Shown here: piece after piece, positions 1 through 64,000 of the stretch | Layout: each line of letters opens with the position of its first letter | Numbering within the stretch: the stretch's first letter is position 1 | Virus record (IMG/VR): IMGVR_UViG_2974506496_000001 | Span: 192,001 to 256,000 of that record | Reading direction: 5' to 3' (one strand) | DNA length: 64,000 bases | From: a virus | Lineage: Duplodnaviria > Caudoviricetes | Made by a program: the position numbers and the translations under genes | Notes under the pieces: model-generated | Told to the model about the DNA's origin: nothing | The model's database searches: none | The model's input: only the letters and a program-made list of their open reading frames with translations

Positions 1-186
1 GAAGAGATCCAGCTCACCCCGCGTCAACAACTGATGCTGCTGGACTCCTTACTGAACCTGAACACCCGTCCTGAACAAGCAAAGAAAATTGTTAAAGTAC
101 GTTCAACCAAAGAGATCGTTGACTTGGCTGCGCAGTATGCGAGCGACAACCGTCGTATCGAAGCTCCGCTGGCCTTGTTCCGCTAA
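1..186 (+). CDS. 3' end of a gene starting before the window (hypothetical protein)
   Basis: Frame 1 is open from base 1 to TAA at 184-186 (EEIQLTPRQQ...APLALFR) and is followed by a terminator. Confidence 0.7.
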   Translation, partial: EEIQLTPRQQLMLLDSLLNLNTRPEQAKKIVKVRSTKEIVDLAAQYASDNRRIEAPLALFR

Positions 187-220
187 TGTAAGCTGTAGTG
201 TATTGGTCACCTCATGACCG

Positions 221-252
221 GAGCTCACCCTAACCGGTGGGCTCTTTTTTTT
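221..252 (+). terminator. Intrinsic terminator
   Basis: GAGCTCACC-loop-GGTGGGCTC stem followed by T8. Confidence 0.8.
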
Positions 253-309
253 GTCTTCTTTTTTTTTGTTCGGGGATTATATGTAGTCCATATTAGCTAA
301 GAGGACATT

Positions 310-714
310 ATGGCAGAGCGTGTAGTTCCAACCATGTCCGTAACCGGGTACGTAACCGGCGTGACTGAAACCATTGACCGGATGTTTGCCTACTGGCTGA
401 CCGCACAATACTCTCAAACGTATCTTGCTCGCGGTAACATTCACTCCCTTCAATATTTGATCCAGCAGTATGACGGTAACCCAGAACGTCTGTGTGATGC
501 GGTGGTGAAAGACCTCAAGAACTATTTTACGGGTCCGTTTGATGCCGCCACGGTTACCTGTAATCCACGTTATGCGACCAGTGAGCGTGATGAGAAGTTC
601 TATATGCTGGAGATCGATATCAAAGTTTCTAATGGCGATATCGGTTATGATGTTGGTCGCCGTCTGCTAGAGATTGAAGACGGTATCTTTAAACGCATTG
701 TAGGTACTCTGTAA
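310..714 (+). CDS. Conserved phiKZ-like hypothetical protein (possibly structural)
   Basis: 134-aa ORF with GAGGA RBS, upstream of the SbcD block. Confidence 0.65.
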   Translation: MAERVVPTMSVTGYVTGVTETIDRMFAYWLTAQYSQTYLARGNIHSLQYLIQQYDGNPERLCDAVVKDLKNYFTGPFDAATVTCNPRYATSERDEKFYMLEIDIKVSNGDIGYDVGRRLLEIEDGIFKRIVGTL

Positions 715-1316
715 TGGCACAAACCGAACACGATAAAATGATGCACCAGCGGGCAGGGTCGATTGAGCGTCGACTGGCACAGGCCGCCCAGCATGAACGT
801 AATCCCCAAATCCAGGAAGCGGAGTTCACACGGGTATTCCTGCCGATGTTTGTTGGCGGGGGCGAATACATTAATCAGGATGCTTGGGTAGCGGTTGCCG
901 GTTCTGTTAATAATGAAGTCGATGTCTTCCGCGGGCAAGAGTATCTTTATACCCTGCCAGCCTTAGCCATCCCGATTCGCTCTGAGATCTCCAGTCGTAG
1001 CCAGAATGGTCGCATGGGTGATAACTGGATGGGCACAGGCTTAAACGCCGCAGACGATCCAGGCTCAATTGAGAGCGTGATGTCGATCGATGCCAAGGGT
1101 AAACAGGTTGCGTTAGCCAGTACTGCTGAGGAGCACATGGCACGCTGGGATGAGGTGTTCAAACGTTACGGGCTGGACTACCGCGTAATCCGTGCTGACC
1201 TCCATGAACGTAAAACAGGTCAGAAAGTTAATCCCAACATTATCGATCAATCAGATAAGGCATTAGCGACTAAACAGGTTGAGCTCGATGACAACGGTGA
1301 TTACGAAGACTACTAA
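714..1316 (+). CDS. Hypothetical protein
   Basis: 200-aa ORF coupled to the upstream gene by a TAATG overlap; acidic C-terminus. Confidence 0.7.
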   Translation: MAQTEHDKMMHQRAGSIERRLAQAAQHERNPQIQEAEFTRVFLPMFVGGGEYINQDAWVAVAGSVNNEVDVFRGQEYLYTLPALAIPIRSEISSRSQNGRMGDNWMGTGLNAADDPGSIESVMSIDAKGKQVALASTAEEHMARWDEVFKRYGLDYRVIRADLHERKTGQKVNPNIIDQSDKALATKQVELDDNGDYEDY

Positions 1317-1326
1317 AAAACCTGGC

Positions 1327-2433
1327 ATGGTACGGATTATTCAGACAGGCGATATTCACCTCTGTCATAAGCGCACCCCAACGGCGAACATTATCCGTAC
1401 ACTGAACTACATCTTTTATGAAAACGAATCCTTGGCTGAAACTGACCTTATCATCCTTGCCGGGGATGTCTGGGATACTCTGGTGACCATGCCTAATGAC
1501 GATGCATTATTAGCTCGTCAATGGATTCGTAAGTTTGTCGAAGATTGCGCACAACACAATGTGATTTTAGATGTGTTAGAAGGCACTCCTGACCATGATT
1601 GGGAGCAGTCTTCTGAGTTCACCCTCTTTGAAACCAGTTGTGAAGTGCGCTACATCAAAACCCTGCAGATTGTCCGTCATGAGCACTTGGATTTAAATAT
1701 CCTTTATGTGCCCGATGAATGGCGCCCAACCATTGAAGCGATCTGGGAAGATGTGTGTGTGGCGATGACTGAAGCCGGACTGGATAAGGTGGATGTCGCA
1801 GTGGTGCACGGGGGATTTGATTTTAACTTCCCGCCAGAATACAACATCAAAGGCCACAGCGCTGAGCGCTTTAGCAGCATTGTCAAACATGCGGTGTTTG
1901 CTAACCACATCCACAAAGCCCAGAGCTTTATGAAAGTGCACGGTCCAGGTTCACCGGATCGATTAGCACAGGGTGAGGAAGGGGACAAAGGTTACCATCG
2001 GGTGGTGATTGATCAGAAGACCGATCAGATGCGCATCCAGTGGATTAAGAACCCACATGCCTGGACCCATATCGCAATCAACGTTGCAGATATGTCGGTT
2101 GAGGAGATCGTCGCCAAAGCCAAAGCGATCGCAGCACCACTAAGAGCCGGCAGTTATCTGCGTTTTGATAACGGTGATCCCTTAGTGGTGAAAGCGGTAC
2201 TGTGGGCATTGAAAGCAGAAATCCCGCATGTGATCTTGGAATACAAAAACAAGAAGCAAGCAGGGATCACTCAAACGCACCAAACTTATGCCAAGAAGTT
2301 TTCTGGCACCCACATTAACCGCAACAATGCCAAAGAGTCGATCGTCGGCTGGTTGCAGGGTAAAGGGTTAACGGACGACTCACAGGGTCAGTATTTAAGT
2401 GATATCTTACAGCGCGCCATGGCGCTGAAGTAG
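1327..2433 (+). CDS. sbcD: SbcD/Mre11-like metallophosphoesterase nuclease
   Basis: Calcineurin-like motifs GDIH, AGD, GTPDHD, HG and NHIH. Start set at ATG 1327; 1288 is possible. Confidence 0.85.
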   Translation: MVRIIQTGDIHLCHKRTPTANIIRTLNYIFYENESLAETDLIILAGDVWDTLVTMPNDDALLARQWIRKFVEDCAQHNVILDVLEGTPDHDWEQSSEFTLFETSCEVRYIKTLQIVRHEHLDLNILYVPDEWRPTIEAIWEDVCVAMTEAGLDKVDVAVVHGGFDFNFPPEYNIKGHSAERFSSIVKHAVFANHIHKAQSFMKVHGPGSPDRLAQGEEGDKGYHRVVIDQKTDQMRIQWIKNPHAWTHIAINVADMSVEEIVAKAKAIAAPLRAGSYLRFDNGDPLVVKAVLWALKAEIPHVILEYKNKKQAGITQTHQTYAKKFSGTHINRNNAKESIVGWLQGKGLTDDSQGQYLSDILQRAMALK

Positions 2434-2443
2434 TGAGGGTGTT

Positions 2444-3244
2444 ATGGCTGACAGGACCATGGGGATCTTGCCGATGTCAGTCGGCACCTCCCTTTCATTT
2501 GAAGCATTAATGGCAAAACCCGTTGAACCGATTGAAACCTTAGTGCTGAACATCGGGACCATCTTTCGTAATGTCTATCAGGCGTATGATACCGATGACC
2601 GCGATCGCTTAGGGATTGATAAGTTGCATGACGATATGATTGCAGATATGTCAGCGATTTACGACATCTTAAAAGACATCGGGAAAGCGGGTGTGCCAGA
2701 TTACAAACTGTATCACGGGCGCTATGAACGGTTAGCTTCCGCCTTTCCACTGGCGAAGATCTGGGAGCCTTCTTCGGATATTCAGAAGACGTACGCACGA
2801 CTTGAACGCAACGTCCTGGAGAAGGTGATCAAGACAATGCGGGGGTTAGTGCAAGAGGTGGATCACACCTTACCGATTTCCGTAAAGAATACCTATGTGA
2901 TGACCCATCACATCGTAGACCTGGTTGTGCCGGCTGGTTACGGTGAGATTACGTTGGTGGAATCCCATACAGGCGCCTTGAAGAAGAAACCGTTATGGCA
3001 TACCAAACTCACCAACGGGCGTTCGCTTGAGCGTATTCCGTTTAACCGACTGACCTTGCAGGTGTTCGGTGATAACTCTGTGAACTTCAAAGCCAACAGC
3101 TTTAAATACAAAGCGGCACTGATGAAGCTTGCAGAGGAGAACAAGTGGACACCCATGGCAACCCGTGATCGTATCAAGCTTGGCATTGAAACGTTAAAGG
3201 ACGCGCAGCTGAAAGCGGACTTGTCAAAAATGCTCAGTGTATAA
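2444..3244 (+). CDS. Conserved jumbo-phage core protein (function uncertain)
   Basis: 266-aa ORF with GAGGG RBS, between SbcD and the gp68-like gene as in phiKZ-type gene order. Confidence 0.7.
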   Translation: MADRTMGILPMSVGTSLSFEALMAKPVEPIETLVLNIGTIFRNVYQAYDTDDRDRLGIDKLHDDMIADMSAIYDILKDIGKAGVPDYKLYHGRYERLASAFPLAKIWEPSSDIQKTYARLERNVLEKVIKTMRGLVQEVDHTLPISVKNTYVMTHHIVDLVVPAGYGEITLVESHTGALKKKPLWHTKLTNGRSLERIPFNRLTLQVFGDNSVNFKANSFKYKAALMKLAEENKWTPMATRDRIKLGIETLKDAQLKADLSKMLSV

Positions 3245-3307
3245 ATCAACATAACTGCTCTAACTTTATAGAGCAGTATAACTAATTAGTCCTAAAAGGA
3301 GCAACAC

Positions 3308-4078
3308 ATGGCTGGTCCACAGCGTCAATTTAAAGCTCGTGAAAAATCTTACTTGAGCGAGTACTCGATGAACCTTCAGGGCCCGGTGCAAGCTGGCGCT
3401 CAGTTCCCTGCTGAATTCCGCATGGCCTTTGCAGCCAACAAAGTGGCCATTCAGGTTGAAACCAAAAACCGCGATAACAAAAATAACGGTCGCTTTGAAA
3501 TCGTTGTTCCTTATCTGGGCGCTATCGGTGTGCTGAATACGATCGACAAGCTTATTCAGGACAAAGCACGCAGTAAGCTGCAATACAAAGTGAAAGACTT
3601 CGTTTACTTCGGTAAAGGTAACAAGTCTGACTCACCAATGATCAAAGGCACCCTGACTGTAGGGCGTGATAACGAAGGCTGTCTCTATATCGGCATGTCC
3701 GGTAAAGACATCACCCCAATCAAATTCATCTTCGCCCTGCCGGCGCATGATGAACTGTGCGATGACTCAGGTCAGCGTCTGGGTGATGCTGAGCACTCTG
3801 AGTTTGCTGCGAAGAACTTCGTGGTCGGTTACCTGGGTCTGCTGCCAGTGGTGATGGGTATTCACTATACCCCACCTGAACCGAAGAACCCAGATGGCGG
3901 TAATGGCGGTGGCGGTGGTCAAGGCGGTGGCGGCTGGGGCGGTAATGGCGGCGGGAACCGTGGCGGTGGTAATGGCGGGGGAAACCAGTACGGCCAAGGC
4001 GGCAATCAGGGCGGCGGGAACGCCTCTGGTTCTGGTAGCAGCGGCGGCGGTGACTTCGCAGATGACCTGCCTTTCTAA
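3308..4078 (+). CDS. Putative ssDNA-binding protein with Gly-rich linker and acidic DFADDLPF tail
   Basis: AAGGAG RBS; about 60-aa G/N-rich linker; C-terminus resembles the E. coli SSB tail DFDDDIPF. Confidence 0.6.
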   Translation: MAGPQRQFKAREKSYLSEYSMNLQGPVQAGAQFPAEFRMAFAANKVAIQVETKNRDNKNNGRFEIVVPYLGAIGVLNTIDKLIQDKARSKLQYKVKDFVYFGKGNKSDSPMIKGTLTVGRDNEGCLYIGMSGKDITPIKFIFALPAHDELCDDSGQRLGDAEHSEFAAKNFVVGYLGLLPVVMGIHYTPPEPKNPDGGNGGGGGQGGGGWGGNGGGNRGGGNGGGNQYGQGGNQGGGNASGSGSSGGGDFADDLPF

Positions 4079-4130
4079 ATAGACAGGACGATGAATTCAG
4101 CATAAGTCATTGTCTGGGTTCATCCACAAC

Positions 4131-4161
4131 AGAGGAGGGTGAAAACCCTCCTCTTGTGCCG
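4131..4161 (+). terminator. Hairpin with TTGTGCCG tail (variant of the hairpin-TATGCCG family)
   Basis: AGAGGAGGGT-GAAA-ACCCTCCTCT then TGTGCCG. Confidence 0.7.
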
Positions 4162-4479
4162 TCCACGGACTGGGCTATAGCTCACGCTTACTCCCCAGGG
4201 TATGGGCGATTCAAACGCCGACATTTCAGGAAGAATACGCGCAAGCGACCCCCACGGCCATGTAAGAATAAAAGTAAGTTGATGAAGGTGGCTCAGAGTA
4301 AGTTGGGTTATGCGATCATGACAGGCAGGGTAATCAGGCAGGCAGTATGTGATGAGTGTGAGGCGGATGAACGTATCGAGCCTTTGCAAGTCAATTATGC
4401 TAAGCCGTATATCGTGCTGTGGCTTTGTCCACGTTGTCATGCTGACTGGTACCTGACAAATGAGCCGGCGTACAGCTGA
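4156..4479 (+). CDS. Small Zn-binding HNH-like protein, apparently degenerate
   Basis: CDEC...YAKP..VLWLCPRCH pattern. Start uncertain (GTG 4156 or ATG 4282). Confidence 0.5.
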   Translation: MPSTDWAIAHAYSPGYGRFKRRHFRKNTRKRPPRPCKNKSKLMKVAQSKLGYAIMTGRVIRQAVCDECEADERIEPLQVNYAKPYIVLWLCPRCHADWYLTNEPAYS

Positions 4480-4501
4480 GGGTTTCGGCCCTCCTTTATG
4501 A
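4478..4501 (+). terminator. Hairpin with CTTTATGA tail
   Basis: GAGGGT-TTCG-GCCCTC then CTTTATG. Confidence 0.6.
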
Positions 4502-4510
4502 TACCAAGAG

Positions 4511-4909
4511 GTGACAATGTTTGAAGAACCGACACATGTTCGTTATGCATTGGTAACCCGCCCTCAACACGATGAGAAGGTAACACTGACACCCTGTGAT
4601 AATCTGATCGAAGCGGTACACAAACAAGACCGTTACGATTCGATTGCTTCTGTGGTGATCTGTGATGACTTCAAAGCGCAGGCGGTGGATGTCCGGTTAC
4701 ACTTTATCACGGGTCCGGATGACTCGGCGTACCGTGCAAAGGAAATGTTACTGGCTTCTTTTATACGCCAGAACAATGGTTGGATTCCCCGTCATGTTAC
4801 GGGCTGTATGATAGACGCTTTTGATGACGAGACCCTTACCTTCATCCAAAGCCTACTATCTTTCTTTGATTCACACAGAACCAATTTTGCTCGTTCGCTT
4901 GCTTCGTAA
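4511..4909 (+). CDS. Hypothetical protein
   Basis: 132-aa ORF; AAGAGG RBS suggests a start at ATG 4517. Confidence 0.6.
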   Translation: MTMFEEPTHVRYALVTRPQHDEKVTLTPCDNLIEAVHKQDRYDSIASVVICDDFKAQAVDVRLHFITGPDDSAYRAKEMLLASFIRQNNGWIPRHVTGCMIDAFDDETLTFIQSLLSFFDSHRTNFARSLAS

Positions 4910-4917
4910 TTTTTATT

Positions 4918-4953
4918 GCTGGATGCGGTAAACCCGCTCCAGCCCTTATGCCG
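4918..4953 (+). terminator. Hairpin with CCTTATGCCG tail
   Basis: GCTGGATGCGG-TAAAC-CCGCTCCAGC then CCTTATGCCG. Confidence 0.7.
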
Positions 4954-5009
4954 CCTGTAATATCGTACATTATTCTACTATCTATTAGAGGAACAAATAA
5001 TCTTAAATA

Positions 5010-5028
5010 TTTACAAGCCTACATTATC
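5010..5028 (+). promoter_or_regulatory. Candidate early (virion RNAP) promoter CCTACATTAT
   Basis: Same motif recurs at 10159, 21353 and 29011; it resembles the phiKZ early consensus TATATTAC. Confidence 0.5.
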
Positions 5029-5086
5029 AACATGTCATAGCAGTATGTGATTTAACCTACCGTGTGATCACCGGGAGCAGCCACCA

Positions 5087-6631
5087 ATGATGTTTAAGTA
5101 CACCACCAAATCGACCTCTGAGAAGGTATGGTTAAACACAATCATAGTTGTCAGTCGTCATGGCGAAGAGATTGTGTTTAACGAAAACAACTTCTTCAAG
5201 TCGGAAGAGAAGGACCACAAAGGAACCTTCGACGAACTGAATCTCTATCTCTTGCGTTGCCTGAGTAACGAGCAACGTGACCGGATGTTTGAGTTCTATA
5301 AGCAAATCAGCTATATCCTGAAAACGGAACTGTCGGTCACGAAGGTCCTTCTGCCAAAGTTGCAGCCTTTGGTTAAAGGGATCTACGACCTGGTTAGCTT
5401 AAGCGACCTGAACGTCTTCATGTATGAAAACAAACTGACGCACATTCCGAACAGCGTACTGGATACCATCCCGTCCTCGAAAGAGTACCCGACGATGACC
5501 ACGTATGTGAAAGCGGATTACGTTAAGCTGGTTAACCTGTCGGTGTTGTTGCATCTGATGGCGCCGATCATCGCGGACTATGTCAGCAAGGTCAGTGAGT
5601 CAACCGGCAAGCAGTTTAAAGAACACGCCGCCTTACCGTTACTGGAATACACCAACATCATGTATTCTGATGAGATGGTCAAGCTGCGTAACTTCGTGAC
5701 CGCCAACTGCAGTAAAAAGCCGGTGCCGTTATCAGCCACCTTAGAAGGGATGTCAGAAGAGTCGTTCCCGGATTGGATGCTGGCGTCGGTCATTGCACGT
5801 AAGCTGTGTATCAACCATGTACGGCGTGGGGATGAGAACGGACACCTGGTCGCTGCGGTGTTTGCCTACATCAACTACAACATCAAACTGGATGGTAAGT
5901 TTGGTGGCGGAGTCATGCCAAAGAAAGAGCGTCGGGGTCTGGGAGAAGATGAACGCGAGAAAGCGGTCATTGATAACTGGAAGATGAAAGAGGATGTGGA
6001 CAAGATCGATATCTTAGCCTGTGCTGTTGGCTTTGATGATCCGGTTGCTGCTGCCAAATTCATTGAGCCTGACATCGATCCAAACATGGTGATCCGTTGC
6101 CTGAATGCGATTCCACAAGCCTGGAACTTCAGCATGACTCGTCATCAGAGCATTCTGTTGCAGTGGGTAGTGGGTGAGCTTCTGCCGCATATCGGTGATA
6201 CGTATGTGCCGCCGTTGACCGTTGAGTATTACGATTACGATGTCTGCGTGAAGTTGGTCGGGATTGCACAAGCGGTACTGTGGCATCGGGGTTATCCGAA
6301 GCTTGCAGTGTTTGCTGCGACTTATCCGTCTGAAGTGGATGCCGGCGGGATGCCGAATGCCGTGATGCCATTAGAACTGAAAGTGATGGCAGAGCTGGAA
6401 GCGTATTACGGTAATGTGCGTCTGGGTAAACGTCAGGACAGCAGCGATGGCTTGGTGCATAAAACCATCAACACCATGGTTACCTCATTGTTAGAAGATG
6501 ATTATCAGGTCGTAGGCCCTGATGAATTGTTAGCGTTATCTGGGGTGGTAGATTTCGAACGTCGAATCGTCATTCCTGAAAGCCTATATTACGATATTGC
6601 TGGCTACATTCGTTTCTTAGCCACTCGTTAA
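5087..6631 (+). CDS. Non-virion RNA polymerase promoter-specificity subunit (phiKZ gp68-like)
   Basis: 514 aa; size and position (three co-directional genes upstream of nvRNAP beta-C) match phiKZ gp68. Called by synteny. Confidence 0.7.
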   Translation: MMFKYTTKSTSEKVWLNTIIVVSRHGEEIVFNENNFFKSEEKDHKGTFDELNLYLLRCLSNEQRDRMFEFYKQISYILKTELSVTKVLLPKLQPLVKGIYDLVSLSDLNVFMYENKLTHIPNSVLDTIPSSKEYPTMTTYVKADYVKLVNLSVLLHLMAPIIADYVSKVSESTGKQFKEHAALPLLEYTNIMYSDEMVKLRNFVTANCSKKPVPLSATLEGMSEESFPDWMLASVIARKLCINHVRRGDENGHLVAAVFAYINYNIKLDGKFGGGVMPKKERRGLGEDEREKAVIDNWKMKEDVDKIDILACAVGFDDPVAAAKFIEPDIDPNMVIRCLNAIPQAWNFSMTRHQSILLQWVVGELLPHIGDTYVPPLTVEYYDYDVCVKLVGIAQAVLWHRGYPKLAVFAATYPSEVDAGGMPNAVMPLELKVMAELEAYYGNVRLGKRQDSSDGLVHKTINTMVTSLLEDDYQVVGPDELLALSGVVDFERRIVIPESLYYDIAGYIRFLATR

Positions 6632-6666
6632 CTTAATTTAATCTACACCGTTAGGAGTCACCCAAG

Positions 6667-8184
6667 ATGTTACCTACCCAAAACATTCAGTTCGAAGGCT
6701 ATGTTGAGAAAGCTGCTATCTGCCGTACACCAGCTTATCAGGACATGTACCGTCGACCGTACAGCATGAATATCAGTCAGGACACCGCATCCGTTATTGG
6801 TAACATGAGTGCCGGTGTGGATTATTCTCGTGAGCGTTTAGCGCCGATTGCCGCATCGGTCATTGCGCCACAGACTTACGTTGAATCGGTTTGTAACGTA
6901 CCAGAGGGCTGGGGTTCTGAGCGTTGTCTCTTCATTCTGAAGATCGTTCACGGTCGTCCGGGTGACCAGGGTCTGAACAAACGTGTGCAGTATCTGACCG
7001 GCTACACCAGTCACATGGGCATGATGCCAAGTCAGATGCGTGCGAATGATGTTGTTGTTGATGACAACATGCGTCTGTTCTTTAACACCAGTATGCTGTT
7101 TAACGAAACCAGCCATATCGATGGCTATGGTCGTAAGCTCGTCACCGCCATGCCGTTGATGGCAAGTCAGTTGGTAATGGGTCAGCACGGCGGGGTGCAT
7201 GGTCATAACGATCGTACGTTGCGTCCTGAAGATGTTTACTCAGCAATCAATGTTGGGCAACTGATTCAGCAGAACAACCAGTATGATCAAAGCCGTGGTA
7301 CCAATGGTCCGATTGGTCAGCTGTATGATGGTCGTACTGCTTTCCAACCTGGTCAGCCGTATAAGCTTTCTCAGCTGAATAACCTGGTGCCTTCAAACTA
7401 CCTCAGTAAAGTGCTGACCGGTGCAGCCACCGAACAGCTGACCTTAGGTGGTCAACGTGCAAACCCAGCGGATACCAGCAATCAGATCGCAACTGGCCTG
7501 AACGAAGGTTATCTGTCTAACGACCTGACCCTACAGCACATCCTGGATCGCACTGGTCTGCGTGAAAACTGCTCAATCACATTTGGTGAATTGCGTCGTA
7601 TTCTGCCGAACATTGATGCACCGGGTATTTTGACCAAAGCGGGTATGGAAGGTGTCGGTACTGGTCAGGTTGCCGGTGCAGTAGGTGGTGCTGGTTCTGA
7701 ACATCATCAGGGTTCGAACTATGAAACCGTGATTGCCAACATGCTGAACAATGTGACCACTGCACTGATGATGGATCTGATGATCGGCGAGATTCATTGT
7801 AATGGCGGTAACATGACCGTAGCCGATGTGGCGACTGGTACAATGAGCGGTCAGTTCCTGTTGAACACGCCGTACGCAACTTCCTTCGTGGACGGTCGTG
7901 ATGCGGTGGCGTTGTGTGAATCGTTTAAGCTGCGTCTGGTGCGTGAGTTCCTGTCAAGCTTTACCGGCCACAACCACGTGCCAATCGGTTTTGCAATCCA
8001 TGCAAGTCTGATGGCCGAAACGGTTATTGATGTCTCTTACAATAACCAACCGAAGATTCGCTTCGTGTTCCCGGTCTTTGCGAACGCGTCCTATACCCCG
8101 ATTATCACTGGCGATCAGAACACTCTGAACTCCATTGCCGTACACACACGTGAACTGGTCCAGCAGCTGACCAACGTCTTTTAA
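6667..8184 (+). CDS. picA: Phage-nucleus protein import factor PicA/Imp1 (phiKZ gp69-like)
   Basis: 505 aa, AGGAG RBS, directly after the gp68-like gene as in phiKZ. Called by synteny and size; no catalytic motif to confirm. Confidence 0.6.
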   Translation: MLPTQNIQFEGYVEKAAICRTPAYQDMYRRPYSMNISQDTASVIGNMSAGVDYSRERLAPIAASVIAPQTYVESVCNVPEGWGSERCLFILKIVHGRPGDQGLNKRVQYLTGYTSHMGMMPSQMRANDVVVDDNMRLFFNTSMLFNETSHIDGYGRKLVTAMPLMASQLVMGQHGGVHGHNDRTLRPEDVYSAINVGQLIQQNNQYDQSRGTNGPIGQLYDGRTAFQPGQPYKLSQLNNLVPSNYLSKVLTGAATEQLTLGGQRANPADTSNQIATGLNEGYLSNDLTLQHILDRTGLRENCSITFGELRRILPNIDAPGILTKAGMEGVGTGQVAGAVGGAGSEHHQGSNYETVIANMLNNVTTALMMDLMIGEIHCNGGNMTVADVATGTMSGQFLLNTPYATSFVDGRDAVALCESFKLRLVREFLSSFTGHNHVPIGFAIHASLMAETVIDVSYNNQPKIRFVFPVFANASYTPIITGDQNTLNSIAVHTRELVQQLTNVF

Positions 8185-8198
8185 GGAAAAGATAAACC

Positions 8199-9743
8199 AT
8201 GACAACTCCACTTATTAACTATTACACGGGCTTCCTGGAATCGACGGGCGCTGTGATTGATCAGTCCACCGGTGTGGTGAGCTATGAACGTTCCACCGGT
8301 TTAAAGCCGGTGTTAATCGATGGCAAAGAGCTGATCCTACCCATCCGTGCGTTTCAGGATAAGCCGGACTGGACGCGTTATGTACCATTCCATCCGCTGT
8401 CTGAATCGATTGCTCGTGGTGAATCGGAAGTGCTGCAGAAAGCCAAAGAGCTGATCAGTCTGAAGCTGTTCCTGAAATATGCGGAACTGTCTGAAGCGCT
8501 GCTGATGCTGGCAGTGAACTCTGAATCGCAGGCGAAGCTCACCCCTACCCAGATGAAGTTCCTGGAAGGGCTGGGTGATGCGGATGAGAAAACGGTTGAG
8601 AACTTCTCAAAGATCCTGGCGAAATCCAAAGCGACCTTTGAAGGTGGTGAGAACCGTTGTCTGGTGTCGTTGTTCCTGAAACGTGGCGGTACACTCAACG
8701 GGCAGAAGTTTGCCCGTCTGTGTGTTGTAGCGTTCCCGTACTACGAAGCGCTGTGTAAGATCGAAAACGAACCTGCGGATAAGCGCGTGGTGTTTGGTGT
8801 GCCATTGCGTGCCAAAGACATCAAAGTGCTGAAGCGTCTGCATGAAGTGATCGTACCGAACAGCGATGACGGGATCTACTCGATCGGGACTAACGTACAG
8901 ACTGCGCCGTACTGGGGTGCATTGATGATGACTTACGTCAACATCCTGAACCAGTTCAACAGCGTAATCAAACCGTTCTCGAAAGTGATCAAATCGCTGA
9001 AGGCGGTTGATACCTCGTGGGATGTGGGTGATGAGTTGCAACAGTTCCGTGCTGAGATTCCACCGATGCCGTATAATGAAGGTGCAGATTCCAGCAAACC
9101 AGCTGAAACAACCCAGCCTCTGCAGACCCAACAGCAGCCTGTTGCGACGCAGCCACAAACCATCCCACAGCCAACCGGTAATCTGGTACAGCAGCCAGCA
9201 ACCATCCAGCAGGCGCCGAGCTTTAACGGTAATCAGAACCAGTCCAGCACAGTCACCCATCCGCCAGCTCACAACGTTAAACCATCTAACGGTGGCGGTG
9301 TGAACTTCGCTGATGCGATGAACAAGTCGGGCATGGGGATGATGCCACAAATGCAGATGCCAGGGATGATGCCACAGATGTATCCTCAGCAGGGTTACCC
9401 ACAGCAGCAGATGCCAATGTATCCGCAACAGCAAATGTATCCTCAGATGCAGATGCAAATGCCGATGCAGCAGCTTCCAATGCCACCGGTCTCTCAGCCG
9501 CAGGGTCAGCAGCAATTCCCGCAGCAGATGTATTATCAAAATGGTCAGTTGCCAATGCCGCCGGTTAGCCAGCAGCAACAGCAAGGTTACCCACAGCAGG
9601 GCATGTATCCTCAGCAGCAGATGATGCAGCCTCAAATGTACCCGCAGATGCAAATGCCTGGCATGATGCCACAAATGCAGATGCCGGGTATGATGCAGCA
9701 GGGTTACCCGCAACAGCCACAGATGTTCCAGTTCGGGCGTTAA
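8199..9743 (+). CDS. phiKZ gp70-position protein: folded N-domain plus long Q/P/M-rich low-complexity C-tail
   Basis: 514 aa; the last roughly 215 residues are dominated by Q, P, M, Y and G. Confidence 0.75.
   Translation: MTTPLINYYTGFLESTGAVIDQSTGVVSYERSTGLKPVLIDGKELILPIRAFQDKPDWTRYVPFHPLSESIARGESEVLQKAKELISLKLFLKYAELSEALLMLAVNSESQAKLTPTQMKFLEGLGDADEKTVENFSKILAKSKATFEGGENRCLVSLFLKRGGTLNGQKFARLCVVAFPYYEALCKIENEPADKRVVFGVPLRAKDIKVLKRLHEVIVPNSDDGIYSIGTNVQTAPYWGALMMTYVNILNQFNSVIKPFSKVIKSLKAVDTSWDVGDELQQFRAEIPPMPYNEGADSSKPAETTQPLQTQQQPVATQPQTIPQPTGNLVQQPATIQQAPSFNGNQNQSSTVTHPPAHNVKPSNGGGVNFADAMNKSGMGMMPQMQMPGMMPQMYPQQGYPQQQMPMYPQQQMYPQMQMQMPMQQLPMPPVSQPQGQQQFPQQMYYQNGQLPMPPVSQQQQQGYPQQGMYPQQQMMQPQMYPQMQMPGMMPQMQMPGMMQQGYPQQPQMFQFGR
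9341..9730 (+). repeat. Coding imperfect repeats (MPQMQMPGMM, YPQQ, QLPMPPVSQ)
   Basis: ATGCCACAAATGCAGATGCC occurs near 9342 and 9666; QLPMPPVSQ occurs twice; YPQ recurs many times. Confidence 0.85.
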
Positions 9744-9757
9744 TCTATAAATCTGAT

Positions 9758-9790
9758 CGGCATAAGGAGAGGCTACGGCCTCTCCTCTTT
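9758..9790. terminator. Bidirectional hairpin at a convergent junction, CGGCATAA on the left
   Basis: CGGCATA-AGGAGAGGC-TACG-GCCTCTCCT-CTTT. Confidence 0.8.
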
Positions 9791-9795
9791 CAGAG

Positions 9796-10131
9796 TCATT
9801 TTTTATTTGAGTTGTAGAGATCTCTAATAGATGACAGAAGTGAACTGTTTTCATCTATTAGAAGAATGTCCGTTGTAATGACATCCCATTTAAAGGGATT
9901 CATGATGTTGTTGATTCGCATAGTTAACCAATGCATGTGATAAGGAACGCCGTATTCCAGTAGTAGCATGCGAAAGTCACCACGTTCTTCGTACTGTTCA
10001 AGAGGGGTAGGGGGAGTAAACTTAGTTGCATTCGCCCGAAGCAAATCGAGATGATGCACCAGGACCTGACGAAAGCCGTGATCTTGAAACAGCTTATCGG
10101 TCGGGTGTTTGATTTCGTTGCTGACTCGCAT
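9796..10131 (-). CDS. Small protein with LysM/T4 gp53-like pattern (putative baseplate component)
   Basis: 111 aa; GDFRMLLLEYGVPYHMHWLTMRINNIMNP resembles the gp53/LysM helix-W-x4-N-x-I-x-[DN]P pattern; has a minus-oriented terminator. Confidence 0.5.
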   Translation of the reverse strand: MRVSNEIKHPTDKLFQDHGFRQVLVHHLDLLRANATKFTPPTPLEQYEERGDFRMLLLEYGVPYHMHWLTMRINNIMNPFKWDVITTDILLIDENSSLLSSIRDLYNSNKK

Positions 10132-10152
10132 ATGCGTAAATACCTATACTTG

Positions 10153-10169
10153 TTTAAGCCTATATTATC
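10153..10169 (+). promoter_or_regulatory. Candidate early promoter CCTATATTATC
   Basis: TTTAAGCCTATATTATC about 33 nt upstream of the nvRNAP beta ATG. Confidence 0.55.
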
Positions 10170-10201
10170 TCTTGGCAGTTAGGTTGATAAAAGGAATCAT
10201 A

Positions 10202-12313
10202 ATGAGTCATATTACCGAGGCAAGTGAACTCTCTGCAGAGTTGTTAGGCAGTGTGTTATGTTTGAACCCAACCGTACATGGCGATAGCAGCCCACGTTCT
10301 GCTATGTTCGGAGGTCATGCAGGACAGGCCGTGACAATCGAGGGTAGCACGCCACGTATGTTAAAAACCGGGATCGAGTATGAGTACGGTCAACGGACCT
10401 TCAAGATTGAAGCGCCGTGTCAGATGCTCGTGATCGGTGTGATTAACCGTTTCGTCACCAACCACGTTGGTACTGGGGGTGTGAAAGAGAACCCTGAGAA
10501 ATATGTGATCTATCAGAACTTAAGTGTAAATACGCCTACACCGACGTTCGGCATTCTGTGTATTCCGACCTATCACACACGTAACCACGCATTAGGGTTT
10601 AAGTATGTGATGGACAAGAAAGCAATTAACCGTTTGTACAGTGTTGATGGTAAGGCGTATATCGAAAAGGGTGTGATCTTTGCCCGTTCCCCTAACTTAA
10701 CCGAAGGTGGCGATTATAAGTACGGTCGTGAAACCAACGTAGCATTTATGTCATTACCGGAAGTCGAACAGGACGGAATGGTGGTAACAGAAAGCTTCGC
10801 ACAAGCCATGGCCTGTACCAAGATCGAAAGCCGTATCGCACAGTGGGGCGATGATCAGGTGTTGTTGAACCTGTATGGCGACGATGAGAACTACAAAGCG
10901 TTTCCGGATATCGGCGATAAGATTCGTGAAGATGGGATGTTGTTTGCGGTACGTAAGATCATGCCAGGTACTGGCATTGTCAATCTGACCCCAAAAGCCC
11001 TTCGTACTTACGATCCGAACTTCGACTATCCGCAGTATGCTGAAGCCGGTGCCACGGTGGTGAACGTCCAGGTGAACTCGGACCGCATGCGTACAGGACG
11101 TACCGATGTGCAGTTCTATGATAAACAAGCTGAACGGTATGAACGTGCAGCGCGTGAGTTCTCCAAGTCTCTGCGTAAGATCTACGACGACCTCTATCGT
11201 ACGTATGGTCATGGCATGATTCTGGAACCTGAACTCAACCGGATGGTGACGGATGCCATCTCGGATACCGGCGGTATGGATCGCAAGATGAATAATCAAG
11301 GACAGATTATCAGCGTGGACAAAGGCACACAGGTCTATAACAAAGTCCCGATTGGTGACTGGCGTGTGAAGATCACCTTTGTTAAACGGATTGAAGCCGG
11401 CGTGCGCTTTAAGATCACCGATACCCATGGCGGTAAAGGTGTTATCGTAAACGTGATTCCTGACGCCGATGCGCCGACCGATGATTACGGTAACCGGGCG
11501 GATGTGATCATGGATGATGTGTCGATTACCAAACGTATGAACCTGGGCAAGCCAACCGAGCAGTATATCAACGGTGCATCAGTATATGCAGCGAAGATTG
11601 CGCGCCAGATGGCAGCCAGCGGGGATCTGGATGGTGCCTGGAATCACCTCATGAGTTATTACCATGCAGCTGCGTATGAGCAATGGGAAATGATGCAATC
11701 ACCAACGTACCTGGATAACAAACCGAATCGCGATCATCATGTGCGTTGGGTGTGTGATCATGGTATTGAGTTGTTTGCACCAACTGACCGTCGCTACTTC
11801 GGGGCCGAGCAGGTACGGCGTATCATGAAGGAGCATGACTTCCCGGTTACACCCGTGACGTATCGTGCACCCGATGGGCGTATGGTCCGTACGCGTGATC
11901 CGGTGGTGATTGCGCCGATCTATATCATCCTGCTGGAAAAGATGGGCGAATACTGGGCGTCGTGTGCGATTCCAAAACTCACACACTTCGGTACACTCTC
12001 ATCCTTAACACAGGCGGATAAGTTTGCGTTGCCGTGGCGTAACACCCCAACCCGTTTCGGTGAGTCTGAGTTGCGTCTGTTCTTAGCAGCGTGTCGTGGC
12101 TATTATGCGAACCGCCTGCAAAGCATGGCGAACACTCCGGCGATGCAGAAGGAAGCTGCATTGATGTTCTTGCGTCACGATACACCAATGAACATCCCGA
12201 ACGTGATTGATGAAACGAAGACACCACTGGGGCGTGCACGTCCATTGCAGATGTATAAGCATAACCAGGGCTGTCGTGGTATTGAGTTTGAAACAACCGT
12301 GTTAAATAAATAA
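10202..12313 (+). CDS. Non-virion RNA polymerase beta subunit, C-terminal part (phiKZ gp71/73-like)
   Basis: RpoB motifs KITDTHGGKGVI, DVIMDDVSITKRMNLG and RFGESE. Start moved to ATG 10202 (AAAGGAA RBS). Confidence 0.9.
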   Translation: MSHITEASELSAELLGSVLCLNPTVHGDSSPRSAMFGGHAGQAVTIEGSTPRMLKTGIEYEYGQRTFKIEAPCQMLVIGVINRFVTNHVGTGGVKENPEKYVIYQNLSVNTPTPTFGILCIPTYHTRNHALGFKYVMDKKAINRLYSVDGKAYIEKGVIFARSPNLTEGGDYKYGRETNVAFMSLPEVEQDGMVVTESFAQAMACTKIESRIAQWGDDQVLLNLYGDDENYKAFPDIGDKIREDGMLFAVRKIMPGTGIVNLTPKALRTYDPNFDYPQYAEAGATVVNVQVNSDRMRTGRTDVQFYDKQAERYERAAREFSKSLRKIYDDLYRTYGHGMILEPELNRMVTDAISDTGGMDRKMNNQGQIISVDKGTQVYNKVPIGDWRVKITFVKRIEAGVRFKITDTHGGKGVIVNVIPDADAPTDDYGNRADVIMDDVSITKRMNLGKPTEQYINGASVYAAKIARQMAASGDLDGAWNHLMSYYHAAAYEQWEMMQSPTYLDNKPNRDHHVRWVCDHGIELFAPTDRRYFGAEQVRRIMKEHDFPVTPVTYRAPDGRMVRTRDPVVIAPIYIILLEKMGEYWASCAIPKLTHFGTLSSLTQADKFALPWRNTPTRFGESELRLFLAACRGYYANRLQSMANTPAMQKEAALMFLRHDTPMNIPNVIDETKTPLGRARPLQMYKHNQGCRGIEFETTVLNK

Positions 12314-12320
12314 GGGGTGT

Positions 12321-14291
12321 GTGATGCAAAGCTATCATTGGCGTGATCTGTTGTCGATGTCTGAGGAGCAGATTTGGCAACTTGATCCTGCAATCAACAA
12401 CCCAATCATTGAAGTGGTGGCAGAGGATGCCACCTTCAAGATTCCTGCCCGACAGGTTATCGGTAGCTGGTATTGCTGGCCGTTTCAAAAGCTCTATCGC
12501 AACATGGTGTTGTGTAAGCGTCATTTCATCACAGCGTTTCGTCTGTCGAACAAAACCATCCTGGGGATCATGACCAACGGTTATCGTGATTATGATGCGA
12601 TGATGAACGGCACTATCTTAGATGTCGTGGCATTAAACAGCTTGATTGCGAAAACGGCGAACCGCATTAACAATGCGTTTGTCACCAAGATCCCAGAGTA
12701 TGTCACGACCTCGGGCATGAAGCAGTATATTGAAATCGTGGATGACCCTGAGTTTAAAGCGATTCGTGATGCAATGGAACCTAACCAGAACTCGATTCGT
12801 GATGGTTATGATGCGTCACTCAAACTGCTGATGGACCCGAAGAAGTATGTCGGTAATCAGGTGGCGGAGTATGTGAAGCAAGGATCAGCATCAGCAGGCC
12901 AGGCATTACAATGTCTGGTGGTGCGTGGTTATCTGACTGACCATAACTCGCGTATCTTTGTTAAGCCGGTCATGGGTAACTATGTCGAAGGGCTGGGTAA
13001 GTTCTACGACTCGTTCGTGGAATCACGCTCAGCAACCAAAGCGGCGTTGTTTACCAAGAAACCCCTGGAAGACTCCGAATGGTTTAACCGTAAAATGCAG
13101 CTGGTTGCACAAGCGGTGCAGAAGATCCATCTGGGGGAGGATTGTGGGTCGACGATAACAGTGCCTATTGTTATGCGTCGTGGCTGGGCAAGTGCGATGG
13201 CCGGTACGTATTATCTGGATGATGATGGATCGTACAAAATGATCACGGAAGAGGACAAGCATCTGGAGAACCGGTTACTCAATATCCGCTCTCCGATGTA
13301 TTGTAATCATCCTGACCGTACCGGTATCTGTGAGCGGTGTTATGGGAAGTTAGCGGTATCCATTCCGTACTTCAATGTCGAAGGGAAAGTTGGGGATAAC
13401 CAGGTGATCGTGGGGCACGTCAGTGCAACGGAAATCGGTGAGGATCTCTCACAGAAGATGCTGTCAACCAAACACCTGGATACGTCCTCGACGGTAGATC
13501 CGTTTGCTATTCGTCGTGCCGATGCGTTGTATGTGAAACCAGGCTTGCGTGAAAACGCCATTCGCCTGAATCCACGTCTGCGTAATGAAAAGGTCACGAT
13601 GAAGGTATCTTTCGACAAAACTACCGCATTATCTGATATCGCAGTTGCCGAAAACTTAGATGAAGTAGCAACGCGTGTTTCCGGTTTCAATGAGATCGTG
13701 CTGGAGTTTGAGCGTGAAGATGGGGGTAAAGAGTCTATCCCAATCAACACCACCCAGGGTTCTCGTCAGGGTCAATTCACTGTCGACTTCCTGCGTTACT
13801 TGCAGCGCGTAAGCTGGACGAGTGCGGACAAAGATTATATCTCTATCCGTCTGGATCAATTTGAATATGATTGCGATGTGGTTGAATTGCCGTTAGTGCA
13901 TGAAGACATGATGGCGTATCAGAAACAGATTGAATCCTACATCCGTTTCAGTAAGGAATCAGCGAATTGGAAAAACAAGTTTGTCACGCCGGATGAAGTG
14001 GGTGTGGTACTGGATGAGTTCTTCTCGTTACTGCGTCAGCGTTTGGGTGTGAACATTGTTCATGCACAGATCATGCTGTATTCAGTGATGACCATGGACC
14101 CAGCCAAAGGCGACTATCGTCTTCCGCGGGCGTATGAACCACGGCAGTTCTCTTCCTATCACGAATGTATCGAGTACCGTTCTCTCTCGGTCCAGCTCGT
14201 GTATCAGGAACAGGCTGCGGTGATGCTGAAGCCGTCCACTTTCCTCAATGACAAACGACAACCGCACCCGATGGATGAAATCTTCAAATAA
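12321..14291 (+). CDS. Non-virion RNA polymerase beta' subunit, C-terminal part (phiKZ gp74-like)
   Basis: RpoC motifs DCGS, RSPMYC...GICERCYG (Zn site) and trigger-loop-like VGHVSATEIGEDLSQKMLSTKH. Confidence 0.9.
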   Translation: MMQSYHWRDLLSMSEEQIWQLDPAINNPIIEVVAEDATFKIPARQVIGSWYCWPFQKLYRNMVLCKRHFITAFRLSNKTILGIMTNGYRDYDAMMNGTILDVVALNSLIAKTANRINNAFVTKIPEYVTTSGMKQYIEIVDDPEFKAIRDAMEPNQNSIRDGYDASLKLLMDPKKYVGNQVAEYVKQGSASAGQALQCLVVRGYLTDHNSRIFVKPVMGNYVEGLGKFYDSFVESRSATKAALFTKKPLEDSEWFNRKMQLVAQAVQKIHLGEDCGSTITVPIVMRRGWASAMAGTYYLDDDGSYKMITEEDKHLENRLLNIRSPMYCNHPDRTGICERCYGKLAVSIPYFNVEGKVGDNQVIVGHVSATEIGEDLSQKMLSTKHLDTSSTVDPFAIRRADALYVKPGLRENAIRLNPRLRNEKVTMKVSFDKTTALSDIAVAENLDEVATRVSGFNEIVLEFEREDGGKESIPINTTQGSRQGQFTVDFLRYLQRVSWTSADKDYISIRLDQFEYDCDVVELPLVHEDMMAYQKQIESYIRFSKESANWKNKFVTPDEVGVVLDEFFSLLRQRLGVNIVHAQIMLYSVMTMDPAKGDYRLPRAYEPRQFSSYHECIEYRSLSVQLVYQEQAAVMLKPSTFLNDKRQPHPMDEIFK

Positions 14292-14305
14292 GTAAGAGGT
14301 TGGCG

Positions 14306-15853
14306 ATGCGCAATACTGCGACAATCACTATCAATAGTCACGGCTTTACAGTCTCTGATTATAATAGTGAGTTCTACGAGAAGTTGAAGTTGTATTGCGC
14401 TCGTTTTGTCAAAACAAAAATGGTCTCTAAGGTCGTCCATGGACGGAGGATCTTGGCTAAAGAAAATGACCGTGTTTTTGCGAGCGCTCTAAGCAACCGT
14501 CGAGAGATCCGCTTTCACATCAACTGCTATGAAGAGTTCAAACGTCATATGCAGCAGTGGGGATATAATGTCTCCCGCTTTAAGGAAGTGCGAACACCAA
14601 TTCCAGAAGGCAAAGATGCTAACTTCGAATTCAAGTTCGAAGGTGTGCAGCCCCGTGAGCATCAAGTGGAATGGTTGGAGTACCAGTTAAATAAAGACCA
14701 GGGTGAAGTCACCACAAAGATCAATACCTTGCAAACCGGTAAGGGGAAGAGCTTCTGTGGTATTTACAACATGGTCAAGCTGGGAAAAGTAACGGTCATT
14801 GTCATCATGCCAAAATACATTAATACGTGGATTGTGGCGCTGAATGACTTTGTCAAGTTAGGTGAGAATGACATCATGGTGGTGCAAGGCTCAGGTGAAC
14901 TCAACGGCTGCATGAAGTTGGCTGAAGAAGGTAAACTTGAATCCCGCATCATTATTATCAGTCTCCCCACCTTCCAATATTACATGTCGGAGTATGAAGA
15001 TAACAACGGCGTGATGACGCATTACAACTACACACCTGATCAATTCTGGGCAATGATCCAACCCGGGTTCCTCATTGTCGATGAAGGCCATGAGTCAATC
15101 CACGCGCTGTTCAAGTTCGACCTTTACACCCATGTCAAAAATAAACTGGTACTCTCGGCCACCCTTGAGGCGGATGACCAGTTTATTAACGACATGTACT
15201 TTGTCATCTACCCGAATAAAATCAGGTTCCGTGGTGGCGAGTATGATAAGTACATCGAAGCGATTGCCTTGATGTATGGACTGGTGAGTAATAAGAAGGT
15301 CAAGACCAAAGGCTTCGGCGGGACGTATAACCACGTCAAGTTTGAGCAAAGCATCATGAAAGACAAGCAGCTGTTGAAGACGTACCTTACGCTCATCAAC
15401 AAGGTGTTCTCCTTCTTCTTTATTAAAGTGAAGGAACCTGAACAACGCTGTCTCATTTATTGTGCCACGGTCGAGATGTGTTTGTACGTGACGGATTATC
15501 TGAGCACTATCCATGATACCCTGATCGTGCGTAAGTATACCCAGGAAGACCCGAAAGAATCGTTGTATGAATCTGACGTGAGTGTTTCGACACTGAAGTC
15601 AGCCGGTACCGGTGTGGATATCCCAGGACTCCGCACTTGCATCATGACGATCGCGATTGGGTCACGGCAAGCCAGTGATCAGGCATTGGGGCGACTGCGG
15701 CGGTTGAAAGACTACCCGGACACTATCCCGACGTTTGTTTACTTCGCCTGCACGGGTATCGAAGCACACATGAAATACCACAGCAAGAAACTCGAACTCT
15801 TCCCAGTGAAGACGTTGAGTCTGCGTGAGGTGAACAGCGGCTTCTCGTTATAA
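14306..15853 (+). CDS. SF2 DExH helicase (phiKZ gp75-like)
   Basis: Motifs LQTGKGKS, IVDEGH, LSAT, GTGVDIPGL and QALGRLRR. Confidence 0.9.
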   Translation: MRNTATITINSHGFTVSDYNSEFYEKLKLYCARFVKTKMVSKVVHGRRILAKENDRVFASALSNRREIRFHINCYEEFKRHMQQWGYNVSRFKEVRTPIPEGKDANFEFKFEGVQPREHQVEWLEYQLNKDQGEVTTKINTLQTGKGKSFCGIYNMVKLGKVTVIVIMPKYINTWIVALNDFVKLGENDIMVVQGSGELNGCMKLAEEGKLESRIIIISLPTFQYYMSEYEDNNGVMTHYNYTPDQFWAMIQPGFLIVDEGHESIHALFKFDLYTHVKNKLVLSATLEADDQFINDMYFVIYPNKIRFRGGEYDKYIEAIALMYGLVSNKKVKTKGFGGTYNHVKFEQSIMKDKQLLKTYLTLINKVFSFFFIKVKEPEQRCLIYCATVEMCLYVTDYLSTIHDTLIVRKYTQEDPKESLYESDVSVSTLKSAGTGVDIPGLRTCIMTIAIGSRQASDQALGRLRRLKDYPDTIPTFVYFACTGIEAHMKYHSKKLELFPVKTLSLREVNSGFSL

Positions 15854-15863
15854 ACTGACTGTG

Positions 15864-15900
15864 TAAAAGACCAGGGGGCTTACTCCTTGGTCTTTTATGC
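15864..15900 (+). terminator. Hairpin with TTTTATGC tail
   Basis: AAAAGACCAGGGGG-CTTA-CTCCTTGGTCTTTT then ATGC. Confidence 0.75.
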
Positions 15901-15937
15901 TTTCTTTCCTTTTCTTTTTGTTAAGGATACACAGCTT

Positions 15938-16264
15938 ATGAATGGTAACCGACCAGTAATGGTGATTGGCGGCATGGGGTTGAGTCCTGCATTGATTGAG
16001 CGCTTACGGCAGTTAGACGACCTGGAGATCAAGTTGGTGGCCGATGTGGCAATCAGCGATATCCTGGAGTTTGAACCGGGTTATGCTCGCGGCTTGGTTC
16101 AGGCGATTCAGCATCAGCAACAACGTGAGTGGAATCCCTTCCGGGAAAGCTACTGGGATAACTTCATTACCCTGCGACGTAAAGAAGTCAACGGACATAC
16201 CCGCATTCCTCCCAAGAAAGCCACCTGCAGCTCCCGTCGTAAGGGACGGAGGTTCAAGGGATGA
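15938..16264 (+). CDS. Hypothetical protein, basic C-terminus
   Basis: Start moved to ATG 15938 (AAGGA RBS). Confidence 0.6.
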   Translation: MNGNRPVMVIGGMGLSPALIERLRQLDDLEIKLVADVAISDILEFEPGYARGLVQAIQHQQQREWNPFRESYWDNFITLRRKEVNGHTRIPPKKATCSSRRKGRRFKG

Positions 16265-16584
16265 GCGAGATCGATTATCGTGCATTGAAGTATTGTGTCA
16301 CCAAGGTTAGTCGGCGTATCCGCGACGGGGATTCCCGTAACGCGTCACGTTGCCTCTTCCAGTATGTTGAGACGCACGCCGCATTACAAGACATGGCCGC
16401 CATTGATCGTCTTTTAGCACAGTGCCGAGAAAATAAGGTACCCCTAAAAGAGATCAACAAAGTCTCGTTACTGCGTGCATGCTCATGTTTACGCCCCCAC
16501 CTTACAGAGTATCAGTCGTGTATGGACCTGTGGCGCCAGGACATTAAAGCGGCGGGTATGGAAAACTTATTAATAGGATTGTGA
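16261..16584 (+). CDS. Hypothetical protein
   Basis: ATGA overlap with the upstream stop. Confidence 0.6.
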   Translation: MSEIDYRALKYCVTKVSRRIRDGDSRNASRCLFQYVETHAALQDMAAIDRLLAQCRENKVPLKEINKVSLLRACSCLRPHLTEYQSCMDLWRQDIKAAGMENLLIGL

Positions 16585-16585
16585 T

Positions 16586-16948
16586 ATGTCTGATTATTGT
16601 GCGGATATCTTTAAAGCGATCAGTTGCAAAACCCCCACCAAAGGCAGTGAACTCTACATCGATGATTTCGGTGATCTGTGGATGTTGATTCCCAAGCTTA
16701 ACCGCTTCGGTGAGCAGTCAGTGTTTCGTCAGTATGCCGGTAACCTTGCGTTGATGGCTGACCGCGGGCAGATGTATCAGGGTCAGTTATATGTGTGTGA
16801 GTTGATCCCGGGATATCACTTGGTGTTAACCAACCAAGCCGTGATGGTCAACCAATACAGCCTGGTGCAGTATGTGAAGACCCGTGCTGCGAAAGTGGAA
16901 GCGCGCTACCGTAAGAAACCCAAGCCGATGAGCCGAGCTTACGCGTAA
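16586..16948 (+). CDS. Hypothetical protein
   Basis: 120-aa ORF in operon context, AGGA RBS. Confidence 0.6.
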   Translation: MSDYCADIFKAISCKTPTKGSELYIDDFGDLWMLIPKLNRFGEQSVFRQYAGNLALMADRGQMYQGQLYVCELIPGYHLVLTNQAVMVNQYSLVQYVKTRAAKVEARYRKKPKPMSRAYA

Positions 16949-16978
16949 GCAACCTGACTGACAAGAAAGGATAGACCT

Positions 16979-17488
16979 ATGTTCGAATGGTTCTCTGTGT
17001 TATTGATGAAGTGGTTGACCCGAAAGGAAAAGAAACACAACAGGACAGTGCGGGTAGAACCGGTGGTGTTTGAACCGCAACTCAAACCCACCCCGCAGCC
17101 GTTGAGTAACGCGTTAAAAGAAGAAGCGCAGCAGATTCGGGACACCCTGCTGTTTGAGTCGCCGTTGAATAAATCCCGACCGATCCCGACCAAACCCACC
17201 TTACGGGTAGTAAGACCCAGTACAAGCTCCTCACGCCCACACGGTAAGGCGAACGATGACAGCATGCTAACACATGCCTTATTGATGCAGCAGGTGTTAG
17301 CAGACGATACAGCGCCGTCTGATCGTCATCATCGTACCCATGCCCCTCAGGATAACCACCGCCATGAAGACCGACCCTCGTACCATTCCACGCCCACTCA
17401 TCATAGCAGTTCTAGTAGTAGTCGCGATGATGATAACGGGAGTAATGATTACAGTAGCGGACCTAGTGACAGCGGTTCGTCTGATTAA
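16979..17488 (+). CDS. Hypothetical protein with hydrophobic N-terminus and Ser/Asp/His-rich tail
   Basis: AAGGA RBS; ends SSSSSRDDDNGSNDYSSGPSDSGSSD. Confidence 0.65.
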   Translation: MFEWFSVLLMKWLTRKEKKHNRTVRVEPVVFEPQLKPTPQPLSNALKEEAQQIRDTLLFESPLNKSRPIPTKPTLRVVRPSTSSSRPHGKANDDSMLTHALLMQQVLADDTAPSDRHHRTHAPQDNHRHEDRPSYHSTPTHHSSSSSSRDDDNGSNDYSSGPSDSGSSD

Positions 17489-17527
17489 TACCCTCGATTA
17501 ACCTTACGTAATAAGGAACGCCTCACC

Positions 17528-18385
17528 ATGACAGATCCCCACCCCATTCTCGCCGCAGCCATCGGAGAGCCCCAGGATGACGATTGCTGGGATTTTCCGG
17601 GCGAGACTGTTGTTGGTCACGGCGACTTGATGTACACCAACATCCATAAGCCTCAGGCATTATGGAACGGTGTTATCCGGTCACTGCGAAAACGTTTCCT
17701 TACTGAACCATCAATTAACCAAAAGGATACTTGTATGACCGAGCAATACAAGCCATCGCCTGACACCGGCTACCAAAACCTTTTCTGTGAGCCCGATGTT
17801 CTCAACACAAACGACCGAATTTATCCCCGCAAGAGTCTGGTAGCCTTACTGGAGAAATTCCCCTCCGATAATTTTCGTGGAACACCCGCAGTTCGCTATC
17901 CTTTTATGCGCCGTCTGGCGGTGTTGTTTAAGATAGCGTTCTTACAGACCAGCCTTGACCAGAAAGCTTTATCCTTGAATACACGCCAGACCGGTAAACC
18001 ACGGATCACGCAACATTCATTAACTAGTATCTGTAATTTAATGCACCAGCTGCATTATGAGCTCAGAGAGCTTCAGTATCAGAACCCCAATCCGATTGAC
18101 CTGACCCGTTATGCAAGGCTGTTGAAGTGGGAAGCTGTAAAGACGGAAAAACCAGAGTGGCTTACATCCCTGGATGCAATTGAGTCACGCACCAAGTATA
18201 GCCGTCCGTTTGATGAAGATGTGGCGCATATGTACCTGAACCCCATAATGCCGATTCATAGACAAATTCAGGCGATGGAGCTTTTACCGGATTTGTTTGT
18301 GCCAACCAATCCTAAGTTCGGTAAAGCACTCACAGAACAACTCAACCGTGAAGCGCTGATTGCGCCACGCAAGCGCAGAGGTTAA
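17528..18385 (+). CDS. Hypothetical protein
   Basis: 285 aa, TAAGGA RBS; an internal ATG at 17735 also has an AAGGA RBS. Confidence 0.6.
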   Translation: MTDPHPILAAAIGEPQDDDCWDFPGETVVGHGDLMYTNIHKPQALWNGVIRSLRKRFLTEPSINQKDTCMTEQYKPSPDTGYQNLFCEPDVLNTNDRIYPRKSLVALLEKFPSDNFRGTPAVRYPFMRRLAVLFKIAFLQTSLDQKALSLNTRQTGKPRITQHSLTSICNLMHQLHYELRELQYQNPNPIDLTRYARLLKWEAVKTEKPEWLTSLDAIESRTKYSRPFDEDVAHMYLNPIMPIHRQIQAMELLPDLFVPTNPKFGKALTEQLNREALIAPRKRRG

Positions 18386-18387
18386 TC

Positions 18388-19527
18388 ATGGCACTGGATC
18401 AAGAGTATTATGAAAAGGCATTGGGTGTCCTACTGACCAAAGGCTTCTCTAACCAAGAAGCTGACCAGATCGCCACCACGCTTTCGGTATATCTCCCGAT
18501 GCGTTTCATCAAAGCTGGTGTATGGGCACTCATGCCTTACGACCAGCATCCGGCTGATCCCCTGGCATTTAAACACATGCGGCTACTTGACCGTATCCCT
18601 GAGTTAAAGAAACCAGTGATCCTTCAAATGCCGACTGACTTTACTTACACCACGTATGGTCAGGAGTATTGCCCTGGTGCTGACTCGCCGGTATACACCA
18701 CAGGACCCGATGGCTATACACATCATCCGGTTGGTTGGGAAAGTGGCATTACTGGCATGCCAGGCGTAATGGGTCCGGCTGGGGATGACAATATTGAAGT
18801 CAGTGATCTGACCTGTGATCACCCCCAAAGCGATTTTAGACTATCGTTACCTGCCGAATCAATGGCTAGTCAGTTTACCGTTGTCATGCGGGTTGGTGGT
18901 AAGGCTATTAAAATGACGCTGGAAGAACTCATCCAGGAAATTGGAGGTTATGACAAACTTCCTGCTTCTGCACGTGCTGCGATTGATCGTGTCATGGAAG
19001 AGCATCGCAATGCCCCTGTAACTACTGTATCTGTGCGTACACCCTTACCAGGCGGAGTATCTCAGGATCAAGCTGACTATCTGAAACTGGGCGACCTCAG
19101 CGACATCGAAGGGATCAAACGGGCTTACCCGATCATCGACGAGAAAACAGCTGAACGGATGTCTAAGTTGCATTGTCAGCTTAATCAGCATATCGCGCGG
19201 GTTCATCGTGAGCCGAGAGACGTTGAGGTATTTGATCTGCTTGCGGGCGATCACTCTCAGCGGATATTCCAATCTCGTCATGCTAAACGTCAGTACCCAA
19301 ACAGTTTGTTTGAGAAGTTCCTGCCGGATCAAGCAGACATCGATGAACCCGAGGGCATGACTGTTAAAATCAAAACTCACAGCATACGTCACTTCGGTCA
19401 CGGTCTTGAAATTAGCACGCCGTTGTTTGGTCAATCCCACAAAAACCCTACGGGACCACAAACCATGCCGGGGCTTGAGAAAGGCCGTGATGGTAAACGT
19501 AAACGTAATAAGAAGGGCAGACGATGA
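18388..19527 (+). CDS. Hypothetical protein, basic C-terminus
   Basis: 379-aa ORF, GAGG RBS. Confidence 0.65.
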   Translation: MALDQEYYEKALGVLLTKGFSNQEADQIATTLSVYLPMRFIKAGVWALMPYDQHPADPLAFKHMRLLDRIPELKKPVILQMPTDFTYTTYGQEYCPGADSPVYTTGPDGYTHHPVGWESGITGMPGVMGPAGDDNIEVSDLTCDHPQSDFRLSLPAESMASQFTVVMRVGGKAIKMTLEELIQEIGGYDKLPASARAAIDRVMEEHRNAPVTTVSVRTPLPGGVSQDQADYLKLGDLSDIEGIKRAYPIIDEKTAERMSKLHCQLNQHIARVHREPRDVEVFDLLAGDHSQRIFQSRHAKRQYPNSLFEKFLPDQADIDEPEGMTVKIKTHSIRHFGHGLEISTPLFGQSHKNPTGPQTMPGLEKGRDGKRKRNKKGRR

Positions 19528-20297
19528 TCGATCGCAGTTTTGAAGGTGGCTGGGAGTCTATACTGCAATGGCATGGGTTTGCTGATCGTGCTAAACAGGG
19601 GCTGTCTGAGCACTTTGTTATCGTGGATTACGGAACCCTGGCAGAGGCCGCCGCTTTTGAGCAATTGACAGCGCTGGCGGAGAAAGTGAAGTATGTCTCA
19701 GTCGAGCGAGTTAAAGCCGTTGACTTTACCCCGACGCTTGTACGTACGCTACATGAACGTGAACATGGCTGGCATTACTGTCATGTCATGGGGCGATGTG
19801 GTTACGGCGGCCACGGGATAATGATCGGTGCTAATGGCGGCTGGACAGGCGCGCACGGCGGTGCAGGTGATGCAGGCCCGCCCTCAACACCTGATGATGG
19901 CTCGATACTATACCAGACAGATTACAGTAGTCTCGGTATCCAGGACCGAGGATTTACTACACTGCAAGACATGATGGAAAACGCCAGCCCTTACGATTAC
20001 CCTCGGGAGATTCGTATAGTAGGGGATCGGCATGACCCGGATGTCAAAGCGTTAACGCAGGCAGTGATAAAGCTTGTTGGGCGTCGAGCTATCAAAGTAG
20101 TTAACATACCGCATGCCGACATGATGTATAGACCCGGCCCGCACCGAACGTATAACCTCGCGCCGGAGAAATACCGGGAGCGATTTGACATTGCTTATAA
20201 ACAAGCATTAGAAAATCTCAACAAGGCGGCCATCCTGCCGTATGCCCGTGGACCATTGCAGTCTGTTCTGGCATCAAAGCGCAAGAAACACTTTTAA
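19524..20297 (+). CDS. Hypothetical protein with internal Gly-rich segment
   Basis: 257 aa, ATGA overlap. Confidence 0.65.
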   Translation: MIDRSFEGGWESILQWHGFADRAKQGLSEHFVIVDYGTLAEAAAFEQLTALAEKVKYVSVERVKAVDFTPTLVRTLHEREHGWHYCHVMGRCGYGGHGIMIGANGGWTGAHGGAGDAGPPSTPDDGSILYQTDYSSLGIQDRGFTTLQDMMENASPYDYPREIRIVGDRHDPDVKALTQAVIKLVGRRAIKVVNIPHADMMYRPGPHRTYNLAPEKYRERFDIAYKQALENLNKAAILPYARGPLQSVLASKRKKHF

Positions 20298-20324
20298 TCA
20301 GTTCCCCTCAACAGGAGAGTAACC

Positions 20325-20630
20325 ATGTGTAACATGCGATCGGATTGGTTTGTAGAAGACGAACCGTCCATGAAGGAAAGTGATCCGCATTTCGACAATA
20401 AAGCAATGGATGGCTTGATGGCAAAGATCCGTGACTTTGTTAAAGAGAGTGATGCGGCGACCTATGTCCCGCAAGCCCTGTTTGGCGAAGCCGGTAAAGT
20501 TAACCTGTCCAAAGTGGCAGCAGTAACCCGTCCGGTCGATCACCTCATTACCCTGAACCCAGTGGCCAATGACGGTGATGTGTATCTGGACTTCGCGCGA
20601 GGGAAGCGGCGTGGATACAAACCCCACTGA
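20325..20630 (+). CDS. Hypothetical protein
   Basis: AGGAG RBS, 101 aa. Confidence 0.6.
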   Translation: MCNMRSDWFVEDEPSMKESDPHFDNKAMDGLMAKIRDFVKESDAATYVPQALFGEAGKVNLSKVAAVTRPVDHLITLNPVANDGDVYLDFARGKRRGYKPH

Positions 20631-20841
20631 AGTTAACATCGAGCAGGCCAATCGTTATGAGGGGTCTACCGATGATTTGGTCCAGCAAGCTAATGATCGT
20701 GGTTTTCTCCAGGGGATTCGTATCACTTCTGGCGAGGACATCGATCCAAGCATTTGGACACCTGAGAAGATCGAAAAGTTGAAAGCTGCACTTCGACATA
20801 TTCGTGACTCAGAACAACGCATCAAAGGTAGCCAGGGGTAA
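20611..20841 (+). CDS. Hypothetical protein
   Basis: Likely GTG start at 20611 after GAGGG; ends at a hairpin. Confidence 0.45.
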   Translation: MDTNPTEVNIEQANRYEGSTDDLVQQANDRGFLQGIRITSGEDIDPSIWTPEKIEKLKAALRHIRDSEQRIKGSQG

Positions 20842-20859
20842 CACCCTGGCTTTATGCCG
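20830..20859 (+). terminator. Hairpin with TTTATGCCG tail
   Basis: AGCCAGGG-GTAACA-CCCTGGCT then TTATGCCG. Confidence 0.75.
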
Positions 20860-20879
20860 GTTTAACGAGGACGTGTAAC

Positions 20880-21335
20880 ATGGAATCGAGCGGTTTGATT
20901 ACGCTGGCAATGGTCTTTTTAACCTTCGTCATTGGGTTATGTTGTTGGCTGACGCGTTTCATACGCTATCACACCAACCGCTACACCGTTGACACCAAGA
21001 AGGCGTTAAAGCAATTTGCCTGTAAGCTTGAAAGAGTACTGGATGTCCCGCAGCCGTATTCGCTGGCACAAAGCGAAATGACAAGGCTGGATAATGAACT
21101 GAACGCTTCTCTCTTCCTCTTTGAAGAGATCACAGGGAAGATCCACGATGAAACCAGTCGACTGTACCTGGAGTCAAGTTTCATGGTGGTGCGCGGCACT
21201 CAACACGATACCCCGATTCGTATCTGTGTGGCGAACACAATCTTCAGCCTGTCAACGACTAACCACAATCACCACAGCGTCATGAAGGTCATCAACGACT
21301 TTAATAACCGCTTGGCTAAAATTGTAGAAAGTTAA
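20880..21335 (+). CDS. Membrane-anchored hypothetical protein
   Basis: N-terminal hydrophobic helix LITLAMVFLTFVIGLCCWL; GAGGA RBS. Confidence 0.65.
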   Translation: MESSGLITLAMVFLTFVIGLCCWLTRFIRYHTNRYTVDTKKALKQFACKLERVLDVPQPYSLAQSEMTRLDNELNASLFLFEEITGKIHDETSRLYLESSFMVVRGTQHDTPIRICVANTIFSLSTTNHNHHSVMKVINDFNNRLAKIVES

Positions 21336-21337
21336 GC

Positions 21338-21362
21338 ACAGAAAAACTCAGACCTATATCAC
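21338..21362 (+). promoter_or_regulatory. Candidate early promoter (CCTATATCAC)
   Basis: CACAGAAAAACTCAGACCTATATCAC; a similar CACAGAAAACTACTGGCCATACTAC is at 22620. Confidence 0.45.
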
Positions 21363-21410
21363 GCCCGTGATAGACCCCTCAACCCCCATTAATCTTAAGT
21401 GAGTTCAATC

Positions 21411-21851
21411 ATGAAATACGTTTACACTATTATCGCTGTTCTTGGTTTCTCTTTTGCGTCTGTTGCAGTTGCTGCAGATCAAACCAAAGTGGTGAAAGGT
21501 TGGTACGCCGAATACAACACGGCTTCGGTCCTGTATTCTGCTGGGCCAAAGAAAGGACAAGAATTGACCATGGAATGTGTATTAGGTGGTTGGACGTTTG
21601 CGTATGCAGACAAGATGGGCGAGGAAGTAAACTCGGTCGATGATGACATGACAATCCTGGTCGACGGTGCAGCGTTTGCTGTGCCGAAGACTCAGGGTCA
21701 GCGTGAGAAGTTATACGCCGCCATTCAGCACGCTAAGAGTGGTATTCAATACAAGACCCACGCCTATGGTGTGTCGGTAGTATTCCCAGTGGATGGCTTG
21801 GCCGAGATGTTTCGTGACCTGCCGTTTGAAGTCAGCCCGTGCATGAGCTAA
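21411..21851 (+). CDS. Putative secreted/periplasmic protein
   Basis: Sec-type signal peptide MKYVYTIIAVLGFSFASVAVAA. Confidence 0.65.
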   Translation: MKYVYTIIAVLGFSFASVAVAADQTKVVKGWYAEYNTASVLYSAGPKKGQELTMECVLGGWTFAYADKMGEEVNSVDDDMTILVDGAAFAVPKTQGQREKLYAAIQHAKSGIQYKTHAYGVSVVFPVDGLAEMFRDLPFEVSPCMS

Positions 21852-21864
21852 AAGGAAAACAATT

Positions 21865-22566
21865 GTGATGACCCCTACCAAACAAATTAAACGCAGCTAC
21901 CGTCTGATCAAAGTGACTGCCGATGTAACACGGGATAACTGGGTCGGGAAAGACATCGACTTCATTGTTCAGCCCAATAAAGACATGATCGACGACACCA
22001 CACGTGGTGGACCTAATCGCCTGCTCGCGACATACATCGTGCTGGGTAACCGTATTCCTGTAACCGTTAACAGCCATGCGGCCATTACCCGGGAAGAAGG
22101 CTTGCAGGATCTGCAGGTCAGTATTGTCGATGGTCAGTCAAAATACATTGACATCAGTAATGTGCGTTACGTCGTGTCGTGTGAGTTAGAAGAGCACTTC
22201 ACCTGCACCCCACCAAAAGAACCTTCGCTACTTGATCAGCTGGTTGGCGGACCAATGGGTGACCCAACCCATATGTTCATTATCGATGAAAACTATAACG
22301 TCTTTGTCGGCACAGCGAACGATTCACAGGAAGATTATACCTTGGCTGGTCGTCTGATCAGTAACCTCGGTTCTCATGATGCTGAAGCTAATGATTTGGA
22401 GATTATCGGCAGTTATCCTGATGACCAAGGTGACCACTACTACGTCTCCATTGACTGGAACAAGTCATTCATTTCCGGGATTTCCAACAACGAGAAATGC
22501 GAATGGTTTAACCAACTCGATGCACTGGTAGCAATGTTGCTGGAAAAGATTAAAGTTACAGTGTAA
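21865..22566 (+). CDS. Hypothetical protein
   Basis: 233 aa, AAGGA RBS. Confidence 0.65.
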   Translation: MMTPTKQIKRSYRLIKVTADVTRDNWVGKDIDFIVQPNKDMIDDTTRGGPNRLLATYIVLGNRIPVTVNSHAAITREEGLQDLQVSIVDGQSKYIDISNVRYVVSCELEEHFTCTPPKEPSLLDQLVGGPMGDPTHMFIIDENYNVFVGTANDSQEDYTLAGRLISNLGSHDAEANDLEIIGSYPDDQGDHYYVSIDWNKSFISGISNNEKCEWFNQLDALVAMLLEKIKVTV

Positions 22567-22574
22567 GTAATATC

Positions 22575-22607
22575 AGGCAGGGGGAATACTCTCTGCCTTT
22601 ATTTTTT
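22575..22607 (+). terminator. Intrinsic terminator
   Basis: AGGCAGGGGG-AATA-CTCTCTGCCT followed by TTATTTTTT. Confidence 0.75.
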
Positions 22608-22678
22608 GTGGTATTCTGCCACAGAAAACTACTGGCCATACTACCAGTGGTATTCACTCAATAGACTGCGAGGAATAA

Positions 22679-23239
22679 ATGATGTTTGATAAAATTGAAG
22701 GATTGGCTGATGTGATCGAGCTGAAGTACGGCTTGCTTGATATCACCTATCACCGCGGTAACGACAAAGACCTCTATGTCGATGTCTTTTATAAAGACAC
22801 ACGCTTGTCAAGCCGGCGTGACCTGACCGATGCCCTGGACTACGCTTATATCGGTGTGCGGTTGTGTAACCCTCAGTTCGGTGCCTGGTGTTATGGTGCT
22901 GAGCGTGAGTTGGTCATGTCGCATTTAATGGACGCATTGAGAATGGTGGGTAAGCCTGCACCCAGGGCGGTTGAAGACTCACGGTTAAAGACAGGGATTC
23001 ATCGTACCATTCAGCTGCTTACCGAGAACGGTAACCTGCATCCGAAAGAGGATGATATCCGCATCACGATCCATCGCGCGGCACGAGTGGACTACGGTTC
23101 AACAGATACCATCGAAACAACCATCAGCATGACCAACCACGATATTACTATTAGTAAGCGACGGATTGAGTGTGTCAGTGGTGAGATGCGGGATTTACAA
23201 GCATGGGCGCGTAAGTTATATGCGAGACACTTTGAATAA
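22679..23239 (+). CDS. Hypothetical protein
   Basis: 186 aa, GAGGA RBS. Confidence 0.65.
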   Translation: MMFDKIEGLADVIELKYGLLDITYHRGNDKDLYVDVFYKDTRLSSRRDLTDALDYAYIGVRLCNPQFGAWCYGAERELVMSHLMDALRMVGKPAPRAVEDSRLKTGIHRTIQLLTENGNLHPKEDDIRITIHRAARVDYGSTDTIETTISMTNHDITISKRRIECVSGEMRDLQAWARKLYARHFE

Positions 23240-23249
23240 CGAGGTAGCT

Positions 23250-23651
23250 ATGGGTAGTGCGTACTGTAAGGTTGTGGCAATCCACAGCATCTATGTACAC
23301 AGTGCAGCGATGGAAGCGGTATCCGCTAAATACAGGAGCTGTTTTCGTTTGGCGTATAACTTCGTGAATGCTACGCAGTTAGCCCAACAGCTACGGCTTG
23401 CCGTGAAGAACAGCGAAATCCTGATTGTCGATACCAGTGACTTTACTCGCCGGGCACTTAACAATCTTAATGAGCAGTTCTACTGCATCTATCCGGGTGA
23501 GGAACAACATTCCGATATGTCAGTCAAGCATCAGCGTAACTGTCGCATGACGCCTGACTGTATTCATATCGAAATTCAAAACCTCAGCGACTTTGAGCGC
23601 TTAAACTGGGAAGTTCGACCCGATGCAGGGTTAAGGATATCACGCCGTTAG
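23250..23651 (+). CDS. Hypothetical protein
   Basis: Start moved to ATG 23250 (GAGG RBS). Confidence 0.55.
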   Translation: MGSAYCKVVAIHSIYVHSAAMEAVSAKYRSCFRLAYNFVNATQLAQQLRLAVKNSEILIVDTSDFTRRALNNLNEQFYCIYPGEEQHSDMSVKHQRNCRMTPDCIHIEIQNLSDFERLNWEVRPDAGLRISRR

Positions 23652-23653
23652 AA

Positions 23654-23705
23654 CGGCATATAGGCCCTCCGTAATGGAGGGCCTTTTATGACATCTTTTT
23701 TTTTT
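23654..23705. terminator. Bidirectional hairpin at a convergent junction
   Basis: CGGCATAT-AGGCCCTCCG-TAA-TGGAGGGCCT-TTTATGAC then T10. Confidence 0.8.
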
Positions 23706-23716
23706 GGTTTACAGCG

Positions 23717-24163
23717 TTATACCAGGCGCTGAGTTAACTGCGAACTATATTGAATAGCGTGATAGGTCGCAGGTTTCTCAAGCTGCTCGGTGCAGCGGTA
23801 GACCGGGGTCTTCATAAAAGGGCAACCGGCATTCATTAATGCCTCACGGTTGCTGGGCGACTCATCCACGCGAATCACCACATCCGTGGACTGGAAGCCA
23901 AAGACTTCCCGCTTCGTTGCAGTATATTCTGCATCCAGCACCACGATCTTACGGTTGATCACCAGCTTCACGGCCACCGGGTATTTGATTACCAGGTCTG
24001 ACCCTAAGCCCGCCAAGACAAACTTAATGACAAACTTCTTAAGTCCATTTAGCAACTGACTCTCACTGGCCCAACTTTTAACAATCTGCAGCATGTGTGT
24101 ATTTCCACTCATATAAGGGGAAGTTAAGAAAAGCAACCTGAGGGCCCGTCCGTGATCCCTCAT
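23717..24163 (-). CDS. Hypothetical protein
   Basis: 148-aa ORF at the end of a minus-strand operon. Confidence 0.55.
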   Translation of the reverse strand: MRDHGRALRLLFLTSPYMSGNTHMLQIVKSWASESQLLNGLKKFVIKFVLAGLGSDLVIKYPVAVKLVINRKIVVLDAEYTATKREVFGFQSTDVVIRVDESPSNREALMNAGCPFMKTPVYRCTEQLEKPATYHAIQYSSQLTQRLV

Positions 24164-24169
24164 AATGTA

Positions 24170-24640
24170 TTACTTCATACCGTCCAACTGCTTTTGAAGT
24201 TCCTTTAACTGACGGCTTGCATCCGGCGTCTCGGCGTCATGATCTCTGATCGCTTCAATAAACGACTTCCGTTTGCAATAAGGATACTTCATCCATTTAT
24301 CAAATGACAAACCAAATTTGCCCAAGATATCCGCACGCAGATATTCGAGCTCATACTTTCGATACCCAACTAACGCCAGCGAGTCTTCCTGCTCGACCTG
24401 TAAGATTAACGAGAGCGGCGAGGTTTCCACGTTATGGTCAATAATCCCAAACGTGTCATCGTAAAGCTCTGTTAATCGAATTAGTGGATACTCCCAGTTC
24501 TCGGTAAGAAACGTGGGGTTTTCTAACGCGACATCCCAGGCATCGGACCGATCACTTTCGGACAGACCGAAATCCCAATGGATTAGATGTCGGCTTGATC
24601 GAACGTCTGATTCAGTGTATTCGTCATTAGGGTAAAAAAA
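24170..24640 (-). CDS. Predicted -1 frameshift extension of the upstream chaperone (gpT/gpE'-like)
   Basis: The -1 frame is open across T-TTT-TTT (24640-24634); no good independent start; FGLSFDKWMKYPYCKRKSFIEAI resembles chaperone-extension motifs. Confidence 0.6.
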   Translation of the reverse strand, partial: FFYPNDEYTESDVRSSRHLIHWDFGLSESDRSDAWDVALENPTFLTENWEYPLIRLTELYDDTFGIIDHNVETSPLSLILQVEQEDSLALVGYRKYELEYLRADILGKFGLSFDKWMKYPYCKRKSFIEAIRDHDAETPDASRQLKELQKQLDGMK

Positions 24641-26202
24641 ACCCGTGCTACGTTCAGCGGGGTGTATGCCGGGAAGGTGTTGCTCACCAGCGGTTGACGC
24701 GCCTGGCAGTTCGGGCATTTCCAACGCGGTACTGCGACCACACCGACCGTTACCCGGTTGATGAACTTGTTCAGCTCTTCAAAGAACGGTTTACGCATAT
24801 CCGGGGTTGCACTGAATTGCTTCAGCAGCAAGGCCACGTCATCGGCCGACTCAACATAGTTGCCATCGTTGAACTCGATCTTGGTCACCCAGTGGGCGTA
24901 ACCACGCATGGAGGACAGCGCTGCCTGTTTGTTGATGTGTTGCTCACGCTGCTCACGCGTCATGCTGTCGTTGAAGCTGTCGGTGATCGCTTGTTGAATG
25001 CCGTTGATCCAGGCATAACCCGCTGCATTCTTATCTTCGAGTGATGGCACCCGCAGATAGAACTTCACATCTTTCACAGTGATGACATTGTCTTTCATCA
25101 CTTCAAAGCCGGTCTGATAGGCAACGACCTGCTCGACGGTACGGCCGCTGAAGTGAGACATGTGCGCACGCTGGGTTGGTGACAGACGATTGTTGTCAAT
25201 GATCGACAGACGAGAGACGTTAACTTTCGCTGCTTCAACATGCACACACTTCTTCGGATCGGCGGCACAGGCAGTGACCATGTGGTAGCCAGACTTAAAG
25301 CGTGCGCCCAGGTAGGCGTTAGCGATCAGATCGAGATCCTGCTCTTTGATTAACGGCAGCAGGGTTTTCTTATCGGAGACGCCGATGCTGCTGTCAGTGA
25401 CCATACCCAGCAGGAAGTCAGTCATGTGCTTACGCACCACGACATCCAGGTTGTTAAACACCAGACCGTTGGTACGACGACCGAGGATCGCTTTCTCAGC
25501 CATGATGGCGGTTTGCATATCCACAAACTCATCATCACCGGCAATCAGCAACGTAACCCAGATACCAGAATGTGGCAGCGGCAGATGGACATAGTCACCC
25601 ATGTTCATCACGCCACGAGCACGCATCACTGCCTGTGGACCGGTCAGCAGTTTAGTGCCTTCGGTACTGCGCTTCACTGGCGGGCGAGAAACACCCTGCA
25701 CTTTGTTATTGTCGAGCAGAATACCCTGCAGCCACTGCGCACCATCTTGACGAATGGTCAGGTTCAGACCAGAACGGTACGACAGGTTGGTGATGGCGTT
25801 ACTGGCCAGGGATAGCCAGATCATCGCTTTATCAGCACCGTACAGACTGACGATCTCTTTTAAGATCTTCTTGTCTTCGGTGTTGGTGTCGATCTCGTTG
25901 ATCAGCGCCGTCGCTGCATCGTAATCCTGATGCATGATAGACAGCACACCTTCCGTGCCGACATCCTCCATGGAGTTCAGCTTTTCAATGATCGGGTTCT
26001 GATAGAGCGGATCGAACGCCTGCTCAACGGCTTCAACTTCAGGTGCTTCAGCTTCGCCCTGTTGGCTGGTTTCTGCTGGCTCGGGATCGGTGCCAATAGT
26101 ACCAGTAGTCGCCGGACGGCCTGGATCAACTTCAGGAATACCAGAGTGGTTTTCTTCAACAGGATCTTGCTGTGACAGAATGGATGGGTTATCACCGGAC
26201 AT
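24583..26202 (-). CDS. Putative tail/baseplate-hub assembly chaperone (T4 gp26/gp51-like, Zn-binding)
   Basis: 539 aa; CAADPKKC and WKCPNC Cys pairs; VFF near the C-terminus at a slippery site. Confidence 0.55.
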   Translation of the reverse strand: MSGDNPSILSQQDPVEENHSGIPEVDPGRPATTGTIGTDPEPAETSQQGEAEAPEVEAVEQAFDPLYQNPIIEKLNSMEDVGTEGVLSIMHQDYDAATALINEIDTNTEDKKILKEIVSLYGADKAMIWLSLASNAITNLSYRSGLNLTIRQDGAQWLQGILLDNNKVQGVSRPPVKRSTEGTKLLTGPQAVMRARGVMNMGDYVHLPLPHSGIWVTLLIAGDDEFVDMQTAIMAEKAILGRRTNGLVFNNLDVVVRKHMTDFLLGMVTDSSIGVSDKKTLLPLIKEQDLDLIANAYLGARFKSGYHMVTACAADPKKCVHVEAAKVNVSRLSIIDNNRLSPTQRAHMSHFSGRTVEQVVAYQTGFEVMKDNVITVKDVKFYLRVPSLEDKNAAGYAWINGIQQAITDSFNDSMTREQREQHINKQAALSSMRGYAHWVTKIEFNDGNYVESADDVALLLKQFSATPDMRKPFFEELNKFINRVTVGVVAVPRWKCPNCQARQPLVSNTFPAYTPLNVARVFFTLMTNTLNQTFDQADI

Positions 26203-26219
26203 TATGCTTATCCTTACCT

Positions 26220-26687
26220 TTACTTTTTAGTGGGGTCGACCTGAACCGGGTCATTGAGTTTGCTTGCTGCGCCAGCGGCAACCGCGTTAGCATGGGCACT
26301 GTCTGACATGGTCAGAATGGCAGCACCGTGACGCTGCATCGCATCCAGCAATTTACTCTGCAGGACGATGTATTGTTCGTGCACACTGAGGAAGTCAGCG
26401 ATGGTGCTGTCATGCAAGGCATAACCGGTTTTGCCTTGATGCTGCTGCTTGATCATCGGCAGTGTTTCATCGATCTCTTTGACTACAGCCAGCGCCGCTT
26501 CGATGTGCGAGCTTAACGCAGAGGGGTTTGGCTGAAAGCGAATGATGTTGGTGTTGACGGCCATGAGACAAGTATTGCTCAGCTCATTGCGCAAATTAAT
26601 CGTATAAGTTGCCGCAGAATCCAGGTACTCCCAGAACTGATCGGGCTGATGGACCTCTGGTGCGAGAGGCGGTTCATTGGTTGACAT
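26220..26687 (-). CDS. Hypothetical helical protein
   Basis: 155 aa, AAGGA RBS on the minus strand. Confidence 0.65.
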   Translation of the reverse strand: MSTNEPPLAPEVHQPDQFWEYLDSAATYTINLRNELSNTCLMAVNTNIIRFQPNPSALSSHIEAALAVVKEIDETLPMIKQQHQGKTGYALHDSTIADFLSVHEQYIVLQSKLLDAMQRHGAAILTMSDSAHANAVAAGAASKLNDPVQVDPTKK

Positions 26688-26779
26688 AACGGGTCCTTGA
26701 GGTGATTTATCTTGTGGCTTACATATATTGACACTACTAATGTCAACAATTACAACGTTTATACGGAAAAGGCACGGTC

Positions 26780-27691
26780 ATGAGTGATTTTACTGACTTA
26801 ACGAAATTGAAGACCGAATTACCACAAAACATCCAAAAGATTGATGAGCAGGATGATGTGGGTGACTTCAGCGATCTTAACGACTACCTCATGACCATCA
26901 TTCCGGATGAACGGCGTGAGCGCTTGATCGCGATCTGTCAAAACTTGAGCACCCTGCAGTATCATCAAGTCCAGCCCGATGTGGATCGGTTACTAATGAT
27001 GGCCAACGACGGTGAAGCGCCTTCGGTGCTCGATGACTTGACCCGGTTGTTATTTGAACACGCTTATGACTTAACGAAAAACATGGGCTTTAACTGGGCT
27101 GATGAGATTGAGTTTGATCAGCTGTTCCTGCTCGGTGATGTAATCGAAGGTGCCATGTTGATTGATGGCATGGAAGACTACGGCGACCTCTCAGCGATCC
27201 TGGATGGGGATGACTCAGTTGAAGAGAAGGTGGTGGATATCTGGGGTCTGGTGCTCGACAAAGACATGCACCATCTGTTTGAACAGATCCAGTCCATCGA
27301 ACCGGCGGTGATCAGCGGGATCAAGCAAGTCACGACCCGACCGTATGCCGAAGACGATTATGCAGATGTGCAACGTCCACTTGAGTTTGTGGTTGAGCGG
27401 TTGGTGAAAGTCCGTGAAATGATGAAGACCGATGGCATTGCTTACCAGCACGTGGCCAAGGGTGGCGCCTTAGGCGTTGAGCTCGATTCACTGATCACGC
27501 TCTACACCCCTGAGCTGAATGCCGTGACCGACCCGATCGAACTGACCGACCTGCTGGTTGCCTTTACCCTGATCAGCAACACCCCAGATGGTTTGGTGAA
27601 ATCCACCGCATCCCGGCTGGCAGAAAAATGGATTGATGATATCGAAGTCATCAATGTGGTAGGTAAACATATCGACAGGTATCCCGTGTGA
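26780..27691 (+). CDS. Conserved acidic protein upstream of the virion RNAP subunit (phiKZ gp79 position)
   Basis: 303 aa, coupled to the next gene by a GTGA overlap. Confidence 0.65.
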   Translation: MSDFTDLTKLKTELPQNIQKIDEQDDVGDFSDLNDYLMTIIPDERRERLIAICQNLSTLQYHQVQPDVDRLLMMANDGEAPSVLDDLTRLLFEHAYDLTKNMGFNWADEIEFDQLFLLGDVIEGAMLIDGMEDYGDLSAILDGDDSVEEKVVDIWGLVLDKDMHHLFEQIQSIEPAVISGIKQVTTRPYAEDDYADVQRPLEFVVERLVKVREMMKTDGIAYQHVAKGGALGVELDSLITLYTPELNAVTDPIELTDLLVAFTLISNTPDGLVKSTASRLAEKWIDDIEVINVVGKHIDRYPV

Positions 27692-28998
27692 ATATTCGCG
27701 ACTATTTAATCATGGCCTTTCGGGCAGGGGCTTACAAGCAACGCCAGTGGGTGTTGAGTGTCATGAGTATCACCCAGACCCCGGATGGTAAATCCGTAGC
27801 AGACAGTATGATCCCGTATCAGGCACACCGCATCAACATCGGCGCGACCCTCGATTGGGCTTACTGGGACGACTTCAACAAAACCTTTGTGCCGATTGAG
27901 GGAGTGGATGTTAACTTCCCGTTGTTTCGACCCGAGGATCAATACACACTACAACCTGGGGATTTTGCCAATGTCACTGAAGAAGTTACTACTACTTTCG
28001 GCCGTATTCTGGCTAACCATTATTATTTTATCGATGTGGTCGGTGAACGTGTCCCATTTCAGAACGTAGAATTCAACCGTGGGATGTTGGAGAAGATCTA
28101 CAAGGCCCGGGTATTAGAAGACGCCCAGGACTTGCGGCGTTCTGATCCGTTCTACCTGACCGTCGATGAATTCAAACGCTCAGTGGATAATGGCTTTGCC
28201 TTGGGTGGGTTGTCGAAACTTTGTGTACCGACTGCTTGTCCGGAAACCATGTATCCGCCGAAGTTCATCATCGAGATGCGTGACCGTCTGTTTGAAGAAC
28301 ACAAGGATGAGCTCAACAACCCGGTGGTCATGGGGCGTATTCAGGATGAGCTGTTAAAGCACTATCGTGAGTTCCTGATGTCCACCCCGTCAGCCAAGTT
28401 CTTTGTGATCAAGAAGACCATCGACCAGGCCTTCAACAACATGTTCCTGACCGGTGGTATTGCGGGGGCTTTTGGTGGTAACACTGTTATTACCAACTCG
28501 CTGTACGAAGGCTGGAACCTGAAGAACTTCCCGGCGTTAGTGAATGGCTCTATCGAAGCTTCCTTTGACCGCGGTGCGGCTACAGCCGATGGCGGCGAGA
28601 AAGTGAAGATGTTGATCCGTGCCACGCAGAACATCCGTATCACCGATGATGATTGCGGCACCCAGCTCGGGGTACCGTGGGTGATTGAAGATGCCGGCAA
28701 GGCACGCTTCATTAACTCTTACATACTGGATAAGGGTGTGACGATTCTGTTAACTCCGGAGAACATTGATAAGTTCGTCGGTAAGCCGGTCATGACCCGT
28801 TCACCCAGCTTCTGTAAGAAATCCCATGGCGACTCCTGTAAGTTCTGCGTCGGTGCGCATAACGCCACCAACCCACGCGGGATGTCTTCCGGTACCTCGA
28901 AGATCGGTTCTACCCTGATGTTGTTATCGATGAAAGCGATGCATAAAGGCAGTAAGATCGATCTGATCGAGTATAACCTTGATGAGGTCTTTAACTGA
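27688..28998 (+). CDS. Virion RNA polymerase beta' fragment (phiKZ gp80-like)
   Basis: Motifs TADGGE, DDCGT, RSPSFC...SCKFCVG and trigger-loop-like SKIGSTLMLLSMKAMH. Confidence 0.85.
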   Translation: MNIRDYLIMAFRAGAYKQRQWVLSVMSITQTPDGKSVADSMIPYQAHRINIGATLDWAYWDDFNKTFVPIEGVDVNFPLFRPEDQYTLQPGDFANVTEEVTTTFGRILANHYYFIDVVGERVPFQNVEFNRGMLEKIYKARVLEDAQDLRRSDPFYLTVDEFKRSVDNGFALGGLSKLCVPTACPETMYPPKFIIEMRDRLFEEHKDELNNPVVMGRIQDELLKHYREFLMSTPSAKFFVIKKTIDQAFNNMFLTGGIAGAFGGNTVITNSLYEGWNLKNFPALVNGSIEASFDRGAATADGGEKVKMLIRATQNIRITDDDCGTQLGVPWVIEDAGKARFINSYILDKGVTILLTPENIDKFVGKPVMTRSPSFCKKSHGDSCKFCVGAHNATNPRGMSSGTSKIGSTLMLLSMKAMHKGSKIDLIEYNLDEVFN

Positions 28999-29004
28999 GG
29001 ATAT

Positions 29005-29020
29005 CTGAAACCTACATTAT
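29005..29020 (+). promoter_or_regulatory. Candidate early promoter CCTACATTAT
   Basis: Core identical to 5018-5027; heads the 29-34 kb accessory island. Confidence 0.5.
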
Positions 29021-29052
29021 AAGAGGGAGATAACTTTTATAAGGAACGTACC

Positions 29053-29769
29053 ATGTATGGTTTATTAATCCTCGCCTTGCCTCAGTCACCGTACGTCCAC
29101 ATGAGTGCGATGACTGCGGACAGGTTTACTGAACTGCTCCCACAACTCCAGAAAGAGCTCGATGCAGATATCTTTCCTAATGTGTGTTTCCAGGGTGCAT
29201 TCAATGTCAGTAATACCCGTACGGTCACTCAGCTGTTTATTCCGTGTAGCGGATTGGTGGCGGCGCGGGAGTTGGGGTATGAACAGATCCGCAATATTCT
29301 CGCCAACCCAGAGAAGGAAGTCCAGCATGTCACCAACATCGGTGATTGGCTGGGTATTCCTGGTAAGGTGATGTTTGATAATGCGGATGGATCTGTGGAT
29401 GAGGTCGTTGTGACTGACATGTACAAATATCTGGTACATGAAAGAAGAGAGCGCTCTGTCTTTCGGTTCAGTCCTATTGATCTTAGTATAACCGATACCG
29501 AACCATTACCAACTCACCTCTACCCACGTGATCATTTCTACGACCAGGTCTACCTCGACAAAGACGGCGAGCGTGCTTTCCTGTCTTACGGGTCGTGCGG
29601 TGAGGAAGGCTGTGTCATAGAACCCAGAGAAGAGAAACCCGTGCAAGTGTACGGCGTTACCTACTCGTCACTGGATGAAGTGGCCCGATGCTATAACCTG
29701 CCTGAGCAGTACGTGAAAGAACGCGTTGAGTCTGACAGCCTTGAATGGCTGGAGTGGTCATATTTGTAA
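29053..29769 (+). CDS. Hypothetical protein with C-terminal NUMOD1-like HTH; paralog of 33318-34100
   Basis: Shared TNIGDWL and VTD..KYL; C-terminal PVQVYGVTYSSLDEVAR. Confidence 0.65.
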   Translation: MYGLLILALPQSPYVHMSAMTADRFTELLPQLQKELDADIFPNVCFQGAFNVSNTRTVTQLFIPCSGLVAARELGYEQIRNILANPEKEVQHVTNIGDWLGIPGKVMFDNADGSVDEVVVTDMYKYLVHERRERSVFRFSPIDLSITDTEPLPTHLYPRDHFYDQVYLDKDGERAFLSYGSCGEEGCVIEPREEKPVQVYGVTYSSLDEVARCYNLPEQYVKERVESDSLEWLEWSYL

Positions 29770-29897
29770 AAGTATTTGGGGATGAGACGCAGAGCTGATT
29801 CCCATCTACGGTAAGTTGTTCAAGGAAGCAGCAAACCGGTTATAAAAAATGAAAGGGTTTTCGTAAGATAGTCAGTGCTCCGTACCCGAGACAATAC

Positions 29898-30095
29898 ATG
29901 ACCACAAACCCGCAGTTTATTTTCGTGGCTCAGAATTCTGATGCTACACACAGCGTAGAGAAACTGGAAGTAGGACGCGATACCGATACCCAGAAGAACC
30001 TCACGGAACTTCGTAAAGGTTTGCCGTTCGACTTCTCGTTTATCATGTCTGAAGAGGCGATCTATCAACTTCGACAGGCAGGGCACATCAACTAA
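29898..30095 (+). CDS. Small hypothetical protein
   Basis: 65-aa ORF with phage-like codon usage. Confidence 0.45.
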   Translation: MTTNPQFIFVAQNSDATHSVEKLEVGRDTDTQKNLTELRKGLPFDFSFIMSEEAIYQLRQAGHIN

Positions 30096-30110
30096 ACTGC
30101 TGAGGTAGTC

Positions 30111-30563
30111 ATGACGAACAAATCGGAGATCTCACACGGTGGTGGTGATCAGCCTATGGAAAAAGAGCAAAGCAACTTATCCGTACTGGTGAACTACTCC
30201 ACAGGTGTGATGGAAGGTGACCGTTTTAATTACTCGGTTGCATTGGCGCTGTTGAAAGACGGCATCAAAGTGAAACGCGAAGACTGGAAGAACGCTTTCC
30301 TGGTGTTCGTCCCGGGTAGTCAGAATGTTGAACTGCCAAAAGGGTCGCCGTATGAAGTCGCACTCCACGGTAAGAAGTCCGTTGCCAATATTCGTCCGCA
30401 CATCGATCTGTACACGGAGTACGGTGAATTCGAAGTCGGTTGGACCGCCAACCAGGAAGACACCAACGCCGATGACTGGATGATTGTCTTAGACAAGAAC
30501 ACCAATCAAGACGACAGTGCCGACGAAGAGAAAGAGTCCTCAAACGACGACTCGAAGTCATAA
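30111..30563 (+). CDS. tad2: DUF2829/Tad2-like protein (putative cyclic-nucleotide sponge, anti-defence)
   Basis: ALALLKDGIKVKREDW...PHIDLYT...GWTANQEDTNADDW matches the family pattern AL.ALK.G.KV.R.GW...PYID..T...GW.ASQ.D..A.DW. Confidence 0.75.
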   Translation: MTNKSEISHGGGDQPMEKEQSNLSVLVNYSTGVMEGDRFNYSVALALLKDGIKVKREDWKNAFLVFVPGSQNVELPKGSPYEVALHGKKSVANIRPHIDLYTEYGEFEVGWTANQEDTNADDWMIVLDKNTNQDDSADEEKESSNDDSKS

Positions 30564-30568
30564 ACCCC

Positions 30569-30597
30569 AGGAGAGCTTCGGCTCTCCTTTTATGCCC
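30569..30597 (+). terminator. Hairpin with TTTTATGCCC tail
   Basis: AGGAGAGC-TTCG-GCTCTCCT then TTTATGCCC. Confidence 0.8.
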
Positions 30598-30612
30598 ATT
30601 AAGGAACATGTC

Positions 30613-30972
30613 ATGAGTGAAAAGAAAGCGTTTGAAGTGGTATTGGATAGCCGTCATGAACCGTACGAAGCTTACCAGTTATTAGTGGCGCGTATCAATA
30701 CGTTATTACGCACCGGTCAAGGCTACCATGAAGTGAAACTCACGAAGTGGCAGCTTTACGATAACGGTCTTCTTATCAAAGGAGATGATGATGTGCATAT
30801 CTCCTTGTTGCGTCATTTCTATTACGATAAGCAACGCAATACGTTTGGTGGTGGCTTCATGGCCTTTGAGATCCTGGAAGATTTGGGTCGTTACTACAAA
30901 GTGCACGATATCACAGAAGGGATGAGCGAGAACGTTGGCCTCGTCTTCACGATCACGGTAACCACACCATAA
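30613..30972 (+). CDS. Small paralog 1 of a four-gene array
   Basis: Start moved to ATG 30613 (AAGGA RBS); VKLTKW motif. Confidence 0.65.
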   Translation: MSEKKAFEVVLDSRHEPYEAYQLLVARINTLLRTGQGYHEVKLTKWQLYDNGLLIKGDDDVHISLLRHFYYDKQRNTFGGGFMAFEILEDLGRYYKVHDITEGMSENVGLVFTITVTTP

Positions 30973-30978
30973 GAGGTT

Positions 30979-31347
30979 GTGATGAAACCACTCTTCGCCA
31001 TGAAGTTCGATACCCGGGATGCGGGATTAGGGGATCAACTCGATCTCTTGCAATCACGGGTGAAGGCTTACTCTAAACACGGCACCATGATCAAGGATGT
31101 GGCGGTGACGGCCTGGGTGGTCTGTTCGGATAACATGCCAGTTGCCGGTGATGACCCTGCTTATGTCAGTATTATCCACCGTTACCGTTACGACATCGAA
31201 CAACAGTGTGTGGTCGGTGGGGTCAGTGCCATGGATGCTCTGCGTGAGATCTGGTCGGCGTATGGTCCTGACTCTACCCTCCCGCCGTTCAGCCGGATAC
31301 CCGGTGCTGTCGATATGCAATTTACCTTAACTGTGTTCACTATTTAA
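30979..31347 (+). CDS. Small paralog 2
   Basis: VAVTAW motif, C-terminal MQFTLTVF. Confidence 0.65.
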   Translation: MMKPLFAMKFDTRDAGLGDQLDLLQSRVKAYSKHGTMIKDVAVTAWVVCSDNMPVAGDDPAYVSIIHRYRYDIEQQCVVGGVSAMDALREIWSAYGPDSTLPPFSRIPGAVDMQFTLTVFTI

Positions 31348-31360
31348 AGGAGATACCCTC

Positions 31361-31753
31361 ATGGGAGTTTCTACTGCTGCTGCTCGTCGTTCTAAAGAAG
31401 GGGTGTTTACCCGGAGTATTGAAGTGCGTCACGATCACTGGAAACGCGATATCACTGATCTAGGACTGGATGTCCATAACCTGGTGCTGTGCAAGCAGGA
31501 GATCGTGTCCGTTACCGTCACGGCTTGGCGGGCGTATGATGAGTGCGGTGTATTGCGCGGTAGTGCCAAAGAGTTGAAGTTAGACATTACGGAATGGTTC
31601 CTCGGTGACAAAGGCCCGGTCATTAATGATGCGATCAAACCTCTCACGTTTGCCTTCATCATTAATCAACAACGCAGCCAACGCACGCCCTGGGTAAAAG
31701 ATGTCCGCTTAGGGCTTAACCTGTCCATTGTCTACAAGAGGATTCAGCAATAA
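31361..31753 (+). CDS. Small paralog 3
   Basis: VTVTAW motif, C-terminal LNLSIVY. Confidence 0.65.
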   Translation: MGVSTAAARRSKEGVFTRSIEVRHDHWKRDITDLGLDVHNLVLCKQEIVSVTVTAWRAYDECGVLRGSAKELKLDITEWFLGDKGPVINDAIKPLTFAFIINQQRSQRTPWVKDVRLGLNLSIVYKRIQQ

Positions 31754-32097
31754 TGGAAATTGTCCACCAACTCGATCTTAGCCACGGCTGGGAACCCTTC
31801 AACCGCCTGAAAGCCGCCTTTGCCAAGAAACCCCCGGAGGCGATCCACATCACTGCCTGGGTCGCTCATGGTTATAAAGGAAACCTCATCGGCGATGAGC
31901 AAGTGGTGAAAGGGTCGTGCCAGGAGTGTCGGATTGATGTGACCCACATCTTCTTTCCCAGTCGGCCTGAGATCTTGATTGGTTTGTCGAGCTTCATTAA
32001 CACTATTAACCGTGACGGGCCGGTGAAGATCCCGGCCTGGACCGGATCGATTACTCTTTGTCTTGAATTAGCGATAAGTTATACGGATAGAATTTAA
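31753..32097 (+). CDS. Small paralog 4
   Basis: IHITAW motif, C-terminal LELAISY; TAATG coupling. Confidence 0.65.
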   Translation: MEIVHQLDLSHGWEPFNRLKAAFAKKPPEAIHITAWVAHGYKGNLIGDEQVVKGSCQECRIDVTHIFFPSRPEILIGLSSFINTINRDGPVKIPAWTGSITLCLELAISYTDRI

Positions 32098-32204
32098 TCG
32101 GCATATATTCTGTCTCGTTAGCGTAAGCTCGCTAAAAACCCTTTTAAAGTTTTGTATAACAAACTATCAACTTTGTAGAAAGAAACAAATAGGAAATTAA
32201 TCTC

Positions 32205-32915
32205 ATGTTGCATGAAAACTTTGAAGCCTTAGTGGCGAACATCGCCAACCAAATCAATCAGCTGGAACCAGAGGATCTGCCGTCACTGATCCTGACCAAG
32301 AGCGAGGTCTACATCAACGACAAGCGACACGATCGCACGCGTCTACTGCTGAACCTGTTTACCCCACAACCCGGGCACACGCACGACGTGACCTTCGATC
32401 AAGAGCTGCAGGATGCCTTCGCTCACAACAACCTGGAGTTTATCAAAGTCGGTGAAGGGATCGCCTACGGACTACTGCGTACCAGTATCGTTAACAACGA
32501 ACCCGCGGTGTTCTGGATTCACGCCGATGTCTCCGATGATGCATCATTACTGAAGCAAGCCTGGGACATCATCACCGACCTGAAGAAGAATGCGGGTTAC
32601 CCCCAGGCGTTTAACATTGACGTGCTCGACGTAAGCTGGCATGCGTTAAGCTGGGCACAACTGCTGGGGACTTTGCTTGACCGCACTGACCCGACCCGCC
32701 GGTTCCGTTTGGCAACTAACCCCGATTACGATTTTGTGTTATCCCAGAAAGCCATCACGTACTACCAGGAGACGTTGAGTAAACGTCCGATGGCACCGGT
32801 TGCTTACCTCGATGACACTAACCTGTTTAATGGTGGCGACTTTAACGACAGTGATCGCAACTGGGCAATCGCCCCGAACGACAGCACCCGCCCTATCGTG
32901 AAGGTGTATGTTTAA
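32205..32915 (+). CDS. Hypothetical protein
   Basis: 236 aa, AGGA RBS after an AT-rich leader. Confidence 0.7.
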   Translation: MLHENFEALVANIANQINQLEPEDLPSLILTKSEVYINDKRHDRTRLLLNLFTPQPGHTHDVTFDQELQDAFAHNNLEFIKVGEGIAYGLLRTSIVNNEPAVFWIHADVSDDASLLKQAWDIITDLKKNAGYPQAFNIDVLDVSWHALSWAQLLGTLLDRTDPTRRFRLATNPDYDFVLSQKAITYYQETLSKRPMAPVAYLDDTNLFNGGDFNDSDRNWAIAPNDSTRPIVKVYV

Positions 32916-32973
32916 ATAAACACAAGCTCCAGATGGTATACTTGGAAACATTTATTGATCTGGAGCCCCAGCC

Positions 32974-33273
32974 ATGCAAAACAATGACGATGTGGTGCCG
33001 ATGCACTATAACCACAACGTGGACATGAATAACCCGCTCGACGTGGATGAAGAGGCGTTAAAGGTTCGCTTCGCTGCGCGCCTGTGCAGCTTCCTTGATC
33101 TTGCCGAGCAACTGAATAAGGATGACTTAACCCAAAACGATATCAGTCAGTTCACCGTCGGTATCGTAAACTTAGTGTGTGACTCAATGGGCAGTAGTCC
33201 CAAACGAGACCTTTACAGGAGACAGATGGTTGACAAACTTGAACCTGTTCTGTCGAGGCATCTGATTAAATAG
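32974..33273 (+). CDS. Hypothetical protein
   Basis: 99 aa, GGAG RBS. Confidence 0.6.
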   Translation: MQNNDDVVPMHYNHNVDMNNPLDVDEEALKVRFAARLCSFLDLAEQLNKDDLTQNDISQFTVGIVNLVCDSMGSSPKRDLYRRQMVDKLEPVLSRHLIK

Positions 33274-33317
33274 TCGGAGGCGTGACGGAACGCGACTACA
33301 TTGCAGTATAAAAGGAT

Positions 33318-34100
33318 ATGGCTATGACGTTCGAAAAAGAAGGGGACACGTTGCACATTGTGCGACTGAGAACCAAAGGCTGGTACCACATGACGGTAAC
33401 CAGCGATCCTGATGCGAGTATGGATATCGTTAACACGAACTTACGTCAGGGCACTTTTACTGATCCACTTTTACAACACCAGTACGACATCTGTAAAAAA
33501 GAGATGGGACAAGATCCCAATCCAAATGACATCGTTTTCCACCAGTTCGTGACCACGCCAGACCAGACCGGGTATCAGTCTGGCCACTGGATGATTCGTG
33601 ATCACATTCGCCACGGCTATTCACTGAAGTGCCTGACTAACATCGGTGACTGGCTTTCGACCGCAGCCTATCTTTATATCCCAGACCCTGATGATAAAGA
33701 GGGCGGTGATAGAAAATACAAAGTAACTGACTTAGGTAAGTATCTCGACAAGGAAGAGTTGTTGGGTCACTCCGACCACCTGCCGATGTATTTCTTGCCT
33801 GATGAGGAACCGGGTGACAGCTATGATGAGTTGATTGAAACCCATCGTCTTCCGCAACCTGACAAAGGTTACTCTTGTGTGGCCATCAAGAACGGTATGT
33901 CGTTTAGTTTGCTGACGTACAACAACTCCAAGCGGGTGCTTTCAGAAGAGGAAGAACTGCAAACCACAACCGTCCCAGTCAGGGCAGATGGTTTGCTGTA
34001 CAGCTCCGTCTTAGAGTTGGCTATGGCTAAGAACGCCCCAGTCTGGTTTGTCTTGGAGATGTTAACTTCCGAAACCGACCCGAACTGGCATTTCGTCTAA
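33318..34100 (+). CDS. Paralog of 29053-29769 with C-terminal NUMOD1-like HTH
   Basis: TNIGDWL, VTDLGKYL and PVRADGLLYSSVLELA. Confidence 0.65.
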   Translation: MAMTFEKEGDTLHIVRLRTKGWYHMTVTSDPDASMDIVNTNLRQGTFTDPLLQHQYDICKKEMGQDPNPNDIVFHQFVTTPDQTGYQSGHWMIRDHIRHGYSLKCLTNIGDWLSTAAYLYIPDPDDKEGGDRKYKVTDLGKYLDKEELLGHSDHLPMYFLPDEEPGDSYDELIETHRLPQPDKGYSCVAIKNGMSFSLLTYNNSKRVLSEEEELQTTTVPVRADGLLYSSVLELAMAKNAPVWFVLEMLTSETDPNWHFV

Positions 34101-34188
34101 CCGAGATTGGCTGTGGGGAATCCTATGCAATTGCAAAGTGTAGAGAGAACCACGGCCAATCGTAAGCTGTATCATAAGGAGAGAGATT

Positions 34189-35769
34189 GTGAGTGAAGCT
34201 AACCAGAACATCGTAGAAAGCTACGACGACCTGCCGAAGAACGCGCAGAAAGGTGATCGCTATACCGTGCGTGAAGACGCGATCGTTTACGAACTCCAGG
34301 AAGATGGTTCTTGGAAAGACGTAGACATCAACGAACAGGTTGATCAGGAAAACGAAGAGCAGGCGCAGACCGAAGATGGTCAGCAGTCTGACACCGGCGC
34401 AACTGACCAGCCTGCCTCTGATGAAGAGGGCGACGCGGATTCGTCTAAAACGGCAGCTACCGATGAAGAAAACCAGGTAGATGACAACGGCGATGACAAG
34501 CAGACTCCGGCTGAAGAGAAGCAGGAAGAAGCAGCGCAGGCGGTTGATGAAACCCAGCCACGTGATGACCCTTACGTACGAGGAGCGAACAGCGATGCCA
34601 ATCCGGCACAACCTGAAGATGCGAATCAAACGCAAGATCAGACTGACGAAGCAGGACAAACTCCTGATTCTTCTGACGATACCAACGCGCAGCAGGAAAG
34701 CACTGATGGCGTTGCGACGCAGGATGCGAAAGAGCAGGCTAACATCCCGGAAGGGGTAGATCCTGAAGAAGCGCAACCTGACAACCAGCCACTGGCAGTA
34801 GCACCGGTTGAGCAGCCCCCTGTCCAGCACGAAGCGGTCGCGGTTGATCCTAACGCTGACCAGCCATCACCTGAAGCGCGTCCAGACAGCAAGATCGAAG
34901 AAGCGGCTGAACTGAACGCACAGAAAGAAGATGCGGCTCGTGACGAGATCGCTGAAGCCGGTGCTGATGCACAAGCTGCGACCTCTGCTGAGCAGACTGA
35001 CGCTGGCAAAGCCAAAGAAGACGCACAGGCTGAAGGCCAGTTGCCGAACGATGGTGCTGCTGATGATGTCGCCGCTGGTAAACCACGTAATGACCAGACC
35101 TACACCGAAGATCAGAAAGCGGCGAACACGCCAGCTCCTGAAATCGTGCAGGCTCAGGAAAACCATACGTCAGAGCCTGATCCGGTAGTTAGCCAGGAAG
35201 AGACCCATGTGCAGAACGCCACGGACCCTGACCAGCCGACTATCATCCCGCAGGAAGCGAAGTCTGAATCACTGGCGCATCAAGCTGCCGATCCAACGCA
35301 GGAAACTGTGTTTGTTAAGCAGGATGAAAACCTGGACCCGGAAGTGCGTGTGCTGCAACAGCGCATCGAAGAGTACATCAGCAACATGGGTGTGAACGGT
35401 AAGCACGATCGCCGTGACGGTCCGAAGTATCAGGCTCGCCTGTACAAAGACCTGCACTCCATCATGGCGCTGGAGCCAGTGAAGTTCAAGCAAGTGATGG
35501 ACTACCTGCTGAACCGTGTGTATGAAGAACGTGCCGGTGCTTTCTCTGACACCTATACGCGCCGTTACTTCGATCAGCTGTCACCGATGCACATGCAGAC
35601 CGATCGCGTGCGTGAGTTTGACAACATCCTGTCGCTGGTAACCACTGTGGGTCATTCCAAAAACCGCAGTCGTGCCCTGCAGCAGGTTGATCTGCAGCGC
35701 GCCCTGAAGAACATTCAGGATGCCGGGAAGCAGCAGCGTATGGCAGCGTACTTTGATGCTCTGCGTTAA
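34189..35769 (+). CDS. Protein with fibre-type N-terminal repeat, long acidic disordered linker and helical C-domain
   Basis: 526 aa, TAAGGAG RBS, GTG start; D/E/Q/A/P-rich over about residues 45-380. Confidence 0.75.
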   Translation: MSEANQNIVESYDDLPKNAQKGDRYTVREDAIVYELQEDGSWKDVDINEQVDQENEEQAQTEDGQQSDTGATDQPASDEEGDADSSKTAATDEENQVDDNGDDKQTPAEEKQEEAAQAVDETQPRDDPYVRGANSDANPAQPEDANQTQDQTDEAGQTPDSSDDTNAQQESTDGVATQDAKEQANIPEGVDPEEAQPDNQPLAVAPVEQPPVQHEAVAVDPNADQPSPEARPDSKIEEAAELNAQKEDAARDEIAEAGADAQAATSAEQTDAGKAKEDAQAEGQLPNDGAADDVAAGKPRNDQTYTEDQKAANTPAPEIVQAQENHTSEPDPVVSQEETHVQNATDPDQPTIIPQEAKSESLAHQAADPTQETVFVKQDENLDPEVRVLQQRIEEYISNMGVNGKHDRRDGPKYQARLYKDLHSIMALEPVKFKQVMDYLLNRVYEERAGAFSDTYTRRYFDQLSPMHMQTDRVREFDNILSLVTTVGHSKNRSRALQQVDLQRALKNIQDAGKQQRMAAYFDALR

Positions 35770-35782
35770 TTGATCATTTGAT

Positions 35783-35834
35783 CAGCATAAGGAGAGGCCT
35801 CGCGCCTCTCCTGTTTATGCCGTCTTTTTTTTTT
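35783..35834. terminator. Bidirectional hairpin at a convergent junction
   Basis: CAGCATA-AGGAGAGGC-CTCGC-GCCTCTCCT-GTTTATGCCG then a T run. Confidence 0.85.
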
Positions 35835-36337
35835 TACACTAAAATGCCGTTAAAGGCCACCGGGTCATTAGCCAGGAATGGATTGTACCGAACCACGGAC
35901 CCTAATGTGTAATCGTAATAGATGAAATCCAAGCATTGCGCACCCTGGTAGGTAGTCCATGACTTTGATAGATAACCATTGCGATCTAACGCAACGTAAG
36001 CTGGGCGGCTTGACAACGGAGTAAACTTCATCAACACTTGTGGCTGGTTGTTGAGGTTGTTTGTAAATACAGGCAGGGAAGGATGCGCATGCCTTGCAAT
36101 GGAGCACAACCAAGAGTCGTAGGTAAACCACTCTTTATACGGCGTGCCGTACATGTTGTTGGATGTGTTCAATGTAGTATTAACATATTTACCGGCATTG
36201 GCGGACATGCTGGTACTCGCGTTCGCTACCTTCGTATATTTGGCGGCATTGGCCGCAAGCCACGCCTCGAATTGTGCATAGGTCATCTTAGTACCTATCT
36301 GTGGCTGTGACTTACTGCCCATTAACATCTCTAACAT
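35834..36337 (-). CDS. LCCL-like domain protein (paralog 2)
   Basis: MYGTPY..FTYDS.LC.IARHA and RNGYLSKSW. Confidence 0.6.
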   Translation of the reverse strand: MLEMLMGSKSQPQIGTKMTYAQFEAWLAANAAKYTKVANASTSMSANAGKYVNTTLNTSNNMYGTPYKEWFTYDSWLCSIARHAHPSLPVFTNNLNNQPQVLMKFTPLSSRPAYVALDRNGYLSKSWTTYQGAQCLDFIYYDYTLGSVVRYNPFLANDPVAFNGILV

Positions 36338-36349
36338 GGTAACTCCTGA

Positions 36350-36859
36350 TTAGATCAACACCCCGTTAAACGGTACCGGTGTGCCGCCATTTAACGGAGT
36401 CCACCGCATCACAACACCCTGGGTATTGTCGTAGTAAATAAAGTCAAGCACAGTACGCCCATTAAATGATCCGTAAGACAAGCTGGTGTAACCGTTACGA
36501 TTGAGGCCTGAATAGGCACTTTTGGTAACATAAGGTCCAAGCTTCATTAAACAAAACTGTTTATTCGCCAACATGTAATCAAACATCGTTTGTGCCGGAC
36601 ACGCATGTCGTGCGATCCTTGCCCAAGTTGAATCGTGAGTACAGGAGTTTAAATAGGGAGTACCCCACATGTTACCGCCATCAGCCGTCATGGAGATCCT
36701 GGCATAGCCGTTCGTAAACGTGGTGGACGACGGAGTGCCTGTATTCGACGCTGCACTGACCGCACTGTACTTAGTGGTATTGGTATTTAACCAAGTAACA
36801 AAATCCGCATAGCTCATCTTTACAGTTTTCTTGCCAGCGTACATTAATAACTCGAGCAT
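36350..36859 (-). CDS. LCCL-like domain protein (paralog 1)
   Basis: MWGTPY..CTHDS....IARHA and YSGLNRNGYTSLSYG; GAGG RBS. Confidence 0.6.
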   Translation of the reverse strand: MLELLMYAGKKTVKMSYADFVTWLNTNTTKYSAVSAASNTGTPSSTTFTNGYARISMTADGGNMWGTPYLNSCTHDSTWARIARHACPAQTMFDYMLANKQFCLMKLGPYVTKSAYSGLNRNGYTSLSYGSFNGRTVLDFIYYDNTQGVVMRWTPLNGGTPVPFNGVLI

Positions 36860-36930
36860 AACTCCACCTCAAAATAAAATCCCGTTAGCAAGGGTTCTGG
36901 TTCTCTAATACATGACTTATAGGATTTAGC

Positions 36931-36960
36931 CGGCATAACGGAGCAGGCAACGCCTACTCC
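36931..36960 (-). terminator. Minus-strand hairpin with TTATGCCG tail
   Basis: Minus strand GGAGTAGGC-GTT-GCCTGCTCC-GTTATGCCG; the G-U pair forms only on the minus strand. Confidence 0.7.
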
Positions 36961-37000
36961 TGAATCCTGGTGTGAATAACGGTTGGTCGATTGGGGTATT

Positions 37001-37978
37001 TTAACCCGCTGTAGTTTGATCTGGGTAACCTCGACCTGTCCCCCAGACAATACGAACAATACCATCAGCACCACTACCTAAGAAACTGGTGCCGTCACTC
37101 TTGTACTGACTTGCCCCGCCGCCTCCTGCACCCCCGCCTGGAATCGCGGTAGGTATCCCCGCCCCTGATCCTGGCATATCCTTGATACGTCCTGTCGATT
37201 TAATTCCCCCACCACCTCGACCAGTATAGATCTTGGTAGTGCCTTGGGTCGTCAGGGTAACATTCCCACCATAACCCGCTCCCGTATCCGCAGGGTTAGT
37301 GGGGGTTGCGCCATAAGCACATCCTGCGCCGCCATCGCCCATGTAACCGCCTGCACCGCCACCGCCGACCGCACGTGTCGTTAATGACCCGGTGCCACCC
37401 TTTCCACCTGTACCACCCCCAACAATAGGTTTGGTAGCAGGGTTCTGGATAGGGTTGTTCGCGATCCCGGCTAACACACCGCCGACGACATTTAACAGCC
37501 CGCCGACCAAACCGCCTACTAATCCCCCTACTATATCCACCAATACCAGATCCAGGAGATTACCGGAAAGTCCATTCGACTGCGGCATGACGGTAACTGC
37601 CGTGTTACCGGATGCGTCCTCCCCGCCACCCACTGCTTTTAACAGATAGGTGCCATTACGCGCTATCCCGGAGAAAGACCCTTTATTCGCCGTGAAGGCG
37701 GTTTTAACGGGTGTTGGTGTACCAATCCCACCTTGCCCTACCACAACCGTCATCTTCTCACCAGGAGTCACAGGGATCGCATTACGATAACGTAACGTCC
37801 CGCCATTCCCGCCGGTGTGTACAAGGGTAGTGCTACTGGCTGATTGCCCACCCCCTACTGCGACGGCACTCATGCTCGTTGCCCCTTCTGGCACAATCAG
37901 TTCGTACACCCCCGCCTTTGTGAAGAGCGTCTCTAGGGGTAACTTAATGTGTGTCTTGTTTAACAATAACCCAATCAT
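37001..37978 (-). CDS. Glycine-rich virion/tail-associated protein
   Basis: VPEGATSMSAVAVGGG...GGGGAGG...GADGIVRIVWG pattern typical of Gly-rich fibre domains. Confidence 0.7.
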   Translation of the reverse strand: MIGLLLNKTHIKLPLETLFTKAGVYELIVPEGATSMSAVAVGGGQSASSTTLVHTGGNGGTLRYRNAIPVTPGEKMTVVVGQGGIGTPTPVKTAFTANKGSFSGIARNGTYLLKAVGGGEDASGNTAVTVMPQSNGLSGNLLDLVLVDIVGGLVGGLVGGLLNVVGGVLAGIANNPIQNPATKPIVGGGTGGKGGTGSLTTRAVGGGGAGGYMGDGGAGCAYGATPTNPADTGAGYGGNVTLTTQGTTKIYTGRGGGGIKSTGRIKDMPGSGAGIPTAIPGGGAGGGGASQYKSDGTSFLGSGADGIVRIVWGTGRGYPDQTTAG

Positions 37979-38035
37979 GCATCATCCTTCTAGAATGAGT
38001 ACCTTGACGACCTACTCGCGTCATAGCATTCCAGC

Positions 38036-38079
38036 CGGCATAAGGGAGTGGATACCCTGACCGTAGCCAAGGTATCCAC
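38036..38079 (-). terminator. Minus-strand hairpin (UACG loop) with TTATGCCG tail
   Basis: Minus strand GTGGATACCTTGGC-TACG-GTCAGGGTATCCAC-TCCCTTATGCCG. Confidence 0.8.
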
Positions 38080-38087
38080 GTGGTGCG

Positions 38088-39809
38088 TCAAGCCGCAGCC
38101 ATGAAATCGATCTCGATGTGTTTTTCTACCATAAAGTCTTTCAGTAACGTAATGGTCTCAGGTGCTTTGTACAACTTACGTGCAAGTTCACCGGCATTGT
38201 TCATACCACCGGCTGCCAGGTTTACTGCTACCTGACGATACTCCGTATCATCCAATCCTTCGATCTGGGTCATCTCAATCCAGGTGGTTTGTTTCCCCAC
38301 ATTCATGATGACCGTACCGGTCGGGTATGCTCCTTCTACGTCGATGTCGTTCGTACCTGTTCGCACATAGGACTTGACATTCGGCAGTTCTTTAAACATC
38401 GCTTTGCCGTTTAAAGCAACCAGCTCTGTTGGCAGCATGACGATCCAGCCACCCAGCCCCTGAATGTGATCATCCAGTTCGGTACGCATCTGATCTGATG
38501 TAGTACCCCAGATATACCCTTCTTTCATTACATCGTAATGCATCGCCTCAGCGATACGTGTCGGCTGCGATATAAAGTTACGGTAGTCTGACACCCCGCA
38601 GAACGTTGGAACCGCTACAGAGAGATCTGAGGTCTTCTCGTCCATCATTTCAACCACGATGCAGTCGAAGATGTTATACATCACATATTCGTACTTGTAG
38701 TTGCTCTGCATGAACTCATGCCAGTCTGCCCCGTGGTACCCTTCAGCTTCACTGAACTTCATCTTGGTCACACCGAGTACTTTCTCTGCGATGTTATCCA
38801 GTTTGTAGTTCAGCTCTTTACCGTTCATGGTACGCAGGTAGTAATAGGCTGACATCGATTCAGCCCAACGGAACGACGCAGGGGCATTGACGTAAGGCCA
38901 CTTCTCATAGTTAGCTAATGATGTCTTGGTGACTTCTTTGCCATCATTTTTTACTTTGTGGGTTTTGCCCTCGTAGTAATAAACGTTACGGTACTCTTGG
39001 GGTACCGAGGGATCGCAAATAACGTCAGCAGGGTTGATGCCGGCATTAGTTAATGTTTGGGTGAGAACCTTGTAGTCGAACTCGAGCACGTTCCAGCCAG
39101 TGATGAAATCGGGCATCCACTCATGGGCGCGTTCAAACAGTTTGACAAAGCCATCTGCAGCACTGTCAACCAACACGAACTCTGGGTTGGTGATGCTGCG
39201 TTTGGTTGCCCACTCGCCCAGGTATTTATCCCAGGCCAGTTTCAGCTTCTGATGAATACGTTCATCCGCTTCCCCGCCAAAGTAGCGACGGATCACAAAG
39301 GTAAAGGTGCGTTCTTTAAAGGTTAAGGATGCCATGATCGGCTCACCCTTATACCGCTCGTCTACCATTTCGGTTTCGATATCGAACACACTGATTTTGT
39401 ACGGAGTAAAGGTATCAGGAAACTTCGCTTCGTACATCGCTTTGACAATCGAGGAGGGTTCGATGTCAGCGCCATACACGTACGGACTGCGACATACCCG
39501 ACGCAGTTGCTGATCGGTGGCACCTTTTCCCAACATCTTTGAGATGTGGTTAGGAAGATCCCACTGCGGGCAACTGAACTTCTGCAGCTTGGACAGCTCT
39601 TCGTAATCTTTCTTATCCTGGTGATTGCGGTACGCCGGTTTGGTGAGGTAGTAATCACGCTTCATGTCTTTGATGATGCGGGTGTGGGGTTTGCTGTTCC
39701 CGTTCTCGTCAATCACATTCTCTTTCACGAAGATGATGTCTGATTTGCCGCGCAGAGAAAGGGTATAGATCGCGTGCTTGCATTCGAAACGAAGGTTATT
39801 GCTGCTCAT
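38088..39809 (-). CDS. Family-B DNA polymerase N-terminal subunit: 3'-5' exonuclease plus motif A (phiKZ gp82-like)
   Basis: ExoI FDIETE, ExoII GWNVLEFD, ExoIII YNIFDC and motif A DVEGAYPT; no motif B or C seen. Confidence 0.85.
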   Translation of the reverse strand: MSSNNLRFECKHAIYTLSLRGKSDIIFVKENVIDENGNSKPHTRIIKDMKRDYYLTKPAYRNHQDKKDYEELSKLQKFSCPQWDLPNHISKMLGKGATDQQLRRVCRSPYVYGADIEPSSIVKAMYEAKFPDTFTPYKISVFDIETEMVDERYKGEPIMASLTFKERTFTFVIRRYFGGEADERIHQKLKLAWDKYLGEWATKRSITNPEFVLVDSAADGFVKLFERAHEWMPDFITGWNVLEFDYKVLTQTLTNAGINPADVICDPSVPQEYRNVYYYEGKTHKVKNDGKEVTKTSLANYEKWPYVNAPASFRWAESMSAYYYLRTMNGKELNYKLDNIAEKVLGVTKMKFSEAEGYHGADWHEFMQSNYKYEYVMYNIFDCIVVEMMDEKTSDLSVAVPTFCGVSDYRNFISQPTRIAEAMHYDVMKEGYIWGTTSDQMRTELDDHIQGLGGWIVMLPTELVALNGKAMFKELPNVKSYVRTGTNDIDVEGAYPTGTVIMNVGKQTTWIEMTQIEGLDDTEYRQVAVNLAAGGMNNAGELARKLYKAPETITLLKDFMVEKHIEIDFMAAA

Positions 39810-39909
39810 GATGAATGATAATCCTATGTCAAAACACTACAAAGTGCACCAGTGTTTAATACGCGTTATAACATCAGGCGTGCAACTACATTTATACAAA
39901 GGAGATCAC

Positions 39910-41172
39910 ATGATCCTATCTAGCGGTCTGGAAGCGATTAGCTTTCAAAAGAATCCGCTCTTTTACAAACAGCTGGTTGTCGAATTCGGCCGTCTGATGG
40001 AACTTGCTAAAGCCAATGGTAAGAAGCGCTTGACCGAAGAGATGATGGCGCAGTCTAACCTGGCAAAAATCACCATGGCGAACACCGGCATCAAAGTCTC
40101 GCCTGGGGTGGATACCCGCATGCAGTGTAATGCGTACGTTATGATTCCGAGCATCAACTCCTATCACGTCTTCAATGACCGCATGCGTCAGATCTTCTCA
40201 GGGTATGCCGAATCGTTTGAGCAGTTTCGTAAAGCCAACGATGTGTTGATTGGGTTGGTTGATCTGCAGAACTCCAAAGTGGGCGGGGTCTTCTCGACTA
40301 TTGATCACCGCATCTGTCTGTCGTACGATATGATGACCGACTATGACATGACCCCGGGTGAAGTCGCAGCCATTTACATGCATGAAGTCGGCCATGCCTT
40401 TACCTTCCTGGAGATGCTGCATTATACCGCTACCACCAACCTGGTGCTGACCGCTGGCATTGAAGCGATCATCAAATCAGAAACTTCTCGTAAGCATGTC
40501 ATCTTAAGTGATATCGAAAACTCCTTAGGGATTAAGATTGATAATAAAGATGAACTGGTCGCTTACGACAAGTATGAAGATTATGCTGTCACGATCCTGT
40601 CGAAGTACAATCGCACCTTAGCTGCGGCCCTGGGTTCACCGGCACACGATGAATCGATGTCTGAGCAGATGGCAGATATGTTTGCCACCCGACATGGCGC
40701 GGGATTGGATCTGGCGCGGGGATTGTCCCGTATTCACAAATATTACAATTCACCGAAGTTTAAGTTTGCCCGCTATCTGGAGATCTTTGTCGGCATCCTG
40801 CAGACCATGGGCTTGTCCCTGGTGTTCGATGTGTTGGGAGTAATCGTTGTCCTGACTGTCGGTAACTTCTTTGGTGGGACGTATGACCGGGCGAAAGACC
40901 GTTTCATCCGCATGCGTAACGAAATCGTGGTCGGCCTGAAAGATGAAGAGATCAGTGCAGCTGACCGCAAACTCTTGATCAGTCATATCGCCGAGCTGGA
41001 CAAGATCATTGCCCAGGCCAAAAACGAAAGCTCCTTTGTCGAGCAGTTGTCTCTGGTGGTGCGCGCCAGCCAGCGTGAGCGTTATGCCAGCAAGTACCTG
41101 CAAAAGGATCTTGAAGCCCTTCTTAATAATCCGCTCTATGTCAGTGCGGCCAAACTGAAAACATTGCAATAA
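39910..41172 (+). CDS. Putative virion head protein with zincin metallopeptidase motif
   Basis: HEVGH and EQMADMFA; N-terminal SGLE-A maturation site. Start moved to ATG 39910 (AAAGGAG RBS). Confidence 0.7.
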   Translation: MILSSGLEAISFQKNPLFYKQLVVEFGRLMELAKANGKKRLTEEMMAQSNLAKITMANTGIKVSPGVDTRMQCNAYVMIPSINSYHVFNDRMRQIFSGYAESFEQFRKANDVLIGLVDLQNSKVGGVFSTIDHRICLSYDMMTDYDMTPGEVAAIYMHEVGHAFTFLEMLHYTATTNLVLTAGIEAIIKSETSRKHVILSDIENSLGIKIDNKDELVAYDKYEDYAVTILSKYNRTLAAALGSPAHDESMSEQMADMFATRHGAGLDLARGLSRIHKYYNSPKFKFARYLEIFVGILQTMGLSLVFDVLGVIVVLTVGNFFGGTYDRAKDRFIRMRNEIVVGLKDEEISAADRKLLISHIAELDKIIAQAKNESSFVEQLSLVVRASQRERYASKYLQKDLEALLNNPLYVSAAKLKTLQ

Positions 41173-41185
41173 GGATTCATCAGAA

Positions 41186-41692
41186 ATGATTATTGACGTA
41201 GCAGAATTAAAGAAACAGATCGTGTCGGTGCGTTCTATTGCAGAGATCCCAACTACCCTGCGTACTAAACTGATTGAAACCGGTCTGGCCCGTGCGGTAG
41301 CTTATGGTGTTGATCTGCCAAAAGAGCTGGTCGGCAACCCGGTCTCCTATTTCGCCAGCAACGCCACTGATGCTAAGCAGGCACTGGCGGTGATCAACGA
41401 AACCAACGTGATCAACATCTCCCGTATCCTGTCACTCGCCACCATCATCTGGCAGGCACGCTACAACATGGTTTATCTGCCCGCCACTCGCGAGTCCATG
41501 GAGTTGACCCATCAGGTATTGTCCGATCAACGCGAATGGTTGTTCGATGCAGAGCAGCAGGATTTCCTGTCGGCGACCATTGGCGACGGTACGGTGCAAG
41601 ACAGCCTGAAGCTGGCTCTGTTAACCTTCACCTGCCCGGCTGTGATCAACCCTAACCAGGTAGCACCAGTCACCACCGCTGACGAGGAGTAA
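41186..41692 (+). CDS. Putative virion structural protein
   Basis: 168 aa within the head-protein operon. Confidence 0.6.
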   Translation: MIIDVAELKKQIVSVRSIAEIPTTLRTKLIETGLARAVAYGVDLPKELVGNPVSYFASNATDAKQALAVINETNVINISRILSLATIIWQARYNMVYLPATRESMELTHQVLSDQREWLFDAEQQDFLSATIGDGTVQDSLKLALLTFTCPAVINPNQVAPVTTADEE

Positions 41693-41694
41693 TC

Positions 41695-43161
41695 ATGTCT
41701 ATTGATCTGATCGCTTCCTTTATCGACGATTCGGGCAATGTCCCGATGACGGCGCTGACCGTGGTAAAGAAAGAGAACGACGAAGCCAACGCACAACTGC
41801 CGAAACAGGTAGCGATGCTGAAAGCCTCTAACGAACGTATCGTTGAACTTCAGTCTGTGATCGAGCGCGTACGTCGTGAAGGCATGAGCCGTGAAGTTGC
41901 CGCGATTGTTGCCTCGATTGCACCCGAAGCGCTGCCGGTTGGCTACGGTGCTGAAGGTTTCACTGAGCAACCCTCAAAGCTCGGGATGGCCGCTGGTCTG
42001 GAATCGATCACCGCCTATGTGATTGATGGCATCAAACGTCTGATCGCATTCCTGATTGATAAGGCCAAGAAAGCCGCTGCCTTTATTGTGGATCAGTATC
42101 GTCGTCTGACGGGCATTGCTCCCACTGCGTACAAGATCGATCGTCGTGCTGCTTATCTTACGGCGATGTCTGCCCGGTTTGCTCAGCACTTCGGTACGGA
42201 TCTGGCGACCCTGTTAGAGCAGGATATCAATGCCGGCTTTACCAGTATCGAAAGTACCCGTATGGTATTAAGCGGAATGTTTGCTGATGCGGAAGTGCTG
42301 CAGGCGGATCTGTCTAAATATGGCAAGCACATCAATGTCATGTCCAAACAGATCGAAGCGTTACTGGCAGATGCGCCAGCACGTGTGGTGCGGGTCAATG
42401 CGATTGTTAATGATGTCACGGTATCGCGCAATGGCAGCAACGATCGCAGTGCAGAGATCCTGCGTCTGATCGACACCCGTAACCTCGATGCCGTGGTTAG
42501 TACGTTGCGCAGCGTCAGTAAGTTACTGGTCAGCAGCCCGATGTACAAATCCACTGGCGCCGGTAAAGACGGCAAAATCAAACAGACTATCCTTGAGCAG
42601 TTAAACAGCGATGGTTTCCGTGAGATGATGTCCGGTCTTTCCATGGCTGCTAATGCTGGCATGACCCACACCATGGACATGACGGATGCCTCGGCGATCA
42701 TTCGCTCACGTAATCTGGCTGAGGCTGTTAAAGAGCTCACCAATTACGAAGAAGTGAAGAAGCGTTCACTGGATGACCTCAAGTCTGCTACTGGTTCGAT
42801 CAACAGCAACAAATATGTGCAGGCCGCTGAACAGTCACCGGGTGATGACCCGACCATGGCAGCTGTGGTGCAGTTTAACCAATACTGGGATGATGTCACG
42901 ACCGCCGTAAAAGTGGCACAGGACATCACCACCGCCTACGCGGAGACAGTATTCAAACTGCAGCTGTTCTCGGTGCGTTGTCAGGATCTGGCGCTGGTAC
43001 AGTGGTCCGCTAACCCAGCCAATGCCGGCCTGGCAGAAGCCAATGCCGCGACTGAACGTCTGCAGGCGGTGGTCAAGCAGTATCTGGATAAGGTCGTGAA
43101 GAACACCACGGGCTTGAAAGGTGCGCTGGATGACCTCGGCAAACTGGTCAATCAACTGTAA
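41695..43161 (+). CDS. Putative internal head/ejection protein with propeptide
   Basis: GAEGF and AGLES maturation-type sites; N-region is paralogous to the next gene. Confidence 0.65.
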   Translation: MSIDLIASFIDDSGNVPMTALTVVKKENDEANAQLPKQVAMLKASNERIVELQSVIERVRREGMSREVAAIVASIAPEALPVGYGAEGFTEQPSKLGMAAGLESITAYVIDGIKRLIAFLIDKAKKAAAFIVDQYRRLTGIAPTAYKIDRRAAYLTAMSARFAQHFGTDLATLLEQDINAGFTSIESTRMVLSGMFADAEVLQADLSKYGKHINVMSKQIEALLADAPARVVRVNAIVNDVTVSRNGSNDRSAEILRLIDTRNLDAVVSTLRSVSKLLVSSPMYKSTGAGKDGKIKQTILEQLNSDGFREMMSGLSMAANAGMTHTMDMTDASAIIRSRNLAEAVKELTNYEEVKKRSLDDLKSATGSINSNKYVQAAEQSPGDDPTMAAVVQFNQYWDDVTTAVKVAQDITTAYAETVFKLQLFSVRCQDLALVQWSANPANAGLAEANAATERLQAVVKQYLDKVVKNTTGLKGALDDLGKLVNQL

Positions 43162-43170
43162 GGAAATCGC

Positions 43171-44427
43171 ATGGAATCCACATTACTTCAAACGATCAAT
43201 GAAACCACGGAGTTGTGTGACTCTTTGATTTCGTTGTCACAACGTCTTGAGATGTTGGGTCCCATTGCTGCTGAATCCGTTAACTTCGCAAAGATCCATG
43301 AATCGATTAACCTGAAGGTGGCGAAGATTGCCGCTTCGATGGAGTCGATTGAAGCTAACGGCATCAACCAGGAGGCGGTGTTAGAAATCAATACTGCCAT
43401 GCCTGGTATCATTCCCAACACCATCCCTCTTAATGGATACACCAAAGCCCGCAGTCAGATGAATGTGGGGTTTGCCTTAGAGTCGTTGGAGTCAGGTAAA
43501 GCAGCAATGATCTCCGGTTCAGTAACAGGGATCGTGGCCGTGATCGTCAAACTGTTTCGTTGGGTTGTCATGACCATCAAGCAGTATGTCAAATCACGCC
43601 GTGATGCGAACCGTCTCGGTGTCTCTGTGACACAAGCACTGCAACGTGCGGGAACGATCAACGAATACCTGTTAGAACAGTTGGCAAAAACCCCAGAAGC
43701 CAAAGCCGCCCGTCCGGGCTTTGAATGGTTGGTATCGATCTGGCGTCCGCAGGCTGGGATCTTTAAGTTCAATGAAGATGCACTGGTGCAGTGGTGGCCA
43801 GAACTCGTCAATGAACTGGAGTACGAATACAACCAGATCAGCAAGGCGTTTGACATGCTGCGTAGCGGTGGGTCGTTTGTCCCGAACATTGCGAAAGCGC
43901 ATCAGTCCCCCTCCATGAAGCGTTTCTTTGAAGCCTTACCGCAAGGGACGGATCGTCAAGGGAACATCGTTGAGGTAGAGCTGGCGAAGAAGCAGTTTCA
44001 GGAGAACCCACAGCGTGCGTTGTTCCAGCTGGCTGAGCGTCTGCGCTACATGATCATGCGCGAGCCTAAATCAAAAGGTACTGACTTTGGGCAAGAGCTG
44101 ATTTCAGTAGGTCGCAGTATTGAAGCCTACACCAATGTGGATCGTCTGGTGTTTGATCAGCTGAATACCTACGATACCAACAATCGATTAGGGAAACTGG
44201 AAGAGGCGTTTGGTGCGTTGTATAAGCAAGTACAAGCCACACGCTACACTGCAGACAAAGCCCTGGTTGATGAGTTCGTGGGTTACCTGAACCGTTATTC
44301 AGAAAAGCTTAACTGTTTCGTGCAACTGATCACCATTGTGAGTTACCTGGATAGCTGTAGTTTCCAGATCCTTGACAATGTCTCCAAAGCCACCATGAAG
44401 TACGTTGATATTGCTGCCAGTAATTAA
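43171..44427 (+). CDS. Putative internal head protein, paralog of 41695-43161
   Basis: ASMES and ALESLES sites; shared G[FY]T..[PR]S......[GA]LES segment. Confidence 0.65.
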   Translation: MESTLLQTINETTELCDSLISLSQRLEMLGPIAAESVNFAKIHESINLKVAKIAASMESIEANGINQEAVLEINTAMPGIIPNTIPLNGYTKARSQMNVGFALESLESGKAAMISGSVTGIVAVIVKLFRWVVMTIKQYVKSRRDANRLGVSVTQALQRAGTINEYLLEQLAKTPEAKAARPGFEWLVSIWRPQAGIFKFNEDALVQWWPELVNELEYEYNQISKAFDMLRSGGSFVPNIAKAHQSPSMKRFFEALPQGTDRQGNIVEVELAKKQFQENPQRALFQLAERLRYMIMREPKSKGTDFGQELISVGRSIEAYTNVDRLVFDQLNTYDTNNRLGKLEEAFGALYKQVQATRYTADKALVDEFVGYLNRYSEKLNCFVQLITIVSYLDSCSFQILDNVSKATMKYVDIAASN

Positions 44428-44429
44428 AT

Positions 44430-44481
44430 CGGCATAAAGGCCTGGCCTTCCTTGCGGAGGGCCAGAGCCTTGCTTATGCCG
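44430..44481. terminator. Bidirectional hairpin at a convergent junction
   Basis: CGGCATAA-AGGCCTGGCCTTCC-TTGC-GGAGGGCCAGAGCCTT-GCTTATGCCG. Confidence 0.85.
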
Positions 44482-47431
44482 TTAAGCTTGACTTCGCTGA
44501 GGTATGTTTCAGGAAGGTAATGGAGATGTCTTCTTTCACCGTTAAGGTTTCATCCGACGCCACATCTACCCGTTTCTTGATGGCACACCGCATGGTGTCA
44601 TCTAATGCGGTCATGACTTTGATGTCACCGTTCACCCCGAGTGCTTTAAACTCGATGTCAACCACATCAGACGTTCGATACGGTTTCAGCGCATCAACCA
44701 GATCTGTTAGACCAAAGGTCGCCCGGGCAATCACAGCAGCAACCGCTGGACTCACTTTCGCTGACAGGTTGTCACGCAACGAGGTGTTCTTGTAACCGTT
44801 GTCGGTCATGTAGAAGGTTACGTCAAAACCAATCGCGGCGGAGATCTGACGAGACTCTCGTGCATTGGCAATCACATCGATCAAGCCCAGGGTTTGTTTC
44901 GGTCGTAACGACACCGTGGTCTTCTCAAGCAACTGCCGCTTCACCGTAACCATATCTTGCGTCACCCAGTCAACCAGATCAGAGATCACATCAGTGATGT
45001 ATGTCTTATCCAGCGGGTTACCGGTAAAGTAGTAGACACCATCCAGACCCACCACATCGATCTCACGCACCACCACACGTTCATTAAGCGGGATAGGGTT
45101 ACCTTGCTCATCCGACTTAATGTCACCCACCCGATAACGATAGATGATGTTGTTATCAGCGTCATACATGATGTCGCCTTTGGCGTGCAGGATGATCGGT
45201 TGGTTGTTGCTGTCAAACACCAATTGGTTAGTGACCGCATCACGCTGATACACTGTCTCTGCATAGCGCCATGGTACATCGACATCATACTTCTGATACT
45301 CGATGTCAGACACCACTGAACGTGACCGCTGATACAGATAGGTCAGGGCTTTGCCCATCACCACATCGTAGGACTGCTCCGTCACCACCACGAACTGCTG
45401 ATCCAGGTAGAAACTCCCCAGCTTCTTATCACTGTCGCTGTACACCACATCGTTCGGTGATTTGGCCACCGCAATACAGTTCAGCAGGATGAAGTTCTTT
45501 TCCAGTACCGAGCGCAACTTAGACGGTGCATTACCAAACTGACCAAAGGAGGTCAGGATGATCTCGTCCTCGTTGGTGATGTCGAGATTACTGTCAATGT
45601 CAAACTGCCAGACACGTTCGCGGGTTGCTGTCCGACCGATCATCACGCCATTGAGGTAGCCGTAGTTGCTTTCCCCTTCTGGCATGAACAGTAACTGACA
45701 CGCCACATCGCTGTCTGCCAGGTCTTTGTAGTAATCACCTGAACTCGTCACCACGGTTGCTCTAAAGCCATTGGTGGTTTTGGTAAAGGTAAAACTGTCC
45801 GCCACAAGTTCAACACCGATGGAGTTGTTCTCATAGCTGAATACCCGACCTGCTACAGAAGGACGATCCAGATCATAGACCCGAGTGGTAAACGCATCGT
45901 TATTCGCATCCAACACCATGTAGAAAGGTGAGAACATGAACACGTTGTTGTTGACCGTCAAGGCACGACTGTCTAATCCCGCACCGTTGATCGTAGCCAG
46001 CTCCGCATCGGATACCATGTTGTAGATGCCGTTGACCAGCCGGTATAAGGCGGTCGGGGTGATGGTGATGCGATTGCCGTTGTCACGCACTGCGGTATTA
46101 CTGACCAACTGCAACATCGATGACTGCAGGGTAATGATCCCGGTACCGGCCGGCGTGTTGATACCAGACTTGTTGGTCTGCGGATTCAGTGACCGTGTCG
46201 CATGGTAAATACGTTGCGTCACTGTGTCTTCTGATTTCAATGCCCCGTAGCCTAAATCGACCAGGGTTTGTGAGACCTGCGCTTCAGTAATCGGTAAGAC
46301 CGTTTTATTGGCCGAATAGATCACCGCTTCCCGCAACGCTTCAACACTGAGACCGTTCACCCCACCGCTGACACCGCTGCTGATCGACATGGTCTTTTCA
46401 TTAAAGACGGTCAATGGGGTAGAGTACTTATCCAACACCCGATCTTCGTAATTGAAGTCACGGTAGACCGCACTGATTGAAGAAGACTGCAGCGCCAGCG
46501 TTTCGATAACCAGGTTACCTTTACTGGTGTAGACATCCGCCCGCACCTGACGACCCACTGCCAGATTGTTGGAGATGTAGATTTCCGGTAGCACAACCTT
46601 CACTGAGTCTTCTAACACCTGGGCGACGAAGGTCAGCTTGGTGTTGTCATAGACCAGGTCATCATGGGTGACGTACGCCTCTTCCCACTCATCGGTCACA
46701 TTCGCCCGCGTAAAGACGCGCAGGTAATAGAACTGATCACCTTTTAATGGATAGGTATTGCGATACCCACTCATGCTGGTAATCTGACCGTAATAAGGCT
46801 GGGCTTTGAACTGACGTAAAGGTACCGTGATGTAGAGCAGTTCAACCCCGTTGAAGATCGCAGTGCGCCAGGTTAACTGGTTGGTTTCAACCGTCAGTAA
46901 CGGGCTGGGTTGCGACACATCGTACACCACCACAAAGCCGCCATGTTTCATCACCCGGATTTCAATCGGATACTCCAGACTGAAGGTGACATCCATCACC
47001 GTGATTTCCGTGTTGCGCGGAATCACCATCTTCGAGTAGATGCTGTCGATGTCATCGCTACCACTGCTGTCGAGTTGCACCGCTCGTGCCCGAATCTCAT
47101 CGGCATTGAAAATGAAGTTGGTGGTGATACGTGACGGAGTACAGAAACGGTTCTTGTAATCCTCATCACTCATGTTGCGATACAGATCTTCATACGTCCG
47201 CGCCATCTTCGGGTAGTACGCCGTATAAAGGTCTTCATGGTTTTGCATCACCGCTGAACCGGTCAGGGCAACCAGCTCAAAAGCAAACATCGCAGGGTTG
47301 GTGGCATTCATGATATCAATCGTGCCGTCCATGTTTTGGTCTAACAGATCGAGTGTGTAGTCCATCATCAACGATGGATCATTACGCAGGTCGATCATTT
47401 TCTGTTTACGTACGTCGATGCTGTCGCTCAT
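44474..47431 (-). CDS. Large virion structural protein, probably baseplate wedge (phiKZ gp87 position)
   Basis: 985 aa, beta-rich; SGGVNGLSVEALRE resembles the baseplate J/gp6 GG...E....LR motif; reverse-strand pair inside the head cluster. Confidence 0.6.
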   Translation of the reverse strand: MSDSIDVRKQKMIDLRNDPSLMMDYTLDLLDQNMDGTIDIMNATNPAMFAFELVALTGSAVMQNHEDLYTAYYPKMARTYEDLYRNMSDEDYKNRFCTPSRITTNFIFNADEIRARAVQLDSSGSDDIDSIYSKMVIPRNTEITVMDVTFSLEYPIEIRVMKHGGFVVVYDVSQPSPLLTVETNQLTWRTAIFNGVELLYITVPLRQFKAQPYYGQITSMSGYRNTYPLKGDQFYYLRVFTRANVTDEWEEAYVTHDDLVYDNTKLTFVAQVLEDSVKVVLPEIYISNNLAVGRQVRADVYTSKGNLVIETLALQSSSISAVYRDFNYEDRVLDKYSTPLTVFNEKTMSISSGVSGGVNGLSVEALREAVIYSANKTVLPITEAQVSQTLVDLGYGALKSEDTVTQRIYHATRSLNPQTNKSGINTPAGTGIITLQSSMLQLVSNTAVRDNGNRITITPTALYRLVNGIYNMVSDAELATINGAGLDSRALTVNNNVFMFSPFYMVLDANNDAFTTRVYDLDRPSVAGRVFSYENNSIGVELVADSFTFTKTTNGFRATVVTSSGDYYKDLADSDVACQLLFMPEGESNYGYLNGVMIGRTATRERVWQFDIDSNLDITNEDEIILTSFGQFGNAPSKLRSVLEKNFILLNCIAVAKSPNDVVYSDSDKKLGSFYLDQQFVVVTEQSYDVVMGKALTYLYQRSRSVVSDIEYQKYDVDVPWRYAETVYQRDAVTNQLVFDSNNQPIILHAKGDIMYDADNNIIYRYRVGDIKSDEQGNPIPLNERVVVREIDVVGLDGVYYFTGNPLDKTYITDVISDLVDWVTQDMVTVKRQLLEKTTVSLRPKQTLGLIDVIANARESRQISAAIGFDVTFYMTDNGYKNTSLRDNLSAKVSPAVAAVIARATFGLTDLVDALKPYRTSDVVDIEFKALGVNGDIKVMTALDDTMRCAIKKRVDVASDETLTVKEDISITFLKHTSAKSSLTA

Positions 47432-47440
47432 CGTAGCCTC

Positions 47441-48466
47441 TTATTTTTGATCCTTCGGAACCCACCACTGGAATTCGTTCGTCATCACGTCGATATAAGG
47501 ATAACCAATAAAGTTGTAGCGCTGCATTTCACCCGGGGAGATTTTGCGGAAGAACGTGTTACGGTTTGCGGCTTTCATCTGCGGGTTAAATAACTCGACA
47601 CAACTGTTGAAATCCAGGATCAGGGATTGCGTGTTATAGCGCCAGCCCACACACTGCCAGTTACAACTGATTTGGTTATTGTTCTTGATCAGTGGGGTGT
47701 CTTTGGTGGTGCCAAAGTCAAACGCATTACCAATCGGGTTGGTGGTACAGATTGCTGCGTAGGGTGCACCGATCTTCGTCACATAGCGTGAAGTCTGATC
47801 CAGGATGATGCGATAGAAGCGCATGGTGTAATCAATATAGTTGTTAACAATGGCGTCCCAATAGGGAACCATGTCGCCAAGGTATACCGATGAGCTGTAC
47901 GTTTGCAGCAGATCCAGAATCATGGTGATCGGGTCACCTGAGATGTTGGTGTGCGTTGATGTCACCTGATAGGCTTCATTAAACTCCGATTGCCCATCGA
48001 CCATCGACCAGGTTTCTTTACGTGAGCCTGGTGGTGCAGTAAAGGTATCGATCACGATATCGGGAAAACCGGTCATCGATTCCAGGGTGTTTGATAAAAT
48101 GGACACGAAGGCCTGTTGGTTATCAAACAGTCTGGAGTAGCTTTTTCGATCAATTGTGCCGGTCGCATCAAACATCGAACGGATCGCACCAGGGATCGTA
48201 TCGGCGTTGTTTGAAGCAAGCGAAAGCAGCTTTTCTTGTCGATTCAGATTATCGTATGACAGGTTAAGGATTGGGCGTGTGAAAAAGGTATACCCCATGA
48301 CGTCTTTGTTGATGGGTAGAAAGGCGCTACGGTTACTGAATTTGTTCAAACCCCAATAGTTATGCGCAAGCGATGAGGTTACACTACCATACCCGGACTC
48401 CCTTGCAGCCGAGTCAATACTCTCGGTCCACAACCCAGGATTGTAGTCGTCATTGTCATTGGCCAT
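47441..48466 (-). CDS. Virion structural protein (phiKZ gp88 position)
   Basis: 341 aa, GAGG RBS; synteny. Confidence 0.55.
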   Translation of the reverse strand: MANDNDDYNPGLWTESIDSAARESGYGSVTSSLAHNYWGLNKFSNRSAFLPINKDVMGYTFFTRPILNLSYDNLNRQEKLLSLASNNADTIPGAIRSMFDATGTIDRKSYSRLFDNQQAFVSILSNTLESMTGFPDIVIDTFTAPPGSRKETWSMVDGQSEFNEAYQVTSTHTNISGDPITMILDLLQTYSSSVYLGDMVPYWDAIVNNYIDYTMRFYRIILDQTSRYVTKIGAPYAAICTTNPIGNAFDFGTTKDTPLIKNNNQISCNWQCVGWRYNTQSLILDFNSCVELFNPQMKAANRNTFFRKISPGEMQRYNFIGYPYIDVMTNEFQWWVPKDQK

Positions 48467-48519
48467 TACTCATCACCTCTTTGAAATAGAATATCCGTTG
48501 AATCCATAGGAGTACTTTT

Positions 48520-49686
48520 ATGTTACCATTAGTTACGGGGGCGATTACACTGGCCAGTTCGCTTGCGCTTGTCGCCGAACGTATTCTGGCAGCCAAGAAA
48601 GCTGCTGGTGAAGTCGCTGGTACTGTTGACAATACGTTGGCCACGTTAGGCCAGATGGGCACACGTGATTTGGTAACCTTTACCAAAGTGACCCGCATGG
48701 AACCTCTGGTGTTGTTAGATGATCGTTTGAAGTTTGATCCTTCGACCCCTGAGATCCTGCAAGTACTGACCAGTTTGATTGCCGGCTACTATACCCAGGC
48801 GTTTGCCCTGCTGGGCCAGGTCGACGGTATTGACGTCATTGGCACCCTGGATAAGCTGAACCCGTCACGTACTGGTATTGGCCTGAACAACTTTGAAGGT
48901 GATCTTGAGAAAGACGGCCTCCATAAATTTAGTAACCAGTCAAATACCCCTCTCTATAGTATCGGGCTGGAAGCACTGACTGAAGTGCAGAGCGCTGAGA
49001 ACAAGCCGGTTAAAATCCAGACCGATAAAAATGTCGTGGCTGATATTTCGGCACCGACTAACCTGGCGCTGGGTAAGATGATCAAGGTGACCTTGTCAGC
49101 TAATGGCAACACCATTGAGATCCCAATCACCATCCGTGTGAAACCTGTCACCACCGGTAGCGATGCCGTCACGGCGATTCTGGCTATTGGTACCACGAAG
49201 AACACTGTGGCTGAGCGCTGGAACCGTTTCAAAGCTGGTGAGCTGACCTTCACTAACCTGGCCACTGGCGATGACGTGATTCGTCAACACAAGAAGATCC
49301 TGGTGCAGGATACCTCGGGCTTCTATGCCGAGATCACCCGTCGTGCCCGTGGTAATGCGAAGAAAGGCGCCCTGTCCGGTAACCTGTCGCTGGCTACGGA
49401 TTCTAACGTGGTAATGATCTCTTCAGCCACGGCGCTGGATGTGGGTCGCGAGCTCGGCGGTGAACTGTCCAACTTCCGTATCCGTGAAGCGATGTTCGCC
49501 AAGGTGTACTCTAACATGCTGATCATCGTGGATGACCTGCGTGGCATGGTCTCCTTCTACTACCGCGGTGAGTCATTACCAAACGTGCTGTCGCTGCAGG
49601 ATATCAAACTGTATAACAAAGGCAGCGGTCCAGACATCATGTCGATCTTCAGTGCGTTTGCTGAAAACAAAATCCCTTCCCTTTAA
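48520..49686 (+). CDS. Virion head/inner-body protein (phiKZ gp89 position)
   Basis: 388 aa, AGGAG RBS, internal IGLE-A site. Confidence 0.6.
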   Translation: MLPLVTGAITLASSLALVAERILAAKKAAGEVAGTVDNTLATLGQMGTRDLVTFTKVTRMEPLVLLDDRLKFDPSTPEILQVLTSLIAGYYTQAFALLGQVDGIDVIGTLDKLNPSRTGIGLNNFEGDLEKDGLHKFSNQSNTPLYSIGLEALTEVQSAENKPVKIQTDKNVVADISAPTNLALGKMIKVTLSANGNTIEIPITIRVKPVTTGSDAVTAILAIGTTKNTVAERWNRFKAGELTFTNLATGDDVIRQHKKILVQDTSGFYAEITRRARGNAKKGALSGNLSLATDSNVVMISSATALDVGRELGGELSNFRIREAMFAKVYSNMLIIVDDLRGMVSFYYRGESLPNVLSLQDIKLYNKGSGPDIMSIFSAFAENKIPSL

Positions 49687-49698
49687 GGATCTCGTTCG

Positions 49699-50592
49699 AT
49701 GAACATTTTTAACTACGTCAAAGGCCTGATTGGTACGGTTGACAAACGCGATGTCCTAAGCGAGATCGATGCCCTGCGTGATGAGCTCACCCGGTTCACC
49801 ATTAACAACTATGCGAAAGCCATGGATGTTAATGTCAACACCGACGGCAGTAATTACTACGTAAAACAGATCAGCCGTGAATTCGCGAAAGTGAAACAGG
49901 TTGAAGGTTTACGTGGTCAGAACCTGATCGCTCAAACGTACATCTCCTTAAAGCAGCTGACCCTGACCCTGGAGTGGATGCGCAAACAGGTTGAGCGTGA
50001 GTACGGCGGTCGTATTGCCCGTGAAGCCGTTGACTTTAAACAAGCCAACTTCCTGCGCTATATCGACTCGATCGACTTCTACCTGCGTTACGCTCGCTCC
50101 ATGCTGCTCGTGGTGACGTCCCTGAATGCTAACCCATCAGCGGATATCACTAAAGGCTTCACGGTGCATGAGATCCGTTTCCTGACCGATACTGCTGTGC
50201 ACTTCATCTACCTGACCTCGCTGTTCTCACAGCCGGTGAGTGTGACTGAGAAAGTGTTCGATGCGGTGCCATCGGTTGTGGTCTCCGATGCGGATCAGCA
50301 AGCGATCGAAGCAGTACTGGGTAACAAGACTGATGTGGCGAGGTCTAACTTCATCCCATTGGGTTACAACCCGTTCTTCCTGATTGGTCGTCTGCGTGCT
50401 GAACGTCGTGTGAAACGCCTGCGGGCAGCTGAAGCGGCAGCCATTGCCACTGAGCTGACCTTGAGCAAGCTCATGGACAAACAAGCAGGCGGGTCAGAAG
50501 ACCCCACCATTCAGAAACAAATTGATCATTATCAGAATCAGTTGAACCGACTGAACTTTGAGATCGATCAGATCAAATCCGAAGTCGAGTAA
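49699..50592 (+). CDS. Virion head/inner-body protein (phiKZ gp90 position)
   Basis: 297 aa with a C-terminal coiled coil; synteny. Confidence 0.6.
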   Translation: MNIFNYVKGLIGTVDKRDVLSEIDALRDELTRFTINNYAKAMDVNVNTDGSNYYVKQISREFAKVKQVEGLRGQNLIAQTYISLKQLTLTLEWMRKQVEREYGGRIAREAVDFKQANFLRYIDSIDFYLRYARSMLLVVTSLNANPSADITKGFTVHEIRFLTDTAVHFIYLTSLFSQPVSVTEKVFDAVPSVVVSDADQQAIEAVLGNKTDVARSNFIPLGYNPFFLIGRLRAERRVKRLRAAEAAAIATELTLSKLMDKQAGGSEDPTIQKQIDHYQNQLNRLNFEIDQIKSEVE

Positions 50593-50602
50593 GGAGTCCG
50601 TC

Positions 50603-51142
50603 ATGGCAGATCGTGTTAGTACTGGTGCAGAGATTATCTACGGCACCGGCTTTACCTCCCATGGCGGCCCAGGACAGCAAGGCGTAAAGATCAACGTCGA
50701 CAACAACGTCATTGATCTTTACCAGCGTTTGGCAGGCAACATCACGCTCGCCGGTAACTTTAACTTCCGAAAAGAAGTGTGTGTTACTGCTGCACGACTG
50801 TTACTGCCATTGCCAAACTGGCTCCTGGCCACCCGTAGTAATTACCTGCACTCCAAACACGCGCTGTTGTTCGCCCGTGACCTGGGGTTGATTGCGATGG
50901 GTAAGAGTCCGGACATGAGTGTGATGACGCGCATGCGTCTGTTTTCACCCAGTTCTGTGAAGTCCAACCCGGGTGAGCTGAATGCGTCGAATTACGATGC
51001 ACTCTCGTTGATCCCTAATAAGTTCATTGATGAGCTGCGTACCTATTCCAATGGTGCACAGCTGGCTAACCTGACCCGCGACGCACAGCATGTGAAAGAC
51101 CTGGTCACGTCATTATATGTCATGTTTGGTTCTGTTGAATAA
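50603..51142 (+). CDS. Putative virion structural protein
   Basis: Start moved to ATG 50603 (TAAGGAG RBS). Confidence 0.6.
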   Translation: MADRVSTGAEIIYGTGFTSHGGPGQQGVKINVDNNVIDLYQRLAGNITLAGNFNFRKEVCVTAARLLLPLPNWLLATRSNYLHSKHALLFARDLGLIAMGKSPDMSVMTRMRLFSPSSVKSNPGELNASNYDALSLIPNKFIDELRTYSNGAQLANLTRDAQHVKDLVTSLYVMFGSVE

Positions 51143-51179
51143 CAGGCCTCAAAATCGGAATGTAGAGGATACGTAAAAA

Positions 51180-52769
51180 ATGAGTAAAGCATACCTCCAT
51201 ACCCTGCTGACTGCAGGTAATGAAGCGTTTGATGCAGCCGGCGAACCAGTGGGTGTGACTGTGGTTGATGCCCCGATCGAAGTGCCTGTTGTTGCAGACC
51301 CAGCAGTTGAGCCAGAAGCCCCAGCGGTAACTGATGCGCCAGTGGTTACGCAGGACCCGGTTGAGCCTGATCCAGAACCAGCAGCGGTCGTCGTTGCCAT
51401 CAACGAAGATGAGAAAGAGCTGGTCATTGCGTCTACTGAAGCGGCTGCGGCCGAAGTGGTTGTGATCGAATCTGATTGCGCGCTGGAAGAAGTTGAAGAC
51501 CTGCTCGACGACCAGATCCAGGTTGTAGCGGAAACTGAAAACATCGTCGCCTCTATGGAATCGTTCGTCGGTTCTGCGATGACCATGCAGGATGCGCAAG
51601 CCCTGCAGCAGTGGGTGCATAACGCCACCCGTGGTCAATATGACCAAGCTAAAGTTGTCGGCTCTCTGGAAGCGTTCGGTAACGACGTCTCTACCGATGA
51701 TGCGCTGAACGCTGGCCTGGAAGGGATCGGCGAGTTCCTGAAAGCTGCCCGTAATAAAGCAGCTGATCTGCGTAAAGTCATGGTTGCGCGCTGGAACGCT
51801 TTCTTCAAAGATGTGTTCGTGGGCTTTGATAAAGTTGCACGTCGTGCTGATGCGCTGGGTAAACTGGCGAAAGGTACTTCAGGCGAATCCAACTCCTCTA
51901 CTATTCAGCTGCCGCTGGATACGGCCTGGCGTCTGGTGAAAGATGGTAAGGTTTCTCAGAACCTGCCGAAAGATCTGGGTGACCTGGGTAAATTTGCCAA
52001 GGCGGTCTTTAAAGACAACCCGGAAGCGCTGCTGGTGCATCGTAAGAAACTGGTTGACATCGCTGTTCGTCTGTCTACTGCTGACTATGACGACGCACTG
52101 AAGATCGGCAAAGAGCTGGTGAACTTCGAACTGCCAAGCGTTGGCGTGTGCAAAACCAAAGTGGTCAACAACTCCAACACGGTTGATGTGTATCGCTCTG
52201 ATGAGTTCCTGGGTGCGCTGTCTATTTTCTATTGCAAGCCTGTTGACAAAATCAATGCGCAGTTACCACTGCCGCGTCAGCTGTCTGACAAGTTCAACTC
52301 CATCATCGCGATCGATGTGAGCGTGTCTGAAACCGGTAAGAAAACACCGAAGCTGGATGTCTCTATTGATACCCTGCAACCGGCTGAAATCGCCAAAGTG
52401 GCTGATGATGTCAACGCTATCCTGGGCGACATCCGTCAGTACCGCACCAACTACGGTGAGTGGTATGCGGCGAACAGCGATCTGGATCGTGTGATCGGTA
52501 TCCTGGCGAACGTACCGTGGTCTGGCGATGCTGGCACCACTACTGTCGACAGCACCACTGATGCCGAGGGTAATACCTCAACCATCGTGAACATCATCGG
52601 TCTGAACCGCGACCTGGCGGATGTGATTGAAGGCATGCATGACATGTATAGCTACCTGTCTGTAAGCCCGATCCGTGTCCTGTCTGCCGAACTGCTGCCA
52701 ATCCTGAACCGTGCACTGGAAGTGGGTGAGCGTTCTCTGGCAACCTACAGCGACAACAACCTGGCGTAA
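51180..52769 (+). CDS. phiKZ-like internal head (inner body) protein, paralog 1
   Basis: Acidic propeptide with AGNE-AF, SME-SF, SLE-AF and AGLE-GI sites. Confidence 0.75.
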   Translation: MSKAYLHTLLTAGNEAFDAAGEPVGVTVVDAPIEVPVVADPAVEPEAPAVTDAPVVTQDPVEPDPEPAAVVVAINEDEKELVIASTEAAAAEVVVIESDCALEEVEDLLDDQIQVVAETENIVASMESFVGSAMTMQDAQALQQWVHNATRGQYDQAKVVGSLEAFGNDVSTDDALNAGLEGIGEFLKAARNKAADLRKVMVARWNAFFKDVFVGFDKVARRADALGKLAKGTSGESNSSTIQLPLDTAWRLVKDGKVSQNLPKDLGDLGKFAKAVFKDNPEALLVHRKKLVDIAVRLSTADYDDALKIGKELVNFELPSVGVCKTKVVNNSNTVDVYRSDEFLGALSIFYCKPVDKINAQLPLPRQLSDKFNSIIAIDVSVSETGKKTPKLDVSIDTLQPAEIAKVADDVNAILGDIRQYRTNYGEWYAANSDLDRVIGILANVPWSGDAGTTTVDSTTDAEGNTSTIVNIIGLNRDLADVIEGMHDMYSYLSVSPIRVLSAELLPILNRALEVGERSLATYSDNNLA

Positions 52770-52787
52770 CCGTCATAAGGCAAAGAG

Positions 52788-54173
52788 ATGTCTTTACACC
52801 AAAAGCTCCTCTCTGCCGGGCTGGAGGCGTTTGATGCGCCTCCGGCTGCTCCGGTAGTAGCGGCAGTAGTACCTGCTCCATTTGATAACAACGCCCCGGT
52901 TAGCGAAGACCCGGAACTGATTCGTGAAGAGACTGCCGCTCGTTTAGCGCTCGTGTCGATCATCGAAGCGGAACGTGACGAAGAAGACTCGCGGTCAGCG
53001 GTTTACGAACTGCGTCGTCTGTCTGATGGTTTGGAAGGGTTGATGGTTGAGATTCAAAACGTCAACAACCCAGAAGAACCGACTGAAGACGAAATGGCGA
53101 TGTTGAAAGCCACCGCCCAGCAAGTACGTAAAGAGCTGCTGGAAGATGGTGAGCAAGAACTCGTCATCAATGTCGAAAACGGCATTCTGGTCGGTTCACA
53201 GGAAGGTCTGGCTGATGCCCTCAGTAATGTGGCGAAGAAGATCGGTTTTGCATTAGGTAATGCAGCGAAAGGTTTACTGAGCAAAGGCGAGCAGGCGAAA
53301 GCGCCGTTGTCTTATAACCGTAAACTGGCAGCTGAACTGAAAGCGAAAATCGATAAGCTCGGCACGACAGAATTTGACTTTACCATGCCAGCTGATCTGG
53401 TCCGTCAGATTCGTGTGAGCGATACCGGTCCGGTTGATGCACTCAAAGCAGTAGCAGACTTCCCGGCAGCACTTGATGCCTGGTATCTGACCCCTGCTGA
53501 TGCAGCAATGAACCTGTTTGAAAAACACGCCAACATCGTGCAGGCGATTGCCGGTAGCAAGACTCTCGAAGAGTTCAACACGAACTATGCGAAACTGAGC
53601 TCACTGGCACCACCGCTACCTGCAGGCGCTAAACGCCTTGATCCGATTAACACGCGGGATTATATCTTCGATGTTAATGAACATCACCCAAGTATGGGTC
53701 GTGTGGCTCGCTACTATTATGTTGCGCGTCCGGATGTGGGTAAAACGCCTGAAGATAAAGCGCTGGATAATGTCATTGCTTTGGCGCAGTATTCGACCGG
53801 GATCTATCCGTTCGATAAGATCTCTAAACGCAAAGCAACTGATGAGCAGGTGAAGTTCAGCGCGGCTGAAGTCAAAGGCTTGCTGGATGACATGCTGAAA
53901 GCGTGTGACGTGGTTGATAAGTACCTTTCACGTCTTGCAGTCGCCAGCACAATGGATAAGCGCTACAACGCTCTGGTTGATTTACTCAATAGCGACTTGC
54001 GTAAACAAGAGTGGTGTTCCACAGAAGTCAACCGCATGGCACGCGTTGCGTTGATCTCAATGGATGCGTATTATTCATACGGGTTTGCTTATACCAGTCG
54101 TGCTTACGAGCTGATGGAGGTGATCGTCAAGTTGGTGAAGAAAGCCGTGTATAAATCTGACCTCAGTAAGTAA
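52788..54173 (+). CDS. phiKZ-like internal head protein, paralog 2
   Basis: AGLE-AF, GLE-GL and SQE-GL sites; N-terminus similar to paralog 1. Confidence 0.75.
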   Translation: MSLHQKLLSAGLEAFDAPPAAPVVAAVVPAPFDNNAPVSEDPELIREETAARLALVSIIEAERDEEDSRSAVYELRRLSDGLEGLMVEIQNVNNPEEPTEDEMAMLKATAQQVRKELLEDGEQELVINVENGILVGSQEGLADALSNVAKKIGFALGNAAKGLLSKGEQAKAPLSYNRKLAAELKAKIDKLGTTEFDFTMPADLVRQIRVSDTGPVDALKAVADFPAALDAWYLTPADAAMNLFEKHANIVQAIAGSKTLEEFNTNYAKLSSLAPPLPAGAKRLDPINTRDYIFDVNEHHPSMGRVARYYYVARPDVGKTPEDKALDNVIALAQYSTGIYPFDKISKRKATDEQVKFSAAEVKGLLDDMLKACDVVDKYLSRLAVASTMDKRYNALVDLLNSDLRKQEWCSTEVNRMARVALISMDAYYSYGFAYTSRAYELMEVIVKLVKKAVYKSDLSK

Positions 54174-54184
54174 ACGGAGAAAAC

Positions 54185-55555
54185 ATGTCCGCGATTAATG
54201 ACTTTCTATTTACTGCGGGCATGGAGGGGTTTAACGACCCCTCCTCTATACCGCCCGTTGGTATAGTTGTGCCCTTTTTTGGTGTTGAGGAGTTCGCCGA
54301 AGCGGATGCTGAACAATCTGTACGTATGACAGAGATGAACCAGCAAGCCGAAGCAATTCAACGCCTGCAACAAACGCTGGTCTACATCAACGCTCACCGT
54401 CCGACCTTTGACCGTGAGAATGCTGCCGTCGTGCAGCAAGCACTGGGTGAAGTGCAGGTACTGATGCCCGACATGGAAGACCCGGTCACCATCATGGGGT
54501 CGCTGGAGCATTATACGCCGGCTTACACCAACCACCTGCTTGCGCACGGTATTGAAGGCATTGGTGATAAGATCCTGAGCGTGGTCAAGAAGATCATCGA
54601 ACTCTTGAAGAAAGGTTATGCCTTCTTGAGTAAAGCCATCCAGGCAAAGGGTGTGGTCTTCGGTAAACAGAAGCGCGAACTCGATGACCTCAATGCGTGG
54701 TTTAAAGAGCAACGCAAAAGCAACGATAAGCCCGCTACCACCACCGGTAATGAACCTAAGGTTGTTACGGTCACTGCCCCGACCTATCTGTACACCGTCG
54801 ACAGTAACAAACCGTTAGCGGCAGATCGCTTAGCAAGCGAAGTGGCAAAGTACAATAAATTCCTGCAGGCCTTCTCGGTTGATTTCATCCGGGCGCATAT
54901 TACCCTGGGTGATCTCTATATTCGTGCACTGGGTAGTCTGGATATTGCCAGCACCAGTAACGAAGAGTTGTTCACCAAGATGTTTAAGGGCCAGTTTAAA
55001 TACCAGGCCTCGGGTGCATCGCTGTACACCAAACGCAACGGCGAGATGTGTGATATCGAAACAGTTGGGTTGATTGGCGGGATTGGCTTTAAAGCCTCCA
55101 TCGCGAATATCCTGGTCGCACCGCTTGAGATGACTGCAGACGGTTCTAACCAGCGTAAGTTCTTCAAGCAGATGAACGGGTTATACAACTACAGTTTTGT
55201 CTCCAAAATAAAAATGGATGGCAGTACGGTAGGGAATACCCCAATCTATGCTTGCAGTCTCGCTGACGCTGAGCGGTTGGTGAATCAACTTGATATGTTG
55301 ACCAACTGGATGATTAACAGTCAACACGACGAAGAGATCCGTGACTTTAATAAGCGGGTGACTGAGTGTGTGGATAAGCTGGCTGATCGTGCCGGTCGTC
55401 TGGGTAATGACCGCAGTGATTTTATCACTACTGTGATCAACGCCTTGTCTGGTATCTCCAGTGGTCTGGAAAATGTGTCTCGTGGCATGAATCAGCAAAC
55501 GAACACATTGATCAACAACTTGCGTGAGTACGTTACCAAATCCACGAAAGCGTAA
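54185..55555 (+). CDS. phiKZ-like internal head protein, paralog 3
   Basis: AGME-GF, SLE-HY and GIE-GI sites. Confidence 0.75.
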   Translation: MSAINDFLFTAGMEGFNDPSSIPPVGIVVPFFGVEEFAEADAEQSVRMTEMNQQAEAIQRLQQTLVYINAHRPTFDRENAAVVQQALGEVQVLMPDMEDPVTIMGSLEHYTPAYTNHLLAHGIEGIGDKILSVVKKIIELLKKGYAFLSKAIQAKGVVFGKQKRELDDLNAWFKEQRKSNDKPATTTGNEPKVVTVTAPTYLYTVDSNKPLAADRLASEVAKYNKFLQAFSVDFIRAHITLGDLYIRALGSLDIASTSNEELFTKMFKGQFKYQASGASLYTKRNGEMCDIETVGLIGGIGFKASIANILVAPLEMTADGSNQRKFFKQMNGLYNYSFVSKIKMDGSTVGNTPIYACSLADAERLVNQLDMLTNWMINSQHDEEIRDFNKRVTECVDKLADRAGRLGNDRSDFITTVINALSGISSGLENVSRGMNQQTNTLINNLREYVTKSTKA

Positions 55556-55648
55556 ATTATTATATGTGTTAACGGCCCTGCAGGAAACGCGGGGCCTTAT
55601 CACAATACGATCGTATTTAATTTCATGAAATTAAGGTAGAGACTCACT

Positions 55649-57004
55649 ATGTCTATTCAAGCATTTTTAAACCTCGGCGCCGAGGCTTTCGAAGACGCAC
55701 CGGTTGTTGAAGAAGCACCGGTTGTAGTTGTTGCACCAGTACCAGAAGAAGTGATCGAGCTGATTGCCGAGCGTGATGATTCGAACATCGCCCTGGCTAT
55801 TGCTCAGGATGCGGCGGCAATGTCTGCTGCTGAGCGTCAGGTGGAAGAGTTTGCTTCCGCAATCGAGCGCGTTGAAAATGTCCAGGCATCAATGGAGCAC
55901 TTCATCGAAGCGGGCCTGTCGCAGAAATCAGCAATGATGCTGCATCGCCAGATCTCAACAGTTATGGCATCTGTCGGCAAGGATGGCAGCGCCATCGGTG
56001 GCGGTCTGGAAAACTTCGACAACGAAGAAGCCAGCATTGCACTGCTGACCGCTGGTCTGGAAGCACTGGATGCCGAGAAAGCCGATCTGTCCTCCCGTGC
56101 CGGTGCATCTATTGCCGGTATCGCTGGTAACATTAAAAGCTTTCTGGGCAACATCAGTACTCAGGCCGGTCGTTATAAACTGCGTGCTGAAGCGATCGTT
56201 AAATCTGCTGACGGCGCTGAAGCCAAGTCCGGTACTGTTGAAGTAAAAGATAAACACCTGGTTGTAAAAGGTGGCAATCCATCAACTAACCTGAAAGGCG
56301 ATCTGGGTAACTTCAGCAAGCTGGTTGGTGCGGCAATCGCTACCTTCATCGAAGGCGATATCGTTAAAGAAGGCAGCGCCCTGGCAAAAGCTGGCGAGAC
56401 CATCATTAAAGCGACTACCGCTGATGTGGCAGTGAAAGCTGCAATGGGTGTGAAACACAATCCATTCCCGGGCGCAACCATCGCAGTGCAGGACAAAGAC
56501 ACCTTCAGTATCAAACGTACTGAAGTGGTTCTCGGCGGCTATGCGGTATTCGATCTGCAATATAAAGCCACCGGCGGCGAAGGTGCTGAAGCAGCTGTTG
56601 CGCATCTGAATGCACTGAGCAAAAACCGCGTTACTCTTCGTCAGGCTCCAGTTGAAGCTGGTAGCGAGAAAGTATTCTCTGCCACTATGTCTCCGGCCGA
56701 TGGCGCAGCACTGGCGAAAGATGTTATCGCAATGCTGGACAACATCACAGCGGTCAATAACCGTAGCCTGGGTGCGGTAAGTGGTGCACTGGCCCGTCTG
56801 GGTACCAGCGTTGTGTTGAAAGGTGCTGTGGCGAAAGACGCAGACAAAGACGTGAAGAAAATTGCTGGTGCCATGGGTAAAACCCTGGTTGGTTCTATCC
56901 AGGCTGTTAACAGTCTGCCACGCGATGCCCTGAGCGCTGCGCTGAAAGTGTCTGATGCTGTACTGAAAGTTGCTAAGAAAGCTGCTGCAGGTCAAGTAGA
57001 CTAA
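55649..57004 (+). CDS. phiKZ-like internal head protein, paralog 4 (probably abundant)
   Basis: GAE-AF, SME-HF, GLE-NF and AGLE-AL sites; strongly biased codon usage; own upstream regulatory region. Confidence 0.75.
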   Translation: MSIQAFLNLGAEAFEDAPVVEEAPVVVVAPVPEEVIELIAERDDSNIALAIAQDAAAMSAAERQVEEFASAIERVENVQASMEHFIEAGLSQKSAMMLHRQISTVMASVGKDGSAIGGGLENFDNEEASIALLTAGLEALDAEKADLSSRAGASIAGIAGNIKSFLGNISTQAGRYKLRAEAIVKSADGAEAKSGTVEVKDKHLVVKGGNPSTNLKGDLGNFSKLVGAAIATFIEGDIVKEGSALAKAGETIIKATTADVAVKAAMGVKHNPFPGATIAVQDKDTFSIKRTEVVLGGYAVFDLQYKATGGEGAEAAVAHLNALSKNRVTLRQAPVEAGSEKVFSATMSPADGAALAKDVIAMLDNITAVNNRSLGAVSGALARLGTSVVLKGAVAKDADKDVKKIAGAMGKTLVGSIQAVNSLPRDALSAALKVSDAVLKVAKKAAAGQVD

Positions 57005-57024
57005 TCGAGTAACTTGACAACCTT

Positions 57025-57058
57025 AGGGGGAGAGGGGTTTCCCTCTCCTCTTATACCG
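57025..57058 (+). terminator. Hairpin with TTATACCG tail
   Basis: GGGGAGAGGG-GTTT-CCCTCTCCTC then TTATACCG. Confidence 0.75.
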
Positions 57059-57075
57059 ACCAAGAAGGTGAATGC

Positions 57076-59418
57076 ATGTCAACCATGACAGAACTGGGTC
57101 CGTCACAAGGCACACTCCTTGCGGATGAGAAAGCAGTACACGATGACGCGGCCACCGAAGCCACCGAAGTTGCACTCCACGTATTAAAGAAGATTGGTAA
57201 GAAGAAAGAGAAAGATGACGAGGATGAAGAGGTCGTGCTCTCCTTTGGTAGCGAAGGCTATGCCATGCTCACCAGTATGTCATTTGATCTGACTGAGAAC
57301 TCCGATCTGGCCGTACAGGAACTCCTGGATAAGATCACCACCATCGTCATTGAAGCAAATGGCAATCTCACGCAGAAAGATCTGGAGAAGATCAAGAGTG
57401 TGGGGAATGAGTCGTTATTAGGCGATGGGAATGAAGACTATAAAGAAGTCGTCACCATGGTCATGAAACGGATCATGCAATTCATTCGCTGGGCGATCAA
57501 CCAGGGTAAGGAAGGGATCAAACGGGTTGCTGACCGCTTGAGTCGTCTGAGCGTGAAGACGATGTATGTTGAGCGTAAGATCGATATCTCCACTGACAAC
57601 TCATTGCCGACTGACAAGTTTGTGTTACCGCGCAGCTATCCAATGCTGATGATGGTGAACAAACCACCGGCCAATGCCATGGAAGTGATTAACGCCGTCA
57701 ACCGCACCAAGTATCTCTTCACCACGCTACATAACGACTACCAAGGCTTCCAGGCGTTGTTTAAGGCAGCGGTAGCCACTGGCTCTCGGGCTGACACCTT
57801 AGAGATGATCAACAACTATCTCAACGGGTTGATCAGTAAGCTCTCAGCACGCCCTAACCCACTGTTCGATAACCGCAATACCTTTAACCAGTTACCGGGT
57901 GGGTATCGTCTGGTGTTCTCAGAAGGTCAGTCGTTTGCGGATTGTGGGGCAACGATCCTGCGTACGCCGGAGAAATACGAAGCCGCACCGGCGGTTCAGC
58001 GTCCAGATAAAGCGAGTCTGGTACGGTTGGTCAGTGAGATCAAAACCTACCTGCGGGTGATTAACGAAGTCTACGGTAAAGTCTCCAGTCGGTTGGAGGT
58101 TGATTTCCGTAACATCGTGAAAGCCGCTGAGAAAGAAGTGAAGGGGTTTGATTCAACAGCAGATATCCGCACTGCCTCGACCACCATCGAATGGTTCACC
58201 GAACAGCAGTCACGCCTGTATACCCGCTCAATGATGCTCTCTTGTACGGTATTGAATGCCGCGCTTGATTACTGTCTGGGTGCCATTGGGGCGAAACCGG
58301 CTGTCGGGACCGAAAGCTTTGATATCCTTGATACCTCATCAATGGGTTATGCGATCGAGTCGCTGGGCGAGCAAATGGAACGGCTTGACGCTGGCTTGTG
58401 TGAACTGGAGATCGATGCCCGTACTATGCAGTCGATTACCGATGTCAAAGAGATGGTAGATGTCGATAACGATCACGTCATCCAGCTTCTGATGCAACAG
58501 CGCCCAAGCAGCTATTTCAATCCACCGGATGGACTGTCAGAGTACTCGCTGGGTGATGCCTTTAACGGCAGTGCTACGGCACGTTATATTGGCAGGCGTT
58601 TAACCAGTATCGTTAACCTCACGAATCAGCTCTCAGGCACCACGGATTTGATGAAAGGGTTATTGGCTGAAATGCCAACGGGTGAGATCAAGCCAGGCAG
58701 TGATGCGGATGTAATCGAGCGTAACTCGTTGCTTGACCGGGAGATGTTTGAAGGTCATCCCCTGTGTGCGTTCCTGCATCGGGTAGACCGGGAAGGTATC
58801 TACGCCACCGATGTGATTCGCTATGTTACTGACACCTATGAGAAACTGCGTCAAGTGCGCACGACTCTGGCGGTTCAGGCTGAGCAGATGACACTAACAG
58901 TGGCTGATGGTGAGATGAACGTGAGCTTGTTGAAAGAGTTCCTGTTTAACGCCCCTCAGGAGCCCTTCACGGACAGCGTACTCTGTGGTGGATTCAGACT
59001 ACAACCTGTAGCAGAAAAGCTCGGAGAACTCGTTATACACGGTGCTGTGATGGATTCCCCTCCACCACTGAAACCGATGACGACTATCCATCGCCCAAGC
59101 TACGACGAGTATAATGGTGTCAACCAGCTGGCAAGCCTGTTCGGTAATGAACTGCGGGAACTGGCTAAGATCGCAGAGCGGCTACAAATCGGCACAGGGT
59201 ATTTGCGCTACATCACAACCTCAGTAGCGGACAACCTCAATGAGGATGGCTTGAAAGGGGGTGGTGATGGTTGGTTCAATACTGCACTTGAGTACTTGGC
59301 GGTGTCAGCACGCCAGTATCGCTGGATGTATCGCCTAACTGTTCAGTTGGCGGTGTATGAACACACCATGATCAATGCCCTGCGTCACTACAACAACTCA
59401 GGAGGCTGGCATGACTGA
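57076..59418 (+). CDS. Large internal head protein, possibly two tandem modules
   Basis: 780 aa; GSE-GY, GNE-SL and GNE-DY near the N-terminus, and GTE-SF and AIE-SL mid-protein. Confidence 0.65.
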   Translation: MSTMTELGPSQGTLLADEKAVHDDAATEATEVALHVLKKIGKKKEKDDEDEEVVLSFGSEGYAMLTSMSFDLTENSDLAVQELLDKITTIVIEANGNLTQKDLEKIKSVGNESLLGDGNEDYKEVVTMVMKRIMQFIRWAINQGKEGIKRVADRLSRLSVKTMYVERKIDISTDNSLPTDKFVLPRSYPMLMMVNKPPANAMEVINAVNRTKYLFTTLHNDYQGFQALFKAAVATGSRADTLEMINNYLNGLISKLSARPNPLFDNRNTFNQLPGGYRLVFSEGQSFADCGATILRTPEKYEAAPAVQRPDKASLVRLVSEIKTYLRVINEVYGKVSSRLEVDFRNIVKAAEKEVKGFDSTADIRTASTTIEWFTEQQSRLYTRSMMLSCTVLNAALDYCLGAIGAKPAVGTESFDILDTSSMGYAIESLGEQMERLDAGLCELEIDARTMQSITDVKEMVDVDNDHVIQLLMQQRPSSYFNPPDGLSEYSLGDAFNGSATARYIGRRLTSIVNLTNQLSGTTDLMKGLLAEMPTGEIKPGSDADVIERNSLLDREMFEGHPLCAFLHRVDREGIYATDVIRYVTDTYEKLRQVRTTLAVQAEQMTLTVADGEMNVSLLKEFLFNAPQEPFTDSVLCGGFRLQPVAEKLGELVIHGAVMDSPPPLKPMTTIHRPSYDEYNGVNQLASLFGNELRELAKIAERLQIGTGYLRYITTSVADNLNEDGLKGGGDGWFNTALEYLAVSARQYRWMYRLTVQLAVYEHTMINALRHYNNSGGWHD

Positions 59419-59758
59419 TAACAGTAACAAGGCGTTGTATAATGCAGCGCGCTTGCCTGTTCTTTACGAGTACCCGCATGACTTCACCCCGTATGCCCGT
59501 TTACTGGCTAACGAGAAGCAAGGCGCACAACCTTCGCAGGCGTTTGCTGAGATGCTGGCTAAGGTAACGGGTGATCCCTGGACACTGACCCCTAAGCAAC
59601 CGTATACCCTGTACGGTGCCAAGGTGACGTTGATTGGTGAGAACCAGCCCAACTTCCCAACCAGTAAACGGTTTCCTTACGTCCTGGTGTTGCAGTTGAG
59701 TACCAGGTATCAAGAACGCAAGTTATACCTGAGCTTTAAGATCTTGAAATCGAGCTGA
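59411..59758 (+). CDS. Small putative virion protein
   Basis: Start moved to ATG 59411 (GGAGG RBS). Confidence 0.55.
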   Translation: MTDNSNKALYNAARLPVLYEYPHDFTPYARLLANEKQGAQPSQAFAEMLAKVTGDPWTLTPKQPYTLYGAKVTLIGENQPNFPTSKRFPYVLVLQLSTRYQERKLYLSFKILKSS

Positions 59759-59795
59759 GCATAAGGAGAGGGCAAACGCCCTCTCCTCTATGCCG
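59757..59795. terminator. Bidirectional hairpin at a convergent junction
   Basis: GAGCATA-AGGAGAGGGC-AAAC-GCCCTCTCCT-CTATGCCG. Confidence 0.85.
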
Positions 59796-60497
59796 TTATG
59801 CTTGTGGTGCTTCGCCACTGCCATCAGCTGGCGTGGTTTCATCTTCACTGAACGTATTGGGAATACGAGGCAGATCACCAATCACAGTTGCGGAGGTTAC
59901 CGCGTTCTTGAAAGTCCAGTAACGCTCAAGGTACGCATTATAAGACTCCAGCAGACGCTCAACCACGTCGATCACTTCAACCGGTAAGAGTTCAACCATT
60001 TGACCGTCAACAGTACGCAGACGAAATTTGGTTTCATCGGAGGCCCCGACGCGTTTCTCACCGACCACACGCATGCCCATCAGGTTAGCGCGTTCTTCAG
60101 CAGTCATCACCACTTTATAGTCTGTGCTTTCATGAGTAAATGCAATGCCGTTGTTAAGATCATTACTGATGATCTCTTTGGCACTTTGCAGTGACATGTC
60201 TTTACCCATTGCCAGGTTGGCTGCGAGCTCTTCTTCATTATAAGCCCGCACATCCCAGAATTGGTAATAAAGACCGTCATCACCTTTAACCGGTGTACCT
60301 TCGGTCACCACATCGCCATCCGGTCGATCAACCATGTTGACCATGGCGTAAGGACGAGGAAGGTTCAGCAGCTTCTCAGACTCGATGGTGCTACCCCAGC
60401 TGGTCTGCATGTTGTCCTGACGGGCATCATACATGTACTTCGGGTAAGCCATATCCTCGATACGGACGAGGGGTGTAGAATTCGTTACTGTAGTCAT
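59796..60497 (-). CDS. Putative tail fibre assembly/chaperone protein
   Basis: Directly downstream of the fibre gene; EGTPV...YQFWDVR motif and a DUF4376-like C-terminal region; AAGGAG RBS. Confidence 0.55.
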   Translation of the reverse strand: MTTVTNSTPLVRIEDMAYPKYMYDARQDNMQTSWGSTIESEKLLNLPRPYAMVNMVDRPDGDVVTEGTPVKGDDGLYYQFWDVRAYNEEELAANLAMGKDMSLQSAKEIISNDLNNGIAFTHESTDYKVVMTAEERANLMGMRVVGEKRVGASDETKFRLRTVDGQMVELLPVEVIDVVERLLESYNAYLERYWTFKNAVTSATVIGDLPRIPNTFSEDETTPADGSGEAPQA

Positions 60498-60514
60498 TAC
60501 GACTCCTTGAAGAA

Positions 60515-60536
60515 TGCTGGGGCTTTCACCCCAGCA
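60515..60536 (-). other. Intergenic hairpin between fibre and chaperone genes
   Basis: Minus strand TGCTGGGGT-GAAA-GCCCCAGCA; no long U tract or TATG tail. Confidence 0.5.
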
Positions 60537-60545
60537 CAGACGCCG

Positions 60546-63644
<3,099 letters not shown>

Positions 63645-63703
63645 TACAAACCTCTTTTAGTAACTATATTGCTGTTTAGTGTAAACGGGTTCACACTCGT
63701 GTG

Positions 63704-64000
63704 TTATGCCACGCTTTCAAGCTTCAGTGGCTGGCCGTCTTCAGTTGTGAGCCATTGACCACTTTCAGTCAGCAGGACAGGCTGCTGCGTCGCACCGGTG
63801 TTAATCAGCACCGCAAGGGTACCTTCATAGACGAGGCTACCTTGGAAGACGATGTCGTGCATGATACGACCTTCGCTGTCCGTGTTGTTCGCGTCAATGG
63901 TGCGATCTGAAATGTCATTGGCTGTGACCTGCAAGCCGTAACGACCGTTTAACGTCGCCAGCAGATCTTTAGTTGTGGATGGAGTACTAACAGTGAGTTC
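63704..64000 (-). CDS. 3' part of a putative virion protein starting beyond the window
   Basis: Frame stays open to base 64000 (ELTVSTPSTTKDLLATLNGRYGLQ...); C-terminal LLTESGQWLTTEDGQPL repeat. Confidence 0.65.
   Translation of the reverse strand, partial: ELTVSTPSTTKDLLATLNGRYGLQVTANDISDRTIDANNTDSEGRIMHDIVFQGSLVYEGTLAVLINTGATQQPVLLTESGQWLTTEDGQPLKLESVA

Follow-up and report, generated by a model that had tools for sequence, protein, structure and literature searches.

Hairpins followed by TTATGCCG in a jumbo phage of Erwinia amylovora are very probably phiKZ-type transcription terminators, with their 3′ ends placed by analogy with phiKZ. RNA sequencing had already revealed the element in phiKZ and 201phi2-1, published in 2024, so its presence in the Erwinia phage was to be expected, and we report a further example of a known signal. 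The sequence-only reading had proposed a phage-specific 3′-end terminator that follows the direction of transcription, with antisense initiation as an alternative. Orientation statistics, stem stability and the mapped phiKZ ends uphold the terminator; the phage specificity is doubtful, and antisense initiation found no support.

Genome and scans

The stretch of 64,000 nt analysed here (the window) is part of a 271-kb Agricanvirus genome that is 98% identical to Deimos-Minion, against whose annotation we checked gene orientation in the window. Phage AH06, ~80% identical, was the comparison genome for conservation. This is a phiKZ-like jumbo phage that encodes multisubunit RNA polymerases of its own; the annotations of the syntenic regions in Deimos-Minion and AH06 include split genes for beta-type RNA polymerase subunits, and phiKZ GP123 has a homolog at genome positions 1001-2689 (E = 2e-48). 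Among public sequencing runs, one non-RNA run was listed as containing the DNA of the window, and no RNA run. Because the stems are non-homologous and of varying length, we scanned directly for hairpins and tails, in preference to a covariance model, across the whole genome, phiKZ and IMG/VR loci. Genome-wide orientation was taken from ORF-based gene calls, which contain some errors: a first set misplaced some junctions (e.g. 20830 and 23662), and a second set based on codon usage gave the same orientation picture. Rfam families gave no match at gathering score in the window. In the Agricanvirus genome paper, MEME and FIMO were run and the motifs discarded as insignificant.

Hairpins and tails in the window

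All 14 GC-rich stem-loops proposed from the sequence fold as described, with minimum free energies (MFE) from -8.2 to -27.8 kcal/mol, the hairpin at 4478 being the weakest (Table 1). TTATGCCG has eight exact matches in the window against 1.63 expected, a number reached in 0 of 100 shuffles. The shorter TATGCCG has 16 matches (6.9 expected), ten of which adjoin a hairpin, and the six without one (16733, 24665, 27344, 32099, 40204, 49324) equal the chance expectation. Two supposed imperfect copies, ~25 nt from a stem at 4098 and ~12 nt from a merely weak hairpin at 32099, are best read as chance. Variant tails follow the hairpins at 4131, 4478 (TATGATA) and 57025. At 15864 the hairpin stands, and the proposed tail is doubtful, not being conserved in AH06.

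The tail had been said to lie on the right after plus-strand genes and on the left after minus-strand genes, which the Deimos-Minion annotation bears out at 4946, 20852 and 57052 and at 36931 and 38036, respectively. A hairpin is present at each of the five convergent junctions, as claimed (9743/9796, 23651/23717, 35769/35834, 44427/44474, 59758/59796); four have tails on both sides, and the one at 9765 has a minus-strand tail only. The AGGAGAG stem core is also real, with GGAGAGG in 14/69 and GAGGAGG in 10/69 tailed hairpin strands genome-wide, and the ordinary U-tract terminators named at 221 and 22575 exist separately. Between this phage and AH06 the tails persist, stems vary by compensatory substitutions or inversion, and flanks diverge.

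Table 1. Hairpin-plus-tail units and tail-less U-tract hairpins in the window (strand ".", two-way; MFE in kcal/mol)
Positions	Strand	Structure and tail	MFE	Context	AH06 and other observations
4131..4161	+	hairpin 4131-4154, variant tail TGTGCCG	-18.6	between two plus-strand genes	
4478..4503	+	weak hairpin 4478-4493, then CTTTATGATA (TATG core only)	-8.2		lowest stability of set
4918..4953	+	bulged hairpin 4918-4943, CC spacer, exact TTATGCCG 4946-4953	-16.0		
9758..9786	-	hairpin 9765-9786, minus-strand TTATGCCG 9758-9765		convergent junction; minus-strand gene is gp252 in Deimos-Minion	hairpin and tail identical in AH06
15864..15902	+	long hairpin, four plus-strand G-U pairs, then TATGCTT and pyrimidine-rich tract	-20.7		hairpin -26.0 on plus strand vs -14.3 on opposite strand; AH06 tail TACACAT
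20830..20859	+	hairpin 20830-20851, exact TTATGCCG 20852-20859		overlaps end of plus-strand gene	AH06: hairpin kept with base changes, tail GTTATGCCA
23654..23705	.	CGGCATAT (minus-strand TATGCCG), hairpin 23662-23684, TTTATGACA, C-T10		convergent junction	AH06: compensatory stem change, loop flipped, both tails retained
30569..30597	+	UUCG-loop hairpin 30569-30588, then TTTATGCCC	-13.6		AH06 tail identical
35783..35835	.	CAGCATAA, hairpin 35790-35812, GTTTATGCCG, TC-T11		convergent junction	AH06: inner stem and loop differ, tail and T-run same
36931..36960	-	hairpin 36940-36960 (one minus-strand G-U pair), TTATGCCG 36931-36938			-16.1 on tail strand vs -10.0 on opposite; AH06: flanks unalignable, yet hairpin and CGGCATAA present
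38036..38079	-	14-bp hairpin 38048-38079, UACG loop, G-U pairs, TCCC spacer, TTATGCCG 38036-38043	-23.9		hairpin -25.3 on tail strand vs -16.2 on opposite; tail conserved in AH06
44430..44481	.	CGGCATAA, long hairpin 44437-44471, TTATGCCG 44474-44481	-27.8	convergent junction; right-hand TTATGCCG overlaps stop codon of minus-strand gene	AH06: inner stem inverted, left tail kept (compared stretch stops short of right tail)
57025..57058	+	hairpin 57025-57051, variant tail TATACCG	-20.3	18 nt before next start codon	TATACCG also in AH06
59757..59795	.	GAGCATAA, hairpin 59764-59787, CTATGCCG	-19.8	convergent junction	identical in AH06; 26-nt hairpin identical to two further copies elsewhere in genome
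220..267	+	tail-less hairpin, directly T8 then C-T9 (U-tract type)			
22575..22608	+	tail-less hairpin, then TTATTTTTTG (U-tract type)			

Genome-wide orientation and strand preference

Across the genome, 72 of 102 intergenic TATGCY sites are immediately preceded by a fold of -10 kcal/mol or stronger. TATG lies within a few nt of the stem in 69 of 152 intergenic hairpin strands, compared with 15 of 323 coding-region hairpins and 3.2% by chance. The tail consensus is T-TATG-C-C-G, with C (57/69), C or T (64/69) and G (49/69) after TATG. TATGCCG has a strong upstream fold at 46 of its 66 occurrences, and no other trinucleotide after TATG comes near; TATG itself is avoided on both strands of coding DNA.

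The sequence-only reading depended on the tail's orientation following gene direction genome-wide, and this correlation was found: of the hairpin strands into which a gene reads, 57 of 113 are followed by TATGCY, versus 2 of 57 of those that no gene reaches (Fisher p = 5e-11). Read in the direction of transcription, the tails thus come after genes; they are two-way at convergent pairs, where they are most frequent (23/31). About half of the hairpins downstream of genes have no tail, so the tail is not obligatory. Where present, T-runs lie 8-15 nt from the stem, after many hairpins. The hairpin-plus-TTATGCCG rule offers a simple marker of transcription-unit ends and a check on gene orientation when this phage family is annotated, which is useful in jumbo phages, most of whose genes are of unknown function.

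Of 47 one-way sites, 39 have the more stable form of the stem on the tail strand and eight have the less stable form there (p = 2e-5), which indicates that the stems act as RNA. These results also bear on a role at the DNA level, in which CGGCATAA-stem-TTATGCCG would be a palindrome bound by a protein, or a cruciform, serving replication, recombination or a regulator. Such a site could account for the two-way copies, which are near-perfect long palindromes, and for three hairpins being identical 26-mers. However, two thirds of the sites are one-sided (47/72), the one-sided tail tracks gene direction, and G-U pairs, which are mismatches in DNA, are tolerated only on the strand that is transcribed (34 pairs on the tail strand versus 2 on the opposite strand), leaving a DNA element extremely improbable.

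The same module occurs in uncultivated viral contigs in IMG/VR, several of them 218-310 kb long; 86 of the 118 hits of that pattern scan were chance matches outside hairpins.

Comparison with phiKZ and 201phi2-1 terminators

The conserved phiKZ motif, a stem-loop followed by TTATKYYGT, was described at 61 terminators (Putzeys 2024, PMC10914365). The Erwinia phage tails carry its TTAT and K-Y-Y-G directly after the stem, and the two elements share a GC-rich stem-loop, (T)TTATG directly behind it, two pyrimidines and a G, a position after genes in the direction of transcription, mirror-image tails around one hairpin at convergent gene pairs and, in some copies, a T-run after the tail. They differ in that the Erwinia phage tail is sharper (TATGCCG versus TATG-K-Y-Y-G) and the stem polarity reversed, the 5′ arm being purine-rich in 60/69 Erwinia phage hairpins and pyrimidine-rich in 50/92 phiKZ hairpins. 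The hosts differ as well, as does genome GC (50% in the Erwinia phage versus 37%), and the mapped 3′ ends are those of phiKZ.

We re-analysed 76 published phiKZ 3′ ends (tables from bioRxiv 10.1101/2023.10.13.562163). Twenty-seven follow a hairpin with TATG, and every one of these lies between T0 and N6 of the tail, eight of them directly behind TAT and 16 behind TATGY or TATGYY; in such ONT-cappable-seq ends, true termination is inseparable from exonuclease trimming back to the hairpin. Of the 76 RNAs, 71 end in a pyrimidine, a count that is partly technical because a terminal A is indistinguishable from the added poly(A) tail. Release could also occur further downstream, for example at the T-runs 8-15 nt past the hairpins.

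By analogy with these ends, the nascent RNA would fold into the GC-rich stem-loop and the transcript would end a few nt past the stem, inside (T)TATGCCG. The short U-rich start of the tail (UUAU) would stand in for the long U-tract found in ordinary bacterial terminators, and pausing and release of the polymerase may take place at the two pyrimidine-G steps (U|G, C|G). Where genes converge, a single hairpin with mirror-image tails would stop transcription from both sides. Canonical intrinsic (Rho-independent) terminators likewise combine a GC-rich hairpin with a transcript end a few nt past the stem. Instead of their uninterrupted U-rich tract of ~7-9 nt directly after the stem, however, the tail reads YTTATGCCG, that is, 2-4 U interrupted by A and then the conserved GCCG. 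Termination by viral RNA polymerases at a short conserved word, in place of a generic U-tract, has precedents in the sequence-specific class II signal of phage T7 (ATCTGTT) and the early signal of vaccinia (UUUUUNU). Both act without an adjacent hairpin, and we know of no sequence similarity between them and TTATGCCG.

In 201phi2-1, terminator motif A was found at 59 sites, 15 terminators of the phage are two-way, and the authors noted a strong resemblance to the phiKZ motif (PMC11512511); our likening of the Erwinia elements to it goes through that description, the logo existing as a figure only. Eight 201phi2-1 terminators stop transcription in uninfected host cells, blocking expression of a downstream reporter (PMC11512511), which is why we doubt that the signal is phage-specific and which indicates that the modules work without phage proteins. 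Function in uninfected cells is thus established for these eight, the Erwinia elements being read from their sequence.

This reporter result also speaks against taking hairpin plus UUAUGCC primarily as an RNA 3′-end tag for mRNA stability, processing or export from the phage nucleus, with the actual stop elsewhere and the mapped ends arising from processing. The tag would explain why the tail is conserved far beyond the needs of hairpin-driven termination, in phages of 37% and 50% GC with different hosts; the mapped phiKZ 3′ ends retain UUAUG(YY) on the RNA, and the downstream T-runs could be the true release sites. No protein is known to bind such a tag, however, and in one study eCLIP of ChmC, an RNA-binding protein associated with the phage nucleus, placed binding near start codons and gave no motif. 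We regard the tag as improbable in place of termination, although tag and terminator are compatible and not mutually exclusive.

The tail and the late promoter

TATG with +1 at G is the proven core of the phiKZ late promoter, where it is bound by the beta-like subunit GP123 (Yakunina 2015, PMC4666361; de Martin Garrido 2026, PMC12809450). The tail shares these four letters and their strand sense relative to transcription, the GP123 homolog of the Erwinia phage is identical to phiKZ GP123 at 7 of 14 pocket residues, and tails between co-directional genes often precede a start codon by 20-70 nt. The tail might therefore be a start word of the non-virion RNA polymerase (nvRNAP), with initiation at G for the next gene or, at convergent junctions, antisense.

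Yet tails are most frequent exactly where there is nothing to promote, at convergent junctions, and they stand anywhere from about 0 to over 130 nt before the next start codon. The upstream GC-rich stem would probably impede promoter melting. Hairpin-free TATGs form a separate class: they cluster 30-49 nt upstream of start codons, have AT-rich DNA upstream and are followed mostly by T or A, not CCG. Promoter TATGs differ from the tails in that they have no upstream GC hairpin, stand ~30-50 nt before start codons and continue mostly with T or A. Among the 25 phiKZ late start sites that we examined, a single one has a hairpin within 10 nt, and this hairpin is not among the mapped terminators; none uses a tail TATG, and where a start is close to a terminator it uses another TATG, 11-30 nt downstream. 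We therefore consider a late promoter, sense or antisense, very unlikely to explain the tail. On the same start-site data we reject hairpin plus TATG as a stop-and-restart module.

Examples of hairpin-free TATGs are found in the divergent regions of the window.

One word for start and stop

A further idea, which we think unlikely though worth stating, is that nvRNAP uses the one word TATG both to start and to stop. At late promoters the beta-like subunit binds TATG on the non-template strand, at -3 to +1. If it made this contact again during elongation, 5-7 nt past the hairpin, the enzyme would be held with ...UAU at the end of its RNA and a G due next. With the polymerase held at TAT|G, the hairpin could release the transcript without a U-tract. 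If true, this would explain the conservation of TATG from Pseudomonas to Erwinia phages, the eight mapped phiKZ ends exactly at TAT|G and the avoidance of TATG on both coding-DNA strands. The evidence is thin: most mapped phiKZ ends lie 2-3 nt past TAT|G, the relatives' terminators also stop the host polymerase, and the TATG pocket of GP123 has been described in published work as incomplete in the transcribing complex.

The conservation of GCCG across hosts and base compositions calls for an explanation, as does a possible link between stop and start through TATG; an answer would clarify termination by five-subunit polymerases, and it is open to direct test since purified phiKZ polymerases already exist. 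As to which polymerase would read the tail, we rely on inference. On whether early operons in phiKZ end at tail-less hairpins, the counts, 1/4 early versus 13/27 middle or late, are too small to tie tail use to polymerase class.

Hairpins and tails in the window and across the genome

All 14 stem-loops claimed by the sequence-only reading fold; the weakest is the hairpin that starts at 4478 (-8.2 kcal/mol) and the most stable the one at 44437 (-27.8 kcal/mol). The tail, (T)TATGCCG or a near variant directly after the stem, recurs in the window well above expectation: TTATGCCG has 8 matches against 1.63 expected, a count reached by 0 of 100 shuffles, and TATGCCG has 16 against 6.9 expected. A hairpin adjoins 10 of these 16, and the other six match the chance expectation; among those six is the copy at 32099, previously listed as an imperfect case. 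Two further proposed tails fell away, the left-hand copy at 4098 lying too far from its stem to count and the TATGCTT after hairpin 15864 not being conserved in Erwinia phage AH06. The tail orientations agree with the annotation of Erwinia phage vB_EamM_Deimos-Minion, which also upholds the five convergent junctions. Four of the five do carry tails on both sides; at the fifth, 9765, only the minus-strand gene has one.

For the genome of 271,182 bp and 50% GC in which the window occupies 192001-256000, we collected 152 intergenic hairpin strands at a threshold of -11 kcal/mol or better. TATG lies within a few nucleotides of the stem end in 69 of them, compared with 3.2% at random positions and 15 of 323 hairpins inside genes. 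Aligned on TATG, the 69 strands give the consensus T-TATG-C-C-G (C in 57/69, then C or T in 64/69, then G in 49/69). When all 1,375 genomic TATG sites were compared, a strong upstream fold was tied only to TATG followed by CCG (46/66). Counted from the tail, 72 of 102 intergenic TATGCY sites have a strong hairpin directly upstream, 47 of them one-way, with a single tail, and 25 in mirror pairs, in which one hairpin has tails on both sides. The hairpin-plus-tail feature is real and statistically strong.

The tail tracks the arriving transcript

Hairpin strands were classed by the presence or absence of an incoming gene and of a downstream gene on the same strand. Where both genes are present, 34 of 82 strands are followed by TATGCY; the proportion is 23 of 31 at convergent junctions, which have an incoming but no downstream gene, and 2 of 57 where no gene comes in (Fisher p = 5e-11, incoming versus no incoming gene). 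The directional result had been the same with an earlier, cruder set of gene calls. The tail therefore tracks the arriving transcript, and its frequency peaks at convergent strands, where no gene stands to be promoted. It is absent from half of the hairpins downstream of genes.

At the 47 one-way sites, the tail strand gives the more stable stem in 39 and the less stable in 8 (mean difference -2.3 kcal/mol in favor of the tail strand, p = 2e-5). The tail strand also holds 34 G-U pairs and the opposite strand 2; mirror pairs show no strand bias in stem stability. The stability bias and the G-U excess indicate that the stems work at the RNA level, on the strand that is transcribed, and not as DNA palindromes. 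The idea that such an RNA is an export or stability tag has one relevant data set, eCLIP of ChmC from phage PhiPA3, where binding occurs near start codons and no motif was found.

Relation to the terminators of phiKZ and 201phi2-1

The element is already known from two other phages, and the Erwinia phage adds a further example. Transcript ends of phiKZ have been mapped by ONT-cappable-seq, with six two-way terminator regions and, at 61 terminators, a conserved motif of a stem-loop and then TTATKYYGT (Putzeys et al. 2024, PMC10914365). In 201phi2-1, 132 terminators have been reported, fifteen of them two-way, and 59 sites carry a motif that "strongly resembles" that of phiKZ (PMC11512511); eight 201phi2-1 terminators work in uninfected Pseudomonas chlororaphis. 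The phiKZ supplementary table contains the architecture seen in the window, down to the CATAA-hairpin-TTATG pairs and the T-runs that follow the tail, and our scan of the phiKZ genome gave the consensus GGG..GG-cTTATG-ttgT. The Erwinia phage differs from phiKZ in having a sharper tail, with CCG where phiKZ has K-Y-Y, and stems of opposite polarity: purines prevail in the 5' arm of 60 of 69 Erwinia phage units, pyrimidines in that of 50 of 92 phiKZ units. The purine-rich arms account for the AGGAGAG core that had correctly been described as shared by several stems.

Mapped 3' ends and a proposed mode of termination

We placed 76 published phiKZ ends on the phiKZ genome. A hairpin lies near 56, and 27 of those 56 hairpins carry TATG; all 27 ends at these sites map within the tail, although in-cell mapping reads release and exonuclease trimming back to the stem alike. 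Counting the first T of TATG as 0, they fall at positions 0 (n=2), 2, that is, after TAT (n=8), 4 (n=7), 5 (n=9) and 6 (n=1). A pyrimidine is the final RNA base at 71 of 76 ends, and G is over-represented among non-A bases at the next position, counts that are partly technical because the added poly(A) tail masks a terminal A.

The best-supported mechanism is that the nascent RNA would form the hairpin and be released in the following 3-8 nt, within UUAUGCC. With only the short UUAU, the hybrid would be weak, and pausing would be favored at the U|G and C|G steps, as it is at pyrimidine-G steps for cellular polymerases; such pausing would explain why two G positions are conserved. Alternatively, release could in reality take place at the T-runs that lie 8-15 nt downstream of many hairpins. 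At that distance from the stem, they are too far away for a classical U-tract.

Runs of at least 7 T are few in the genome, 26 in all, of which nineteen are intergenic and on the plus strand. Almost every one of the nineteen lies 8-15 nt beyond a GC hairpin, often beyond the tail, in the form C-T(8-11)-(G/A)(G/T)T (in the window, 245-267, 23696-23705 and 35825-35835). At most convergent junctions with a T-run, it is on the plus-strand side. The phiKZ terminators T016, T019, T025, T033 and T034 have the same arrangement.

Tail TATG and the late promoter

TATG is also the core of the phiKZ late promoter, with G as +1, where it is necessary but not sufficient (PMC4666361), and GP123, the beta-like subunit, has a pocket that binds it in the non-template strand (PMC12809450). 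Antisense initiation from the tail had accordingly been put forward as an alternative. Among 25 phiKZ late start sites in a portion of the published table, only five have a hairpin within 80 nt upstream; one start is 6 nt from a hairpin, which is absent from the mapped terminators, and starts near terminators use a different TATG, 11-30 nt downstream. In the Erwinia phage, hairpin-free TATGs form a separate class, 23 of 61 lying 30-49 nt before a start codon, with AT-rich sequence upstream and mostly T or A, not CCG, next; four candidate late promoters of this class are listed in the table. The distance from tail to next start codon ranges from ~0 to >130 nt. Given the phiKZ starts, the separate class and these variable distances, initiation from the tail is unsupported.

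The GP123 pocket that reads the promoter TATG might also read TATG during elongation, which we consider improbable. Eight phiKZ ends fall exactly at TAT|G, and 7 of 14 pocket residues are kept in the Erwinia homolog (S144, F151, K158, K190, H331, S334 and Q466 in phiKZ numbering), including the Phe stacking on the G. In coding DNA, few four-letter words are more depleted than TATG and its complement CATA: of 256 words, CATA ranks 2 (265 observed, 498 expected) and TATG 14, and the phiKZ ranks are 5 for TATG and 4 for CATA. However, the pocket is incomplete in the transcribing complex according to the authors (PMC12809450), the majority of mapped phiKZ ends lie 2-3 nt further on, and host polymerase is also stopped by the relatives' terminators. 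The depletion is what would be expected if stray late-promoter cores were avoided on both strands. On the sense strand of coding regions, there is a depletion of TTTT and AAAA as well. The GP123 homolog, matching this beta-like subunit of the phiKZ non-virion RNA polymerase, is the ORF at genome 1001-2689, outside the window (tblastn E = 2e-48, about 26-27% identity).

Conservation, stem change and copies

A 12-kb stretch of the window shares 98.1% identity with Deimos-Minion, 96.6-98.0% with three further Erwinia amylovora phages, and ~81% with AH06 over the 68% that aligns; the records of Deimos-Minion and AH06 are both classified as Agricanvirus. Their syntenic annotation includes split RNA polymerase beta-type subunit genes, DNA polymerase and phiKZ-like head proteins. 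The genome is that of a phiKZ-like jumbo phage, as had been assumed earlier.

At orthologous AH06 junctions, tails are kept and stems altered. Hairpin 23662 has a compensatory pair change and a flipped loop, 35790 a new inner stem and new loop, and 44437 an inverted inner stem; around 36940 the flanks are unalignable, but a hairpin with CGGCATAA is there. When 23662-23684 and 44437-44471 are compared with 12807-12861 and 32777-32822 of the AH06 locus, the outer stem and tails are unmoved, but the loop and inner stem are present in exact inversion. As judged from these alignments, this is the pattern expected if strand-switching or recombination occurred inside the palindrome. At the syntenic place, AH06 lacks a counterpart of the minus-strand gene at 36350-36859 (gp289 in Deimos-Minion), and the neighbors of the hairpin-plus-tail unit are adjacent there.

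When IMG/VR was scanned for the pattern, the module lay inside hairpins at 32 loci, of which several belong to contigs of 218-310 kb; the remaining 86 matches are attributable to chance. Within the Erwinia phage genome, the repeated 26-nt hairpin and its near-identical copies (table) suggest that terminator hairpins may be copied or under strong convergent selection.

Candidate late promoters and repeated hairpins in the Erwinia phage
Feature	Position	Strand	Remarks
Candidate phiKZ-type late promoter (hairpin-free TATG)	window ~283	+	
Candidate phiKZ-type late promoter (hairpin-free TATG)	window ~26727	-	clear example, divergent region
Candidate phiKZ-type late promoter (hairpin-free TATG)	window ~39825	+	
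Candidate phiKZ-type late promoter (hairpin-free TATG)	window ~48507	-	clear example, divergent region
Identical 26-nt hairpin AAGGAGAGGGCAAACGCCCTCTCCTC	genome 119161-119186, 154371-154396, 251763-251788 (= window 59763-59788)		three different convergent junctions
Near-identical copies AGAGGAGGAGCAAA(C/T)GCTCCTCCTCT	genome 95948, 171094

Follow-up and report, generated by a model that had tools for sequence, protein, structure and literature searches.

What is the role of a long, nearly uncharged tail on a phage protein that is encoded directly after a nuclear import factor? The question is raised by one gene in a 64,000-nucleotide stretch of DNA (the window), which is a portion of the 271-kb jumbo phage genome G000. 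The original prediction, made from the sequence alone, proposed that this tail may form a condensate or a selective barrier at the shell of the phage nucleus, or a transcription hub together with the adjacent nvRNAP subunits.

The gp70 gene and its neighborhood

Two adjacent genes in the window are central to the question:

6667..8184, plus strand: orthologue of PicA/Imp1 (phiKZ gp69), a nuclear import factor (phrog_3141, BLASTP, gene order)
8199..9743, plus strand: gp70-family gene, 514 aa (phrog_3520, E 4.5e-147; BLASTP to phiKZ gp70; tblastn hits and annotation)

The product of the first gene is 24% identical to phiKZ gp69 over 501 aa (E 3e-37) and the gene order is alike, which agrees with the PicA-like identity first assigned to it. 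The predicted gap of 14 nt between its stop and the start of the second gene is also correct. The product of the second gene is 30% identical to phiKZ gp70 (E 1e-40, BLASTP), its folded domain is homologous to the phrog_3520 family, and the gene is flanked by PicA on one side and by nvRNAP beta on the other, as is usual for the family. Judged by homology and position, it is the orthologue of phiKZ gp70, PhiPA3 gp64 and Goslar gp173, with which it shares gene, position and architecture; its tail is longer and richer in Met/Tyr than that of phiKZ gp70. In order, the block comprises an SbcD-like nuclease, a gp66-like gene, ChmC, a sigma-like gp68, PicA, gp70, nvRNAP beta, beta-prime and a helicase, where ChmC (3308-4078) and gp68 are named by position. 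Matches to this gene were found in 261 of 50,697 phage records and in 1651 clusters among 1.84 billion representatives, and a pattern scan of IMG/VR for the gene returned 2 loci. Residues 1-299 are 100% identical to proteins in 6 Agricanvirus-type Erwinia phage records. A Pfam search of gp70 found no family, and a promoter/terminator scan gave only chance-level signals.

The location, early expression and transposon intolerance of gp70 have been shown by others. PhiPA3 gp64 was found at the nuclear shell and was recovered in ChmB pull-downs (PMC10643120), which supplies the localization that the original prediction called for. Goslar gp173 is described as nuclear-localized and carries the nickname 'Taileboi' in figure legends (10.64898/2026.10.01.755736); both this name and the words 'inactive deletant' hint that gp173 is under study in work still to be published. 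In phiKZ, gp70 is within the 50 most expressed phage genes at 5 min (PMC12571901 supplement). Transposon sequencing of phiKZ recorded 1 insertion in gp70, with 3 reads in the filtered data and 5 and 8 in the unfiltered data, whereas gp39 and gp2 carried 14 insertions with 6273-20005 reads, and gp124 carried 0 insertions (PMC12676376 supplements, the files being assigned to tables from the methods text). The tail-coding part of phiKZ gp70 holds 29 TA sites. In these supplementary data gp70 looks like an essential gene, and gp70 and JADA (phiKZ gp124) are apparently both essential; the gp70 transposon data may be polar. In the antisense screen, the score field is blank for two oligomers directed at PHIKZ070, and the hits listed do not include gp70 (PMC12571901). 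The published passages on the phiKZ, PhiPA3 and Goslar orthologues assign no function to the protein, and they neither analyze its tail nor connect it with gp124; gp70 is not mentioned in the PicA paper or in a 2025 review.

A folded core and a prion-like tail

The gp70-family protein of G000 divides into the following parts:

8199..9095, plus strand: folded alpha/beta domain, aa 1-299 (AlphaFold2, conservation, structure searches)
9096..9296, plus strand: Q/P/T/S linker with few aromatics, aa 300-366 (composition, AlphaFold2)
9297..9326, plus strand: amphipathic motif GVNFADAMNK, aa 367-376 (regular expression, and motif score against shuffled sequences)
9336..9740, plus strand: prion-like Q/M/P/G/Y tail with 13 spaced aromatics and one charge, aa 380-514 (composition, AlphaFold2)
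9588..9632, plus strand: 15-mer YPQQGMYPQQQMMQP within the tail, aa 464-478, identical to aa 17-31 of G000:C1:2926-5409

The ordered domain of about 295 aa that was originally proposed is supported by AlphaFold2, which gave a pLDDT of 97 for aa 1-299. Within this core, an FHPxxE..ES motif is nearly invariant and about 15 Lys/Arg positions are conserved, yet the net charge is close to zero; K161, R162 and R173 lie in a conserved hairpin. No solved structure is clearly related to the core. A profile search of the PDB with gp70 gave a best E of 0.067, which is low-complexity noise, and Foldseek against the PDB returned nothing at E<=0.001 for the core. In BFVD, the matches at E<=0.001 were 13 phage proteins aligned across most of the domain. 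VIA-align over 48,161 chains gave a best Z of 5.4 to a designed helical bundle, a hit that was rejected. Many rows of the same search showed RNA-binding folds of the dsRBD or HPF type, characterized by an alpha-beta-beta-beta-alpha module, at Z 3.3-3.9, below the meaningful range of the tool (rmsd 3.4-5.5, 63-97 residues aligned, mainly within aa 70-270), and this repeated weak likeness is a lead only. Sec16 features were rejected for the core, the ESM Atlas value of 0.84 being in the chance range.

Beyond about aa 300 the AlphaFold2 model is all coil with pLDDT of 36-62, so that the disorder suspected of the tail is also predicted. The full-length model does not place the mid-tail motif against its own core (pLDDT <50). 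The composition of aa 380-514 is as first described, a Q/P/T linker being followed by 135 residues (Q47 M30 P26 G11 Y10) whose sole charge is the final R. The repeats named in the original prediction were confirmed by count: MPQMQMPGMM twice, PQMQMPGMM three times, YPQQ six times and QLPMPPVSQ twice, with a C-terminal MFQFGR. Complexity is 2.54 bits in the tail compared with 4.10 for aa 1-295, and the tail is the top 80-aa polar uncharged window among the 199 ORFs of at least 150 aa in G000 (own composition score). Low charge, low complexity, spaced aromatics and predicted disorder thus mark it as prion-like by our own score and AlphaFold2.

The tail across the gp70 family

Is the tail a peculiarity of one phage? 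The tail set comprised 159 sequences: the G000 protein, phiKZ gp70 and 157 database hits, the best of the 1651 clusters. The 150 database homologues, likewise the best of these clusters, are related to one another. Tails of 111-298 residues extend past the conserved NEG core end in 158 of the 159, which answers the concern that most orthologs might lack one; the exception, P0015 (17-aa tail, perhaps truncated), was excluded from the tail statistics. The last 80 aa have a median of 5% charge and 11% aromatics, with at most 10% charge in 135 and at least 8% aromatics in 128 of the 158 tails. The Q/M/P/Y make-up that was first noted holds for the G000 protein and is lineage-specific within the family, as Met reaches 15% in just 21 of 158 tails (last 80 aa). 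Depending on the phage, the chemistry is Q/M/Y, W/G/N, NNPF, GGLL or R/D mixed-charge, the latter (53-71% charged) in 5 of 29 named phages; PhiEaH1 and Haymo are of the R/D type.

Midway along the tail, a short conserved motif separates the linker, where aromatics are few, from an end in which they are plentiful. The family pattern G-[LVI]-[DS]-[FW]-x-[DSE]-[VLI]-[VML] occurs in 81 of 158 tails, compared with a mean of 4.0 and a maximum of 11 after shuffling, and the motif score is 2006 compared with 867-892 for shuffled sequences. The motif had been overlooked in the first description of the gene.

The variable chemistry bears on the proposal that the tail acts with PicA as a selective barrier at the import site, in the manner of FG-nucleoporins. 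A cohesive, aromatic-studded, uncharged tail in most members, the shell localization and the constant place of gp70 directly after PicA in every annotated locus examined would all suit such a barrier. FG is nevertheless absent from 82 of the 158 tails, occurs at least three times in 10 and once in the G000 protein; that 5 of the 29 named phages have a fully charged tail also argues against the barrier. In reciprocal pull-downs, phiKZ Imp1/PicA bound gp67 and not gp70, and the import genes reported there to have been found by selection do not include gp70 (10.1101/2024.03.27.586873). The reported pull-downs contradict a link to PicA beyond gene order, and a barrier of this kind is poorly supported and highly improbable.

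A peptide shared with JADA

The tail contains an exact 15-residue peptide, YPQQGMYPQQQMMQP, that recurs at the N-terminus (aa 17-31) of the 827-aa ORF G000:C1:2926-5409, located outside the window after nvRNAP gp123. The second-best tail match among the 199 ORFs of G000 was 6 residues. The longest match in 2000 shuffles was 10, and Markov controls (2000 each) reached a maximum of 12-13. At the DNA level, 38 of 45 bases are identical and all 7 differences are at third codon positions.

By gene order and profile match, the partner ORF is assigned to the JADA/gp124 family. A gp124-family profile built without the clade of the partner, and without PhiPA3 gp124, placed it first of 278 ORFs (E 5e-8), and phiKZ gp124 matches the JADA structure PDB 9RP3 end to end. 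A direct PDB search with the partner ORF did not find 9RP3, and the pairwise E was 0.003. A VWA assignment for the JADA-like C-terminal part was rejected (ESM Atlas 0.81, in the chance range). Knockdown of phiKZ gp124 has been reported to have a strong effect on phage transcription. The JADA gene is separate from gp70 and distant in the genome, and a core-versus-JADA control found no homology to the gp70 core. In many genomes its low-complexity segment has the same words as the gp70 tail. The mid-tail motif is also seen in 12 of 29 JADA sequences (shuffled mean 3.6, maximum 9), which is a weak signal.

Matched drift of the gp70 tail and JADA

The gp70 and JADA genes were paired in 22 phages, and the longest shared peptide had a mean of 6.8 for cognate and 4.1 for non-cognate pairs (permutation p 5e-5, a value held by four measures). 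These phages, like those of the other pairing tests, are related, and the permutation statistics ignore kinship. The cognate JADA ranked first for 9 of the 22. Controls in 18 phages (tail against gp123, tail against gp122 and core against JADA) were not significant. Within a clade of 5 phages that includes G000, only the true pairing, 1 of 120 permutations, attains the observed score. Seven held-out phages, chosen afterwards and compared over only the first 440-480 aa of JADA, gave 28 and 16 of 5040 permutations (p about 0.005), in contrast to 4803 and 4824 of 5040 for the gp123 control; they add a W/G dialect.

The words that recur in the partner differ from phage to phage: QQQMYPGMMPQMQM in AH06, PQFQPQFQQP in Proteus phage 10, RDRDYDRDDR in RSL2, NNPF repeats in SNUABM_38 and GGLLGGG in Kwan. 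R/D tails are accompanied by R/D-rich JADA segments. When whole genomes were scanned, JADA was the best-matching ORF for the gp70 tail in 6 of 6; in RSL2 it scores 13, compared with 5 for the best other ORF listed and 6 for chimallin.

The matching is not universal. No match was seen in phiKZ, Goslar, PhiPA3 and five EL-group phages, whose cognates rank 8-20 of 22; for PhiPA3, gp124 entered the comparison as the annotated 261-aa piece. In the EL group, the observed score is attained by 70-84 of 120 permutations, and Goslar is last of 22 by composition. Three of the seven held-out phages also had no peptide match. The R/D group taken by itself is not significant, the observed score being attained by 2-5 of 24 permutations, and the matching there may therefore reflect shared ancestry.

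Could the match be a by-product of mutation, with slippage and gene conversion homogenizing two repeat-rich genes whose tails are only spacers? In Psa21 the codons of the two genes are identical at 8 of 8 positions and an exact stretch of 29 nt is shared, so DNA copying does occur; one pair of internal tail repeats in G000 is identical at 28 of 30 bases, and about half of the phages have no peptide match at all. Pooled over 12 phages, however, codons under the shared peptides are identical at 46 of 91 positions compared with 43.5 expected from usage. Because synonymous codons are near the random level while the peptides are intact, most of the shared peptides do not stem from recent copying of DNA. 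ChmC and other genes of the genome that are rich in repeats show no such homogenization, and the phiKZ gene, tail included, has no tolerated insertions. A mutational origin without a role for the words is very unlikely. Even between close relatives the words change, yet two unlinked genes retain them in common, which means that both segments are subject to one constraint.

Proposed co-condensation at the forming nucleus

The simplest common constraint on the two segments is like-with-like cohesion. In the explanation favored here, to which we assign a probability of about one half, a self-cohesive tail would co-condense gp70 with JADA, and partly with chimallin, at the forming nucleus. The protein would be an early and probably essential organizer of the phage nucleus. 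Its core may hold a nucleic acid or protein partner, as its conserved basic residues suggest. The disordered tail would stick to its own copies and to the low-complexity segment of JADA that matches it, and more weakly to the floppy ends of chimallin, so that all three proteins collect in a condensed hub at the nascent nucleus or shell. The match could be maintained if DNA is copied and selection then acts on the peptide. Because this stickiness would be homotypic, the words would be free to drift if both partners drift together. From the computed architecture, family-wide tail and matched JADA drift, we infer the binding, the condensation and the role as a hub.

Apart from the ability to stick to themselves, prion-like Q/M/Y chains share little with mixed-charge R/D chains, and R/D repeats are condensate drivers. 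The switch to R/D tails in 5 of 29 named phages fits cohesion better than any one motif. Condensation, as originally proposed, is plausible, and the neighbor ChmC forms condensates that depend on its tail.

Matched drift would be explained equally well if the gp70 tail and JADA carried a phage-specific address label for a third protein, such as PicA or another import or shell factor, without binding each other. Import determinants are reported to vary between phage species (PMC12908238), and a Goslar gp173 deletant without residues 1-120 (the legend also gives 1-30) took a passenger to the nucleus (10.64898/2026.10.01.755736). Against this stand the failure of Imp1/PicA to pull down gp70 and the description of import signals as surfaces of folded proteins (PMC12908238). 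A single reader would have to shift from Q/M/Y to R/D chemistry, and other nuclear proteins, for example gp123, do not have the words. We consider a common label unlikely.

Alternatively, the mid-tail motif and a hydrophobic last residue may dock in chimallin pockets as the tail of chimallin does, with the rest of the tail serving as a tether. The motif frequency in the family, a final I/L/V in 95 of 158 tails (5.8% in the preceding tail) and the presence of gp64 at the shell and in ChmB pull-downs (PMC10643120) are consistent with such an anchor, as is the finding that, among chimallins, the one of the same phage scores highest in 2 of 6 genomes and shares the top score in 2 others. An anchor leaves the exact peptides shared with JADA unexplained, chimallin scores are at most half of JADA scores in 6 of 6 genomes, and the motif regular expression matches only 9 of the 29 named phages and misses 20. 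As the account of the tail, anchoring is quite unlikely; an anchor and co-condensation with JADA can coexist.

An extension of the co-condensation reading, tentative and with the odds somewhat against it, is that the matched words of gp70, JADA and partly chimallin form a private, co-evolving condensate code that seeds or organizes the nucleus, and whose chemistry can flip between prion-like and R/D. If true, such a code would amount to an experiment on condensate grammar carried out by nature, and it could hold separate the nuclei of phages that infect the same cell. The reading concerns how the phage nucleus is seeded and organized, and matched drift predicts gp70 and JADA to be a specific pair. 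In the literature searched, no publication deals with the tail of gp70 or with its matched drift with gp124. The gp70 gene, its location and condensation by the neighbor ChmC are already known.

Comparison with known condensate and barrier proteins

The closest system within the phage is ChmC (phiKZ gp67, PhiPA3 gp61), which has been described as an RNA-binding protein whose N/G-rich tail is required for droplets. Like gp70, ChmC is encoded in the same gene block, joins a folded domain to a low-complexity tail and is shell-associated. It differs in fold and in tail words, its tail scoring 3 against the gp70 words compared with 15 for JADA.

Among eukaryotic proteins, the prion-like domains of the FUS/FET type resemble the gp70 tail in having aromatics spaced along a polar uncharged chain, and prion-like domains of different proteins have been shown to co-condense (PMC10850361). 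There is no homology between them, and the gp70 tail is Met/Pro-rich, not Ser/Gly-rich. FG-nucleoporins are likewise disordered, cohesive and placed at a nuclear boundary, whereas gp70 has no FG-repeat array, its chemistry is not conserved and the import-factor pull-down was negative in phiKZ. Unlike these eukaryotic domains, the gp70 tail flips its chemistry within one family and in step with its partner. A series of this kind, in which very different condensate chemistries replace one another within a single protein family, is rare.

Mid-tail motif and low-complexity sequence in other phage proteins

The mid-tail motif of the phiKZ gp70 orthologue (window 8199-9743) has also been sought in JADA, the phiKZ gp124 family. 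One sequence that fits the motif, IDFDSVM, lies in the JADA-like protein of this phage (L006:2926-5409), near aa 315-321. Among the JADA starts of 29 named phages, 12 contain the pattern; shuffled sequences gave 9 at most. One family member is annotated in pieces, possibly as the result of a sequencing frameshift:

L023:4849-6955, PhiPA3 gp124, for which the annotation shows a fragment of 261 aa and an ORF on the opposite strand

Low-complexity sequence was also found in the nuclear shell protein:

L007:3697-5832 (G000:C1:181696-183831), chimallin (phrog_4795), whose N terminus is extended by some 100 Q/P-rich residues and which also has a Q/M loop

In phage RSL2, the ends of chimallin are R/D-rich, as is the gp70 tail. 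Separately, a 169-aa ORF in the window (16979-17488) ends in a His/Ser/Asp-rich low-complexity tail.

Downstream and neighboring elements

Two elements lie downstream of the gp70 gene:

window 9758-9785, hairpin GGAGAGGC-TACG-GCCTCTCC, between gene 8199-9743 and convergent ORF 9796-10131
window 9796-10131 (-), small antisense-strand gene (phrog_3455), convergent to the gp70 gene

The reverse complement of TTATGCCG precedes the hairpin, which was not among the elements listed by the consensus scan. The small gene keeps this location in many relatives, and its phiKZ counterpart, PHIKZ070.01, has zero filtered Tn insertions (PMC12676376).

The phiKZ gp67 counterpart, assigned by position, lies in the same gene block:

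window 3308-4078, ChmC, with a G/N-rich stretch, then the acidic tip DFADDLPF at the C-terminal end

ORFs at the matching position end in DFDDDIPF in Proteus phage 10 and in DFDDISF in RSL2. Bacterial SSB uses its C-terminal tip for recruiting partners, and it is this tip that the acidic end of ChmC resembles.

Follow-up and report, generated by a model that had tools for sequence, protein, structure and literature searches.

A probable programmed -1 ribosomal frameshift in the phiKZ gp77-family gene of nucleus-forming jumbo phages

The gp77 locus and its proposed slip site

The window, that is, the whole stretch of 64,000 nucleotides that was analysed, comes from an Erwinia jumbo phage of Agricanvirus, with 98-99% identity to MadMel, Rebecca and Deimos-Minion. 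Its minus strand carries an ORF of 539 codons with homologues in phiKZ (gp77), 201phi2-1 (gp136), SPN3US (gp39) and Goslar (gp081). Specifically, the ORF matches phrog_4585 with an E-value of 7e-189, and a tblastn search with it matched PHIKZ077 at E 5e-36 and 207 phage records in all. In the Chimalliviridae core gene set, phiKZ gp077 and RAY gp267 are cg18 (supplement, 10.1101/2023.02.24.529968), and the cg18 product is listed as 'hypothetical'. By homology and by its kept neighbourhood, the 539-aa ORF is assigned to the phiKZ gp77 family, or Chimalliviridae cg18.

The gp78 homologue upstream accompanies gp77 throughout, probably as part of one operon, and the gene order gp80-gp79 <-> gp78-gp77 is maintained in the relatives compared, including phiKZ, 201phi2-1, SPN3US and Goslar. 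The neighbours at the locus are this gp78-like small gene, a gp79-like head protein gene, the gene for the virion RNA polymerase beta' subunit and small hypothetical genes, and the same set is present in the four phages just named. The earlier note had remarked that no tail tube or tape measure gene lies alongside, and in the window and in four relatives the neighbours are indeed of other kinds. In the database records, a virion or mass-spectrometry note is given for the neighbours gp79/gp80 and gp138/gp139 but not for phiKZ gp77 and 201phi2-1 gp136. The features of the locus are as follows.

26220..26687, minus strand: upstream gene, 155 aa, phiKZ gp78 homologue (phrog_10945)
24583..26202 (stop included), minus strand: 0-frame ORF, 539 aa, phiKZ gp77 homologue, core gene cg18
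24706..24717, minus strand: second cysteine pair C496-x-x-C499 (WKCPNC), which goes with C312 (25267-25269) and C319 (25246-25248)
24634..24640, minus strand: slippery heptamer U_UUU_UUU in X_XXY_YYZ phase, 0-frame codons GTT TTT TTT (V521 F522 F523)
24583..24633, minus strand: doubly coded overlap, 0 frame TLMTNTLNQTFDQADI* and -1 frame linker YPNDEYTESDVRSSRHL
24596..24626, minus strand: possible weak hairpin that begins 8 nt after the heptamer, not conserved family-wide
24170..24634, minus strand: -1-frame extension, 154 codons with TAA (24170-24172) as stop, in which a linker that varies precedes a conserved helical domain

Near the 3' end of the ORF the minus strand reads CGG GTT TTT TTT ACC, with a run of eight T at 24641-24634 that contains the in-phase heptamer, and the 0-frame stop follows 17 codons beyond it. 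The -1 frame begins YPNDEYTESDVR... and stays open to 24170. The expected products are one protein of 539 aa and another of 523+154 = 677 aa (about 76 kDa), and the predicted tryptic junction peptide of the latter is VFFYPNDEYTESDVR, which follows ...NVAR. The heptamer, its phase, the open -1 frame and the two product sizes had been proposed in the earlier note, and the same figures were obtained here. Across the whole 271-kb genome, TTT-TTY codes for 15 of the 102 Phe-Phe dipeptides in ORFs of at least 120 aa, and no real gene apart from gp77 has an in-phase T_TTT_TTY; T runs of this kind are otherwise avoided in the genes of this phage. In the 0 frame the doubly coded overlap is part of a C-terminal helix predicted at residues 518-537 (AF2 model). 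Compared with AH06, 3 of 51 bases are changed in this overlap, against 45 of 180 just upstream.

Conservation of the site and of the -1 frame

An in-phase T_TTT_TTN together with a -1 frame of 149-181 codons is present in 57 of 59 related loci; a back-translated PLWHSGIW pattern was among the means of finding such loci. Specifically, all of the first 24 loci examined, from phages of Erwinia, Salmonella, Proteus, Pseudomonas, E. coli, Vibrio, Ralstonia, Xanthomonas, Bacillus and Halocynthia plus metagenomes, have the heptamer 8-23 codons ahead of the stop and a -1 frame that stays open for 149-172 codons, and 33 of 35 additional IMG/VR homologues have the same layout. At 50% identity the loci fall into 24 clusters, at 40% into 13. 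The two exceptions (L026 and L051) carry G_TTT_TTY, with five or six T after the G.

Heptamer positions 1-6 are all T in 50 of 50 distinct loci. The codon ahead of the site encodes V, L, I, T, A, Y, S or F, yet its third base is T in every one of the 50. The T run varies from 6 to 9 among these loci (8 or 9 T in 27 of the 50, only T6 in 6) while the X_XXY_YYZ pattern remains unchanged, and in one phage Phe-Leu (TTT TTA) replaces Phe-Phe with the T run kept. The constant third base, the pattern that persists despite changes in run length and the Phe-Leu case indicate that selection targets the bases rather than the protein.

The extension matches phrog_13274 and phrog_12109, is alignable among relatives right from the slip site, and carries the motifs RHLIHxDFG, ELYDDTFGIxDH, SPLSL..QED and GLSFDxWM in its domain. 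As the earlier note had held, it has no usable start of its own in the window: 5' of the site the -1 frame has starts only inside the first gene (TTG at 24724), and 3' of the site a GTG at extension codon 69, without a Shine-Dalgarno sequence, comes first, with no ATG before codon 115. Among relatives the extension often has no start codon for 70-100 codons, the first possible one being codon 86 in AH06 and phiKZ, 88 in AgentSmith and 102 in one IMG/VR locus. Against AH06, the start-less part differs at 4, 7 and 19 sites in -1-frame codon positions 1, 2 and 3, respectively, corresponding to 17 synonymous and 7 non-synonymous codon changes. This pattern indicates purifying selection in the -1 frame, and the comparisons as a whole indicate an extension that is translated yet unable to start by itself.

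The locus could also be read as two genes without recoding, in which ribosomes enter the downstream frame at an internal or non-canonical start codon, or re-initiate there past the upstream stop, and the T run is a by-product of the conserved Phe-Phe. All GenBank records annotate two genes, and some lineages have an ATG, GTG or TTG 5-20 codons past the upstream stop; the possible starts lie at codon 38 in SPN3US, 23 in BONAISHI and 25 in RSL2, and 201phi2-1 has a TTG at the stop. In many other lineages, however, conserved extension precedes any start (the first 68 codons in the window, 85-101 elsewhere), the candidate starts lack a Shine-Dalgarno sequence, and in several loci the -1 frame is closed by a stop 3-6 codons 5' of the site. 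Additionally, neither the third-base T, present whatever amino acid is encoded, nor the T run kept with Phe-Leu is explained by constraint on the protein, and both therefore count against two independent genes, a reading that we regard as highly improbable.

The same comparisons bear on whether the two frames are an artefact. Homopolymer runs are error-prone in some sequencing chemistries, and a sequencing error could split one ORF; a recent pseudogene would be a further possibility of this kind. However, the same frame relation recurs in 59 independently sequenced loci, none of which has a fused ORF, and a fusion to the extension was found in 0 of the best 150 of 1321 homologue clusters. The homopolymer check called for by the earlier note gave no inserted or missing letter at the T run in contigs from four DNA runs, three of them metagenomes and one isolate-like, which agree in run length, and decay is at odds with purifying selection on both frames. 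By these sequence comparisons, artefact and decay are already refuted. Cleanly separated gene forms were likewise not seen among the loci compared, and the ortholog check proposed in the earlier note thus came out in favour of the kept T run and -1 overlap.

How the longer product may arise

A programmed -1 ribosomal frameshift in the gp77-family gene is the best explanation of this conservation, with a probability that we put at roughly 0.8. The candidate put forward in the earlier note is strengthened by a heptamer and a start-less -1 frame kept across the phage family and by an extension that is under purifying selection. Most ribosomes would read GTT TTT TTT ACC... in frame and reach the stop 17 codons on, giving the 539-aa protein that ends in a short helix. 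Some ribosomes, with tRNA-Phe on both TTT codons, would slip one base back on U_UUU_UUU and continue with TAC CCT AAT..., thereby adding about 120 residues of conserved helical domain behind a flexible linker; the resulting 677-aa form would be without the terminal helix. If ribosomes slip back one base at the T run in this way, one locus makes proteins of both 539 and 677 residues, with a body common to both that is predicted to bind Zn. The slip is presumably ribosomal, and the phage presumably needs both products.

The RNA around the heptamer was compared across the family. In the window, the 70 nt downstream of the heptamer, which include the possible hairpin, fold at -15.1 kcal/mol (z -1.9). 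Over the family, the mean z of downstream folding is -0.55, with values below -2 in 2 of 52 loci; these values speak against a family-wide downstream RNA structure as stimulator, and the hairpins found in some clades are lineage-specific. A Shine-Dalgarno-like element upstream, also considered as a stimulator, occurs in 6 of 50 loci against a background of 14% and is not enriched. Because neither a conserved RNA structure nor such an upstream element is present, the efficiency of the frameshift may be low. In the two G_TTT_TTY loci, full re-pairing of the P-site tRNA is impossible.

The main rival to a ribosomal frameshift is transcriptional slippage, in which the phage or host RNA polymerase stutters at the T run and adds one U, so that normal translation yields the 677-aa fusion. 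Runs of 8-9 T cause polymerase slippage in bacteria, as in Thermus dnaX and IS elements; the window has T8, more than half of the distinct loci have eight or nine T, transcription here depends on an unusual multisubunit polymerase encoded by the phage, and a conserved ribosomal stimulator is absent. On the other hand, the loci with T6 only, and the G_TTT_TTY type with T5-T6 after G, have runs too short for efficient stuttering by known polymerases. Additionally, the invariant is the in-phase X_XXY_YY rather than the run length, and a polymerase is indifferent to phase, although the phase is partly fixed by the conserved Phe-Phe. We consider transcriptional slippage unlikely, and the ribosomal frameshift is the reading followed below.

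The earlier note knew of no such frameshift in phiKZ-like phages, and no description of one was found in the literature searched here, which covered frameshifting in jumbo phages and phiKZ, SPN3US, Chimalliviridae, phiKZ ribosome profiling and PhiPA3 gp074. The Goslar virion structure paper, a 2025 review, the Grad-seq supplements, an antisense-oligomer paper and a Tn-seq preprint mention neither the gene nor the frameshift, and literature matches for 'gp77' proved to concern the gene numbering of other phages. None of 21 related public phage records annotates a frameshift; in these records the start of the second product differs in nearly every case, or 100-250 coding bases are left unannotated. 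The extension is as conserved as cg18, yet it is not a listed core gene. Since the gene is present in 207 records and the frameshift is annotated in 0 of the 21, a core protein is absent from core-genome counts, from proteome databases and from the sets searched with mass-spectrometry data. The frameshift would give an uncharacterised core gene of nucleus-forming phages a second, larger product, and it would offer recoding research a deep natural series of U_UUU_UUY sites, from T6 to T9 with a G_UUU_UUY variant, that has no common stimulator.

Predicted fold and comparison with known frameshifts and assembly chaperones

The AF2 model of the 539-aa protein has a pLDDT of 87 and a pTM of 0.87. 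Residues C312, C319, C496 and C499 show no variation in 9 genera and reach at least 90% conservation in 112 sequences, and judged by this conservation they likely form a Zn site, which fits the earlier description of the upstream protein as Zn-binding. In a Foldseek search of BFVD, several T4-like models labelled 'hub subunit' or 'baseplate hub assembly protein' stand among the matches beyond orthologues, at a probability of about 1, E-values between 7e-6 and 1e-2 and TM-scores on target of 0.5-0.59, with predicted models on both sides; ESM Atlas gave a lead to a PF12322-bearing cluster with a score of 0.92. T4 gp26 (208 aa) and gp51 (249 aa) both belong to PF12322 T4_baseplate, named 'gp26 family baseplate hub assembly chaperone' by NCBI. 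The predicted-fold searches thus give a weak indication of a link to the baseplate-hub assembly chaperones T4 gp26/gp51. At the sequence level, the PF12322 HMM matched nothing in six frames of the whole genome at E up to 10, and hhalign of family profiles against T4 gp26/gp51 was not significant (probabilities 1.6-11%); the gp77 family is not a sequence-level member of PF12322. PDB sequence searches gave spurious matches only, Foldseek against PDB gave nothing at E <= 0.001, and a wide VIA-align search with the 539-aa body gave no Z >= 5.

For the extension, only orthologous downstream ORFs of 74-182 aa were matched in BFVD, and a wide VIA-align search gave no Z >= 5, with helix-loop-helix rows reaching at most Z 4.5. 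Pfam at E up to 0.1 yielded no family for either the 539-aa ORF or the extension, and NCBIfam yielded none. We infer that gp77 may be a virion-assembly factor and a distant structural relative of gp26/gp51, and the extension may bring in one more partner, in the manner of the T part of lambda GT.

Long-tailed phages share a conserved -1 frameshift in their tail assembly chaperones (lambda G/GT, P2 E/E+E'), as Xu et al. 2004 reportedly described. The gp77 locus resembles these systems in its in-phase heptamer near the 3' end of a morphogenesis-type gene, very similar to the T_TTT_TTG of P2, and in its short and C-terminally extended products with a common N-terminal body, a layout kept despite sequence divergence. 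The records of phiKZ gp77 and 201phi2-1 gp136, with a virion note given only for their neighbours, are an indirect hint of a further likeness, absence from virions. However, the locus does not lie between tube and tape-measure genes but has as neighbours the genes of a head protein and of a subunit of the virion RNA polymerase, and the upstream protein has 539 aa against about 140, roughly four times larger, with putative four-Cys Zn binding. In particular, the Pfam families for tail assembly chaperones (Phage_TAC), gpG, Phage_tail_T/gpT and P2 GpE have no match in either part at E up to 0.1. The HK97 chaperone 2ob9 aligns with the 539-aa body over 91 residues at Z 3.1 and rmsd 7.1, among unrelated rows and within noise. 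The likeness of FGLSFDKWMKYPYCKRKSFIEAI to P2 E' or gpT suggested in the earlier note comes down to a chance-level language-model lead (Atlas, P2 GpE) at 0.82. Membership in a lambda G/GT-type pair, the other part of that proposal, is not supported by synteny, size or family; the function that it implied may hold: predicted-fold comparison links the upstream protein, weakly, to proteins of the gp26/gp51 kind, which are also assembly factors, and in this respect the note may have been near the mark. The finding suggests a baseplate or tail assembly role with built-in stoichiometry control like that of lambda G/GT.

E. coli dnaX makes tau and gamma by a -1 frameshift on A_AAA_AAG that is flanked by strong stimulators, an upstream Shine-Dalgarno-like element and a downstream hairpin. 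Both dnaX and the gp77 locus are one gene with -1 slippage on a homopolymeric heptamer and two products that have a common N-terminal body. The shifted product is shorter in dnaX and longer in gp77, and the strong flanking stimulators of dnaX have no conserved counterpart in the gp77 family.

The comparison with T4 gp26/gp51 concerns the proteins themselves. By inspection rather than alignment, both families have two Cys pairs, one of them a CxxC close to the C-terminus that precedes Phe-Phe (C312, C319, C496, C499, F522 and F523 in the gp77 family; C82, C84, C187, C190, F204 and F205 in the gp26 family). Short gp26 ends just past FFELL, and long gp51 continues for 44 residues beyond the equivalent VFKLL; in gp77 the two forms part at FF, like these short and long T4 paralogues. 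Unlike the gp77 locus, which is one gene with a slip site, T4 uses two genes and no recoding, and a frameshift in T4 gene 26 was rejected because its codons are TTC TTT, without a slippery run. Additionally, gp77-family proteins are more than twice as long as gp26/gp51, and the extension has no significant likeness to the gp51 tail. We put forward, tentatively and as a possibility that we think doubtful, that nucleus-forming jumbo phages make functional counterparts of T4's paralogous hub-assembly chaperones from one gene, the short form corresponding to gp26 and the extended form to gp51, in a ratio that a stimulator-free U_UUU_UUY frameshift, preserved from the family's origin onwards, would determine. 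If this is true, the rule of a conserved frameshift in tail assembly would reach a lineage with contractile tails and a protein family considered to be without it, and gp26 and gp51 would gain a testable mode of action.

Two reading frames of the phiKZ gp77 homologue

The window comes from an Erwinia jumbo phage (genus Agricanvirus, 271 kb, G+C 49.9%), with MadMel, Rebecca, Desertfox and Deimos-Minion as relatives at 98-99% identity. The earlier note had placed a -1 frameshift candidate near the end of a 539-aa ORF, and re-reading the sequence bore out its coordinates, heptamer, -1 frame and product sizes. The features are as follows:

26202-24583, minus strand: upstream ORF (the body), 539 aa, reading ...GCA CGG GTT TTT TTT ACC CTA...
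24641-24634, minus strand: T8 run
24640-24634, minus strand: heptamer T_TTT_TTT in X_XXY_YYZ phase
26780-28998, plus strand: gp79-like ORF (303 aa) and virion RNA polymerase beta' piece (436 aa, GTG start), diverging from the gp78-gp77 pair

The 0-frame stop lies 17 codons past the heptamer, and the -1 frame, which takes over at the last T, begins YPNDEYTESDVR... and spans 154 codons (the extension) before TAA 24172-24170. The shorter predicted product has 539 aa and the longer one 523+154 = 677 aa. In contigs from four DNA runs, each of a different study, no letter is gained or lost at the T run; a homopolymer error had been a concern, and the T run is not an error.

Homologues of the upstream ORF include phiKZ gp77, 201phi2-1 gp136, SPN3US gp39 and Goslar gp081, with 207 matching phage records (tblastn) and 1321 homologue clusters (HMMER); the gp77-family gene is core gene cg18, named 'hypothetical protein', in a core-genome table (10.1101/2023.02.24.529968). 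Gene order is constant: gp80 (virion RNA polymerase beta') and gp79 (a head protein) share a strand, and the opposite strand carries gp78, gp77 and a small ORF. This divergent order is retained from phiKZ to Halocynthia phage JM-2012, and in the window the gp79-like ORF and the beta' piece overlap by 4 bases. In SPN3US and phiEaH2, the gp77-gp80 block is rearranged, with all genes in the same direction.

Within the whole genome, the slip site is the sole in-phase T_TTT_TTY inside a real gene. Specifically, of the 102 Phe-Phe dipeptides encoded by ORFs of at least 120 aa, just 15 are spelled TTT-TTY despite TTT accounting for 47% of Phe codons genome-wide, and slippery T runs therefore seem to be avoided within genes. 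Runs of at least 7 bases number 20 for T and 6 for A in the whole genome.

Conservation of the slip site and the start-less extension

The T run and -1 overlap noticed in the window recur in its orthologues. Of 59 loci that contain the whole gene (grouping into 24 clusters at 50% identity and 13 at 40%), those from GenBank phages (ten host genera) and IMG/VR, JGI and Logan contigs have a T_TTT_TTN in phase, followed by a long -1 frame, in 24/24 cases, and those from IMG/VR contigs located with a back-translated PLWHSGIW pattern in 33/35. The -1 frame spans 149-172 codons in the first set, with the heptamer 8-23 codons ahead of the 0-frame stop, and 150-181 codons where complete in the second, in which two frames run past the locus end. 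In-frame fusion of body and extension was found neither among the best 150 of the 1321 homologue clusters nor in the 59 loci. The two exceptions, comparison loci L026 (CTG TTT TTT ATG) and L051 (GAG TTT TTC ATG), keep the homologous -1 frame open; their G_TTT_TTT and G_TTT_TTC would be G_UUU_UUY sites with imperfect P-site re-pairing, and may represent a naturally occurring slippery site of weaker or non-canonical type. The arterivirus G_UUA_AAC is a comparable site.

Over 50 distinct loci, the residue in front of the first Phe is V in 21, L in 9, I in 7, T in 5, A in 3, Y and S in 2 each and F in 1, yet the third base of its codon is T in 50/50. Heptamer positions 1-6 are likewise T in 50/50 loci, position 7 being T in 32, C in 17 and A in 1. 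The T run is 6, 7, 8 or 9 bases long in 6, 17, 24 and 3 loci, respectively, and Bacillus phage AgentSmith has Phe-Leu (TTT TTA) in place of Phe-Phe. Because preceding residue, run length and, in AgentSmith, the dipeptide itself vary, the X_XXY_YYZ pattern is what is retained, not the dipeptide and not the run length, and we infer that the T's at the slip site are selected as bases. Polymerase stuttering on a T8-T9 run might also be invoked, but T6 and G-T5/T6 lineages exist, which argues that the conserved requirement at the slip site is ribosomal; for the T8 run of the window, stuttering may still account for the shift, though with low probability.

The preferred and most economical reading is that two tRNA-Phe would slip -1 in tandem on U_UUU_UUY. 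A downstream structure common to the family was not found in the 70 nt past the site (mean z -0.55 versus shuffles, 2/52 below -2); the stretch in the window has a z of -1.9 and a weak hairpin. Some clades carry a hairpin that starts 7-11 nt 3' of the heptamer and is strong (for example, ACUCAGCG...CGCUGAGU) in comparison loci L028, L033, L052, L062, L064 and L011-L014, a spacing classical for a frameshift stimulator; other clades are without it. Upstream Shine-Dalgarno-like motifs are not enriched (6/50 loci versus a 14% background).

The extension aligns with homologues from its first residues onward (tblastn, MAFFT), in the motif order (Y/R/F)-P, variable linker, H(V/I)...FG, ELYDxxFGIxDH, (S/R)PLSL..xED and G(L/M)SFxxF(L/M). 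Past the slip site, no ATG/GTG/TTG occurs before extension codon 69 in the window, codon 86 in the related phage AH06 and in phiKZ, codon 88 in AgentSmith and codon 102 in an IMG/VR locus, and a Shine-Dalgarno sequence precedes none of these candidate starts. Additionally, several loci have a stop in the -1 frame 3-6 codons 5' of the slip site. Between the window and AH06, start-less extension codons 18-68 differ at 4, 7 and 19 bases at -1-frame positions 1, 2 and 3, and of the changed codons 17 are synonymous and 7 non-synonymous. In the 17 doubly coded codons, 3/51 bases differ between the two, versus 45/180 directly upstream. Judged by sequence, the extension is probably translated and cannot start by itself. 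The GenBank start of the downstream ORF differs in almost every record (annotated products 68-182 aa), and BFVD orthologues of the extension measure 74-182 aa. Across the contigs of the four DNA runs, which come from close relatives, 14/14 variable sites fall within 24667-24955, each of them the third base of a codon in the upstream ORF, and 24300-24666 (367 bases, overlap and extension) has zero.

Predicted products and comparison with T4 gp26/gp51 and lambda G/GT

An AlphaFold2 model of the body, built on 112 sequences, is confident (pLDDT 87, pTM 0.87), with a disordered N-terminal 50 residues and a C-terminal helix (residues 518-537) that starts just ahead of F522-F523. From this modelled helix, the short form is predicted to end in a structured helix; the 0-frame tail past the slip site is steady in length, mostly 13-17 codons. 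In the long form, the terminal helix would give way to Y-P, then a variable linker, then a helical domain, and the extension model has a pLDDT of 72 overall, with residues 90-154 confident. Four nearly invariant cysteines of the body, C312, C319, C496 and C499, fit a putative Zn site.

Solved structures gave no match to the body by sequence or fold, nor to the extension by fold, and Pfam and NCBIfam gave no family match. Among predicted viral structures, the body retrieves first its orthologues and then several T4-like models of 245-285 aa, labelled 'baseplate hub assembly protein', 'hub subunit' or 'hub assembly chaperone' (E 7e-6 to 1e-2, probability about 1, TM-score on target 0.5-0.59). 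In T4, gp26 and gp51 both belong to PF12322 (NCBI family name 'gp26 family baseplate hub assembly chaperone'), and one ESM Atlas lead for the gp77 family is a PF12322-bearing cluster (score 0.92). Each family also has two pairs of Cys, and in each a CxxC near the C-terminus precedes Phe-Phe. On the other hand, the PF12322 HMM has zero matches in the whole genome, and profile-profile comparisons of the gp77 family with T4 gp26/gp51 are not significant. Weighing the predicted-fold, Atlas and Cys-pair likeness against these two null results, the gp77 family is probably a distant structural relative of T4 gp26/gp51, not a member.

T4 gp26 stops directly past ...EFFELL, and its paralogue gp51 has 44 further residues past the equivalent ...VFKLL; in a putative parallel, the predicted short and long forms of the gp77 family diverge at FF. 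The T4 paralogues lie at 7803-9229 of the T4 locus (L074), gp51 being the gp26 body plus the 44-residue tail past a shared (F)F-x-LL, and gene 25 begins in the -1 frame across the gene 26 stop. A slippery run in T4 gene 26 was ruled out, the codons being TTC TTT. Comparison of the extension with the gp51 tail gave nothing significant, and the Atlas leads to Gp51_C and P2 GpE score at chance level; for the likeness to P2 gpE'/gpT suggested in the earlier note, that P2 GpE lead was the sole trace.

The literature searched holds no mention of a frameshift in the gp77 gene or family, and frameshift annotation is absent from 21/21 related public phage records examined. The locus had also been called a lambda G/GT-like chaperone pair. 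By gene position, size and family, it falls outside lambda G/GT; what holds is the likeness in mode of working, namely a heptamer near the 3' end, a short and a longer predicted product, and preservation of the layout beyond that of the sequence.
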